Shown here: piece by piece, positions 1-64,000 of the stretch
Position numbering within the stretch: position 1 is the first letter of the stretch
Layout: the number at the start of each line of letters is the position of its first letter
DNA from: Nemertoderma westbladi
Lineage: Eukaryota > Animalia > Xenacoelomorpha
DNA length: 64,000 bases
Reading direction: 5' to 3'
Assembly: GCA_032718475.1 (NCBI GenBank)
Contig: JAUCBJ010003088.1
Coordinates: 8,473-72,472 of the forward strand
Notes under the pieces: model-generated
What the model was told of the DNA's origin: nothing
The model's input: only the letters and a program-made list of their open reading frames with translations
The model's database searches: none
Position numbers and translations under genes: made by a program

Positions 1-138
1 TAAAGAAAGACTATTTTGTATTATATTGCACTAAAGAAAGACTATTTTGTATTGTATTGCACTAAAGAAAGACTATTTTGTATTGTATTGCACTAAAGAA
101 AGACTATTTTGTATTATATTGTACTAAAGAAAGTCTAT
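1..138. repeat. 31-bp AT-rich minisatellite, about 4.4 copies visible, probably truncated by the window start
   Basis: Unit TAAAGAAAGACTATTTTGTATT(A/G)TATTGCAC starts at 1, 32, 63 and 94, with a partial copy at 125. Confidence 0.95.
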
Positions 139-1300
139 CTCTGTTATATTTGAATTCCACGTAAATGTATGGTATGTTTATTTACTACATTTATTTTCTC
201 AATACATTTTATTGATAAGATACAAACATCTAAAAATTATATTAAGTAGAGAATTTTGATTCAGATAAAGTTTAATCTTACTTAATCAGTCTTAATTTTA
301 TATTATAACTCGAAGTATCCGTTGTAGTATGTCTTACCTATATCCTAATTATAAATATATTACTTGTGCAATATGTAAAAATAATTACGCCGTGTATATT
401 TGTTGTCAGTCGTGAATTTGAGAAAATTCACTGGTGGTGGGTGTAAGCGCGTATTATTTACGTTATACTGTTTCGGGATAACATTATTGATGGCAGTTTA
501 ATCTAATTAGTATATTTACGTAAGTTATCAAAATAGTTAATGTTATTAACCAAGTTTACAGTCTAACTTACTTTGTGGCTCGCCCCATAGGCAGGATCGT
601 TATCTGCTTGCATTATTATACTGTATGTAGCCCATTGTATTATTGCAAATAGAACATATCATGTTCATTTACTAGACGTAAGATGGCGTATTGCTAGCTG
701 ATATATATAGGCATGACACAGCAGTGTTAGAACCATTATTACTACTATTATTATCATTGTTATCTGATATCTGACTTCCGGTGGCAGTGTGACATTCAGT
801 ATTTTGATGGTACCGGTAGCGGTAATATGAATCCGTCAATGTATATGGAGTAGCCGGGCCTATTTCGGGCTGTTGGCCGGTTCAGTCTGGGATGTGATAG
901 GGCTAGTTTGCGCTAGGGTTTCACGGGATTATTTATATTGTGGGGGGCTTATTTTATATGGTACGGTATCAAAATTAAAAATACTATAATGTTCAATGTA
1001 TTGTGGTAATTATTGTGATACGTAACAAAGCCCCACAGTTTTATTTAGTGCTATTGCAAATGATATTGCTAATGTTATTGCTATTGCTATAAATTACTAT
1101 AAATTGCTGTACATCGTTTTATATTCGAGTAATAATTTCGTAATTGCATTTCAGTATTTGATTGACATGACATATTAAACGTAAAATAAATAAGAAAGTT
1201 TTGTATGAAACTTGAGCATTTCAAAAGCATCTAACTCTCAATTAAAAGAGGGGAAAAACAAGGGGTTTTTATTCGATGTCCATGTGACGCCTTAACGCGC
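139..1300. other. Non-coding AT-rich flank of the satellite array
   Basis: No ORF of 60 aa or more in the track; low-complexity (CTATTG)-like stretch near 1050-1110; abrupt transition into the satellite at about 1301. Confidence 0.7.
716..735 (+). repeat. Isolated partial satellite-like monomer in the flank
   Basis: ACACAGCAGT-GT-TAGAACCA matches 1303-1320 (ACACAGCAGTTAGAACCA) at all 18 positions, with a 2-nt insertion. Confidence 0.5.
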
Positions 1301-4300
1301 TCACACAGCAGTTAGAACCAGTACTCCTATATGGAGTCCATCATACAGCAGTTAGAACCAGTACTCCTATATGGAGTCCCATCATACAGCAGTTAGAACC
1401 AGTACTCCTATATGGAGCATCAATCAGCAGATAGAACCAGGAACCAGTACTCCTATATGGATTCCATCATACAGCAGTTAGAACCAGTACTCCTATATGG
1501 AGTCCATCAATCAGAAGTTAGAACCAGTACTCCTATATGGATTCCATCAATCAGCAGTTAGAACCAGTACTCCTATATGGAGTCCATCATACAGCAGTTA
1601 GAACCAGTACACCTATATGGAGTCCATCATACAGCAGTTAGAACCAGTACTCCTATATGGAGTCCATCATACAGCAGATAGACCCAGTACTCCTATATGG
1701 AGTCCATCAATCATAAGTTAGAACCAGTACTCCTATATGGAGTCCATCATACAGCAGTTAGAATCAGTACTCCTCAATCAGCAGTTAGAACCAGTACTCC
1801 TTTATGGAGTCCATCAATCAGAAGTTAGAACCAGTACTCCTATATGGAGTCCATCAATCAGAAGTTAGAATCAGTACTCCTCAATCAGCAGTTAGAACCA
1901 GTACTCCTTTATGGAGTCCATCAATCAGAAGTTAGAACCAGTACTCCTATATGGAGTCCATCATACAGCAGTTAGAATCAGTACTCCTCAATCAGCAGTT
2001 AGAACCAGTACTCCTTTATGGAGTCCATCAATCAGAAGTTAGAACCAGTACTCCTATATGGAGTCCATCATACAGCAGTTAGAACCAGTACTCCTATATG
2101 GAGTCCATCATACAGCAGTTAGAACCAGTACTCCTATATGGAGTCCATCATACAGCAGTTAGACCCAGTACTCCTATATGGAGTCCATCAATCATAAGTT
2201 AGAACCAGTACTCCTATATGGAGTCCATCATACAGCAGTTAGAACCAGTACTCCTATATGGAGTCCATCATACAGCTGTTAGAACCAGTACTCCTATATG
2301 GAGTCCATCATACAGCAGTTAGAACCAGTACTCCTATATGGAGTCCATCATACAGCAGTTAGAACCAGTACTCCTATATGGAGTCCATCATACAGAAGTT
2401 AGAACTAGTACTCCTATATGGAGTCCATCATACAGCAGTTAGAACCAGTACTCCTATATGGAGTCTATCATACAGCAGTTAGAACCAGTACTCCTATATG
2501 GAGTCCATCAATCATAAGTTAGAACCAGTACTCCTATATGGAGTCCATCATACAGCAGTTAGAACCAGTACTCCTATATGGAGTCCATCATACAGCTGTT
2601 AGAACCAGTACTCCTATATGGAGTCCATCATACAGCAGTTAGAACCAGTACTCCTATATGGAGTCCATCATACAGCCTATATGGAGTCCATCAATCAGAA
2701 GTTAGAACCAGTACTCCTATATGGAGTCCATCAATCAGAATCAGAAGTTAGAACCAGTACTCCTATATGGAGTCCATCATACAGCAGTTAGAACCAGTAC
2801 TCCTATATGGAGTCCATCAATCATAAGTTAGAACCAGTACTCCTATATGGAGTCCATCATACAGCAGTTAGAACCAGTACTCATATATGGAGTCCATCAT
2901 ACAGAAGTTAGAACCAGTACTCCTATATGGAGTCCATCATACAAAAGTTAGAACCAGTACTCCTATATGGAGTCCATCATACAGCAGTTAGAATCAGTAC
3001 TCCTATATGGAGTCCATCATACAAAAGTTAGAACCAGTACTCCTATATGGAGTCCATCAATCATAAGTTAGAACCAGTACTCCTATATGGAGTCCATCAA
3101 TCATAAGTTAGAACCAGTACTCCTATATGGAGTCCATCATACAGCAGTTAGAACCAGTACTCCTATATGGAGTCCATCATACAGAAGTTAGAACCAGTAC
3201 TCCTATATGGAGTCCATCATACAGCAGTTAGAACCAGTACTCCTATATGGAGTCCATCAATCAGAAGTTAGAACCAGTACTCCTATATGGAGTCCATCAT
3301 ACAGCAGTTAGAACCAGTACTCCTATATGGAGTCCATCATACAGCTGTTAGAACCAGTACTCCTATATGGAGTCCATCATACAGCAGTTAGAACCAGTAC
3401 TCCTATATGGAGTCCATCATACAGCAGTTAGAACCAGTACTCCTATATGGAGTCCATCATACAGAAGTTAGAACTAGTACTCCTATATGGAGTCCATCAT
3501 ACAGCAGTTAGAACCAGTACTCCTATATGGAGTCTATCATACAGCAGTTAGAACCAGTACTCCTATATGGAGTCCATCATACAGCTGTTAGAACCAGTAC
3601 TCCTATATGGAGTCCATCATACAGCTGTTAGAACCAGTACTCCTATATGGAGTCCATCATACAGCAGTTAGAATCAGTACTCCTATATGGAGTCCATCAT
3701 ACAACTCCTATATGGAGTCCATCATACAGCAGTTAGAATCAGTACTCCTATATGGAGTCCATCATACAGCAGTTAGAACCAGTACTCCTATATGGAGTCC
3801 ATCATGCAGCAGTTAGAACCAGTACTCCTATATGGAGTCCATCATACAGCAGTTAGAACCAGTACTCCTATATGGAGTCCATCATGCAGCAGTTAGAACC
3901 AGTACTCCTATATGGAGTCCATCATACAGCAGTTAGAACCAGTACTCCTATATGGAGTCCATCATACAGCAGTTTGAATCAGTACTCCTATATGGAGTTC
4001 ATCAATCAGCAGTTAGAACCAGTACTCCTATATGGAGTCTATCAATCAGAAGTTAGAACCAGTACTCCTTTATGGAGTCCATCATACAGTAATTAGAACC
4101 AGTACTCCTCAATCAGCAGTTAGAACCAGTACTCCTTTATGGAGTCCATCAATCAGAAGTTAGAACCAGTACTCCTATATGGAGTCCATCATACAGCAGT
4201 TAGAACCAGTACTCCTATATGGAGTCCATCATACAGCAGTTAGAATCAGTACTCCTATATGGAGTTCATCAATCAGCAGTTAGAACCAGTACTCCTATAT

Positions 4301-7300
4301 GGAGTCTATCAATCAGAAGTTAGAACCAGTACTCCTTTATGGAGTCCATCATACAGTAATTAGAACCAGTACTCCTCAATCAGCAGTTAGAACCAGTACT
4401 CCTTTATGGAGTCCATCAATCAGAAGTTAGAACCAGTACTCCTATATGGAGTCCATCAATCAGAAGTTAGAACCAGTACTCCTATATGGAGTCCATCAAT
4501 CAGAAGTTAGAACCAGTACTCCTATATGGAGTCCATCATACAGCAGTTAGAACCAGTACTCCTATATGGAGTCCATCAATCAGAATCAGAAGTTAGAACC
4601 AGTACTCCTATATGGAGTCCATCATACAGCAGTTAGAACAAGTACTCCTATATGGAGTCCATCATACAGCAGTTAGAACCAGTACTCCTATATGGAGTCC
4701 ATCATACAGCAGTTAGAACCAGTACTCCTATATGGAGTCCCATCATACAGCAGTTAGAACCAGTACTCCTATATGGAGCATTAATCAGCAGATAGAACCA
4801 GGAACCAGTACTCCTATATGGATTCCATCATACAGAAGTTAGAACCAGTACTCCTATATGGAGTCCATCAATCAGAAGTTAGAACCAGTACTCCTATATG
4901 GATTCCATCAATCAGCAGTTAGAACCAGTACTCCTATATGGAGTCCATCATACAGCAGTTAGAACCAGTACTCCTATATGGAGTCCATCATACAGCAGTT
5001 AGAACCAGTACTCCTGTATGGAGTCCATCATACAGCAGTTAGACCCAGTACTCCTATATGGAGTCCATCAATCATAAGTTAGAACCAGTACTCCTATATG
5101 GAGTCCATCATACAGCAGTTAGAACCAGTACTCCTATATGGAGTCCATCATACAGCAGTTAGAACCAGTACTCCTATATGGAGTCCATCATACAGCAGTT
5201 AGACCCAGTACTCCTATATGGAGTCCATCAATCATAAGTTAGAACCAGTACTCCTATATGGAGTCCATCATACAGCTGTTAGAACCAGTACTCCTATATG
5301 GAGTCCATCATACAGCAGTTAGAACCAGTACTCCTATATGGAGTCCATCATACAGCAGTTAGAACCAGTACTCCTATATGGAGTCCATCATACAGAAGTT
5401 AGAACTAGTACTCCTATATGGAGTCCATCATACAGCAGTTAGAACCAGTACTCCTATATGGAGTCTATCATACAGCAGTTAGAACCAGTACTCCTATATG
5501 GAGTCCATCAATCATAAGTTAGAACCAGTACTCCTATATGGAGTCCATCATACAGCAGTTAGAACCAGTACTCCTATATGGAGTCCATCATACAGCTGTT
5601 AGAACCAGTACTCCTATATGGAGTCCATCATACAGCTGTTAGAACCAGTACTCCTATATGGAGTCCATCATACAGCAGTTAGAACCAGTACTCCTTTATG
5701 GAGTCCATCATACAGTAATTAGAACCAGTACTCCTCAATCAGCAGTTAGAACCAGTACTCCTTTATGGAGTCCATCAATCAGAAGTTAGAACCAGTACTC
5801 CTATATGGAGTCCATCAATCAGAAGTTAGAACCAGTACTCCTATATGGAGTCCATCAATCAGAAGTTAGAACCAGTACTCCTATATGGAGTCCATCATAC
5901 AGCAGTTAGAACCAGTACTCCTATATGGAGTCCATCAATCAGCAGATAGAACCAGGAACCAGTATTCCTATATGGATTCCATCATACACCAGTTAGAATC
6001 AGTACTCCTATATGGAGTCCATCATACAACTCCTATATGGAGTCCATCATACAGCAGTTAGAATCAGTACTCCTATATGGAGTCCATCATACAGCAGTTA
6101 GAACCAGTACTCCTATATGGAGTCCATCATGCAGCAGTTAGAACCAGTACTCCTATATGGAGTCCATCATACAGCAGTTAGAACCAGTACTCCTATATGG
6201 AGTCCATCATACAGCAGTTAGAATCAGTACTCCTATATGGAGTTCATCAATCAGCAGTTAGAACCAGTACTCCTATATGGAGTCTATCAATCAGAAGTTA
6301 GAACCAGTACTCCTTTATGGAGTCCATCATACAGTAATTAGAACCAGTACTCCTCAATCAGCAGTTAGAACCAGTACTCCTCAATCAGCAGTTAGAACCA
6401 GTACTCCTTTATGGAGTCCATCAATCAGAAGTTAGAACCAGTACTCCTATATGGAGTCCATCATACAGCAGTTAGAACCAGTACTCCTATATGGAGTCCA
6501 TCATACAGCAGTTAGAATCAGTACTCCTATATGGAGTTCATCAATCAGCAGTTAGAACCAGTACTCCTATATGGAGTCTATCAATCAGAAGTTAGAACCA
6601 GTACTCCTTTATGGAGTCCATCATACAGTAATTAGAACCAGTACTCCTCAATCAGCAGTTAGAACCAGTACTCCTTTATGGAGTCCATCAATCAGAAGTT
6701 AGAACCAGTACTCCTATATGGAGTCCATCAATCAGAAGTTAGAACCAGTACTCCTATATGGAGTCCATCAATCAGAAGTTAGAACCAGTACTCCTATATG
6801 GAGTCCATCATACAGCAGTTAGAACCAGTACTCCTATATGGAGTCCATCATACAGCAGTTAGAATCAGTACTCCTATATGGAGTTCATCAATCAGCAGTT
6901 AGAACCAGTACTCCTATATGGAGTCTATCAATCAGAAGTTAGAACCAGTACTCCTTTATGGAGTCCATCATACAGTAATTAGAACCAGTACTCCTCAATC
7001 AGCAGTTAGAACCAGTACTCCTTTATGGAGTCCATCAATCAGAAGTTAGAACCAGTACTCCTATATGGAGTCCATCAATCAGAAGTTAGAACCAGTACTC
7101 CTATATGGAGTCCATCAATCAGAAGTTAGAACCAGTACTCCTATATGGAGTCCATCATACAGCAGTTAGAACCAGTACTCCTATATGGAGTCCATCAATC
7201 AGAATCAGAAGTTAGAACCAGTACTCCTATATGGAGTCCATCATACAGCAGTTAGAACAAGTACTCCTATATGGAGTCCATCATACAGCAGTTAGAACCA

Positions 7301-10300
7301 GTACTCCTATATGGAGTCCATCATACAGCAGTTAGAACCAGTACTCCTATATGGAGTCCCATCATACAGCAGTTAGAACCAGTACTCCTATATGGAGCAT
7401 TAATCAGCAGATAGAACCAGGAACCAGTACTCCTATATGGATTCCATCATACAGAAGTTAGAACCAGTACTCCTATATGGAGTCCATCAATCAGAAGTTA
7501 GAACCAGTACTCCTATATGGATTCCATCAATCAGCAGTTAGAACCAGTACTCCTATATGGAGTCCATCATACAGCAGTTAGAACCAGTACTCCTATATGG
7601 AGTCCATCATACAGCAGTTAGAACCAGTACTCCTGTATGGAGTCCATCATACAGCAGTTAGACCCAGTACTCCTATATGGAGTCCATCAATCATAAGTTA
7701 GAACCAGTACTCCTATATGGAGTCCATCATACAGCAGTTAGAACCAGTACTCCTATATGGAGTCCATCATACAGCAGTTAGAACCAGTACTCCTATATGG
7801 AGTCCATCATACAGCAGTTAGACCCAGTACTCCTATATGGAGTCCATCAATCATAAGTTAGAACCAGTACTCCTATATGGAGTCCATCATACAGCTGTTA
7901 GAACCAGTACTCCTATATGGAGTCCATCATACAGCAGTTAGAACCAGTACTCCTATATGGAGTCCATCATACAGCAGTTAGAACCAGTACTCCTATATGG
8001 AGTCCATCATACAGAAGTTAGAACTAGTACTCCTATATGGAGTCCATCATACAGCAGTTAGAACCAGTACTCCTATATGGAGTCTATCATACAGCAGTTA
8101 GAACCAGTACTCCTATATGGAGTCCATCAATCATAAGTTAGAACCAGTACTCCTATATGGAGTCCATCATACAGCAGTTAGAACCAGTACTCCTATATGG
8201 AGTCCATCATACAGCTGTTAGAACCAGTACTCCTATATGGAGTCCATCATACAGCTGTTAGAACCAGTACTCCTATATGGAGTCCATCATACAGCAGTTA
8301 GAACCAGTACTCCTTTATGGAGTCCATCATACAGTAATTAGAACCAGTACTCCTCAATCAGCAGTTAGAACCAGTACTCCTTTATGGAGTCCATCAATCA
8401 GAAGTTAGAACCAGTACTCCTATATGGAGTCCATCAATCAGAAGTTAGAACCAGTACTCCTATATGGAGTCCATCAATCAGAAGTTAGAACCAGTACTCC
8501 TATATGGAGTCCATCATACAGCAGTTAGAACCAGTACTCCTATATGGAGTCCATCAATCAGCAGATAGAACCAGGAACCAGTATTCCTATATGGATTCCA
8601 TCATACACCAGTTAGAATCAGTACTCCTATATGGAGTCCATCATACAACTCCTATATGGAGTCCATCATACAGCAGTTAGAATCAGTACTCCTATATGGA
8701 GTCCATCATACAGCAGTTAGAACCAGTACTCCTATATGGAGTCCATCATGCAGCAGTTAGAACCAGTACTCCTATATGGAGTCCATCATACAGCAGTTAG
8801 AACCAGTACTCCTATATGGAGTCCATCATACAGCAGTTAGAATCAGTACTCCTATATGGAGTTCATCAATCAGCAGTTAGAACCAGTACTCCTATATGGA
8901 GTCTATCAATCAGAAGTTAGAACCAGTACTCCTTTATGGAGTCCATCATACAGTAATTAGAACCAGTACTCCTCAATCAGCAGTTAGAACCAGTACTCCT
9001 CAATCAGCAGTTAGAACCAGTACTCCTTTATGGAGTCCATCAATCAGAAGTTAGAACCAGTACTCCTATATGGAGTCCATCATACAGCAGTTAGAACCAG
9101 TACTCCTATATGGAGTCCATCATACAGCAGTTAGAATCAGTACTCCTATATGGAGTTCATCAATCATCAGTTAGAACCAGTACTCCTATATGGAGTCTAT
9201 CAATCAGAAGTTAGAACCAGTACTCCTTTATGGAGTCCATCATACAGTAATTAGAACCAGTACTCCTCAATCAGCAGTTAGAACCAGTACTCCTTTATGG
9301 AGTCCATCAATCAGAAGTTAGAACCAGTACTCCTATATGGAGTCCATCAATCAGAAGTTAGAACCAGTACTCCTATATGGAGTCCATCAATCAGAAGTTA
9401 GAACCAGTACTCCTATATGGAGTCCATCATACAGCAGTTAGAACCAGTACTCCTATATGGAGTCCATCAATCAGAATCAGAAGTTAGAACCAGTACTCCT
9501 ATATGGAGTCCATCATACAGCAGTTAGAACAAGTACTCCTATATGGAGTCCATCATACAGCAGTTAGAACCAGTACTCCTATATGGAGTCCATCATACAG
9601 CAGTTAGAACCAGTACTCCTATATGGAGTCCCATCATACAGCAGTTAGAACCAGTACTCCTATATGGAGCATCAATCAGCAGATAGAACCAGGAACCAGT
9701 ACTCCTATATGGATTCCATCATACAGCAGTTAGAACCAGTACTCCTATATGGAGTCCATCAATCAGAAGTTAGAACCAGTACTCCTATATGGATTCCATC
9801 AATCAGCAGTTAGAACCAGTACTCCTATATGGAGTCCATCATACAGCAGTTAGAACCAGTACTCCTATATGGAGTCCATCATACAGCAGTTAGAACCAGT
9901 ACTCCTATATGGAGTCCATCATACAGCAGTTAGACCCAGTACTCCTATATGGAGTCCATCAATCATAAGTTAGAACCAGTACTCCTATATGGAGTCCATC
10001 ATACAGCAGTTAGAACCAGTACTCCTATATGGAGTCCATCATACAGCAGTTAGAACCAGTACTCCTATATGGAGTCCATCATACAGCAGTTAGACCCAGT
10101 ACTCCTATATGGAGTCCATCAATCATAAGTTAGAACCAGTACTCCTATATGGAGTCCATCATACAGCTGTTAGAACCAGTACTCCTATATGGAGTCCATC
10201 ATACAGCAGTTAGAACCAGTACTCCTATATGGAGTCCATCATACAGCAGTTAGAACCAGTACTCCTATATGGAGTCCATCATACAGAAGTTAGAACTAGT

Positions 10301-13300
10301 ACTCCTATATGGAGTCCATCATACAGCAGTTAGAACCAGTACTCCTATATGGAGTCTATCATACAGCAGTTAGAACCAGTACTCCTATATGGAGTCCATC
10401 AATCATAAGTTAGAACCAGTACTCCTATATGGAGTCCATCATACAGCAGTTAGAACCAGTACTCCTATATGGAGTCCATCATACAGCTGTTAGAACCAGT
10501 ACTCCTATATGGAGTCCATCATACAGCTGTTAGAACCAGTACTCCTATATGGAGTCCATCATACAGCAGTTAGAACCAGTACTCCTATATGGAGCATCAA
10601 TCAGCAGATAGAACCAGGAACCAGTATTCCTATATGGATTCCATCATACAGCAGTTAGAATCAGTACTCCTATATGGAGTCCATCATACAACTCCTATAT
10701 GGAGTCCATCATACAGCAGTTAGAATCAGTACTCCTATATGGAGTCCATCATACAGCAGTTAGAACCAGTACTCCTATATGGAGTCCACCATGCAGCAGT
10801 TAGAACCAGTACTCCTATATGGAGTCCATCATACAGCAGTTAGAACCAGTACTCCTATATGGAGTCCATCATACAGCAGTTAGAATCAGTACTCCTATAT
10901 GGAGTTCATCAATCAGCAGTTAGAACCAGTACTCCTATATGGAGTCTATCAATCAGAAGTTAGAACCAGTACTCCTTTATGGAGTCCATCATACAGTAAT
11001 TAGAACCAGTACTCCTCAATCAGCAGTTAGAACCAGTACTCCTTTATGGAGTCCATCAATCAGAAGTTAGAACCAGTACTCCTATATGGAGTCCATCATA
11101 CAGCAGTTAGAACCAGTACTCCTATATGGAGTCCATCATACAGCAGTTAGAATCAGTACTCCTATATGGAGTTCATCAATCAGCAGTTAGAACCAGTACT
11201 CCTATATGGAGTCTATCAATCAGAAGTTAGAACCAGTACTCCTTTATGGAGTCCATCATACAGTAATTAGAACCAGTACTCCTCAATCAGCAGTTAGAAC
11301 CAGTACTCCTTTATGGAGTCCATCAATCAGAAGTTAGAACCAGTACTCCTATATGGAGTCCATCAATCAGAAGTTAGAACCAGTACTCCTATATGGAGTC
11401 CATCAATCAGAAGTTAGAACCAGTACTCCTATATGGAGTCCATCATACAGCAGTTAGAACCAGTACTCCTATATGGAGTCCATCAATCAGAATCAGAAGT
11501 TAGAACCAGTACTCCTCAATCAGCAGTTAGAACCAGTACTCCTTTATGGAGTCCATCAATCAGAAGTTAGAACCAGTACTCCTATATGGAGTCCATCATA
11601 CAGCAGTTAGAACCAGTACTCCTATATGGAGTCCATCATACAGCAGTTAGAACCAGTACTCCTATATGGAGTCCATCATACAGCAGTTAGAACCAGTACT
11701 CCTATATGGAGTCCATCATACAGAAGTTAGAACCAGTACTCCTATATGGAGTCCATCATACAGCAGTTAGAACCAGTACTCCTATATGGAGTCCATCATA
11801 CAGCAGTTAGAACCAGTACTCCTATATGGAGTCCATCAATCAGAAGTTAGAACCAGTACTCCTATATGGAGTCCATCATACAGCAGTTAGAACCAGTACT
11901 CCTATATGGAGTCCATCATACAGCTGTTAGAACCAGTACTCCTATATGGAGTCCATCATACAGCTGTTAGAACCAGTACTCCTATATGGAGTCCATCATA
12001 CAGCAGTTAGAACCAGTACTCCTATATGGAGCATCAATCAGCAGATAGAACCAGGAACCAGTATTCCTATATGGATTCCATCATACAGCAGTTAGAATCA
12101 GTACTCCTATATGGAGTCCATCATACAACTCCTATATGGAGTCCATCATACAGCAGTTAGAATCAGTACTCCTATATGGAGTCCATCATACAGCAGTTAG
12201 AACCAGTACTCCTATATGGAGTCCATCATGCAGCAGTTAGAACCAGTACTCCTATATGGAGTCCATCATACAGCAGTTAGAATCAGTACTCCTATATGGA
12301 GTTCATCAATCAGCAGTTAGAACCAGTACTCCTATATGGAGTCTATCAATCAGAAGTTAGAACCAGTACTCCTTTATGGAGTCCATCATACAGTAATTAG
12401 AACCAGTACTCCTCAATCAGCAGTTAGAACCAGTACTCCTTTATGGAGTCCATCAATCAGAAGTTAGAACCAGTACTCCTATATGGAGTCCATCATACAG
12501 CAGTTAGAACCAGTACTCCTATATGGAGTCCATCATACAGCAGTTAGAATCAGTACTCCTATATGGAGTTCATCAATCAGCAGTTAGAACCAGTACTCCT
12601 ATATGGAGTCTATCAATCAGAAGTTAGAACCAGTACTCCTTTATGGAGTCCATCATACAGTAATTAGAACCAGTACTCCTCAATCAGCAGTTAGAACCAG
12701 TACTCCTTTATGGAGTCCATTAATCAGAAGTTAGAACCAGTACTCCTATATGGAGTCCATCAATCATAAGTTAGAACCAGTACTCCTATATGGAGTCCAT
12801 CATACAGCAGTTAGAACCACTACTCATATATGGAGTCCATCATACAGAAGTTAGAACCAGTACTCCTATATGGAGTCCATCATACAAAAGTTAGAACCAG
12901 TACTCCTATATGGAGTCCATCATACAGCAGTTAGAATCAGTACTCCTATATGGAGTCCATCATACAAAAGTTAGAACCAGTACTCCTATATGGAGTCCAT
13001 CAATCATAAGTTAGAACCAGTACTCCTATATGGAGTCCATCAATCATAAGTTAGAACCAGTACTCCTATATGGAGTCCATCATACAGCAGTTAGAACCAG
13101 TACTCCTATATGGAGTCCATCATACAGAAGTTAGAACCAGTACTCCTATATGGAGTCCATCATACAGCAGTTAGAACCAGTACTCCTATATGGAGTCCAT
13201 CAATCAGAAGTTAGAACCAGTACTCCTATATGGAGTCCATCATACAGCAGTTAGAACCAGTACTCCTATATGGAGTCCATCATACAGCTGTTAGAACCAG

Positions 13301-16300
13301 TACTCCTATATGGAGTCCATCATACAGCAGTTAGAACCAGTACTCCTATATGGAGTCCATCATACAGCAGTTAGAACCAGTACTCCTATATGGAGTCCAT
13401 CATACAGAAGTTAGAACTAGTACTCCTATATGGAGTCCATCATACAGCAGTTAGAACCAGTACTCCTATATGGAGTCTATCATACAGCAGTTAGAACCAG
13501 TACTCCTATATGGAGTCCATCAATCATAAGTTAGAACCAGTACTCCTATATGGAGTCCATCATACAGCAGTTAGAACCAGTACTCCTATATGGAGTCCAT
13601 CATACAGCTGTTAGAACCAGTACTCCTATATGGAGTCCATCATACAGCAGTTAGAACCAGTACTCCTATATGGAGTCCATCATACAGCAGTTAGAACCAG
13701 TACTCCTATATGGAGTCCATCATACAGAAGTTAGAACTAGTACTCCTATATGGAGTCCATCATACAGCAGTTAGAACCAGTACTCCTATATGGAGTCTAT
13801 CATACAGCAGTTAGAACCAGTACTCCTATATGGAGTCCATCAATCATAAGTTAGAACCAGTACTCCTATAAGAAGTTAGAACTAGTACTCCTATATGGAG
13901 TCCATCATACAGCAGTTAGAACCAGTACTCCTATATGGAGTCCATCATACAGCCTATATGGAGTCCATCAATCAGAAGTTAGAACCAGTACTCCTATATG
14001 GAGTCCATCAATCAGAATCAGAAGTTAGAACCAGTACTCCTATATGGAGTCCATCATACAGCAGTTAGAACCAGTACTCCTATATGGAGTCCATCAATCA
14101 TAAGTTAGAACCAGTACTCCTATATGGAGTCCATCATACAGCAGTTAGAACCAGTACTCATATATGGAGTCCATCATACAGAAGTTAGAACCAGTACTCC
14201 TATATGGAGTCCATCATACAAAAGTTAGAACCAGTACTCCTATATGGAGTCCATCATACAGCAGTTAGAATCAGTACTCCTATATGGAGTCCATCATACA
14301 AAAGTTAGAACCAGTACTCCTATATGGAGTCCATCAATCATAAGTTAGAACCAGTACTCCTATATGGAGTCCATCAATCATAAGTTAGAACCAGTACTCC
14401 TATATGGAGTCCATCATACAGCAGTTAGAACCAGTACTCCTATATGGAGTCCATCATACAGAAGTTAGAACCAGTACTCCTATATGGAGTCCATCATACA
14501 GCAGTTAGAACCAGTACTCCTATATGGAGTCCATCAATCAGAAGTTAGAACCAGTACTCCTATATGGAGTCCATCATACAGCAGTTAGAACCAGTACTCC
14601 TATATGGAGTCCATCATACAGCTGTTAGAACCAGTACTCCTATATGGAGTCCATCATACAGCAGTTAGAACCAGTACTCCTATATGGAGTCCATCATACA
14701 GCAGTTAGAACCAGTACTCCTATATGGAGTCCATCATACAGAAGTTAGAACTAGTACTCCTATATGGAGTCCATCATACAGCAGTTAGAACCAGTACTCC
14801 TATATGGAGTCTATCATACAGCAGTTAGAACCAGTACTCCTATATGGAGTCCATCATACAGCTGTTAGAACCAGTACTCCTATATGGAGTCCATCATACA
14901 GCTGTTAGAACCAGTACTCCTATATGGAGTCCATCATACAGCAGTTAGAATCAGTACTCCTATATGGAGTCCATCATACAACTCCTATATGGAGTCCATC
15001 ATACAGCAGTTAGAATCAGTACTCCTATATGGAGTCCATCATACAGCAGTTAGAACCAGTACTCCTATATGGAGTCCATCATGCAGCAGTTAGAACCAGT
15101 ACTCCTATATGGAGTCCATCATACAGCAGTTAGAACCAGTACTCCTATATGGAGTCCATCATGCAGCAGTTAGAACCAGTACTCCTATATGGAGTCCATC
15201 ATACAGCAGTTAGAACCAGTACTCCTATATGGAGTCCATCATACAGCAGTTAGAATCAGTACTCCTATATGGAGTTCATCAATCAGCAGTTAGAACCAGT
15301 ACTCCTATATGGAGTCTATCAATCAGAAGTTAGAACCAGTACTCCTTTATGGAGTCCATCATACAGTAATTAGAACCAGTACTCCTCAATCAGCAGTTAG
15401 AACCAGTACTCCTTTATGGAGTCCATCAATCAGAAGTTAGAACCAGTACTCCTATATGGAGTCCATCATACAGCAGTTAGAACCAGTACTCCTATATGGA
15501 GTCCATCATACAGCAGTTAGAATCAGTACTCCTATATGGAGTTCATCAATCAGCAGTTAGAACCAGTATTCCTATATGGAGTCTATCAATCAGAAGTTAG
15601 AACCAGTACTCCTTTATGGAGTCCATCATACAGTAATTAGAACCAGTACTCCTCAATCAGCAGTTAGAACCAGTACTCATTTATGGAGTCCATCAATCAG
15701 AAGTTAGAACCAGTACTCCTATATGGAGTCCATCAATCAGAAGTTAGAACCAGTACTCCTATATGGAGTCCATCAATCAGAAGTTAGAACCAGTACTCCT
15801 ATATGGAGTCCATCATACAGCAGTTAGAACCAGTACTCCTATATGGAGTCCATCAATCAGAATCAGAAGTTAGAACCAGTACTCCTATATGGAGTCCATC
15901 ATACAGCAGTTAGAACAAGTACTCCTATATGGAGTCCATCATACAGCAGTTAGAACCAGTACTCCTATATGGAGTCCATCATACAGCAGTTAGAACCAGT
16001 ACTCCTATATGGAGTCCCATCATACAGCAGTTAGAACCAGTACTCCTATATGGAGCATTAATCAGCAGATAGAACCAGGAACCAGTACTCCTATATGGAT
16101 TCCATCATACAGAAGTTAGAACCAGTACTCCTATATGGAGTCCATCAATCAGAAGTTAGAACCAGTACTCCTATATGGATTCCATCAATCAGCAGTTAGA
16201 ACCAGTACTCCTATATGGAGTCCATCATACAGCAGTTAGAACCAGTACTCCTATATGGAGTCCATCATACAGCAGTTAGAACCAGTACTCCTATATGGAG

Positions 16301-19300
16301 TCCATCATACAGCAGTTAGACCCAGTACTCCTATATGGAGTCCATCAATCATAAGTTAGAACCAGTACTCCTATATGGAGTCCATCATACAGCAGTTAGA
16401 ACCAGTACTCCTATATGGAGTCCATCATACAGCAGTTAGAACCAGTACTCCTATATGGAGTCCATCATACAGCAGTTAGACCCAGTACTCCTATATGGAG
16501 TCCATCAATCATAAGTTAGAACCAGTACTCCTATATGGAGTCCATCATACAGCTGTTAGAACCAGTACTCCTATATGGAGTCCATCATACAGCAGTTAGA
16601 ACCAGTACTCCTATATGGAGTCCATCATACAGCAGTTAGAACCAGTACTCCTATATGGAGTCCATCATACAGAAGTTAGAACTAGTACTCCTATATGGAG
16701 TCCATCATACAGCAGTTAGAACCAGTACTCCTATATGGAGTCTATCATACAGCAGTTAGAACCAGTACTCCTATATGGAGTCCATCAATCATAAGTTAGA
16801 ACCAGTACTCCTATATGGAGTCCATCATACAGCAGTTAGAACCAGTACTCCTATATGGAGTCCATCATACAGCTGTTAGAACCAGTACTCCTATATGGAG
16901 TCCATCATACAGCTGTTAGAACCAGTACTCCTATATGGAGTCCATCATACAGCAGTTAGAACCAGTACTCCTATATGGAGCATCAATCAGCAGATAGAAC
17001 CAGGAACCAGTATTCCTATATGGATTCCATCATACAGCAGTTAGAATCAGTACTCATATATGGAGTCCATCATACAACTCCTATATGGAGTCCATCATAC
17101 AGCAGTTAGAATCAGTACTCCTATATGGAGTCCATCATACAGCAGTTAGAACCAGTACTCCTATATGGAGTCCATCATGCAGCAGTTAGAACCAGTACTC
17201 CTATATGGAGTCCATCATACAGCAGTTAGAATCAGTACTCCTATATGGAGTTCATCAATCAGCAGTTAGAACCAGTACTCCTATATGGAGTCTATCAATC
17301 AGAAGTTAGAACCAGTACTCCTTTATGGAGTCCATCATACAGTAATTAGAACCAGTACTCCTCAATCAGCAGTTAGAACCAGTACTCCTTTATGGAGTCC
17401 ATCAATCATAAGTTAGAACCAGTACTCCTATATGGAGTCCATCATACAGCAGTTAGAACCAGTACTCCTATATGGAGTCCATCATACAGCAGTTAGAATC
17501 AGTACTCCTATATGGAGTTCATCAATCAGCAGTTAGAACCAGTACTCCTATATGGAGTCTATCAATCAGAAGTTAGAACCAGTACTCCTTTATGGAGTCC
17601 ATCATACAGTAATTAGAACCAGTACTCCTCAATCAGCAATTAGAACCAGTACTCCTTTATGGAGTCCATCAATCAGAAGTTAGAACCAGTACTCCTATAT
17701 GGAGTCCATCAATCATAAGTTAGAACCAGTACTCCTATATGGAGTCCATCATACAGCAGTTAGAACCAGTACTCATATATGGAGTCCATCATACAGAAGT
17801 TAGAACCAGTACTCCTATATGGAGTCCATCATACAAAAGTTATAACCAGTACTCCTATATGGAGTCCATCATACAGCAGTTAGAATCAGTACTCCTATAT
17901 GGAGTCCATCATACAGCAGTTAGAATCAGTACTCCTATATGGAGTTCATCAATCAGCAGTTAGAACCAGTACTCCTATATGGAGTCTATCAATCAGAAGT
18001 TAGAACCAGTACTCCTTTATGGAGTCCATCATACAGTAATTAGAACCAGTACTCCTCAATCAGCAGTTAGAACCAGTACTCCTTTATGGAGTCCATCAAT
18101 CAGAAGTTAGAACCAGTACTCCTATATGGAGTCCATCATACAGCAGTTAGAACCAGTACTCCTATATGGAGTCCATCATACAGCAGTTAGAATCAGTACT
18201 CCTATATGGAGTTCATCAATCAGCAGTTAGAACCAGTACTCCTATATGGAGTCTATCAATCAGAAGTTAGAACCAGTACTCCTTTATGGAGTCCATCATA
18301 CAGTAATTAGAACCAGTACTCCTCAATCAGCAATTAGAACCAGTACTCCTTTATGGAGTCCATCAATCAGAAGTTAGAACCAGTACTCCTATATGGAGTC
18401 CATCAATCATAAGTTAGAACCAGTACTCCTATATGGAGTCCATCATACAGCAGTTAGAACCAGTACTCATATATGGAGTCCATCATACAGAAGTTAGAAC
18501 CAGTACTCCTATATGGAGTCCATCATACAAAAGTTAGAACCAGTACTCCTATATGGAGTCCATCATACAGCAGTTAGAATCAGTACTCCTATATGGAGTC
18601 CATCATACAAAAGTTAGAACCAGTACTCCTATATGGAGTCCATCAATCATAAGTTAGAACCAGTACTCCTATATGGAGTCCATCAATCATAAGTTAGAAC
18701 CAGTACTCCTATATGGAGTCCATCATACAGCAGTTAGAACCAGTACTCCTATATGGAGTCCATCATACAGAAGTTAGAACTAGTACTCCTATATGGAGTC
18801 CATCATACAGCAGTTAGAACCAGTACTCCTATATGGAGTCCATCATACAGCTGTTAGAACCAGTACTCCTATATGGAGTCCATCATACAGCTGTTAGAAC
18901 CAGTACTCCTATATGGAGTCCATCATACAGCAGTTAGAACCAGTACTCCTATATGGAGCATCAATCAGCAGATAGAACCAGGAACCAGTATTCCTATATG
19001 GATTCCATCATACAGCAGTTAGAATCAGTACTCCTATATGGAGTCCATCATACAACTCCTATATGGAGTCCATCATACAGCAGTTAGAATCAGTACTCCT
19101 ATATGGAGTCCATCATACAGCAGTTAGAACCAGTACTCCTATATGGAGTCCATCATGCAGCAGTTAGAACCAGTACTCCTATATGGAGTCCATCATACAG
19201 CAGTTAGAATCAGTATTCCTATATGGAGTTCATCAATCAGCAGTTAGAACCAGTACTCCTATATGGAGTCTATCAATCAGAAGTTAGAACCAGTACTCCT

Positions 19301-22300
19301 TTATGGAGTCCATCATACAGTAATTAGAACCAGTACTCCTCAATCAGCAGTTAGAACCAGTACTCCTTTATGGAGTCCATCAATCAGAAGTTAGAACCAG
19401 TACTCCTATATGGAGTCCATCATACAGCAGTTAGAACCAGTACTCCTATATGGAGTCCATCATACAGCAGTTAGAATCAGTACTCCTATATGGAGTTCAT
19501 CAATCAGCAGTTAGAACCAGTACTCCTATATGGAGTCTATCAATCAGAAGTTAGAACCAGTACTCCTTTATGGAGTCCATCATACAGTAATTAGAACCAG
19601 TACTCCTCAATCAGCAGTTAGAACCAGTACTCCTTTATGGAGTCCATCAATCAGAAGTTAGAACCAGTACTCCTATATGGAGTCCATCAATCATAAGTTA
19701 GAACCAGTACTCCTATATGGAGTCCATCATACAGCAGTTAGAACCAGTACTCATATATGGAGTCCATCATACAGAAGTTAGAACCAGTACTCCTATATTG
19801 AGTCCATCATACAAAAGTTAGAACCAGTACTCCTATATGGAGTCCATCATACAGCAGTTAGAATCAGTACTCCTATATGGAGTCCATCATACAGCAGTTA
19901 GAATCAGTACTCCTATATGGAGTTCATCAATCAGCAGTTAGAACCAGTACTCCTATATGGAGTCTATCAATCAGAAGTTAGAACCAGTACTCCTTTATGG
20001 AGTCCATCATACAGTAATTAGAACCAGTACTCCTCAATCAGCAGTTAGAACCAGTACTCCTTTATGGAGTCCATCAATCAGAAGTTAGAACCAGTACTCC
20101 TATATGGAGTCCATCATACAGCAGTTAGAACCAGTACTCCTATATGGAGTCCATCATACAGCAGTTAGAATCAGTACTCCTATATGGAGTTCATCAATCA
20201 GCAGTTAGAACCAGTACTCCTATATGGAGTCTATCAATCAGAAGTTAGAACCAGTACTCCTTTATGGAGTCCATCATACAGTAATTAGAACCAGTACTCC
20301 TCAATCAGCAGTTAGAACCAGTACTCCTTTATGGAGTCCATCAATCAGAAGTTAGAACCAGTACTCCTATATGGAGTCCATCAATCATAAGTTAGAACCA
20401 GTACTCCTATATGGAGTCCATCATACAGCAGTTAGAACCAGTACTCATATATGGAGTCCATCATACAGAAGTTAGAACCAGTACTCCTATATGGAGTCCA
20501 TCATACAAAAGTTAGAACCAGTACTCCTATATGGAGTCCATCATACAGCAGTTAGAATCAGTACTCCTATATGGAGTCCATCATACAAAAGTTAGAACCA
20601 GTACTCCTATATGGAGTCAATCAATCATAAGTTAGAACCAGTACTCCTATATGGAGTCCATCAATCATAAGTTAGAACCAGTACTCCTATATGGAGTCCA
20701 TCATACAGCAGTTAGAACCAGTACTCCTATATGGAGTCCATCATACAGAAGTTAGAACCAGTACTCCTATATGGAGTCCATCATACAGCAGTTAGAACCA
20801 GTACTCCTATATGGAGTCCATCAATCAGAAGTTAGAACCAGTAATCCTATATGGAGTCCATCATACAGCAGTTAGAACCAGTACTCCTATATGGAGTCCA
20901 TCATACAGCTGTTAGAACCAGTACTCCTATATGGAGTCCATCATACAGCAGTTAGAACCAGTACTCCTATATGGAGTCCATCATACAGCAGTTAGAACCA
21001 GTACTCCTATATGGAGTCCATCATACAGAAGTTAGAACTAGTACTCCTATATGGAGTCCATCATACAGCAGTTAGAACCAGTACTCCTATATGGAGTCTA
21101 TCATACAGCAGTTAGAACCAGTACTCCTATATGGAGTCCATCAATCATAAGTTAGAACCAGTACTCCTATATGGAGTCCTTCATACAGCAGTTAGAACCA
21201 GTACTCCTATATGGATTCCATCATACAACTCCTATATGGAGTCCATCATACAGCAGTTAGAATCAGTACTCCTATATGGAGTCCATCATACAGCAGTTAG
21301 AACCAGTACTCCTATATGGAGTCCATCATGCAGCAGTTAGAACCAGTACTCCTATATGGAGTCCATCATACAGCAGTTAGAACCAGTACTCCTATATGGA
21401 GTCCATCATACAGCAGTTAGAATCAGTACTCCTATATGGAGTTCATCAATCAGCAGTTAGAACCAGTACTCCTATATGGAGTCTATCAATCAGAAGTTAG
21501 AACCAGTACTACTTTATGGAGTCCATCATACAGTAATTAGAACCAGTACTCCTCAATCAGCAGTTAGAACCAGTACTCCTTTATGGAGTCCATCAATCAG
21601 AAGTTAGAACCAGTACTCCTATATGGAGTCCATCATACAGCAGTTAGAACCAGTACTCCTATATGGAGTCCATCATACAGCAGTTAGAATCAGTACTCCT
21701 ATATGGAGTTCATCAATCAGCAGTTAGAACCAGGAACCAGTATTCCTATATGGATTCCATCATACAGCAGTTAGAATCAGTACTCCTATATGGAGTCCAT
21801 CATACAACTCCTATATGGAGTCCATCATACAGCAGTTAGAATCAGTACTCCTATATGGAGTCCATCATACAGCAGTTAGAACCAGTACTCCTATATGGAG
21901 TCCATCATGCAGCAGTTAGAACCAGTACTCCTATATGGAGTCCATCATACAGCAGTTAGAACCAGTACTCCTATATGGAGTCCATCATACAGCAGTTAGA
22001 ATCAGTACTCCTATATGGAGTTCATCAATCAGCAGTTAGAACCAGTACTCCTATATGGAGTCTATCAATCAGAAGTTAGAACCAGTACTCCTTTATGGAG
22101 TCCATCATACAGTAATTAGAACCAGTACTCCTCAATCAGCAGTTAGAACCAGTACTCCTTTATGGAGTCCATCAATCAGAAGTTAGAACCAGTACTCCTA
22201 TATGGAGTCCATCATACAGCAGTTAGAACCAGTACTCCTATATGGAGTCCATCATACAGCAGTTAGAATCAGTACTCCTATATGGAGTTCATCAATCAGC

Positions 22301-25300
22301 AGTTAGAACCAGTACTCCTATATGGAGTCTATCAATCAGAAGTTAGAACCAGTACTCCTTTATGGAGTCCATCATACAGTAATTAGAACCAGTACTCCTC
22401 AATCAGCAGTTAGAACCAGTACTCCTTTATGGAGTCCATCAATCAGAAGTTAGAACCAGTACTCCTATATGGAGTCCATCAATCAGAAGTTAGAACCAGT
22501 ACTCCTATATGGAGTCCATCAATCAGAAGTTAGAACCAGTACTCCTATATGGAGTCCATCATACAGCAGTTAGAACCAGTACTCCTATATGGAGTCCATC
22601 AATCAGAATCAGAAGTTAGAACCAGTACTCCTATATGGAGTCCATCATACAGCAGTTAGAACAAGTACTCCTATATGGAGTCCATCATACAGCAGTTAGA
22701 ACCAGTACTCCTATATGGAGTCCATCATACAGCAGTTAGAACCAGTACTCCTATATGGAGTCCCATCATACAGCAGTTAGAACCAGTACTCCTATATGGA
22801 GTCCATCAATCAGCAGATAGAACCAGGAACCAGTACTCCTATATGGAGTCCATCATACAGCAGTTAGAACCAGTACTCCTATATGGAGTCCATCATATCA
22901 GAAGTTAGAACCAGTACTCCTATATGGAGTCCATCAATCAGCAGTTAGAACCAGTACTCCTATATGGAGTCCATCATACAGCAGTTAGAACCAGTACTCC
23001 TATATGGAGTCCATCATACAGCAGTTAGAACCAGTACTCCTATATGGAGTCCATCATACAGCAGTTAGACCCAGTACTCCTATATGGAGTCCATCAATCA
23101 TAAGTTAGAACCAGTACTCCTATATGGAGTCCATCATACAGCAGTTAGAACCAGTACTCCTATATGGAGTCCATCATACAGCAGTTAGAACCAGTACTCC
23201 TATATGGAGTCCATCATACAGCAGTTAGAACCAGTACTCCTATATGGAGTCCATCAATCATAAGTTAGAACCAGTACTCCTATATGGAGTCCATCATACA
23301 GCTGTTAGAACCAGTACTCCTATATGGAGTCCATCATACAGTAATTAGAACCAGTACTCCTCAATCAGCAGTTAGAACCAGTACTCCTTTATGGAGTCCA
23401 TCAATCAGAAGTTAGAACCAGTACTCCTATATGGAGTCCATCATACAGCAGTTAGAACCAGTACTCCTATATGGAGTCCATCATACAGCAGTTAGAACCA
23501 GTACTCCTATATGGAGTTCATCAATCAGCAGTTAGAACCAGGAACCAGTATTCCTATATGGATTCCATCATACAGCAGTTAGAATCAGTACTCCTATATG
23601 GAGTCCATCATACAACTCCTATATGGAGTCCATCATACAGCAGTTAGAATCAGTACTCCTATATGGAGTCCATCATACAGCAGTTAGAACCAGTACTCCT
23701 ATATGGAGTCCATCATGCAGCAGTTAGAACCAGTACTCCTATATGGAGTCCATCATACAGCAGTTAGAACCAGTACTCCTATATGGAGTCCATCATACAG
23801 CAGTTAGAATCAGTACTCCTATATGGAGTTCATCAATCAGCAGTTAGAACCAGTACTCCTATATGGAGTCTATCAATCAGAAGTTAGAACCAGTACTCCT
23901 TTATGGAGTCCATCATACAGTAATTAGAACCAGTACTCCTCAATCAGCAGTTAGAACCAGTACTCCTTTATGGAGTCCATCAATCAGAAGTTAGAACCAG
24001 TACTCCTATATGGAGTCCATCATACAGCAGTTAGAACCAGTACTCCTATATGGAGTCCATCATACAGCAGTTAGAATCAGTACTCCTATATGGAGTTCAT
24101 CAATCAGCAGTTAGAACCAGTACTCCTATATGGAGTCTATCAATCAGAAGTTAGAACCAGTACTCCTTTATGGAGTCCATCATACAGTAATTAGAACCAG
24201 TACTCCTCAATCAGCAGTTAGAACCAGTACTCCTTTATGGAGTCCATCAATCAGAAGTTAGAACCAGTACTCCTATATGGAGTCCATCAATCAGAAGTTA
24301 GAACCAGTACTCCTATATGGAGTCCATCAATCAGAAGTTAGAACCAGTACTCCTATATGGAGTCCATCATACAGCAGTTAGAACCAGTACTCCTATATGG
24401 AGTCCATCAATCAGAATCAGAAGTTAGAACCAGTACTCCTATATGGAGTCCATCATACAGCAGTTAGAACAAGTACTCCTATATGGAGTCCATCATACAG
24501 CAGTTAGAACCAGTACTCCTATATGGAGTCCATCATACAGCAGTTAGAACCAGTACTCCTATATGGAGTCCCATCATACAGCAGTTAGAACCAGTACTCC
24601 TATATGGAGCATCAATCAGCAGATAGAACCAGGAACCAGTACTCCTATATGGATTCCATCATACAGCAGTTAGAACCAGTACTCCTATATGGAGTCCATC
24701 AATCAGAAGTTAGAACCAGTACTCCTATATGGATTCCATCAATCAGCAGTTAGAACCAGTACTCCTATATGGAGTCCATCATACAGCAGTTAGAACCAGT
24801 ACTCCTATATGGAGTCCATCATACAGCAGTTAGAACCAGTACTCCTATATGGAGTCCATCATACAGCAGTTAGACCCAGTACTCCTATATGGAGTCCATC
24901 AATCATAAGTTAGAACCAGTACTCCTATATGGAGTCCATCATACAGCAGTTAGAACCAGTACTCCTATATGGAGTCCATCATACAGCAGTTAGAACCAGT
25001 ACTCCTATATGGAGTCCATCATACAGCAGTTAGACCCAGTACTCCTATATGGAGTCCATCAATCATAAGTTAGAACCAGTACTCCTATATGGAGTCCATC
25101 ATACAGCTGTTAGAACCAGTACTCCTATATGGAGTCCATCATACAGCAGTTAGAACCAGTACTCCTATATGGAGTCCATCATACAGCAGTTAGAACCAGT
25201 ACTCCTATATGGAGTCCATCATACAGAAGTTAGAACTAGTACTCCTATATGGAGTCCATCATACAGCAGTTAGAACCAGTACTCCTATATGGAGTCTATC

Positions 25301-28300
25301 ATACAGCAGTTAGAACCAGTACTCCTATATGGAGTCCATCAATCATAAGTTAGAACCAGTACTCCTATATGGAGTCCATCATACAGCAGTTAGAACCAGT
25401 ACTCCTATATGGAGTCCATCATACAGCTGTTAGAACCAGTACTCCTATATGGAGTCCATCATACAGCTGTTAGAACCAGTACTCCTATATGGAGTCCATC
25501 ATACAGCAGTTAGAACCAGTACTCCTATATGGAGCATCAATCAGCAGATAGAACCAGGAACCAGTATTCCTATATGGATTCCATCATACAGCAGTTAGAA
25601 TCAGTACTCCTATATGGAGTCCATCATACAACTCCTATATGGAGTCCATCATACAGCAGTTAGAATCAGTACTCCTATATGGAGTCCATCATACAGCAGT
25701 TAGAACCAGTACTCCTATATGGAGTCCATCATGCAGCAGTTAGAACCAGTACTCCTATATGGAGTCCATCATACAGCAGTTAGAACCAGTACTCCTATAT
25801 GGAGTCCATCATACAGCAGTTAGAATCAGTACTCCTATATGGAGTTCATCAATCAGCAGTTAGAACCAGTACTCCTATATGGAGTCTATCAATCAGAAGT
25901 TAGAACCAGTACTCCTTTATGGAGTCCATCATACAGTAATTAGAACCAGTACTCCTCAATCAGCAGTTAGAACCAGTACTCCTTTATGGAGTCCATCAAT
26001 CAGAAGTTAGAACCAGTACTCCTATATGGAGTCCATCATACAGCAGTTAGAACCAGTACTCCTATATGGAGTCCATCATACAGCAGTTAGAATCAGTACT
26101 CCTATATGGAGTTCATCAATCAGCAGTTAGAACCAGTACTCCTATATGGAGTCTATCAATCAGAAGTTAGAACCAGTACTCCTTTATGGAGTCCATCATA
26201 CAGTAATTAGAACCAGTACTCCTCAATCAGCAGTTAGAACCAGTACTCCTTTATGGAGTCCATCAATCAGAAGTTAGAACCAGTACTCCTATATGGAGTC
26301 CATCAATCAGAAGTTAGAACCAGTACTCCTATATGGAGTCCATCAATCAGAAGTTAGAACCAGTACTCCTATATGGAGTCCATCATACAGCAGTTAGAAC
26401 CAGTACTCCTATATGGAGTCCATCAATCAGAATCAGAAGTTAGAACCAGTACTCCTATATGGAGTCCATCATACAGCAGTTAGAACAAGTACTCCTATAT
26501 GGAGTCCATCATACAGCAGTTAGAACCAGTACTCCTATATGGAGTCCATCATACAGCAGTTAGAACCAGTACTCCTATATGGAGTCCCATCATACAGCAG
26601 TTAGAACCAGTACTCCTATATGGAGCATCAATCAGCAGATAGAACCAGGAACCAGTACTCCTATATGGATTCCATCATACAGCAGTTAGAACCAGTACTC
26701 CTATATGGAGTCCATCAATCAGAAGTTAGAACCAGTACTCCTATATGGATTCCATCAATCAGCAGTTAGAACCAGTACTCCTATATGGAGTCCATCATAC
26801 AGCAGTTAGAACCAGTACTCCTATATGGAGTCCATCATACAGCAGTTAGAACCAGTACTCCTATATGGAGTCCATCATACAGCAGTTAGACCCAGTACTC
26901 CTATATGGAGTCCATCAATCATAAGTTAGAACCAGTACTCCTATATGGAGTCCATCATACAGCAGTTAGAACCAGTACTCCTATATGGAGTCCATCATAC
27001 AGCAGTTAGAACCAGTACTCCTATATGGAGTCCATCATACAGCAGTTAGACCCAGTACTCCTATATGGAGTCCATCAATCATAAGTTAGAACCAGTACTC
27101 CTATATGGAGTCCATCATACAGCTGTTAGAACCAGTACTCCTATATGGAGTCCATCATACAGCAGTTAGAACCAGTACTCCTATATGGAGTCCATCATAC
27201 AGCAGTTAGAACCAGTACTCCTATATGGAGTCCATCATACAGAAGTTAGAACTAGTACTCCTATATGGAGTCCATCATACAGCAGTTAGAACCAGTACTC
27301 CTATATGGAGTCTATCATACAGCAGTTAGAACCAGTACTCCTATATGGAGTCCATCAATCATAAGTTAGAACCAGTACTCCTATATGGAGTCCATCATAC
27401 AGCAGTTAGAACCAGTACTCCTATATGGAGTCCATCATACAGCTGTTAGAACCAGTACTCCTATATGGAGTCCATCATACAGCTGTTAGAACCAGTACTC
27501 CTATATGGAGTCCATCATACAGCAGTTAGAACCAGTACTCCTATATGGAGCATCAATCAGTAGATAGAACCAGGAACCAGTATTCCTATATGGATTCCAT
27601 CATACAGCAGTTAGAATCAGTACTCCTATATGGAGTCCATCATACAACTCCTATATGGAGTCCATCATACAGCAGTTAGAATCAGTACTCCTATATGGAG
27701 TCCATCATACAGCAGTTAGAACCAGTACTCCTATATGGAGTCCACCATGCAGCAGTTAGAACCAGTACTCCTATATGGAGTCCATCATACAGCAGTTAGA
27801 ACCAGTACTCCTATATGGAGTCCATCATACAGCAGTTAGAATCAGTACTCCTATATGGAATTCATCAATCAGCAGTTAGAACCAGTACTCCTATATGGAG
27901 TCTATCAATCAGAAGTTAGAACCAGTACTCCTTTATGGAGTCCATCATACAGTAATTAGAACCAGTACTCCTCAATCAGCAGTTAGAACCAGTACTCCTT
28001 TATGGAGTCCATCAATCAGAAGTTAGAACCAGTACTCCTATATGGAGTCCATCATACAGCAGTTAGAACCAGTACTCCTATATGGAGTCCATCATACAGC
28101 AGTTAGAATCAGTACTCCTATATGGAGTTCATCAATCAGCAGTTAGAACCAGTACTCCTATATGGAGTCTATCAATCAGAAGTTAGAACCAGTACTCCTT
28201 TATGGAGTCCATCATACAGTAATTAGAACCAGTACTCCTCAATCAGCAGTTAGAACCAGTACTCCTTTATGGAGTCCATCAATCAGAAGTTAGAACCAGT

Positions 28301-31300
28301 ACTCCTATATGGAGTCCATCAATCAGAAGTTAGAACCAGTACTCCTATATGGAGTCCATCAATCAGAAGTTAGAACCAGTACTCCTATATGGAGTCCATC
28401 ATACAGCAGTTAGAACCAGTACTCCTATATGGAGTCCATCAATCAGAATCAGAAGTTAGAACCAGTACTCCTCAATCAGCAGTTAGAACCAGTACTCCTT
28501 TATGGAGTCCATCAATCAGAAGTTAGAACCAGTACTCCTATATGGAGTCCATCAATCAGAAGTTAGAACCAGTACTCCTATATGGAGTCCATCAATCAGA
28601 AGTTAGAACCAGTACTCCTATATGGAGTCCATCATACAGCAGTTAGAACCAGTACTCCTATATGGAGTCCATCAATCAGAATCAGAAGTTAGAACCAGTA
28701 CTCCTATATGGAGTCCATCATACAGCAGTTAGAACAAGTACTCCTATATGGAGTCCATCATACAGCAGTTAGAACCAGTACTCCTATATGGAGTCCATCA
28801 TACAGCAGTTAGAACCAGTACTCCTATATGGAGTCCCATCATACAGCAGTTAGAACCAGTACTCCTATATGGAGCATCAATCAGCAGATAGAACCAGGAA
28901 CCAGTACTCCTATATGGATTCCATCATACAGCAGTTAGAACCAGTACTCCTATATGGAGTCCATCAATCAGAAGTTAGAACCAGTACTCCTATATGGATT
29001 CCATCAATCAGCAGTTAGAACCAGTACTCCTATATGGAGTCCATCATACAGCAGTTAGAACCAGTACTCCTATATGGAGTCCATCATACAGCAGTTAGAA
29101 CCAGTACTCCTATATGGAGTCCATCATACAGCAGTTAGACCCAGTACTCCTATATGGAGTCCATCAATCATAAGTTAGAACCAGTACTCCTATATGGAGT
29201 CCATCATACAGCAGTTAGAACCAGTACTCCTATATGGAGTCCATCATACAGCAGTTAGAACCAGTACTCCTATATGGAGTCAATCATACAGCAGTTAGAC
29301 CCAGTACTCCTATATGGAGTCCATCAATCATAAGTTAGAACCAGTACTCCTATATGGAGTCCATCATACAGCTGTTAGAACCAGTACTCCTATATGGAGT
29401 CCATCATACAGCAGTTAGAACCAGTACTCCTATATGGAGTCCATCATACAGCAGTTAGAACCAGTACTCCTATATGGAGTCCATCATACAGAAGTTAGAA
29501 CTAGTACTCCTATATGGAGTCCATCATACAGCAGTTAGAACCAGTACTCCTATATGGAGTCTATCATACAGCAGTTAGAACCAGTACTCCTATATGGAGT
29601 CCATCAATCATAAGTTAGAACCAGTACTCCTATATGGAGTCCATCATACAGCAGTTAGAACCAGTAATCCTATATGGAGTCCATCATACAGCTGTTAGAA
29701 CCAGTACTCCTATATGGAGTCCATCATACAGCTGTTAGAACCAGTACTCCTATATGGAGTCCATCATACAGCAGTTAGAACCAGTACTCCTATATGGAGC
29801 ATCAATCAGCAGATAGAACCAGGAACCAGTATTCCTATATGGATTCCATCATACAGCAGTTAGAATCAGTACTCCTATATGGAGTCCATCATACAACTCC
29901 TATATGGAGTCCATCATACAGCAGTTAGAATCAGTACTCCTATATGGAGTCCATCATACAGCAGTTAGAACCAGTACTCCTATATGGAGTCCACCATGCA
30001 GCAGTTAGAACCAGTACTCCTATATGGAGTCCATCATACAGCAGTTAGAACCAGTACTCCTATATGGAGTCCATCATACAGAAGTTAGAACTAGTACTCC
30101 TATATGGAGTCCATCATACAGCAGTTAGAACCAGTACTCCTATATGGAGTCTATCATACAGCAGTTAGAACCAGTACTCCTATATGGAGTCCATCAATCA
30201 TAAGTTAGAACCAGTACTCCTATATGGAGTCCATCATACAGCAGTTAGAACCAGTACTCCTATATGGAGTCCATCATACAGCTGTTAGAACCAGTACTCC
30301 TATATGGAGTCCATCATACAGCTGTTAGAACCAGTACTCCTATATGGAGTCCATCATACAGCAGTTAGAACCAGTACTCCTATATGGAGCATCAATCAGC
30401 AGATAGAACCAGGAACCAGTATTCCTATATGGATTCCATCATACAGCAGTTAGAATCAGTACTCCTATATGGAGTCCATCATACAACTCCTATATGGAGT
30501 CCATCATACAGCAGTTAGAATCAGTACTCCTATATGGAGTCCATCATACAGCAGTTAGAACCAGTACTCCTATATGGAGTCCACCATGCAGCAGTTAGAA
30601 CCAGTACTCCTATATGGAGTCCATCATACAGCAGTTAGAACCAGTACTCCTATATGGAGTCCATCATACAGCAGTTAGAATCAGTACTCCTATATGGAGT
30701 TCATCAATCAGCAGTTAGAACCAGTACTCCTATATGGAGTCTATCAATCAGAAGTTAGAACCAGTACTCCTTTATGGAGTCCATCATACAGTAATTAGAA
30801 CCAGTACTCCTCAATCAGCAGTTAGAACCAGTACTCCTTTATGGAGTCCATCAATCAGAAGTTAGAACCAGTACTCCTATATGGAGTCCATCATACAGCA
30901 GTTAGAACCAGTACTCCTATATGGAGTCCATCATACAGCAGTTAGAATCAGTACTCCTATATGGAGTTCATCAATCAGCAGTTAGAACCAGTACTCCTAT
31001 ATGGAGTCTATCAATCAGAAGTTAGAACCAGTACTCCTTTATGGAGTCCATCATACAGTAATTAGAACCAGTACTCCTCAATCAGCAGTTAGAACCAGTA
31101 CTCCTTTATGGAGTCCATCAATCAGAAGTTAGAACCAGTACTCCTATATGGAGTCCATCAATCAGAAGTTAGAACCAGTACTCCTATATGGAGTCCATCA
31201 ATCAGAAGTTAGAACCAGTACTCCTATATGGAGTCCATCATACAGCAGTTAGAACCAGTACTCCTATATGGAGTCCATCAATCAGAATCAGAAGTTAGAA

Positions 31301-33989
31301 CCAGTACTCCTCAATCAGCAGTTAGAACCAGTACTCCTTTATGGAGTCCATCAATCAGAAGTTAGAACCAGTACTCCTATATGGAGTCCATCAATCAGAA
31401 GTTAGAACCAGTACTCCTATATGGAGTCCATCAATCAGAAGTTAGAACCAGTACTCCTATATGGAGTCCATCATACAGCAGTTAGAACCAGTACTCCTAT
31501 ATGGAGTCCATCAATCAGAATCAGAAGTTAGAACCAGTACTCCTATATGGAGTCCATCATACAGCAGTTAGAACAAGTACTCCTATATGGAGTCCATCAT
31601 ACAGCAGTTAGAACCAGTACTCCTATATGGAGTCCATCATACAGCAGTTAGAACCAGTACTCCTATATGGAGTCCCATCATACAGCAGTTAGAACCAGTA
31701 CTCCTATATGGAGCATCAATCAGCAGATAGAACCAGGAACCAGTACTCCTATATGGATTCCATCATACAGCAGTTAGAACCAGTACTCCTATATGGAGTC
31801 CATCAATCAGAAGTTAGAACCAGTACTCCTATATGGATTCCATCAATCAGCAGTTAGAACCAGTACTCCTATATGGAGTCCATCATACAGCAGTTAGAAC
31901 CAGTACTCCTATATGGAGTCCATCATACAGCAGTTAGAACCAGTACTCCTATATGGAGTCCATCATACAGCAGTTAGACCCAGTACTCCTATATGGAGTC
32001 CATCAATCATAAGTTAGAACCAGTACTCCTATATGGAGTCCATCATACAGCAGTTAGAACCAGTACTCCTATATGGAGTCCATCATACAGCAGTTAGAAC
32101 CAGTACTCCTATATGGAGTCAATCATACAGCAGTTAGACCCAGTACTCCTATATGGAGTCCATCAATCATAAGTTAGAACCAGTACTCCTATATGGAGTC
32201 CATCATACAGCTGTTAGAACCAGTACTCCTATATGGAGTCCATCATACAGCAGTTAGAACCAGTACTCCTATATGGAGTCCATCATACAGCAGTTAGAAC
32301 CAGTACTCCTATATGGAGTCCATCATACAGAAGTTAGAACTAGTACTCCTATATGGAGTCCATCATACAGCAGTTAGAACCAGTACTCCTATATGGAGTC
32401 TATCATACAGCAGTTAGAACCAGTACTCCTATATGGAGTCCATCAATCATAAGTTAGAACCAGTACTCCTATATGGAGTCCATCATACAGCAGTTAGAAC
32501 CAGTACTCCTATATGGAGTCCATCATACAGCTGTTAGAACCAGTACTCCTATATGGAGTCCATCATACAGCTGTTAGAACCAGTACTCCTATATGGAGTC
32601 CATCATACAGCAGTTAGAACCAGTACTCCTATATGGAGCATCAATCAGCAGATAGAACCAGGAACCAGTATTCCTATATGGATTCCATCATACAGCAGTT
32701 AGAATCAGTACTCCTATATGGAGTCCATCATACAACTCCTATATGGAGTCCATCATACAGCAGTTAGAATCAGTACTCCTATATGGAGTCCATCATACAG
32801 CAGTTAGAACCAGTACTCCTATATGGAGTCCACCATGCAGCAGTTAGAACCAGTACTCCTATATGGAGTCCATCATACAGCAGTTAGAACCAGTACTCCT
32901 ATATGGAGTCCATCATACAGCAGTTAGAATCAGTACTCCTATATGGAGTTCATCAATCAGCAGTTAGAACCAGTACTCCTATATGGAGTCTATCAATCAG
33001 AAGTTAGAACCAGTACTCCTTTATGGAGTCCATCATACAGTAATTAGAACCAGTACTCCTCAATCAGCAGTTAGAACCAGTACTCCTTTATGGAGTCCAT
33101 CAATCAGAAGTTAGAACCAGTACTCCTATATGGAGTCCATCATACAGCAGTTAGAACCAGTACTCCTATATGGAGTCCATCATACAGCAGTTAGAATCAG
33201 TACTCCTATATGGAGTTCATCAATCAGCAGTTAGAACCAGTACTCCTATATGGAGTCTATCAATCAGAAGTTAGAACCAGTACTCCTTTATGGAGTCCAT
33301 CATACAGTAATTAGAACCAGTACTCCTCAATCAGCAGTTAGAACCAGTACTCCTTTATGGAGTCCATCAATCAGAAGTTAGAACCAGTACTCCTATATGG
33401 AGTCCATCAATCAGAAGTTAGAACCAGTACTCCTATATGGAGTCCATCAATCAGAAGTTAGAACCAGTACTCCTATATGGAGTCCATCATACAGCAGTTA
33501 GAACCAGTACTCCTATATGGAGTCCATCAATCAGAATCAGAAGTTAGAACCAGTACTCCTATATGGAGTCCATCATACAGCAGTTAGAACAAGTACTCCT
33601 ATATGGAGTCCATCATACAGCAGTTAGAACCAGTACTCCTATATGGAATCCATCATACAGCAGTTAGAACCAGTACTCCTATATGGAGTCCCATCATACA
33701 GCAGTTAGAACCAGTACTCCTATATGGAGCATCAATCAGCAGATAGAACCAGGAACCAGTACTCCTATATGGATTCCATCATACAGCAGTTAGAACCAGT
33801 ACTCCTATATGGAGTCCATCAATCAGAAGTTAGAACCAGTACTCCTATATGGATTCCATCAATCAGCAGTTAGAACCAGTACTCCTATATGGAGTCCATC
33901 ATACAGCAGTTAGAACCAGTACTCCTATATGGAGTCCATCATACAGCAGTTAGAACCAGTACTCCTATATGGAGTCCATCATACAGCAG
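1301..33989 (+). repeat. 40-bp satellite DNA array, left arm, with higher-order structure
   Basis: Continuous head-to-tail copies of GTTAGAACCAGTACTCCTATATGGAGTCCATCATACAGCA, all in one orientation. Recurring variants include CAATCAGAAG, CAATCATAAG, CAGCTG, CAGTAATT and GATAGAACCAGGAACC, plus truncated monomers. Confidence 0.99.
33911..33989 (+). repeat. Probable left target-site duplication (about 79 bp) of the retrotransposon
   Basis: Identical to 35829-35907. Removing the element plus one copy restores the 3-monomer spacing between the GGATTCCATCAATC and TTAGACCC variants seen at other copies of this block. Confidence 0.65.
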
Positions 33990-34087
33990 AATCAGATGGG
34001 CGGAAAAGCCAACCAACCACCAAGGTTAAGGCTGAATCACCAGCCGATCGCCTTAATGGTTGGAAAGCCCACTTTGAAAAGCTCCTT

Positions 34088-34239
34088 AATAATGGCAGGG
34101 TATTGCCTGATAACTTTATAGAAGTAAAAGTGTCTGAGTCTGTACTCCCAGATATTCCCATTGAATAATGGCAGGGTATTGCCTGATAACTTTATAGAAG
34201 TAAAAGTGTCTGAGTCTGTACTCCCAGATATTCCCATTG
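34088..34239 (+). repeat. Perfect 76-bp tandem duplication inside the retrotransposon
   Basis: 34088-34163 (AATAATGGCAGG...ATTCCCATTG) is repeated exactly at 34164-34239; the peptide NNGRVLPDNFIEVKVSESVLPDIPI appears in two frames. Confidence 0.97.
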
Positions 34240-35361
34240 GCGATATCTCCTTTGCAGAAGTGAAGGCTGCTGCAAAGAGCATTAAGACCAATCGTGCCAG
34301 TGGAGTAGATGGTGTTCCCCCTGAGGTCTTTAAAATACCTGAGTGTTTAAAGCTCATCTATCCCATCATAGTAGACATGTACCGTACAACAAGAGTCCCA
34401 CAAGAAATGAAAACAAATAAGTTGGTGCCAGTTCCCAAGAAGGGCAACCTAACACTCTATGGTTCTTTTCGGGGAATCTCATTGATCTCGATTGCTGCAA
34501 AACTATAAAATAGAATTCTATTAAATCGCATCAGGGATCCCATTGAGAGACTGCTACGTGGAAATCAGAATGGGTTCCGTAAAGGTCGTGGGACCATGGA
34601 GCCCATTTTGGCACTTAGAAGGATAATTGAAGAGTTATCAAAAAAGAAAGACAGGCATCTGGCTGTTATCTTTGTTGACTTCTTCAAGGCCTTTGATTCA
34701 GTCTCTCGCTCACGTATGTTCAGCATACTTTCATTATATGGGATTCCTGATGAAATTATTGCAGCAATCAGATCAGTATACGATGGTTCGACAACATTTG
34801 TGTCTACTGTTGACGGTGACACAGAACCATTTGAAGTGTTATGGGGCGTCCTCCAAGGAGACACACTTGCACCATTCTTCTTCATTATTGTGGTTGACTA
34901 TGTTCTACGCATGTCCTTAGATCATCATAATGATGATGGGGTGATGATAACTCCACCTACTGGCTCCAGAAGTCGAGGAAATCCTGCCAAGTACCTAACT
35001 GATCTAGACTTTGCTGATGACTTAGGAGTACTCTCAGAATCATTAGAGGGAGCCCAGCGGCTCCTCAGCTCATTAGAACATGCTGCTTCTAGTGTTGGTC
35101 TTTTTATTAACTCCAGAAAGACCAAAATTCTGACAGTTAACTTTGAAAGTCCTCAGCAAGTCTCTGATCGGATGAGCATAAGCTCAAAGGATGGTATGCT
35201 TGAGCATGTGGATGACTTCTGTTACCTGGGATCATGGATCCGGAAGTCAGGTGAGGACCTTCGAATACGTAAGGGAAAGGCATGGGCAGCCTTGAATAGG
35301 CTTTCCAGGATTTGGAAGTCACCTAGAATTAATCGGAAACTTAAAGTCCGATTATTTAGAG

Positions 35362-35397
35362 CAGCAGTAGTTCCAGTACTCCTCTATGGGAGTCCAT
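35362..35397 (+). other. Segment of the RT ORF homologous to the flanking satellite monomer
   Basis: CAGCAGT-AGTTCCAGTACTCCTCTATGGGAGTCCAT versus satellite CAGCAGTTAGAACCAGTACTCCTATATGG-AGTCCAT: 32 of 37 columns identical, 3 mismatches, 2 single-nt gaps. Confidence 0.9.
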
Positions 35398-35789
35398 GCT
35401 GGGCTCTAACTGCTGAGGACACCAAATCTCTGGATGGCACATTCACAAGAATGCTACGCCGGGTACATTGTGTCAAGTACAATGCACACATCTCCAACCA
35501 GACACTATATAACATTGGAGGTGTCTCATTGGTTCCCCCAAGCTTGACACTAGAACAAAATCGCCTCCGCTTTGCAGGACATTGCTTTCGCCGTGAGGAC
35601 CAGCCAGTGCATAATCTTGTACTTTGGCAGCCTCATGGAGTGAATAAGCATGGTGGACAGCCCATGACTTTCTTGAGACGCATCTTAAAGGACACTGGCC
35701 TTAAAGATGCGGATGATCTAGCAAATGTCATGGGTGATAGGGAGTTGTGGCGGTGCAATTTTGTTGACAAGCCGGCACAGCATTCTTAA

Positions 35790-35831
35790 AAATGCAGCTG
35801 CAATGCAGCATGCCGATCCTAGTAGTAGTAG
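35790..35831 (+). other. Short 3' UTR and (TAG)n tail of the retrotransposon
   Basis: After the TAA stop: AATGCAGCTGCAATGCAGCATGCCGATCC, then TAGTAGTAGTAG (35820-35831). The last TAG is shared with the target TAGAACC. Confidence 0.85.
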
Positions 35832-35907
35832 AACCAGTACTCCTATATGGAGTCCATCATACAGCAGTTAGAACCAGTACTCCTATATGGAGTCCATCAT
35901 ACAGCAG
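35829..35907 (+). repeat. Probable right target-site duplication (about 79 bp)
   Basis: Identical to 33911-33989 and followed by the diagnostic TTAGACCC variant. Confidence 0.65.
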
Positions 35908-38900
35908 TTAGACCCAGTACTCCTATATGGAGTCCATCAATCATAAGTTAGAACCAGTACTCCTATATGGAGTCCATCATACAGCAGTTAGAACCAGTAC
36001 TCCTATATGGAGTCCATCATACAGCAGTTAGAACCAGTACTCCTATATGGAGTCCATCATACAGCAGTTAGAACCAGTACTCCTATATGGAGTCCATCAA
36101 TCATAAGTTAGAACCAGTACTCCTATATGGAGTCTATCATACAGCAGTTAGAACCAGTACTTCTATATGGAGTCCCATCATACAGCAGTTAGAACCAGTA
36201 CTCCTATATGGAGCATCAATCAGCAGATAGAACCAGGAACCAGTACTCCTATATGGATTCCATCATACAGCAGTTAGAACCAGTACTCCTATATGGAGTC
36301 CATCAATCAGAAGTTAGAACCAGTACTCCTATATGGATTCCATCAATCAGCAGTTAGAACCAGTACTCCTATATGGAGTCCATCATACAGCAGTTAGAAC
36401 CAGTACTCCTATATGGAGTCCATCATACAGCAGTTAGAACCAGTACTCCTATATGGAGTCAATCATACAGCAGTTAGACCCAGTACTCCTATATGGAGTC
36501 CATCAATCATAAGTTAGAACCAGTACTCCTATATGGAGTCCATCATACAGCAGTTAGAACCAGTACTCCTATATGGAGTCCATCATACAGCAGTTAGAAC
36601 CAGTACTCCTATATGGAGTCCATCATACAGCAGTTAGAACCAGTACTCCTATATGGAGTCCATCATACAGCAGTTAGAATCAGTACTCCTATATGGAGTC
36701 CATCATACAGCAGTTAGAACCAGTACTCCTATATGGAGTCCATCATACAGCAGTTAGAACCAGTACTCCTATATGGAGTCCATCATACAGCAGTTAGAAC
36801 CAGTACTCTTATATGGAGTCAATCATACAGCCTATATGGAGTCCATCAATCAGAAGTTAGAACCAGTACTCCTATATGGAGTCCATCAATCAGAATCAGA
36901 AGTTAGAACCAGTACTCCTATATGGAGTCCATCATACAGCAGTTAGAACCAGTACTCCTATATGGAGTCCATCAATCATAAGTTAGAACCAGTACTCCTA
37001 TATGGAGTCCATCATACAGCAGTTAGAACCAGTACTCCTATATGGAGTCCATCATACAGAAGTTAGAACCAGTACTCCTATATGGAGTCCATCATACAAA
37101 AGTTAGAACCAGTACTCCTATATGGAGTCCATCAATCAGAAGTTAGAACCAGTACTCCTATATGGAGTCCATCAATCAGAAGTTAGAACCAGTACTCCTA
37201 TATGGAGTCCATCATACAGCAGTTAGAATCAGTACTCCTATATGAAGTCCATCATACAAAAGTTAGAACCAGTACTCCTATATGGAGACCATCATACAGC
37301 AGTTAGAACCAGTACTCCTATATGGAGTCCATCAATCAGAAGTTAGAACCAGTACTCCTTTATGGAGTCCTTCAATCATAAGTTAGAACCAGTACTCCTA
37401 TATGGAGTCCATCATACAGCAGTTAGAACCAGTACTCCTTCCTATATGGATTCCATCATACAGCAGTTAGAACCAGTACTCCTATATGGAGTCCATCAAT
37501 CAGAAGTTAGAACCAGTACTCCTTTATGGAGTCCTTCAATCAGAAGTTAGAACCAGTACTCCTATATGGATTCCATCAATCAGAAGTTAGAACCAGTACT
37601 CCTATATGGAGTCCATCAATCAGAAGTTAGAACTAGTACTCCTTTATGGAGTCCATCAATCAGAAGTTAGAACCAGTACTCCTATATGGAGTCCATCATA
37701 CAGCAGTTAGAATCAGTACTCCTATATGGAGTCCATCATACAAAAGTTAGAACCATACAGCAGTTAGAACCAGTACTCCTATATGGAGTCCATCATACAG
37801 CAGTTAGAACCAGTACTCCTATATGGAGCATCAATCAGCAGATAGAACCAGGAACCAGTACTCCCATATGGATTCCATCATACAGCAGTTAGAACCAGTA
37901 CTCCTATATGGAGTCCATCATACAGCAGTTAGAACCAGTACTCCTATATGGAGTCCATCATACAGCAGTTAGAACCAGTACTCCTATATGGAGTCCATCA
38001 ATCAGAAGTTAGAACCAGTACTCCTATATGGAGTCCATCAATCAGAAGTTAGAACCAGTACTCCTATATGGAGTCCATCATACAGCAGTTAGAATCAGTA
38101 CTCCTATATGGAGTCCATCATACAAAAGTTAGAACCAGTACTCCTATATGGAGTCCATCATACAGCAGTTAGAACTCCTATATGGAGTCCATCATACAGC
38201 AGTTAGAATCAGTACTCCTATATGGAGTCCATCATACAGCAGTTAGAACCAGTACTCCTATATGGAGTCCATCATGCAGCAGTTAGAACCAGTACTCCTA
38301 TATGGAGTTCATCAATCAGCAGTTAGAACCAGTACTCCTATATGGAGCATCAATCAGAAGTTAGAACCAGTACTCCTATATGGAGTCCATCAATCAGAAG
38401 TTAGAACCAGTACTCCTATATGGAGTCCATCAATCAGAAGTTAGAACCAGTACTCCTATATGGAGTCCATCATACAGCAGTTAGAATCAGTACTCCTATA
38501 TGGAGTCCATCATACAAAAGTTAGAACCAGTACTCCTATATGGAGTCCATCATACAGCAGTTAGAACTCCTATATGGAGTCCATCATACAGCAGTTAGAA
38601 TCAGTACTCCTATATGGAGTCCATCATACAGCAGTTAGAACCAGTACTCCTATATGGAGTCCATCAATCAGAAGTTAGAACCAGTACTCCTTTATGGAGT
38701 CCTTCAATCATAAGTTAGAACCAGTACTCCTATATGGAGTCCATCATACAGCAGTTAGAACCAGTACTCCTTCCTATATGGATTCCATCATACAGCAGTT
38801 AGAACCAGTACTCCTATATGGAGTCCATCAATCAGAAGTTAGAACCAGTACTCCTTTATGGAGTCCTTCAATCAGAAGTTAGAACCAGTACTCCTATATG

Positions 38901-41900
38901 GATTCCATCAATCAGAAGTTAGAACCAGTACTCCTATATGGAGTCCATCAATCAGAAGTTAGAACTAGTACTCCTTTATGGAGTCCATCAATCAGAAGTT
39001 AGAACCAGTACTCCTATATGGAGTCCATCATACAGCAGTTAGAATCAGTACTCCTATATGGAGTCCATCATACAAAAGTTAGAACCATACAGCAGTTAGA
39101 ACCAGTACTCCTATATGGAGTCCATCATACAGCAGTTAGAACCAGTACTCCTATATGGAGCATCAATCAGCAGATAGAACCAGGAACCAGTACTCCCATA
39201 TGGATTCCATCATACAGCAGTTAGAACCAGTACTCCTATATGGAGTCCATCATACAGCAGTTAGAACCAGTACTCCTATATGGAGTCCATCATACAGCAG
39301 TTAGAACCAGTACTCCTATATGGAGTCCATCAATCAGAAGTTAGAACCAGTACTCCTATATGGAGTCCATCAATCAGAAGTTAGAACCAGTACTCCTATA
39401 TGGAGTCCATCATACAGCAGTTAGAATCAGTACTCCTATATGGAGTCCATCATACAAAAGTTAGAACCAGTACTCCTATATGGAGTCCATCATACAGCAG
39501 TTAGAACTCCTATATGGAGTCCATCATACAGCAGTTAGAATCAGTACTCCTATATGGAGTCCATCATACAGCAGTTAGAACCAGTACTCCTATATGGAGT
39601 CCATCATGCAGCAGTTAGAACCAGTACTCCTATATGGAGTTCATCAATCAGCAGTTAGAACCAGTACTCCTATATGGAGCATCAATCAGAAGTTAGAACC
39701 AGTACTCCTATATGGAGTCAGTCCATCAATCATAAGTTAGAACCAGTACTCCTATATGGAGTCCATCATACAGCAGTTAGAACCAGTACTCCTTCCTATA
39801 TGGAGTCCATCATTCAGCTGTTAGAACCAGTACTTCTATATGGAGACCATCATACAGCAGTTAGAACCAGTACTCCTATATGGAGCATCAATCAGAAGTT
39901 AGAACCAGTACTCCAGTAGCAGTTAGAACCAGTACTCCTATATGGAGTCTATCAATCAGAAGTTAGAACCAGTACTCCTTTATGGAGTCCATCATACAGC
40001 AGTTAGAACCAGTACTCCTATATGGAGCATCAATCAGCAGATAGAACCAGGAACCAGTACTCCTATATGGATTCCATCATACAGCAGTTAGAACCAGTAC
40101 TCCTATATGGAGTCCATCATACAGCAGTTAGAACCAGTACTCCTATATGGAGTCCATCATACAGCAGTTAGAACCAGTACTCCTATATGGAGTCCATCAA
40201 TCAGAAGTTAGAACCAGTACTCCTATATGGAGTCCATCATACAGCAGTTAGAATCAGTACTCCTATATGAAGTCCATCATACAAAAGTTAGAACCAGTAC
40301 TCCTATATGGAGACCATCATACAGCAGTTAGAACCAGTACTCCTATATGGAGTCCATCAATCAGAAGTTAGAACCAGTACTCCTTTATGGAGTCCTTCAA
40401 TCATAAGTTAGAACCAGTACTCCTATATGGAGTCCATCATGCAGCAGTTAGAACCAGTACTCCTTCCTATATGGATTCCATCATACAGCAGTTAGAACCA
40501 GTACTCCTATATGGAGTCCATCATACAGCAGTTAGAACCAGTACTCTTATATGGATACCATCATACAGCAGTTAGAACCAGTACTCCTATATGGAGCATC
40601 AATCAGAAGTTAGAACCAGTACTCCTTTATGGAGTCAGTCCATCAATCATAAGTTAGAACCAGTACTCCTATATGGAGTCCATCATACAGCAGTTAGAAC
40701 CAGTACTCCTTCCTATATGGATTCCATCATACAGCAGTTAGAACCAGTACTCCTATATGGAGTCCATCATACAGCTGTTAGAACCAGTACTCCTATATGG
40801 AGTCCATCAATCAGAAGTTAGAACCAGTACTCCTATATGGAGTCAGTCCATCAATCATAAGTTAGAATCAGTACTCCTATATGGAGTCCATCATACAGCA
40901 GTTAGAACCAGTACTCCTTCCTATATGGAGTCCATCATACAGCAGATAGAACCAGTACTCCTATATGGAGTCCATCATACAGCAGTCAGAACCAGTACTT
41001 CTATATGGAGACCATCATACAGCAGTTAGAACCAGTACTCCTATATAGGACCAGTACTCCTATATGGAGTCCATCAATCAGAAGTTAGAACCAGTACTCC
41101 TTTATGGAGTCCTTCAATCAGAAGTTAGAACCAGTACTCCTATATGGATTCCATCAATCAGAAGTTAGAACCAGTACTCCTATATGGAGTCCATCAATCA
41201 GAAGTTAGAACTAGTACTCCTTTATGGAGTCCATCAATCAGAAGTTAGAACCAGTACTCCTATATGGAGTCCATCATACAGCAGTTAGAATCAGTACTCC
41301 TATATGGAGTCCATCATACAAAAGTTAGAACCATACAGCAGTTAGAACCAGTACTCCTATATGGAGTCCATCATACAGCAGTTAGAACCAGTACTCCTAT
41401 ATGGAGCATCAATCAGCATATAGAACCAGGAACCAGTACTCCCATATGGATTCCATCATACAGCAGTTAGAACCAGTACTCCTATATGGAGTCCATCATA
41501 CAGCAGTTAGAACCAGTACTCCTATATGGAGTCCATCATACAGCAGTTAGAACCAGTACTCCTATATGGAGTCCATCAATCAGAAGTTAGAACCAGTACT
41601 CCTATATGGAGTCCATCAATCAGAAGTTAGAACCAGTACTCCTATATGGAGTCCATCATACAGCAGTTAGAATCAGTACTCCTATATGGAGTCCATCATA
41701 CAAAAGTTAGAACCAGTACTCCTATATGGAGTCCATCATACAGCAGTTAGAACTCCTATATGGAGTCCATCATACAGCAGTTAGAATCAGTACTCCTATA
41801 TGGAGTCCATCATACAGCAGTTAGAACCAGTACTCCTATATGGAGTCCATCATGCAGCAGTTAGAACCAGTACTCCTATATGGAGTCCATCATACAGCAG

Positions 41901-43600
41901 TTAGAACCAGTACTCCTATATGGAGTCCATCATACAGCAGTTAGAATCAGTACTCATATATGGAGTTCATCAATCAGCAGTTAGAACCAGTACTCCTATA
42001 TGGAGTCTATCAATCAGAAGTTAGAACCAGTACTCCTTTATGGAGTCCATCATACAGTAATTAGAACCAGTACTCCTCAATCAGCAGTTAGAACCAGTAC
42101 TCCTTTATGGAGTCCATCAATCAGAAGTTAGAACCAGTACTCCTATATGGAGTCCATCATACAGCAGTTAGAACCAGTACTCCTATATGGAGTCCATCAT
42201 ACAGCAGTTAGAATCAGTACTCCTATATGGAGTTCATCAATCAGCAGTTAGAACCAGTACTCCTATATGGAGTCTATCAATCAGAAGTTGGAACCAGAAC
42301 TCCTTTATGGAGTCCATCATACAGTAATTAGAACCAGTACTCCTCAATCAGCAGTTAGAACCAGTACTCCTTTATGGAGTCCATCAATCAGAAGTTAGAA
42401 CCAGTACTCCTATATGGAGTCCATCAATCAGAAGTTAGAACCAGTACTCCTATATGGAGTCCATCAATCAGAATCAGAAGTTAGAACCAGTACTCCTATA
42501 TGGAGTCCATCATACAGCAGTTAGAACAAGTACTCCTATATGGAGTCCATCATACAGCAGTTAGAACCAGTACTCCTATATGGAGTCCATCATACAGCAG
42601 TTAGAACCAGTACTCCTATATGGAGTCCATCATACAGCAGTTAGAACCAGTACTCCTATATGGAGCATCAATCTGCAGATAGAACCAGGAACCAGTACTC
42701 CTATATGGATTCCATCATACAGCAGTTAGAACCAGTACTCCTATATGGAGTCCATCAATCAGAAGTTAGAACCAGTACTCCTATATGGATTCCATCAATC
42801 AGCAGTTAGAACCAGTACTCATATATGGAGTCCATCATACAGCAGTTAGAACCAGTACTCCTATATGGAGTCCATCATACAGCAGTTAGAACCAGTACTC
42901 CTATATGGAGTCCATCATACAGCAGTTAGACCCAGTACTCCTATATGGAGTCCATCAATCATAAGTTAGAACCAGTACTCCTATATGGAGTCCATCATAC
43001 AGCAGTTAGAACCAGTACTCCTATATGGAGTCCATCATACAGCAGTTAGAACCAGTACTCTTATATGGAGTCCATCATACAGCAGTTAGAACCAGTACTC
43101 CTATATGGAGTCCATCATACAGCAGTTAGAACCAGTACTCCTATATGGAGTCCATCATACAGCAGTTAGAACCAGTACTCCTATACGGAGTCCATCATAC
43201 AGCAGTTAGAATCAGTACTCCTATATGGAGTCCATCATACAGCAGTTAGAACCAGTACTCCTATATGGAGTCCCTCATACAGCAGTTAGAACCAGTACTC
43301 CCATATGGAGTCCATCATACAGCAGTTAGAACCAGTACTCCTATATGGAGTCCATCATACAGCCTATATGGAGTCCATCAATCAGAAGTTAGAACCAGTA
43401 CTCCTATATGGAGTCCATCAATCAGAATCAGAAGTTAGAACCAGTACTCCTATATGGAGTCCATCATACTGCAGTTAGAACCAGTACTCCTATATGGAGT
43501 CCATCAATCATAAGTTAGAACCAGTACTCCTATATGGAGTCCATCATACAGCAGTTAGAACCAGTACTCCTATATGGAGTCCTTCATACAGAAGATAGAA

Positions 43601-46600
43601 CCAGTACTATAAGGAGTCCTTCATACAGAAGATAGAACCAGTACTATATGGAGTCCATCATACAGCAGTTAGAACCAGTACCATATGGAGTCCATCATAC
43701 AGCAGTTAGAACCAGTACTATATGGAGTCCATCATACAGCAGTTAGAACCAGTACTATATGGAGTCCATCAATCAGCAGTTAGAACCAGTACTATATGGA
43801 GTCCATCATACAGCAGTTAGAACCAGTACTATATGGAGTCCATCATACAGCAGTTAGATCCAGTACTATATGGAGTCCTTCATACAGAAGATAGAACCAG
43901 TACCATATGGAGTCCATCATACAGCAGTTAGAACCAGTACTATATGGAGTCCATCACACAGCAGTTAGAACCAGTACTATATGGAGTCCATCATACAGCA
44001 GTTAGAACCAGTACTATATGGAGTCCTTCATATAGAAGATAGAACCAGTACTATATGGAGTCCATCATACAGCAGTTAGAACCAGTACTATATGGAGTCC
44101 TTCATACAGAAGATAGAACTAGTACTATATGGAGTCCTTCATACAGAAGATAGAACCAGTACCATATGGAGTCCATCATACAGCAGTTAGAACCAGTACT
44201 ATATGGAGTCCATCACACAGCAGTTAGAACCAGTACTATATGGAGTCCATCATACAGCAGTTAGAACCAGTACTATATGGAGTCCTTCATATAGAAGATA
44301 GAACCAGTACTATATGGAGTCCATCATACAGCAGTTAGAACCAGTACTATATGGAGTCCATCATACAGCAGTTAGAACCAGTACTATATGGAGTCCATCA
44401 TACAGCAGTTAGATCCAGTACTATATGGAGTCCTTCATACAGAAGATAGAACCAGTACCATATGGAGTCCATCATACAGCAGTTAGAACCAGTACTATAT
44501 GGAGTCCATCACACAGCAGTTAGAACCAGTACTATATGGAGTCCATCATACAGCAGTTAGAACCAGTACTCCTATATGGAGTCCATCATACAGCAGTTAG
44601 AACCAGTACTATATGGAGTCCATCATACAGCAGTTAGAACCAATACTCATATATGGAGTCCATCATACAACAGTTAGAACCAGTACTATATGGAGTCCAT
44701 CATACAGCAGTTAGAACCAGTACCATATGGAGTCCATCATACAGCAGTTAGAACCAGTACTATATGGAGTCCATCATACAGCAGTTAGAACCAGTACTCC
44801 TATATGGAGTCCATCATACAGCAGTTAGAACCAGTACTCCTATATGGAGTCCATCATACAGCAGTTAGAACCAGTACTCCTATATGGAGTCCATCATACA
44901 GCAGTTAGAATCAGTACTCCTATATGGAGTCCATCATACAGCAGTTAGAACCAGTACTCCTATATGGAGTCCATCATACAGCAGTTAGAACCAGTACTCC
45001 TATATGGAGTCCATCATACAGCAGTTAGAACCAGTACTCCTATATGGAGTCCATCATACAGCCTGGAGTCCATCAATCAGAAGTTAGAACCAGTACTCCT
45101 ATATGGAGTCCATCAATCAGAATCAGAAGTTAGAACCAGTACTCCTATATGGAGTCCATCATACAGCAGTTAGAACCAGTACTCCTATATGGAGTCCATC
45201 AATCATAAGTTAGAACCAGTACTCCTATATGGAGTCCATCATACAGCAGTTAGAACCAGTACTCCTATATGGAGTCCTTCATACAGAAGATAGAACCAGT
45301 ACTATAAGGAGTCCTTCATACAGAAGATAGAACCAGTACTATATGGAGTCCATCATACAGCAGTTAGAACCAGTACCATATGGATTCCATCATACAGCAG
45401 TTAGAACCAGTACTATATGGAGTCCATCATACAGCAGTTAGAACCAGTACTATATGGAGTCCATCAATCAGCAGTTAGAACCAGTACTATATGGAGTCCA
45501 TCATACAGCAGTTAGAACCAGTACTCCTATATGGAGTCCATCATACAGCAGTTAGAACCACTACTATATGGAGTCCATCATACAGCAGTTAGAACCAGTA
45601 CTCCTATATGGAGTCCATCATACAGCAGTTAGAACCAGTACTATATGGAGTCCATCATACAGCAGTTAGAACCAGAACCATATGGAGTCCATCATACAGC
45701 AGTTAGAACCAGTACTATATAGAGTCCATCATACAGCAGTTAGAACCAGTACTATATGGAGTCCATCATACAGCAGTTAGAACCAGTACTATATGGAGTC
45801 CATCATACAGCAGTAGAACCAGTACTATATGGAGTCCATCATACAGAAGATAGAACCAGTACTATATGGAGTCCTTCATACAGAAAATAGAACCAGTACT
45901 ATATGGAGTCCTTCATACAGAAGTTAGAACCAGTACTCCAATATGGAGTCCATCATACAGCAGTTAGAACCAGTACTATATGGAGTCCATCAATCAGCAG
46001 TTAGAATCAGTACTCCTATATGGAGTCCATCATACAGCAGTTAGAACCAGTTCTATATGGAGTCCTCCATACAGAAGATAGAACCAGTACCATATGGAGT
46101 CCATCATACAGCAGTTAGAACCAGTACGATAGAACCAGTACTATATGGAGTCCATCATACAGCAGTTAGAACCAGTACTATATGGAGTCCATCATACAGC
46201 AGTTAGAACCAGTACTATATGGAGTCCATCATACAGCAGTTAGAACCAGTACTATATAGAGTCCTTCATATAGAAGATAGAACCAGTACTATATGGAGTC
46301 CGTCATACAGCAGTTAGAACCAGTACTATATGGAGTCCATCATACAGCAGTTAGAACCAGTACTATATGGAGTCCTTCATACAGAAGATAGAACTAGTAC
46401 TATATGGAGTCCATCATACAGCAGTAGAACCAGTACTATATGGAGTCCTTCATATAGAAGATAGAACCAGTACTATATGGAGTCCATCATACAGCAGTTA
46501 GAACCAGTACTATATGGAGTCCATCATACAGCAGTTAGAACCAGTACTCCAATATGGAGTCCATCATACAGCAGTTAGAACCAGTATTATATGGAGTCCT

Positions 46601-49600
46601 TCATATAGAAGATAGAACCAGTACTATATGGAGTCCTTCATATAGAAGATAGAACCAGTACTATATGGAGTCCATCATACAGCAGTTAGAACCAGTACTA
46701 TATGGAGTCCTTCATACAGAAGATAGAACTAGTACTATATGGAGTCCTTCATACAGAAGATAGAACCAGTACCATATGGAGTCCATCATACAGCAGTTAG
46801 AACCAGTACTCCTATATGGAGTCCATCATACAGCAGTTAGAACCAGTATTATATGGAGTCCTTCATATAGAAGATAGAACCAGTACTATATGGAGTCCAT
46901 CATACAGCAGTTAGAACCAGTACTATATGGAGTCCTTCATACAGAAGATAGAACTAGTACTATATGGAGTCCTTCATATAGAAGATAGAACCAGTACTAT
47001 ATGGAGTCCATCATACAGCAGTTAGAACCAGTACTATATGGAGTCCTTCATACAGAAGATAGAACTAGTACTATATGGAGTCCTTCATACAGAAGATAGA
47101 ACCAGTACTATATGGAGTCCATCATACAGCAGTTAGAACCAGTACTCCTATATGGAGTCCATCATACAGCAGTTAGAACCAGTACTCCTATATGGAGTCC
47201 ATCATACAGCAGTTAGAACCAGTATTATATGGAGTCCTTCATATAGAAGATAGAACCAGTACTATATGGAGTCCATCATACAGCAGTTAGAACCAGTACT
47301 ATATGGAGTCCTTCATACAGAAGATAGAACTAGTACTATATGGAGTCCTTCATATAGAAGATAGAACCAGTACTATATGGAGTCCATCATACAGCAGTTA
47401 GAACCAGTACTATATGGAGTCCTTCATACAGAAGATAGAACTAGTACTATATGGAGTCCTTCATACAGAAGATAGAACCAGTACTATATGGAGTCCATCA
47501 TACAGCAGTTAGAACCAGTACTCCTATATGGAGTCCATCATACAGCAGTTAGAACCAGTATTATATGGAGTCCTTCATATAGAAGATAGAACCAGTACTA
47601 TATGGAGTCCATCATACAGCAGTTAGAACCAGTACTCCTATATGGAGTCCATCATACAGCAGTTAGAACCAGTATTATATGGAGTCCTTCATATAGAAGA
47701 TAGAACCAGTACTATATGGAGTCCTTCATATAGAAGATAGAACCAGTACTATATGGAGTCCATCATACAGCAGTTAGAACCAGTACTATATGGAGTCCTT
47801 CATACAGAAGATAGAACTAGTACTATATGGAGTCCTTCATACAGAAGATAGAACCAGTACCATATGGAGTCCATCATACAGCAGTTAGAACCAGTACTAT
47901 ATGGAGTCCATCACACAGCAGTTAGAACCAGTACTATATGGAGTCCATCATACAGCAGTTAGAACCAGTACTATATGGAGTCCTTCATATAGAAGATAGA
48001 ACCAGTACTATATGGAGTCCATCATACAGCAGTTAGAACCAGTACTATATGGAGTCCATCATACAGCAGTTAGAACCAGTACTATATGGAGTCCATCATA
48101 CAGCAGTTAGATCCAGTACTATATGGAGTCCTTCATACAGAAGATAGAACCAGTACCATATGGAGTCCATCATACAGCAGTTAGAACCAGTACTATATGG
48201 AGTCCATCACACAGCAGTTAGAACCAGTACTATATGGAGTCCATCATACAGCAGTTAGAACCAGTACTATATGGAGTCCATCATACAGCAGTTAGAACCA
48301 GTACTATATGGAGTCCTTCATACAGAAGATAGAACCAGTACTATATGGAGTCCTTCATACAGAAGATAGAACCAGTACCATATGGAGTCCATCATACAGC
48401 AGTTAGAACCAGTACTATATGGAGTCCTTCATACAGCAGTTAGAACCAGTACTATATGGAGTCCTTCATATAGAAGATAGATCCAGTACCATATGGAGTC
48501 CATCATACAGCAGTTAGAACCAGTAATATATGGAGTCCATCATACAGCAGTTAGAACCAGTACTATATGGAGTCCATCACACAGCAGTTAGAACCAGTAC
48601 TATATGGAGTCCATAAATCAGCAGTTAGAACCAGTACTATATGGAGTCCATCATACAGCAGTTAGAACCAGTACTCCTATATGGAGTCCATCATACAGCA
48701 GTTAGAACCAGTACTATATGGAGTCCATCATACAGCAGTTAGAACCAGTACTCATATATGGAGTCCATCATACAACAGTTAGAACCAGTACTATATGGAG
48801 TCCATCATACAGCAGTTAGAACCAGTACCATATGGAGTCCATCATACAGCAGTTAGAACCAGTAATATATGGAGTCCATCATACAGCAGTTAGAACCAGT
48901 ACTATATGGAGTCCATCACACAGCAGTTAGAACCAGTACTATATGGAGTCCATAAATCAGCAGTGAGAACCAGTACTATATGGAGTCCATCATACAACAG
49001 TTAGAACCAGTACTATATGGAGTCCATCATACAGCAGTTAGAACCAGTACCATATGGAGTCCATCATACAGCAGTTAGAACCAGTACTCATATATGGAGT
49101 CCATCATACAGCAGTTAGAACCAGTACTCCTATATGGAGTCCATCATACATCAGTTAGAACCAGTACCATATGGAGTCCATCATACAGCAGTTAGAACCA
49201 GTACTATATGGAGTCCATCATATGGGTCCATCATACAGCAGTTAGAACCAGTACCATATGGAGTCCATCATACAGCAGTTAGAACCAGTACTATATGGAG
49301 TCCATCATACAGCAGTTAGAACCAGTACTATATGGAGTCCATCATACAGCAGTTAGAACCAGTATTATATGGAGTCCATCATACAGCAGTTAGAACCAGT
49401 ACTATATGGAGTCCTTCATACAGAAAATAGAACCAGTACTATATGGAGTACCAGTACCATATGGAGTCCATCATACAGCAGTTAGAACCAGTACTATATG
49501 GTGTCCTTATGGAGTCCATCATACAGCAGTTAGAACCAGTACTATATGGAGTCCTTCATACAGAAGATAGAACCAGTACTATATGGAGTACCAGTACCAT

Positions 49601-51060
49601 ATGGAGTCCATCATACAGCAGTTAGAACCAGTACTATATGGTGTCCTTATGGAGTCCATCATACAGCAGTTAGAACCAGTACTATATGGAGTCCATCATA
49701 CAGCAGTTAGAACCAGTACTATATGGAGTCCATCATACAGCAGTTAGAACCAGTACTATATGGAGTCCATCATACAGCAGTTAGAACCAGTACTATATGG
49801 AGTCCATCATACAGCAGTTAGAACCAGTACTATATGGAGTCCTTCATACAGAAGATAGAACCAGTACTATATGGAGTACCAGTACCATATGGAGTCCATC
49901 ATACAGCAGTTAGAACCAGTACTATATGGTGTCCTTATGGAGTCCATCATACAGCAATTAGAACCAGTACTATATGGAGTCCTTCATACAGAAGATAGAA
50001 CCAGTACTATATGGAGTCCTTCATACAGAAGATAGAACCAGTACTATATGGAGTCCTTCATACAGAAAATAGAACCAGTACTATATGGAGTACCAGTACC
50101 ATATGGAGTCCATCATACAGCAGTTAGAACCAGTACTATATGGTGTCCTTATGGAGTCCATCATACAGCAGTTAGAACCAGTACTATATGGAGTCCTTCA
50201 TACAGAAGATAGAACCAGTACTATATGGAGTCCATCATACAGCAGTTAGAACCAGTACTATATGGAGTCCTTCATACAGAAAATAGAACCAGTACTATGG
50301 TGTCCTTATGGAGTCCATCATACAGCAGTTAGAACCAGTACTATATGGAGTCCTTCATACAGAAGTTAGAACCAGTACTATATGGTGTCCTTATGGAGTC
50401 CATCATACAGCAGTTAGAACCAGTACTATATGGAGTCCTTCATACATAAGATAGAACCAGTACTATATGGAGTCCTTCATACAGAAGATAGAACCAGTAC
50501 TATGGTGTCCTTATGGAGTCCATCATACAGCAGTTAGAACCAGTACTATATGGAGTCCTTCATACAGAAGATAGAACCAGTACTATATGGAGTTCTTCAT
50601 ACAGAAGATAGAACCAGTACTATATGGAGTCCTTCATACAGAAGATAGAACCAGTACTATATGGAGTCCATCATACAGCAGTTAGAACCAGTACTATATG
50701 GAGTCCTTATGGAGTCCATCATACAGCAGTTAGAACCAGTACTATATGGAGTCCTTCATACAGAAGATAGAACCAGTACTATATGGAGTCCTTCATACAG
50801 AAGATAGAACCAGTACTATATGGAGTCCTTCATACAGAAGATAGAACCAGTACTATATGGAGTCCATCATACAGCAGTTAGAACCAGTACTATATGGAGT
50901 CCTTCATACAGAAGATAGAACCAGTACTATATGGAGTCCATCATACAGCAGTTAGAACCAGTACTATATGGAGTCCATCATACAGAAGATAGAACCAGTA
51001 CTATATGGAGTCCTTCATACAGAAGATAGAACCAGTACTATATGGAGTCCTTCATACAGC
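43601..51060 (+). repeat. Sub-array dominated by a 37-bp variant monomer (CCT deleted)
   Basis: AGTACTATATGGAGT replaces AGTACTCCTATATGGAGT, often with CCTTCATACAGAAGATAG. A 40-bp island interrupts it at about 44780-45290. Confidence 0.95.
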
Positions 51061-54000
51061 AGTTAGAACCAGTACTCCTATATGGAGTCCATCATACAGC
51101 AGTTAGAACCAATACTCCTATATGGAGTCCATCAATCAGAAGTTAGAACCAGTACTCCTATATGGAGTCCATCAATCAGAAGTTAGAACCTGTACTCCTA
51201 TATGGAGTCCATCATACAGCAGTTAGAACCAGTACTCCTTCCTATATGGAGTCCACCATACAGCAGTTAGAACCAGTACTCCTATATGGAGCCCATCATA
51301 CAGCAGTTAGAACCAGTACTCCTATATGGAGTCCATCATACAGCAGTTAGAACCAGTACTCCTGGAGTCCATCATACAGCAGTTAGAACCAGTACTCCTA
51401 TATGGAGTCCATTAATCAGAAGTTAGAACCAGTACTCCTATATGGAGTCAATCAATCAGAAGTAAGAACCAGTACTCCTATATGGAGTCCATCATTCAGA
51501 AGTAAGAACCAGTACTCCTTCCTATATGGAGTCCATCATATAGCAGTTAGAACCAGTACTCCTATATGGAGTCTATCAATCAGCAGTTAGAACCAGTACT
51601 CCTATATGGAGTCCATCATACAGCAGTTAGAACCAGTGCTCCTATATGGAGTCCATCATACAGCAGTTAGAACCAGTACTCCTATATGGAGTCCATCAAT
51701 CAGAAGTAAGAACCAGTATTCCTATATGGAGTCTATCATACAGCAGTTAGAACCAGTGCTCCTATATGGAGTCCATCATACAGCAGTTAGAACCAGTACT
51801 CCTATATGGAGTCCATCATACAGCAGTTAGAACCAGTACTCCTATATGGAGTCCATCATACAGCAGTTAGAACCAGTACTCCTATATGGAGTCCATCAGA
51901 CAGCAGTTAGAACCAGTACTCCTATATGGAGTCCATCATACAGCAGTTAGAACCAGTACTCCTATATGGAGTCCATCATACAGCAGTTAGAACCAGTACT
52001 CCTATATGGAGTCCATCAGACAGCAGTTAGAACCAGTACTCCTATATGGAGTCCATCATACAGCAGTTAGAACCAGTACTCCTATATGGAGTCCATCATA
52101 CAGCAGTTAGAACCAGTACTCCTATATGGAGTCCATCATACAGCTGTTAGAACCAGTACTCCTATATGGAGACCATCATACAGCAGTTAGAACCAGTACT
52201 CCTATATGGAGCATCAATCAGAAGTTAGAACCAGTACTCCTATATGGAGTATCAATCAGAAGTTAGAACCAGTACTCCTATATGGAGTCCATCATACAGC
52301 AGTTAGAACAAGTACTCCTATATGGAGTCCATCATACAGCAGTTAGAACCAGTACTCCTTCCTATATGGAGTCAGTCCATCAATCATAAGTTAGAACCAG
52401 TACTCCTATATGGAGTCCATCATACAGCAGTTAGAACCAGTACTCCTTCCTATATGGATTCCATCATACAGCAGTTAGAACCAGTACTCCTATATGGAGT
52501 CCATCATACAGCAGTTAGAACCAGTACTCCTATATGGAGTCCATCAATCAGAAGTTAGAACCAGTACTCCTATATGGAATCAGTCCATCAATCATAAGTT
52601 AGAACCAGTACTCCTATATGGAGTCAATCATACAGCAGTTAGAACCAGTACTCCTTCCTATATGGAGTCCATCATACAGCAGATAGAACCAGTACTCCTA
52701 TATGGAGTCCATCATACAGCAGTCAGAACCAGTACTTCTATATGGAGACCATCATACAGCAGTTAGAACCAGTACTCCTATATGGAGTCCATCAATCAGA
52801 AGTTAGAACCAGTACTCCTTTATGGAGGAGTCCATCAATCAGAAGTTAGAACCAGTACTCCTATATGGATTCCATCAATCAGAAGTTAGAACCAGTACTC
52901 CTATATGGAGTCCATCAATCAGAAGTTAGAACTAGTACTCCTTTATGGAGTCCATCAATTAGAAGTTAGAACCAGTACTCCTATATGGAGTCCATCATAC
53001 AGCAGTTAGAATCAGTACTCCTATATGGAGTCCATCATACAAAAGTTAGAACCAGTACTCCTATATGGAGTCCATCATACAGCAGTTAGAACTCCTATAT
53101 GGAGTCCATCATACAGCAGTTAGAATCAGTACTCCTATATGGAGTCTATCATACAGCAGTTAGAACCAGTACTCCTATATGGAGTCCATCATACAGCAGT
53201 TAGAACCAGTACTCCTATATGGAGTCCATCATACAGCAGTTAGAATCAGTACTCCTATATGGAGTTCATCAATCAGCAGTTAGAACCAGTACTCCACCAA
53301 TCAGAAGTTAGAACCAGTACTCCTTTATGGAGTCTATCATACAGTAGTTAGAACCAGTACTCCTCAATCAGCAGTTAGAACCAGTACTCCTTTATGGAGT
53401 CCATCAATCAGAAGTTAGAACCAGTACTCCTATATGGAGTCCATCATGCAGCAGTTAGAACCAGTACTCCTATATGGAGTCCATCATACAGCAGTTAGAA
53501 CCCGTACTCCTATATGGAGTCCATCATACAGCAGTTAGAACCAGTACTCCTATATGGAGTCCATCATACAGAAGTTAGAACCAGTACTCCTATATGGAGT
53601 CCATCAATCATAAGTTAGAACCAGTACTCCTATATGGAGTCCATCAATCAGAATCAGAAGTTAGAACCAGTACTCCAATATGGAGTCCATCATACAGCAG
53701 TTAGAACCAGTACTCCTATATGGAGTCCATCATACAGCAGTTAGAACCAGTACTCCTATATGGAGCATCAATCAGCAGATAGAACCAGGAACCAGTACTC
53801 CTATATGGATTCCATCATACAGCAGTTAGAACCAGTACTCCTATATGGAGTCCATCATACAGCAGTTAGAACCAGTACTCCTATATGGAGTCCATCATAC
53901 AGCAGTTAGAACCAGTACTCCTATATGGAGTCCATCAATCAGAAGTTAGAACCAGTACTCCTATATGGAGTCCATCATACAGCAGTTAGAATCAGTACTC

Positions 54001-57000
54001 CTATATGGAGTCCATCATACAAAAGTTAGAACCAGTACTCCTATATGGAGTCCATCATACAGCAGTTAGAACTCCTATATGGAGTCCATCATACAGCAGT
54101 TAGAATCAGTACTCCTATATGGAGTCCATCATACAGCAGTTAGAACCAGTACTCCTATATGGAGTCCATCATGCAGCAGTTAGAACCAGTACTCCTATAT
54201 GGAGTCCATCATACAGCAGTTAGAACCAGTACTCCTATATGGAGTCCATCATACAGCAGTTAGAATCAGTACTCCTATATGGAGTTCATCAATCAGAAGT
54301 TAGAACCAGTACTCCTATATGGAGTCTATCAATCAGAAGTTAGAACCAGTACTCCTTTATGAAGTCCATCATACAGTAATTAGAACCAGTACTCCTCAAT
54401 CAGCAGTTAGAACCAGTACTCCTTTATGGAGTCCATCAATCAGAAGTTAGAACCAGTACTCCTATATGGAGTCCATCATACAGCAGTTAGAACTAGTACT
54501 CCTATATGGACTCCATTATACAGCAGTTAGAATCAGTACTCCTATATGGAGTTCATCAATCAGCAGTTAGAACCAGTACTCCTGTATGGAGTCTATCAAT
54601 CAGAAGTTAGAACCAGTACTCCTTTATGGAGTCCATCATACAGTAATTAGAACCAGTACTCCTCAATCAGCAGTTAGAACCAGTACTCCTTTATGGAGTC
54701 CATCAATCAGAAGTTAGAACCAGTACTCCTATATGGAGTCCATCAATCAGAAGTTAGAACCAGTACTCCTATATGGAGTCCATCAATCAGAATCAGAAGT
54801 TAGAACCAGTACTCCTATATGGAGTCCATCATACAGCAGTTAGAACAAGTACTCCTATATGGAGTCCATCATACAGCAGTTAGAACCAGTACTCCTATAT
54901 GGAGTCCATCATACAGCAGTTAGAACCAGTACTCCTATATGGAGTCTATCAATCAGAAGTTAGAACCAGTACTCCTTTATGAAGTCCATCATACAGTAAT
55001 TAGAACCAGTACTCCTCAATCAGCAGTTAGAACCAGTACTCCTTTATGGAGTCCATCAATCAGAAGTTAGAACCAGTACTCCTATATGGAGTCCATCATA
55101 CAGCAGTTAGAACTAGTACTCCTATATGGACTCCATTATACAGCAGTTAGAATCAGTACTCCTATATGGAGTTCATCAATCAGCAGTTAGAACCAGTACT
55201 CCTGTATGGAGTCTATCAATCAGAAGTTAGAACCAGTACTCCTTTATGGAGTCCATCATACAGTAATTAGAACCAGTACTCCTCAATCAGCAGTTAGAAC
55301 CAGTACTCCTTTATGGAGTCCATCAATCAGAAGTTAGAACCAGTACTCCTATATGGAGTCCATCAATCAGAAGTTAGAACCAGTACTCCTATATGGAGTC
55401 CATCAATCAGAATCAGAAGTTAGAACCAGTACTCCTATATGGAGTCCATCATACAGCAGTTAGAACAAGTACTCCTATATGGAGTCCATCATACAGCAGT
55501 TAGAACCAGTACTCCTATATGGAGTCCATCATACAGCAGTTAGAACCAGTACTCCTATATGGAGTCCATCATACAGCAGTTAGAACCAGTACTCCTATAT
55601 GGAGCATCAATCAGCAGATAGAACCAGGAACCAGTACTCCTATATGGATTCCATCATACAGCAGTTAGAACCAGTACTCCTATATGGAGTCCATCAATCA
55701 GAAGTTAGAACCAGTACTCCTATATGGATTCCATCAATCAGCAGTTAGAACCAGTACTCCTATATGGAGTCCATCATACAGCAGTTAGAACCAGTACTCC
55801 TATATGGAGTGCATCATACGGCAGTTAGAACCAGTACTCCTATATGGAGTCCATCATACAGCAGTTAGAACCAGTACTCCTATATGGAGTCCATCATACA
55901 GCAGTTAGAACCAGTAATCCTATATGGAGTCCATCATACGGCAGTTAGAACCAGTACTCCTATATGGAGTCCATCATACAGCAGTTAGAACTCCTATATG
56001 GAGTCCATCATACAGCAGTTAGAACCAGTACTCCTATATGGAGTCCATCATACAGCAGTTAGACCCAGTACACCTATATGGAGTCCATCAATCATAAGTT
56101 AGAACCAGTACTCCTATATGGAGTCCATCATACAGCAGTTAGAACCAGTACTCCTATATGGAGTCCATCATACAGCAGTTAGAACCAGTACTCCTATATT
56201 GAGTCCATCATACAGCAGTTAGAACCAGTACTCCTATATGGAGTCCATCATACAGCAGTTAGAATCAGTACTCCTATATGGAGTCCATCATACAGCAGTT
56301 AGAACCAGTACTCCTATATGGAGTCCATCATACAGCAGTTAGAACCAGTACTCCTATATGGAGTCCATCATACAGCAGTTAGAACCAGTACTCCTATATG
56401 GAGTCCATCATACAGCCTATATGGAGTCCATCAATCAGAAGTTAGAACCAGTACTCCTATATGGATTCCATCAATCAGCAGTTAGAACCAGTACTCCTAT
56501 ATGGAGTCCATCATACAGCAGTTAGAACCAGTACTCCTATATGGAGTCCATCATACAGCAGTTAGAACCAGTACTCCTATATGGAGTCCATCAATCAGAA
56601 GTTAGAACCAGTACTCCTATATGGAGTCCATCATACAGCAGTTAGAATCAGTACTCCTATATGGAGTCCATCATACAAAAGTTAGAACCAGTACTCCTAT
56701 ATGGAGTCCATCATACAGCAGTTAGAACTCCTATATGGAGTCCATCATACAGCAGTTAGAATCAGTACTCCTATATGGAGTCCATCATACAGCAGTTAGA
56801 ACCAGTACTCCTATATGGAGTCCATCATGCAGCAGTTAGAACCAGTACTCCTATATGGAGTCCATCGTACAGCAGTTAGAACCAGTACTCCTATATGGAG
56901 TCCATCATACAGCAGTTAGAATCAGTACTCCTATATGGAGTTCATCAATCAGAAGTTAGAACCAGTACTCCTATATGGAGTCTATCAATCAGAAGTTAGA

Positions 57001-60000
57001 ACCAGTACTCCTTTATGAAGTCCATCATACAGTAATTAGAACCAGTACTCCTCAATCAGCAGTTAGAACCAGTACTCCTTTATGGAGTCCATCAATCAGA
57101 AGTTAGAACCAGTACTCCTATATGGAGTCCATCATACAGCAGTTAGAACCAGTACTCCTATATGGACTCCATTATACAGCAGTTAGAATCAGTACTCCTA
57201 TATGGAGTTCATCAATCAGCAGTTAGAACCAGTACTCCTGTATGGAGTCTATCAATCAGAAGTTAGAACCAGTACTCCTTTATGGAGTCCATCATACAGT
57301 AATTAGAACCAGTACTCCTCAATCAGCAGTTAGAACCAGTACTCCTTTATGGAGTCCATCAATCAGAAGTTAGAACCAGTACTCCTATATGGAGTCCATC
57401 AATCAGAAGTTAGAACCAGTACTCCTATATGGAGTCCATCAATCAGAATCAGAAGTTAGAACCAGTACTCCTATATGGAGTCCATCATACAGCAGTTAGA
57501 ACAAGTACTCCTATATGGAGTCCATCATACAGCAGTTAGAACCAGTACTCCTATATGGAGTCCATCATACAGCAGTTAGAACCAGTACTCCTATATGGAG
57601 TCCATCATACAGCAGTTAGAACCAGTACTCCTATATGGAGCATCAATCAGCAGATAGAACCAGGAACCAGTACTCCTATATGGATTCCATCATACAGCAG
57701 TTAGAACCAGTACTCCTATATGGAGTCCATCAATCAGAAGTTAGAACCAGTACTCCTATATGGATTCCATCAATCAGCAGTTAGAACCAGTACTCCTATA
57801 TGGAGTCCATCATACAGCAGTTAGAACCAGTACTCCTATATGGAGTGCATCATACGGCAGTTAGAACCAGTACTCCTATATGGAGTCCATCATACAGCAG
57901 TTAGAACCAGTACTCCTATATGGAGTCCATCATACAGCAGTTAGAACCAGTACTCCTATATGGAGTCCATCATACGGCAGTTAGAACCAGTACTCCTATA
58001 TGGAGTCCATCATACAGCAGTTAGAACTCCTATATGGAGTCCATCATACAGCAGTTAGAACCAGTACTCCTATATGGAGTCCATCATACAGCAGTTAGAC
58101 CCAGTACACCTATATGGAGTCCATCAATCATAAGTTAGAACCAGTACTCCTATATAGAGTCCATCATACAGCAGTTAGAACCAGTACTCCTATATGGAGT
58201 CCATCATACAGCAGTTAGAACCAGTACTCCTATATTGAGTCCATCATACAGCAGTTAGAACCAGTACTCCTATATGGAGTCCATCATACAGCAGTTAGAA
58301 TCAGTACTCCTATATGGAGTCCATCATACAGCAGTTAGAACCAGTACTCCTATATGGAGTCCATCATACAGCAGTTAGAACCAGTACTCCTATATGGAGT
58401 TCATCATACAGCAGTTAGAACCAGTACTCCTATATGGAGTCCATCATACAGCCTATATGGAGTCCATCAATCAGAAGTTAGAACCAGTACTCCTATATGG
58501 ATTCCATCAATCAGCAGTTAGAACCAGTACTCCTATATGGAGTCCATCATACAGCAGTTAGAACCAGTACACCTATATGGAGTCCATCATACAGCAGTTA
58601 GAACCAGTACTCCTATATGGAGTCCATCATACGGCAGTTAGAACCAGTACTCCTATATGGAGTCCATCATACAGCAGTTAGAACTCCTATATGGAGTCCA
58701 TCATACAGCAGTTAGAACCAGTACTCCTATATGGAGTCCATCATACAGCAGTTAGACCCAGTACACCTATATGGAGTCCATCAATCATAAGTTAGAACCA
58801 GTACTCCTATATGGAGTCCATCATACAGCAGTTAGAACCAGTACTCCTATATGGAGTCCATCATACAGCAGTTAGAACCAGTACTCCTATATGGAGTCCA
58901 TCATACAGCAGTTATAACCAGTACTCCTATATGGAGTCCATCATACAGCAGTTAGAATCAGTACTCCTATATGGAGTCCATCATACAGCAGTTAGAACCA
59001 GTACTCCTATATGGAGTCCATCATACAGCAGTTAGAACCAGTACTCCTATATGGAGTCCATCATACAGCAGTTAGAACCAGTACTCCTATATGGAGTCCA
59101 TCATACAGCCTATATGGAGTCCATCAATCAGAAGTTAGAACCAGTAGTCCTATATGGAGTCCATCAATCAGAATCAGAAGTTAGAACCAGTACTCCTATA
59201 TGGAGTCCATCATACAGCAGTTAGAACCAGTACTCCTATATGGAGTCCATCAATCATAAGTTAGAACCAGTACTCCTATATGGAGTCCATCATACAGCAG
59301 TTAGAACCAGTACTCATATATGGAGTCCATCATACAGAAGTTAGAACCAGTACTCCTATATGGAGTCCATCATACAAAAGTTAGAACCAGTACTCCTATA
59401 TGGAGTCCATCATACAGCAGTTAGAATCAGTACTCCTATATGGAGTCCATCATACAAAAGTTAGAACCAGTACTCTTATATGGAGTCCATTAATCATAAG
59501 TTAGAACCAGTACTCCTATATGGAGTCCATCAATCATAAGTTAGAACCAGTACTCCTATATGGAGTCCATCATACAGCAGTTAGAACCAGTACTCCTATA
59601 TGGAGTCCATCATACAGAAGTTAGAACCAGTACTCCTATATGGAGTCCATCATACAGCAGTTAGAACCAGTACTCCTATATGGAGTCCATCAATCAGAAG
59701 TTAGAACCAGTACTCCTATATGGAGTCCATCATACAGCAGTTAGAACCAGTACTCCTATATGGAGTCCATCATACAGCTGTTAGAACCAGTACTCCTATA
59801 TGGAGTCCATCATACAGCAGTTAGAACCAGTACTCCTATATGGAGTTCATCATACAGCAGTTAGAACCAGTACTCCTATATGGAGTCCATCATACAGAAG
59901 TTAGAACTAGTACTCCTATATGGAGTCCATCATACAGCAGTTAGAACCAGTACTCCTATATGGAGTCTATCATACAGCAGTTAGAACCAGTACTCCTATA

Positions 60001-63000
60001 TGGAGTCTATCAATCAGAAGTTAGAACCAGTACTCCTTTATGAAGTCCATCATACAGTAATTAGAACCAGTACTCCTCAATCAGCAGTTAGAACCAGTAC
60101 TCCTTTATGGAGTCCATCAATCAGAAGTTAGAACCAGTACTCCTATATGGAGTCCATCATACAGCAGTTAGAACCAGTACTCCTATATGGACTCCATTAT
60201 ACAGCAGTTAGAATCAGTACTCCTATATGGAGTTCATCAATCAGCAGTTAGAACCAGTACTCCTGTATGGAGTCTATCAATCAGAAGTTAGAACCAGTAC
60301 TCCTTTATGGAGTCCATCATACAGTAATTAGAACCAGTACTCCTCAATCAGCAGTTAGAACCAGTACTCCTTTATGGAGTCCATCAATCAGAAGTTAGAA
60401 CCAGTACTCCTATATGGAGTCCATCAATCAGAAGTTAGAACCAGTACTCCTATATGGAGTCCATCAATCAGAATCAGAAGTTAGAACCAGTACTCCTATA
60501 TGGAGTCCATCATACAGCAGTTAGAACAAGTACTCCTATATGGAGTCCATCATACAGCAGTTAGAACCAGTACTCCTATATGGAGTCCATCATACAGCAG
60601 TTAGAACCAGTACTCTTATATGGAGTCCATCATACAGCAGTTAGAACCAGTACTCCTATATGGAGCATCAATCAGCAGATAGAACCAGGAACCAGTACTC
60701 CTATATGGATTCCATCATACAGCAGTTAGAACCAGTACTCCTATATGGAGTCCATCAATCAGAAGTTAGAACCAGTACTCCTATATGGATTCCATCAATC
60801 AGCAGTTAGAACCAGTACTCCTATATGGAGTCCATCATACAGCAGTTAGAACCAGTACTCCTATATGGAGTGCATCATACGGCAGTTAGAACCAATACTC
60901 CTATATGGAGTCCATCATACAGCAGTTAGAACCAGTAATCCTATATGGAGTCCATCATACGGCAGTTAGAACCAGTACTCCTATATGGAGTCCATCATAC
61001 AGCAGTTAGAACTCCTATATGGAGTCCATCATACAGCAGTTAGAACCAGTACTCCTATATGGAGTCCATCATACAGCAGTTAGACCCAGTACACCTATAT
61101 GGAGTCCATCAATCATAAGTTAGAACCAGTACTCCTATATGGAGTCCATCATACAGCAGTTAGAACCAGTACTCCTATATGGAGTCCATCATACAGCAGT
61201 TAGAACCAGTACTCCTATATTGAGTCCATCATACAGCAGTTAGAACCAGTACTCCTATATGGAGTCCATCATACAGCAGTTAGAATCAGTACTCCTATAT
61301 GGAGTCCATCATACAGCAGTTAGAACCAGTACTCCTATATGGAGTCCATCATACAGCAGTTAGAACCAGTAATCCTATATGGAGTCCATCATACGGCAGT
61401 TAGAACCAGTACTCCTATATGGAGTCCATCATACAGCAGTTAGAACTCCTATATGGAGTCCATCATACAGCAGTTAGAACCAGTACTCCTATATGGAGTC
61501 CATCATACAGCAGTTAGACCCAGTACACCTATATGGAGTCCATCAATCATAAGTTAGAACCAGTACTCCTATATGGAGTCCATCATACAGCAGTTAGAAC
61601 CAGTACTCTTATATGGAGTCCATCATACAGCAGTTAGAACCAGTACTCCTATATTGAGTCCATCATACAGCAGTTAGAACCAGTACTCCTATATGGAGTC
61701 CATCATACAGCAGTTAGAATCAGTACTCCTATATGGAGTCCATCATACAGCAGTTAGAACCAGTACTCCTATATGGAGTCCATCATACAGCAGTTAGAAC
61801 CAGTACTCCTATATGGAGTCCATCATACAGCAGTTAGAACCAGTACTCCTATATGGAGTCCATCATACAGCCTATATGGAGTCCATCAATCAGAAGTTAG
61901 AACCAGGACTCCTATATGGATTCCATGAATCAGCAGTTAGAACCAGTACTCCTATATGGAGTCCATCATACAGCAGTTAGAACCAGTACTCCTATATGGA
62001 GTCCATCATACAGCAGTTAGAACCAGTACTCCTATATGGAGTCCATCAATCAGAAGTTAGAACCAGTACTCCTATATGGAGTCCATCATACAGCAGTTAG
62101 AATCAGTACTCCTATATGGAGTCCATCATACAAAAGTTAGAACCAGTACTCCTATATGGAGTCCATCATACAGCAGTTAGAACTCCTATATGGAGTCCAT
62201 CATACAGCAGTTAGAATCAGTACTCCTATATGGAGTCCATCATACAGCAGTTAGAACCAGTACTCCTATATGGAGTCCATCATGCAGCAGTTAGAACCAG
62301 TACTCCTATATGGAGTCCATCGTACAGCAGTTAGAACCAGTACTCCTATATGGAGTCCATCATACAGCAGTTAGAATCAGTACTCCTATATGGAGTTCAT
62401 CAATCAGAAGTTAGAACCAGTACTCCTATATGGAGTCTATCAATCAGAAGTTAGAACCAGTACTCCTTTATGAAGTCCATCATACAGTAATTAGAACCAG
62501 TACTCCTCAATCAGCAGTTAGAACCAGTACTCCTTTATGGAGTCCATCAATCAGAAGTTAGAACCAGTACTCCTATATGGAGTCCATCATACAGCAGTTA
62601 GAACCAGTACTCCTATATGGACTCCATTATACAGCAGTTAGAATCAGTACTCCTATATGGAGTTCATCAATCAGCAGTTAGAACCAGTACTCCTGTATGG
62701 AGTCTATCAATCAGAAGTTAGAACCAGTACTCCTTTATGGAGTCCATCATACAGTAATTAGAACCAGTACTCCTCAATCAGCAGTTAGAACCAGTACTCC
62801 TTTATGGAGTCCATCAATCAGAAGTTAGAACCAGTACTCCTATATGGAGTCCATCAATCAGAAGTTAGAACCAGTACTCCTATATGGAGTCCATCAATCA
62901 GAATCAGAAGTTAGAACCAGTACTCCTATATGGAGTCCATCATACAGCAGTTAGAACAAGTACTCCTATATGGAGTCCATCATACAGCAGTTAGAACCAG

Positions 63001-64000
63001 TACTCCTATATGGAGTCCATCATACAGCAGTTAGAACCAGTACTCCTATATGGAGTCCATCATACAGCAGTTAGAACCAGTACTCCTATATGGAGCATCA
63101 ATCAGCAGATAGAACCAGGAACCAGTACTCCTATATGGATTCCATCATACAGCAGTTAGAACCAGTACTCCTATATGGAGTCCATCAATCAGAAGTTAGA
63201 ACCAGTACTCCTATATGGATTCCATCAATCAGCAGTTAGAACCAGTACTCCTATATGGAGTCCATCATACAGCAGTTAGAACCAGTACTCCTATATGGAG
63301 TCCATCATACAGCAGTTAGAACCAGTACTCCTATATGGAGTCCATCATACAGCAGTTAGAACCAGTACTCCTATATGGAGTCCATCATACGGCAGTTAGA
63401 ACCAGTACTCCTATATGGAGTCCATCATACAGCAGTTAGAACTCCTATATGGAGTCCATCATACAGCAGTTAGAACCAGTACTCCTATATGGAGTCCATC
63501 ATACAGCAGTTAGACCCAGTACACCTATATGGAGTCCATCAATCATAAGTTAGAACCAGTACTCCTATATGGAGTCCATCATACAGCAGTTAGAACCAGT
63601 ACTCCTATATGGAGTCCATCATACAGCAGTTAGAACCAGTACTCCTATATTGAGTCCATCATACAGCAGTTAGAACCAGTACTCCTATATGGAGTCCATC
63701 ATACAGCAGTTAGAATCAGTACTCCTATATGGAGTCCATCATACAGCAGTTAGAACCAGTACTCCTATATGGAGTCCATCATACAGCAGTTAGAACCAGT
63801 ACTCCTATATGGAGTCCATCATACAGCAGTTAGAACCAGTACTCCTATATGGAGTCCATCATACAGCCTATATGGAGTCCATCAATCAGAAGTTAGAACC
63901 AGTACTCCTATATGGATTCCATCAATCAGCAGTTAGAACCAGTACTCCTATATGGAGTCCATCATACAGCAGTTAGAACCAGTACACCTATATGGAGTCC

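Follow-up and report, generated by a model that had tools for sequence, protein, structure and literature searches.

A 40-bp satellite probably derived from LINE ORF2 and interrupted by a broken LINE of the same lineage in Nemertoderma westbladi

Several LINEs are found inside tandem arrays, and for R2, Utopia and a centromere-enriched retroelement of Drosophila, repeat targeting or satellite/centromere enrichment has been shown. LINEs can also give rise to tandem arrays. Satellites derived from LINE ORF2 include, in the excerpted text of a review, PROsat of Phodopus (from L1 ORF2), chicken HinfI (from CR1 ORF2 and 3′ UTR) and seal Pvc 20 (from L1 ORF2) (PMC9659126). Minisatellites derived from transposable elements (TEs) are described, in the relevant section of a second review, as products of slippage or unequal crossing-over between flanking repeats of 5–10 bp (PMC6947457); that review, too, includes ORF2-derived LINE satellites. 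The term ‘RTE’ has no occurrences in these two reviews. LINEs of the RTE clade are typically a single ORF of ~1,000 aa with an APE endonuclease and a reverse transcriptase (RT), and the target-site duplications of plant RTEs measure 8–20 bp (PMC5850137, in excerpt). Overlaps of one to several bases between tail and target are reported as general for RTE, CR1 and L2 elements in the available part of a further study (PMC6007223).

Here, we describe a locus of Nemertoderma westbladi in which a satellite and a LINE of its source lineage lie together, within 64,000 nucleotides of contig JAUCBJ010003088.1 (the whole stretch of DNA analysed, hereafter the window). We read the array as a true satellite of LINE origin into which a broken member of the same lineage probably inserted later; LINE-ORF-derived satellites as such are already known. 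R2, Utopia and the Drosophila element resemble it in being LINEs inside a tandem array, but for those elements specificity or enrichment has been shown, whereas here there is one insertion. Furthermore, the sequence-specific ones among such repeat-targeting elements that came up in our search use a restriction-like endonuclease, while the relatives of the present LINE appear to be of the APE type, judging by a weak Exo_endo_phos match in one of them (P0143). PROsat, HinfI and Pvc 20, to the extent that the review excerpt (PMC9659126) covers them, likewise have a tandem unit that resembles the coding sequence of a LINE (by 88% for PROsat; here at 32 of 37 alignment columns); unlike in those cases, the slice here makes up nearly the whole 40-bp unit, the source appears RTE-like, and the array contains a LINE copy from its source lineage. 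With the TE-derived minisatellites, as portrayed in the section of PMC6947457 mentioned above, the locus has in common a short unit from inside a retroelement and DNA-level exchange, but the 37-bp slice in the LINE copy is flanked by only a 2-base repeat and the array is satellite-sized (>60 kb). The source of this satellite can be read to the codon and the source-lineage insertion is preserved with the details of its junctions; the locus offers a way to study the origin of satellites and the marking of homogenisation domains by an insertion. At the level of search results, we found in the open-access literature neither a case of a satellite that harbours an insertion from the LINE lineage it came from nor a description of a feedback loop between a retrotransposon and the repeat it spawned, which is what the locus would represent if the enrichment or silencing discussed below were true. 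In three contig collections (metagenome, viral and prokaryote), a motif covering unit and LINE had no exact match.

The features of the window are as follows.

1301..33989, + strand: left satellite block of 40-bp monomers in higher-order repeats of 2–3 kb, recently homogenised, with exact duplicates.
33911..33989, + strand: possible target-site duplication of 79 bp, left copy; it is one base shorter than two monomers, and its assignment within a tandem array is ambiguous.
33990–35828, + strand: interrupting element including the 5′ junction bases; the sole ORF of at least 150 aa in the window lies within it.
33990..33997, + strand: 5′ junction; its first 7–8 bases probably do not belong to the LINE but represent filler with a monomer variant as template.
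33998..35828, + strand: 5′-truncated RTE-like LINE with linker end, RT domain, C-terminal region, short 3′ UTR and (TAG)n tail, without the endonuclease part.
34088..34239, + strand: perfect 76-bp tandem duplication in the LINE, frameshifting and without microhomology at its ends.
34506..34508, + strand: premature stop codon in ORF2.
35361..35397, + strand: ORF2 segment homologous to the monomer (aa 285–297 of the ORF at 34509; motif VLLYG).
35820..35831, + strand: 3′ junction, (TAG)4, the last TAG being common to tail and monomer (3-base overlap).
35829..64000, + strand: right satellite block with other higher-order domains, among them a 37/38-bp variant domain; it runs off the window.

The array totals 60,861 bp, or ~1,521 monomer lengths (~1,520 co-oriented monomers), with a single interruption. 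When it was cut at a monomer anchor, all 1,517 anchors lay on the + strand (0 on the − strand), with the LINE also on the + strand, which bears out a sequence-only reading of this DNA that had counted roughly 1,500 co-oriented copies around a co-oriented element. The unit length is 40 bp in 1,111 of 1,515 units. There are 186 distinct units, with a mean identity to the commonest unit of 95.7%, and units are closer to one another than to the inserted LINE. Variant units follow one another in the same order across blocks of 2–3 kb, and exact duplicates of 2,410, 2,012 and 1,806 bp occur within the array. The long head-to-tail arrangement with higher-order structure that is a feature of TE-derived satellites is therefore present, and the block-wise order of variants and the exact duplicates imply amplification at the DNA level, as expected from unequal exchange or similar block copying.

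The higher-order domains differ along the array. Units of 37/38 bp make up 61–75% of all units at 44–52 kb, and the corresponding domain (~43.5–51 kb) has almost no 100-mers in common with the rest of the array. At the LINE (33990–36000), the domains change sharply: 2-kb bins at 24–34 kb have 75–90% of their 100-mers in common among themselves, while bins at 36–42 kb have at most 22% in common with any left bin. Homogenisation may be blocked at this boundary, or the assembly may have joined two stretches there through a unique anchor.

The interrupting LINE is a broken copy: it is 5′-truncated and carries both the premature stop codon and the frameshifting 76-bp duplication. The two copies of the latter show zero differences, which suggests that the duplication is young. 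Its ORF matches RVT_1 (E 6.6e-22, aa 1–241), followed by a sub-threshold match to DUF6451 at aa 261–293. The (TAG)n tail begins ~30 bases past the stop codon of the LINE, giving the 3′ end with short tandem repeats and without poly(A) that is a feature of RTEs; most of the 43 relative loci whose 3′ ends were examined end in short repeats as well. The nearest database relatives are 53–57% identical, and two long relatives are single proteins of 1,049 and 1,099 aa with 50–55% identity to the LINE copy. Among the relatives, P0143 has RVT_1 and an Exo_endo_phos match below the curated cut-off, and P0136 has RVT_1 without an Exo_endo_phos match. Named matches are hypothetical proteins of amphioxus and an eel, and the only solved relatives of the RT are L1 ORF2p and R2. 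The architecture of the LINE fits the excerpted description of RTEs in PMC5850137 and, together with motifs that point to this clade, suggests the label RTE-like; no named RTE reference was among the matches.

The commonest unit aligns with the LINE at 35362–35397 with 32 of 37 columns identical (3 substitutions and two single-base indels; score 45). This score was reached in 0 of 5,000 monomer shuffles (maximum 35) and 0 of 3,000 element shuffles (maximum 32), and a Gumbel fit puts it at about 1e-6. Against the homologous segments of relatives, the unit scores at most 30, with a median of 14 (51 loci covering the segment out of 80, the 80 including some repeat sightings of one insertion). The shuffles and the relatives’ scores rule out chance similarity of monomer and LINE, and the relatives’ ceiling of 30 also rules out a generic similarity via the conserved VLLYG motif. 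In one frame, the unit reads EPVLLYG, a motif conserved over 120 homologs from other sources; because the unit still encodes this family motif, the direction would be from LINE to satellite. Sequence comparison strongly supports a LINE origin of the monomer, from the lineage of the LINE copy. An RT-derived monomer had been proposed from the sequence alone, of which the ORF2 origin stands; the slice itself, however, lies downstream of the Pfam RT core. The unit corresponds to the slice plus a duplicated triplet, with one base added and one lost, and the order of events would run from slice to unit.

The inserted LINE had likewise been called parent-like. At position 288, the unit has a Glu codon (E288, as in 110 of 120 homologs), while the LINE copy has Val. 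The codon for P296 is common to unit and LINE copy, with Pro outside the five commonest residues at that position, and LYG[SA]P occurs in 0 of 120 homologs. Words with the three substitution alleles of the LINE, or with its extra G, are present in the LINE only and in no monomer; a word without the extra T of the unit occurs at 2 array places. The longest word common to array and LINE is 12 bases (11 for the main unit, 12 for a minor variant). These fixed differences, together with the Glu codon, point to an earlier or sister member of the RTE-like lineage as the likely source of the satellite, rather than the inserted copy. By the same alleles, the inserted LINE is a relative of the parent and not the parent itself, so that ‘parent-like’ holds for its lineage but not for this 5′-truncated, broken copy.

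At its 3′ end, the insertion resembles the RTE signature as given in the available part of PMC6007223, with a microsatellite-like tail, a short overlap of tail and target, and a target that starts with T; it differs in having no T-stretch ~10 bases upstream and no short target-site duplication, with possibly a 79-bp one instead. At the 5′ junction, the word formed by the first bases is found in 27 array places, matching a monomer variant, and the two residues that these bases encode are nearly absent at those positions in 56 homolog matches; the 7–8 bases are likely templated filler. The marker variants on either side of the LINE lie five monomers apart, whereas the spacing is three at each of the 11 other such places before 43 kb (a count that leaves out 7 markers beyond 55 kb, which lie in another block order), and the junction offset is −1 base modulo 40. 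This spacing may reflect a 79-bp target-site duplication or a later local gain. The short duplication of 8–20 bp expected of RTEs is absent, and the offset is ambiguous in a tandem array. Among 41 relative loci searched for long target-site duplications, 4 had a match of at least 12 bases, with only that of L003 (12 bp) plausible and with most contigs lacking a 5′ flank; our literature search found no long RTE target-site duplications.

The internal homology lies at neither junction: ~430 bp separate its end from the 3′ junction, and reverse transcription continued for 1.4 kb beyond it. A tail match of at least 3 bases is possible at 5 of 40 monomer positions on the + strand and at 4 of 40 on the − strand, so both the phase and the orientation of the insertion are unsurprising from one event, and the co-orientation of LINE and array amounts to about a coin toss. 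The suggestion that the element homes to the array by RNA–DNA complementarity gains no support from the internal segment and has, for the TAG tail, only a 3-base overlap of the kind that the excerpt of PMC6007223 treats as general RTE behaviour. Of the 43 relative loci that have a 3′ flank, at least 3 (L012, L014 and L017) continue directly into tandem repeats. When 9 flanking repeat units from 8 loci were compared with their own elements, no match was found, and 12 of 300 shuffles equalled the best alignment; since relatives adjoin unrelated tandem repeats, they land in tandem arrays without kinship. At L014, an unrelated 30-bp tandem repeat is present on both sides of the relative (1–1394 and 3349–3653).

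On balance, we think it probable that the 40-bp unit came from an ORF2 slice of an earlier or sister RTE-like member and was amplified at the DNA level, and that the LINE is an ordinary, later insertion. The array would have been founded by one duplication event, in which either slippage or a slip of the RT was at work; small indels would have followed, and unequal exchange would have amplified the array. The (UAG)n tail may then have primed reverse transcription on the TAG of a unit, in a target-primed insertion. The two would occur together because the family is abundant, giving rise to satellites and also inserting into them. This account does not require that the array act on the LINE in any way, and the null model of the sequence-only reading, a single chance insertion into a large array, fits best. 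Several findings nevertheless sit uneasily with this account. The only insertion in these 61 kb belongs to the same lineage as the source of the array, which would be a coincidence, and its position is 7 bases into the homologous stretch, where the sequence most resembles the tail. A 79-bp duplication would be far longer than the 8–20 bp of plant RTEs or the 12 bp of L003. The LINE sits at a sharp higher-order domain boundary, which the account itself leaves unexplained, and an antisense guide still pairs at 17 of 20 positions.

Kinship and target site together could also mean that the family seeded its own landing pad, a reading we consider unlikely. Here, the family would prefer the satellite, with the endonuclease or the (UAG)n tail favouring the YAG-YAG-TAG found once per 40 bp, or with array chromatin as the attraction. 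The insertion exactly at the TAG of a unit with a 3-base overlap, by a LINE of the same lineage as the source of the satellite, is what such a preference would produce, and a correlation between the tail repeats of RTEs and the base with which the target site starts is reported (PMC6007223, in its available part). In a relative with a long (TAG)n tail (L030, 1624–1710), the next few bases resemble the target site in the window, although this makes two cases only. Set against this are the single insertion in 61 kb, the 5 of 40 positions that give the overlap by chance, the absence of the internal homology from both junctions, and the relatives that adjoin unrelated repeats and unique DNA. An extended form, a self-built safe harbour in which the satellite is the preferred target via the TAG of each 40-bp unit and antisense array RNA restrains the LINE mRNA, seems to us equally doubtful.

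Host defence, in which antisense transcripts of the array are turned into piRNAs/siRNAs that silence the family and the two-base change of the LINE at the Glu codon is an escape, is less probable still. The initial proposal was aimed at a conserved, hard-to-mutate segment; the segment ranks only 56 among 415 windows in conservation, and the LINE copy departs from its family there. Pairing is marginal. The best 27-nt antisense guide pairs at 17 of 20 positions (Watson–Crick, g2–g21), and the best gap-free match of unit and LINE is 19 of 22 bases; over this span, a single mismatch in 22 would be left for a family member that has kept the usual Glu codon. PIWI slicing is reported, in the excerpt of PMC10338343, to take at least 15 contiguous pairs, to tolerate mismatches in longer duplexes and to be hindered by indels. 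The tolerance would help a defence of this type, while the longest contiguous match of 11 bases (12 in a minor variant) falls short of the reported 15 and two indels flank the matching core. Moreover, the domain at 43.5–51 kb (~7 kb) has lost 3 core bases and has a mean score of 30 versus 41, which argues against selection to keep the match. The LINE segment shows no excess of escape-like changes (2/10 vs 27/193, p 0.64). Silencing through such pairing is possible but unsupported, and the analysis gave the proposal no positive support.

We give slightly less weight again to a partly secondary match, in which gene conversion by the surrounding satellite, or recombination with it, has altered the LINE segment and the rare codons overstate the kinship. 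The LINE copy and the unit do have codons that are mostly missing from the seven closest relatives of the LINE; conversion by the array would, however, import the alleles and frameshifting indels of the unit, whereas the LINE copy has kept its reading frame here and shows five differences from the unit, and by the counts just given deviations are not enriched in its segment. Least probable of all is that the RT made the array by reiterative, telomerase-like copying of an internal template: the blunt, perfect 76-bp tandem duplication near the 5′ end of the LINE indicates that short slices of the LINE do get duplicated, but all units have common differences from the LINE, one kilobase block repeats the order of variants seen in another, which points to DNA block copying, and the left edge joins AT-rich, non-LINE unique DNA without an ORF2 remnant. 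Units identical to one RNA template and free of block-wise variant inheritance, as telomerase-like synthesis would leave them, are not what the array contains. The fixed differences and the exact kilobase duplicates thus refute the RT-templated array that had been suggested for the bulk of the units. A weak form, in which an RT slip made the first few units, falls outside this estimate; it is possible, compatible with the account of a LINE-derived satellite and an ordinary later insertion, and here not distinguishable from slippage.

A search for special RNA structure gave small hairpins only, with z −0.22 for the LINE segment and z −1.17 for the LINE 3′ end, where a small hairpin lies just before the tail. 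By eye, over the last 40 bases, a short inverted repeat is found directly before the tail in L004, L005, L009, L012–L016, L018, L022 and L032 too. The RNA folding of the two dimer strands had z −0.85 and −2.41, the latter reached by 3 of 200 shuffles in one of four tests.

Positions 1–1300, to the left of the array, are AT-rich unique non-array DNA. A tblastn search of 1–1310 with four long relatives returned no ORF2 remnant, which ruled out that the array was born inside a LINE at its left edge, and 1–1700 had 0 Rfam matches. In the adjoining flank (~1245–1300), a TTAA lies a few bases upstream of the array start, and the sequence before it, which we take to resemble the end of a DNA transposon, comes without a matching inverted repeat. 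Farther out, at 1–138, lies an unrelated 31-bp minisatellite of 4.5 copies, cut by the start of the window.

What the first reader, a model, noticed from the sequence alone, without database searches (positions are those of the whole stretch)
35362..35397. The 40-bp satellite monomer is a copy of a coding motif of the retrotransposon inserted in it
Seen: 36 of the 40 nt of the monomer align to the element's ORF at 32 of 37 columns, on the same strand. The satellite reads GAA CCA GTA CTC CTA TAT GGA (EPVLLYG) and the element reads GTT CCA GTA CTC CTC TAT GGG (VPVLLYG). CTC/CTA is synonymous, and the Gly codon is kept however the gap is placed. Established: (P/S)xLLYGxxxW is a conserved motif downstream of the RT core in RTE-type LINEs, and satellites can derive from transposons. 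Inference: since the motif is ancestral and in frame in the element, the direction is LINE to satellite, probably from a sister subfamily encoding AVEPVLLYGSP. A >60-kb array would then have been amplified from a tiny conserved piece of RT coding sequence and later reinvaded by the same family.
Basis: partly seen in the sequence, partly recalled or inferred. Interest (0 to 1): 0.92.

Follow-up and report, generated by a model that had tools for sequence, protein, structure and literature searches.

The report
Satellite born from retrotransposon coding DNA
A 40-letter DNA unit repeated about 1,500 times matches a short piece of a jumping gene's enzyme-coding sequence and most likely grew out of an older version of that gene, whose younger form later jumped into the array; this is a well-documented new example of a known way satellite DNA is born, with no sign yet of a function.

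Summary
The match is real: monomer and element agree at 32 of 37 columns (35362-35397), and 0 of 3,000 shuffles reach that score. It is specific to this family. 91 loci of related elements score at most 33 against 45. It is family-wide, not local conversion from the satellite. The satellite's three substitutions (35371, 35372, 35384) occur as minor, apparently indel-free variants in runs of three studies, though unphased. They restore the Glu found in 110 of 120 homologues, while the Pro codon shared with this family occurs in 0 of 120. So the direction is most likely LINE to satellite, from an older Glu-type subfamily. Other 45-50-nt tandem forms of the same segment exist, but so do tandem forms elsewhere in the element. 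The inserted copy is young, 5'-truncated and younger than the array's higher-order repeat. The family is dispersed, so re-insertion needs no targeting. Satellites from LINE ORF2 are published. Verdict: new member of a known kind, unusually well polarised; interest 0.42.

The parts
1301..33989 (+). 40-bp satellite array, left block; 815 anchored units with higher-order repeats of about 2.0-2.8 kb
35829..64000 (+). 40-bp satellite array, right block; 701 anchored units, more heterogeneous, with a domain of 37-bp deletion monomers at about 43.6-51 kb; open at the window end
33990..33996 (+). 7-nt filler at the 5' junction; not family sequence, resembles a satellite variant
   Evidence: family contigs continue upstream of 33997 with other letters (table 7); variant monomers B and M
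33997..35828 (+). 5'-truncated RTE-like non-LTR retrotransposon copy (linker, RT, C-terminal region, 3' UTR, tail)
   Evidence: RVT_1 E 6.6e-22; 5' end aligns in frame inside the single ORF of relative L001; junctions
34088..34239 (+). Perfect 76-bp tandem duplication; absent from the one family contig seen crossing this place; shifts the frame
   Evidence: contig 17 of run X4 skips it (table 8)
34506..34508 (+). Premature stop, not shared by the bulk of the family
   Evidence: nearly all family depth differs at 34508 (table 3)
34509..35789 (+). Open 426-aa frame: RT domain (residues 1-241), DUF6451 stretch (261-293, below the curated cut-off) and C-terminal part
35361..35397 (+). 37-nt coding segment homologous to the monomer (codons 285-297, just after the RT core); inferred source of the unit
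35361..35418 (+). Region over which other family-derived contigs loop back with 48- and 50-nt periods, carrying the Glu codon
   Evidence: table 5c, table 5c
35790..35819 (+). 30-nt 3' UTR
35820..35831 (+). (TAG)4 tail; the last TAG (35829-35831) is shared with the satellite target
   Evidence: empty-site joint 33989 to 35829, tables 5 and 5c

Best explanation
The 40-bp monomer matches a 37-nt coding piece of this RTE-like LINE family at the DNA level and most likely arose when that piece, in a copy of an older Glu-type subfamily, was duplicated head to tail, then likely gained a 3-nt duplication, one extra T and lost one G, and was amplified into an array of at least 61 kb, into which a younger Val-type copy later inserted. 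Shown: the homology, its family specificity, its presence throughout the family, minor LINE-frame variants at the three satellite positions, other tandem forms of the segment, and the insertion being younger than the higher-order repeat. Inferred: the direction, that the three variants lie on one haplotype, seeding by slippage at 2-4-nt microhomology, amplification by unequal exchange, and priming of the insertion by pairing of the (UAG)n tail with the monomer's TAG. The array is probably selfish or heterochromatic DNA; no function is shown.
For: (1) Significance. (2) Not mere protein conservation: random back-translations of the 120 homologue motifs reach score 45 in 1 of 36,000, and the element's own peptide with random synonymous codons in 11 of 20,000. 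91 real relative loci reach at most 33, and the 68 with a locatable motif at most 32. (3) Polarity: the LINE segment is in frame and conserved (L 117, L 116, Y 119, G 116, W 118 of 120), while the monomer carries two frameshifts. The monomer has the Glu codon (E in 110 of 120; element V, 3 of 120) and shares this family's Pro codon (0 of 120). (4) Family-wide: one common, synonymous variant in the motif. (5) Minor variants 35371 T>A, 35372 T>A and 35384 C>A in 66/92/92 contigs (X3), 82/111/110 (X1) and 9/10/12 (X5), with no indel rows and no clipping rows shown at the satellite's gap positions. With all three applied, only the two gaps remain, 35 of 37. (6) Loop-back joints over the motif: 48 nt (X3 depth 722, against about 25-35 for single diverged pieces), 48 nt (X3 30, X1 7), 50 nt (X3 80), 45 nt (X1 21). 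(7) The marker context R-xxx-P holds 3 monomers in 11 of 11 other higher-order copies and 5 around the insert, which is present in only 1 of the 12.
Against: The three variants are unphased, and their depths differ (X3 5,582 / 10,653 / 16,379; X5 1,262 / 1,155 / 487). X1 has about 1-1.5% background at other sites. A contribution of satellite contigs is unlikely but not excluded (314 loose-end rows not shown). No short 37- or 40-nt tandem inside LINE flanks was seen. The left flank of the array is not LINE sequence (score 23/22 against a shuffled mean of 24), so the birthplace is not in view. The blastn E-value (1e-4 in 280 kb) is moderate. Joints carrying the Glu codon are favoured by how table 5c is built (it lists joints with unmatched letters).
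Confidence: 0.85

Rival explanations
1. The monomer comes from the LINE through a non-autonomous intermediate (a truncated or SINE-like element carrying a short internal tandem), which spread and seeded arrays at new places.
For: The left flank is not LINE. Clusters of contigs begin inside the motif with unlike upstream sequence (35373: 20 contigs in X1; 35385: 30-32 contigs in X1 and X3). An orphan half-monomer lies at 712-744.
Against: Upstream consensus agreement is only 0.39-0.46, as expected for unrelated flanks of 5'-truncated copies. No terminal repeats or second element were found in 140-1340. This changes the route, not the source.
Confidence: 0.08
2. Satellite to LINE: the satellite came first and its sequence entered LINE copies by gene conversion or capture, making the Glu-type variants.
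For: The copy sits inside the array, and the minor variants equal the satellite's letters.
Against: The motif is conserved in 120 distant homologues and in the whole family, whose copies are mostly dispersed. The monomer is frameshifted twice. The inserted copy itself has the non-satellite letters at all three sites. Conversion could at most explain some minor variants.
Confidence: 0.04
3. Chance or convergence: a conserved protein motif makes any RTE resemble the monomer, and the pairing was picked after the fact.
For: The best non-self blastn hits fall on the same motif in three relatives (score 30, E 0.05), and 2 of 68 relatives equal the element's 19 of 22 in the ungapped core.
Against: No relative extends the match over both flanks: maximum 33 against 45. 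Shuffle and back-translation controls point the same way.
Confidence: 0.02

Closest known systems
Satellites related to LINE ORF2: PROsat (Phodopus, LINE-1 ORF2), Pvc 20 (Phoca, LINE-1 ORF2), chicken HinfI/SCR1 (CR1 3' UTR and partial ORF2); review PMC9659126, passages, section 2.2 and part of Table 1 read
   Same: Tandem repeat whose unit is homologous to the coding region of a non-LTR retrotransposon.
   Different: Here nearly the whole 40-nt unit is one coding segment, the donor is RTE-like (the word RTE does not occur in that review's main text), the donor family is young and high-copy, and a copy sits in the array.
SINE-derived satellites of squamates (PMC10702118; abstract and Discussion read)
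   Same: A library of internal duplications in retroposon copies, of which a few amplify to up to 1,000 units and homogenise.
   Different: Source is LINE coding sequence, not a SINE. The extended terminal unit typical of those arrays is absent at the left edge here.
TE-derived tandem repeats of the human genome (Ahmed and Liang 2012, PMC3389668; abstract and second half of Results read)
   Same: Tandem repeats commonly start in young TE copies (23% of mini/satellites), some at hotspots and some at short direct repeats.
   Different: Most of those have few units; this array has more than 1,500 units with higher-order structure.
L1-CS LINEs targeting the CUS-TR24 satellite of Cuscuta europaea (PMC8091179; passages read)
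   Same: LINE inserted in a satellite array at a defined monomer position.
   Different: There 91% of L1-CS copies are array-associated and the passages read report no derivation of the monomer from the LINE. Here the family is dispersed, only one insertion is seen, and the monomer derives from the family.

Membership tests
Transposable-element-derived satellite DNA | Long head-to-tail array of a short monomer | tested here: met
   1,516 anchored units over about 61 kb; the 1,111 40-mers differ from the commonest by 1.7 bases on average
Transposable-element-derived satellite DNA | Monomer homologous to a TE beyond chance and beyond protein-level conservation | tested here: met
Transposable-element-derived satellite DNA | Direction polarised from TE to satellite | tested here: met
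   in-frame, conserved motif in 120 homologues against a twice-frameshifted monomer; ancestral Glu and lineage-specific Pro codons; an inference from these data
Transposable-element-derived satellite DNA | Short intermediate tandems of the same segment inside TE copies | tested here: inconclusive
   45-, 48- and 50-nt loop-back joints over the motif, but none of the 37/40-nt unit
Array at its birthplace inside a TE copy | TE sequence in register on the flanks of the array | tested here: not met
   left flank 1-1300 has no similarity to the element; the right edge is outside the window and no genome is held
RTE clade of non-LTR retrotransposons | Single ORF with AP endonuclease and RT (definition recalled) | tested here: inconclusive
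   met in relative L002 (48% identical; one 1,049-aa ORF with Exo_endo_phos and RVT_1); the window copy is truncated before the endonuclease
RTE clade of non-LTR retrotransposons | Short 3' UTR ending in a microsatellite-like tail that overlaps the target by one to several bases (PMC6007223, passages) | tested here: met
   30-nt UTR, (TAG)4, 3-nt overlap with the target
RTE clade of non-LTR retrotransposons | Target-site duplication mostly 7-15 bp (PMC6007223) | tested here: inconclusive
   no short duplication is visible; two extra monomers less one base (79 nt) flank the insert, which may be a long duplication or array slippage
RTE clade of non-LTR retrotransposons | Placement within RTE in an RT tree with named reference elements | not tested
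   no named reference RTE sequences were fetched; the label RTE-like rests on architecture and recall
Satellite-targeting LINE (L1-CS type) | Most copies lie in the satellite at a fixed site | tested here: not met
   3' flanks are diverse and AT-rich in 290 (X1) and 206 (X3) contigs in the rows shown, agreement 0.36-0.40 (table 7); one insertion in 1,516 units
Centromeric satellite | CENH3/CENP-A binding and chromosomal position | not testable with these tools
   no chromatin data, no assembly

The most novel reading that the evidence does not exclude
A feedback loop between a LINE and its own offspring. The Glu-type subfamily seeded a satellite from a conserved RT-flanking motif. Antisense small RNAs from the amplified array silenced that subfamily. 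The now dominant subfamily escaped through three changes in the 20-nt ungapped core, including a two-base Glu-to-Val change at a residue conserved in 110 of 120 homologues. The array meanwhile offers the family a TAG landing site taken from its own sequence. Nothing seen excludes this. But three differences in 36 nt fit the 5-15% divergence of older copies, and no RNA evidence was available.
Probability: 0.06. Interest if true: 0.85.

Novelty: new member of a known kind. Interest (0 to 1): 0.42.

Why it matters
Most claims that a satellite came from a transposon rest on partial similarity with no direction. Here almost the whole monomer maps to 12 codons. Ancestral and derived codons bracket its origin between two subfamily states, sibling tandems that stayed small appear to coexist with the one that expanded, and the donor family is still young. 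With the assembly, this would allow a direct test of the library model of satellite birth: which duplications expand and how fast. It would also allow a cheap test of whether a TE-derived satellite feeds back on its parent.

Tried and rejected
No whole genome is held, so phasing and copy counts came only from contig tables. A pattern covering both the satellite and LINE forms found 0 stretches in metagenome contigs and 0 in viral contigs. No RNA holder was listed; this says nothing on expression. Rejected: local gene conversion (family-wide motif). Rejected: growth of the array out of the inserted copy (it has the non-satellite letters and sits in 1 of 12 comparable higher-order copies). Rejected: satellite-specific targeting (dispersed flanks). 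Not supported: a unique tandem hotspot at the motif, since loop-back joints also occur at 35544 to 35510 (X3 depth 5,204) and 34574 to 34535 (561), and 360 more rows were not shown. A monomer variant with G at the LINE-equivalent position of 35361 (26 of 1,516 units) could be ancestral or a back-change; not used as evidence. Same-strand orientation (even odds) and use of the TAG site (known tail-target overlap) were not counted as evidence. The PDB search gave only R2 and L1 proteins. Earlier scan notes held nothing by place or sequence. Seven literature searches (listings only unless stated) showed no title describing an RTE coding-derived satellite re-entered by its parent; the library lacks most subscription journals and no supplements were read. 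PMC12054243 and 10.64898/2026.09.17.752431 were seen as passages only; the latter describes satellite-like arrays formed from single transposon sub-sequences.

Full report
Setting. The window is about 1.3 kb of AT-rich flank followed by a 40-bp satellite from about 1301 to the window end, interrupted once by 1.84 kb of unique sequence. Splitting on an anchor gives 815 units to the left and 701 to the right; the commonest monomer makes up 419 of these 1,516, and higher-order repeats of about 2.0-2.8 kb are clear, mainly on the left. No whole genome is held, so genome-wide evidence comes from contigs of public runs, cited by code.

The insert. It carries a 426-aa open frame (34509-35789) with RVT_1 at residues 1-241 (E 6.6e-22). 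Its closest relatives are 53-57% identical. Relative L002 (48%) has a single 1,049-aa ORF with endonuclease and RT. With a 30-nt 3' UTR and a (TAG)4 tail, it works like an RTE-clade LINE; tree placement was not tested. Family contigs continue upstream of 33997, so the copy is 5'-truncated and 33990-33996 is filler. It has a perfect 76-bp duplication and a stop that the bulk of the family lacks, and differs from nearly all family depth at only about six listed sites, so it is a young, broken copy. The family is abundant: 103,584 and 28,318 contigs were laid in X1 and X3, with hundreds of unlike AT-rich 3' flanks.

Observation. The monomer aligns at 35362-35397 with 32 of 37 identities. 0 of 3,000 shuffles reach the score under three schemes and 1 of 3,000 under a lax fourth. 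A codon-shuffle control gives 0 of 3,000, and blastn gives E 9.6e-5 in 280 kb. Extending one base left, the monomer is accounted for as the 37-nt piece 35361-35397 with a 3-nt duplication, one base added, one lost and four substitutions (read).

Is it only a conserved motif? No. Random back-translations of the motif from 120 homologues reach score 45 in 1 of 36,000 trials; the element's own peptide with random codons does so in 11 of 20,000. Among 91 real relative loci the best score is 33; among the 68 in which the motif could be located, 32. Against this, 2 of those 68 equal the element in the 22-nt ungapped core; only this family extends the match on both sides.

Direction. In 120 homologues the motif positions L, L, Y, G and W are 97-99% conserved. 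Position 288 is Glu in 110 (Val in the window copy and 3 homologues) and position 296 is Pro in none. The satellite has the Glu codon and the Pro codon, and two frameshifts. It therefore most likely left this lineage after the Pro arose, from copies that still had Glu. This step is inference.

The sister form. Laying four runs on 35325-35445 shows minor variants at exactly the three substituted positions inside the alignment: 66/92/92 contigs in X3, 82/111/110 in X1, 9/10/12 in X5, none in the single contig of X7. No indel rows are listed, and the best-supported clipping rows do not fall at the satellite's gap positions, so these contigs appear to be LINE-frame rather than satellite. The variants are unphased, depths disagree up to threefold, and X1 is noisy. 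With the three letters applied the match is 35 of 37. The only common variant in the motif is synonymous (35387), so the similarity is not local conversion.

Sibling tandems. Four loop-back forms cross the motif: two of 48 nt in one register (one at depth 722 in X3, roughly 20-30 junction copies if single-copy depth is about 25-35), one of 50 and one of 45. The three with letters shown carry the Glu codon, though that table favours such cases. The 48-nt register pairs 35364-35367 with 35412-35415, identical when the common 35414 variant is present, which fits slippage at short direct repeats (mechanism in PMC3389668). Loop-backs also occur elsewhere in the element, so the motif is not shown to be special.

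Order of events. A marker context in the higher-order repeat holds 3 monomers in 11 of 11 other copies that end in the same marker; 7 further contexts in the right block belong to another repeat and were set aside. Around the insert it holds 5, and only this copy has the insert. The insertion is therefore younger than the higher-order structure. The two extra monomers less one base may be a hidden 79-nt target duplication or slippage; published RTE duplications are mostly 7-15 bp (PMC6007223). The tail overlaps the target's TAG, a known feature of RTE junctions (same paper). The left flank is not LINE, so the array is not shown at its birthplace.

Comparison. Satellites related to LINE ORF2 are reviewed in PMC9659126, retroposon-seeded libraries of tandems in PMC10702118 and PMC3389668, and LINE-targeted satellites in PMC8091179. 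Earlier unchecked notes of this scan describe three similar cases in other genomes; they are not support, but they suggest the pattern recurs.

Verdict. It is a new member of a known kind, better polarised than most, with no function shown. Interest 0.42; the small-RNA feedback reading has probability about 0.06 and would merit 0.85.

Noticed in passing
window 33871-33989 and 35829-35908: Two extra monomers less one base straddle the insert compared with 11 other higher-order copies; possibly a 79-nt target-site duplication hidden in the array.
   Followed up: partly
window 35510-35544 and 34535-34574 (family contigs): Other loop-back joints in the element, one at depth 5,204 in X3 and 493 in X1 (37-nt period): possibly a second LINE-derived minisatellite.
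   Followed up: no
window 43600-51000: Domain of 37-bp monomers lacking three bases of the core, with its own variants and little long-range order.
   Followed up: partly
window 712-744: Orphan half-monomer about 590 bp left of the array (79% over 33 nt, E 0.17 in 280 kb), and a 10-nt monomer word near 841-850.
   Followed up: no
window 1-138: Unrelated 31-bp tandem repeat, 4.5 copies, cut by the window start.
   Followed up: no
window 35829-36000: The insertion lies close to the change from the regular left higher-order domain to the more mixed right domain.
   Followed up: no
runs X4 and X7 laid on window 33970-35850 and 35325-35445: Near-identical element contigs at low depth in runs labelled as two other organisms: admixture, co-sampling or transfer; not resolved.
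   Followed up: no
window 35361 (family contigs): A few contigs join the motif from diverged upstream sequence that still reads in frame like the LINE, pointing to older sister families in the same organism (table 7).
   Followed up: partly
L081-L091: Eukaryote-type LINE RT sequences inside 9 bacterial metagenome-assembled genome records (11 loci), probably binning contamination.
   Followed up: no
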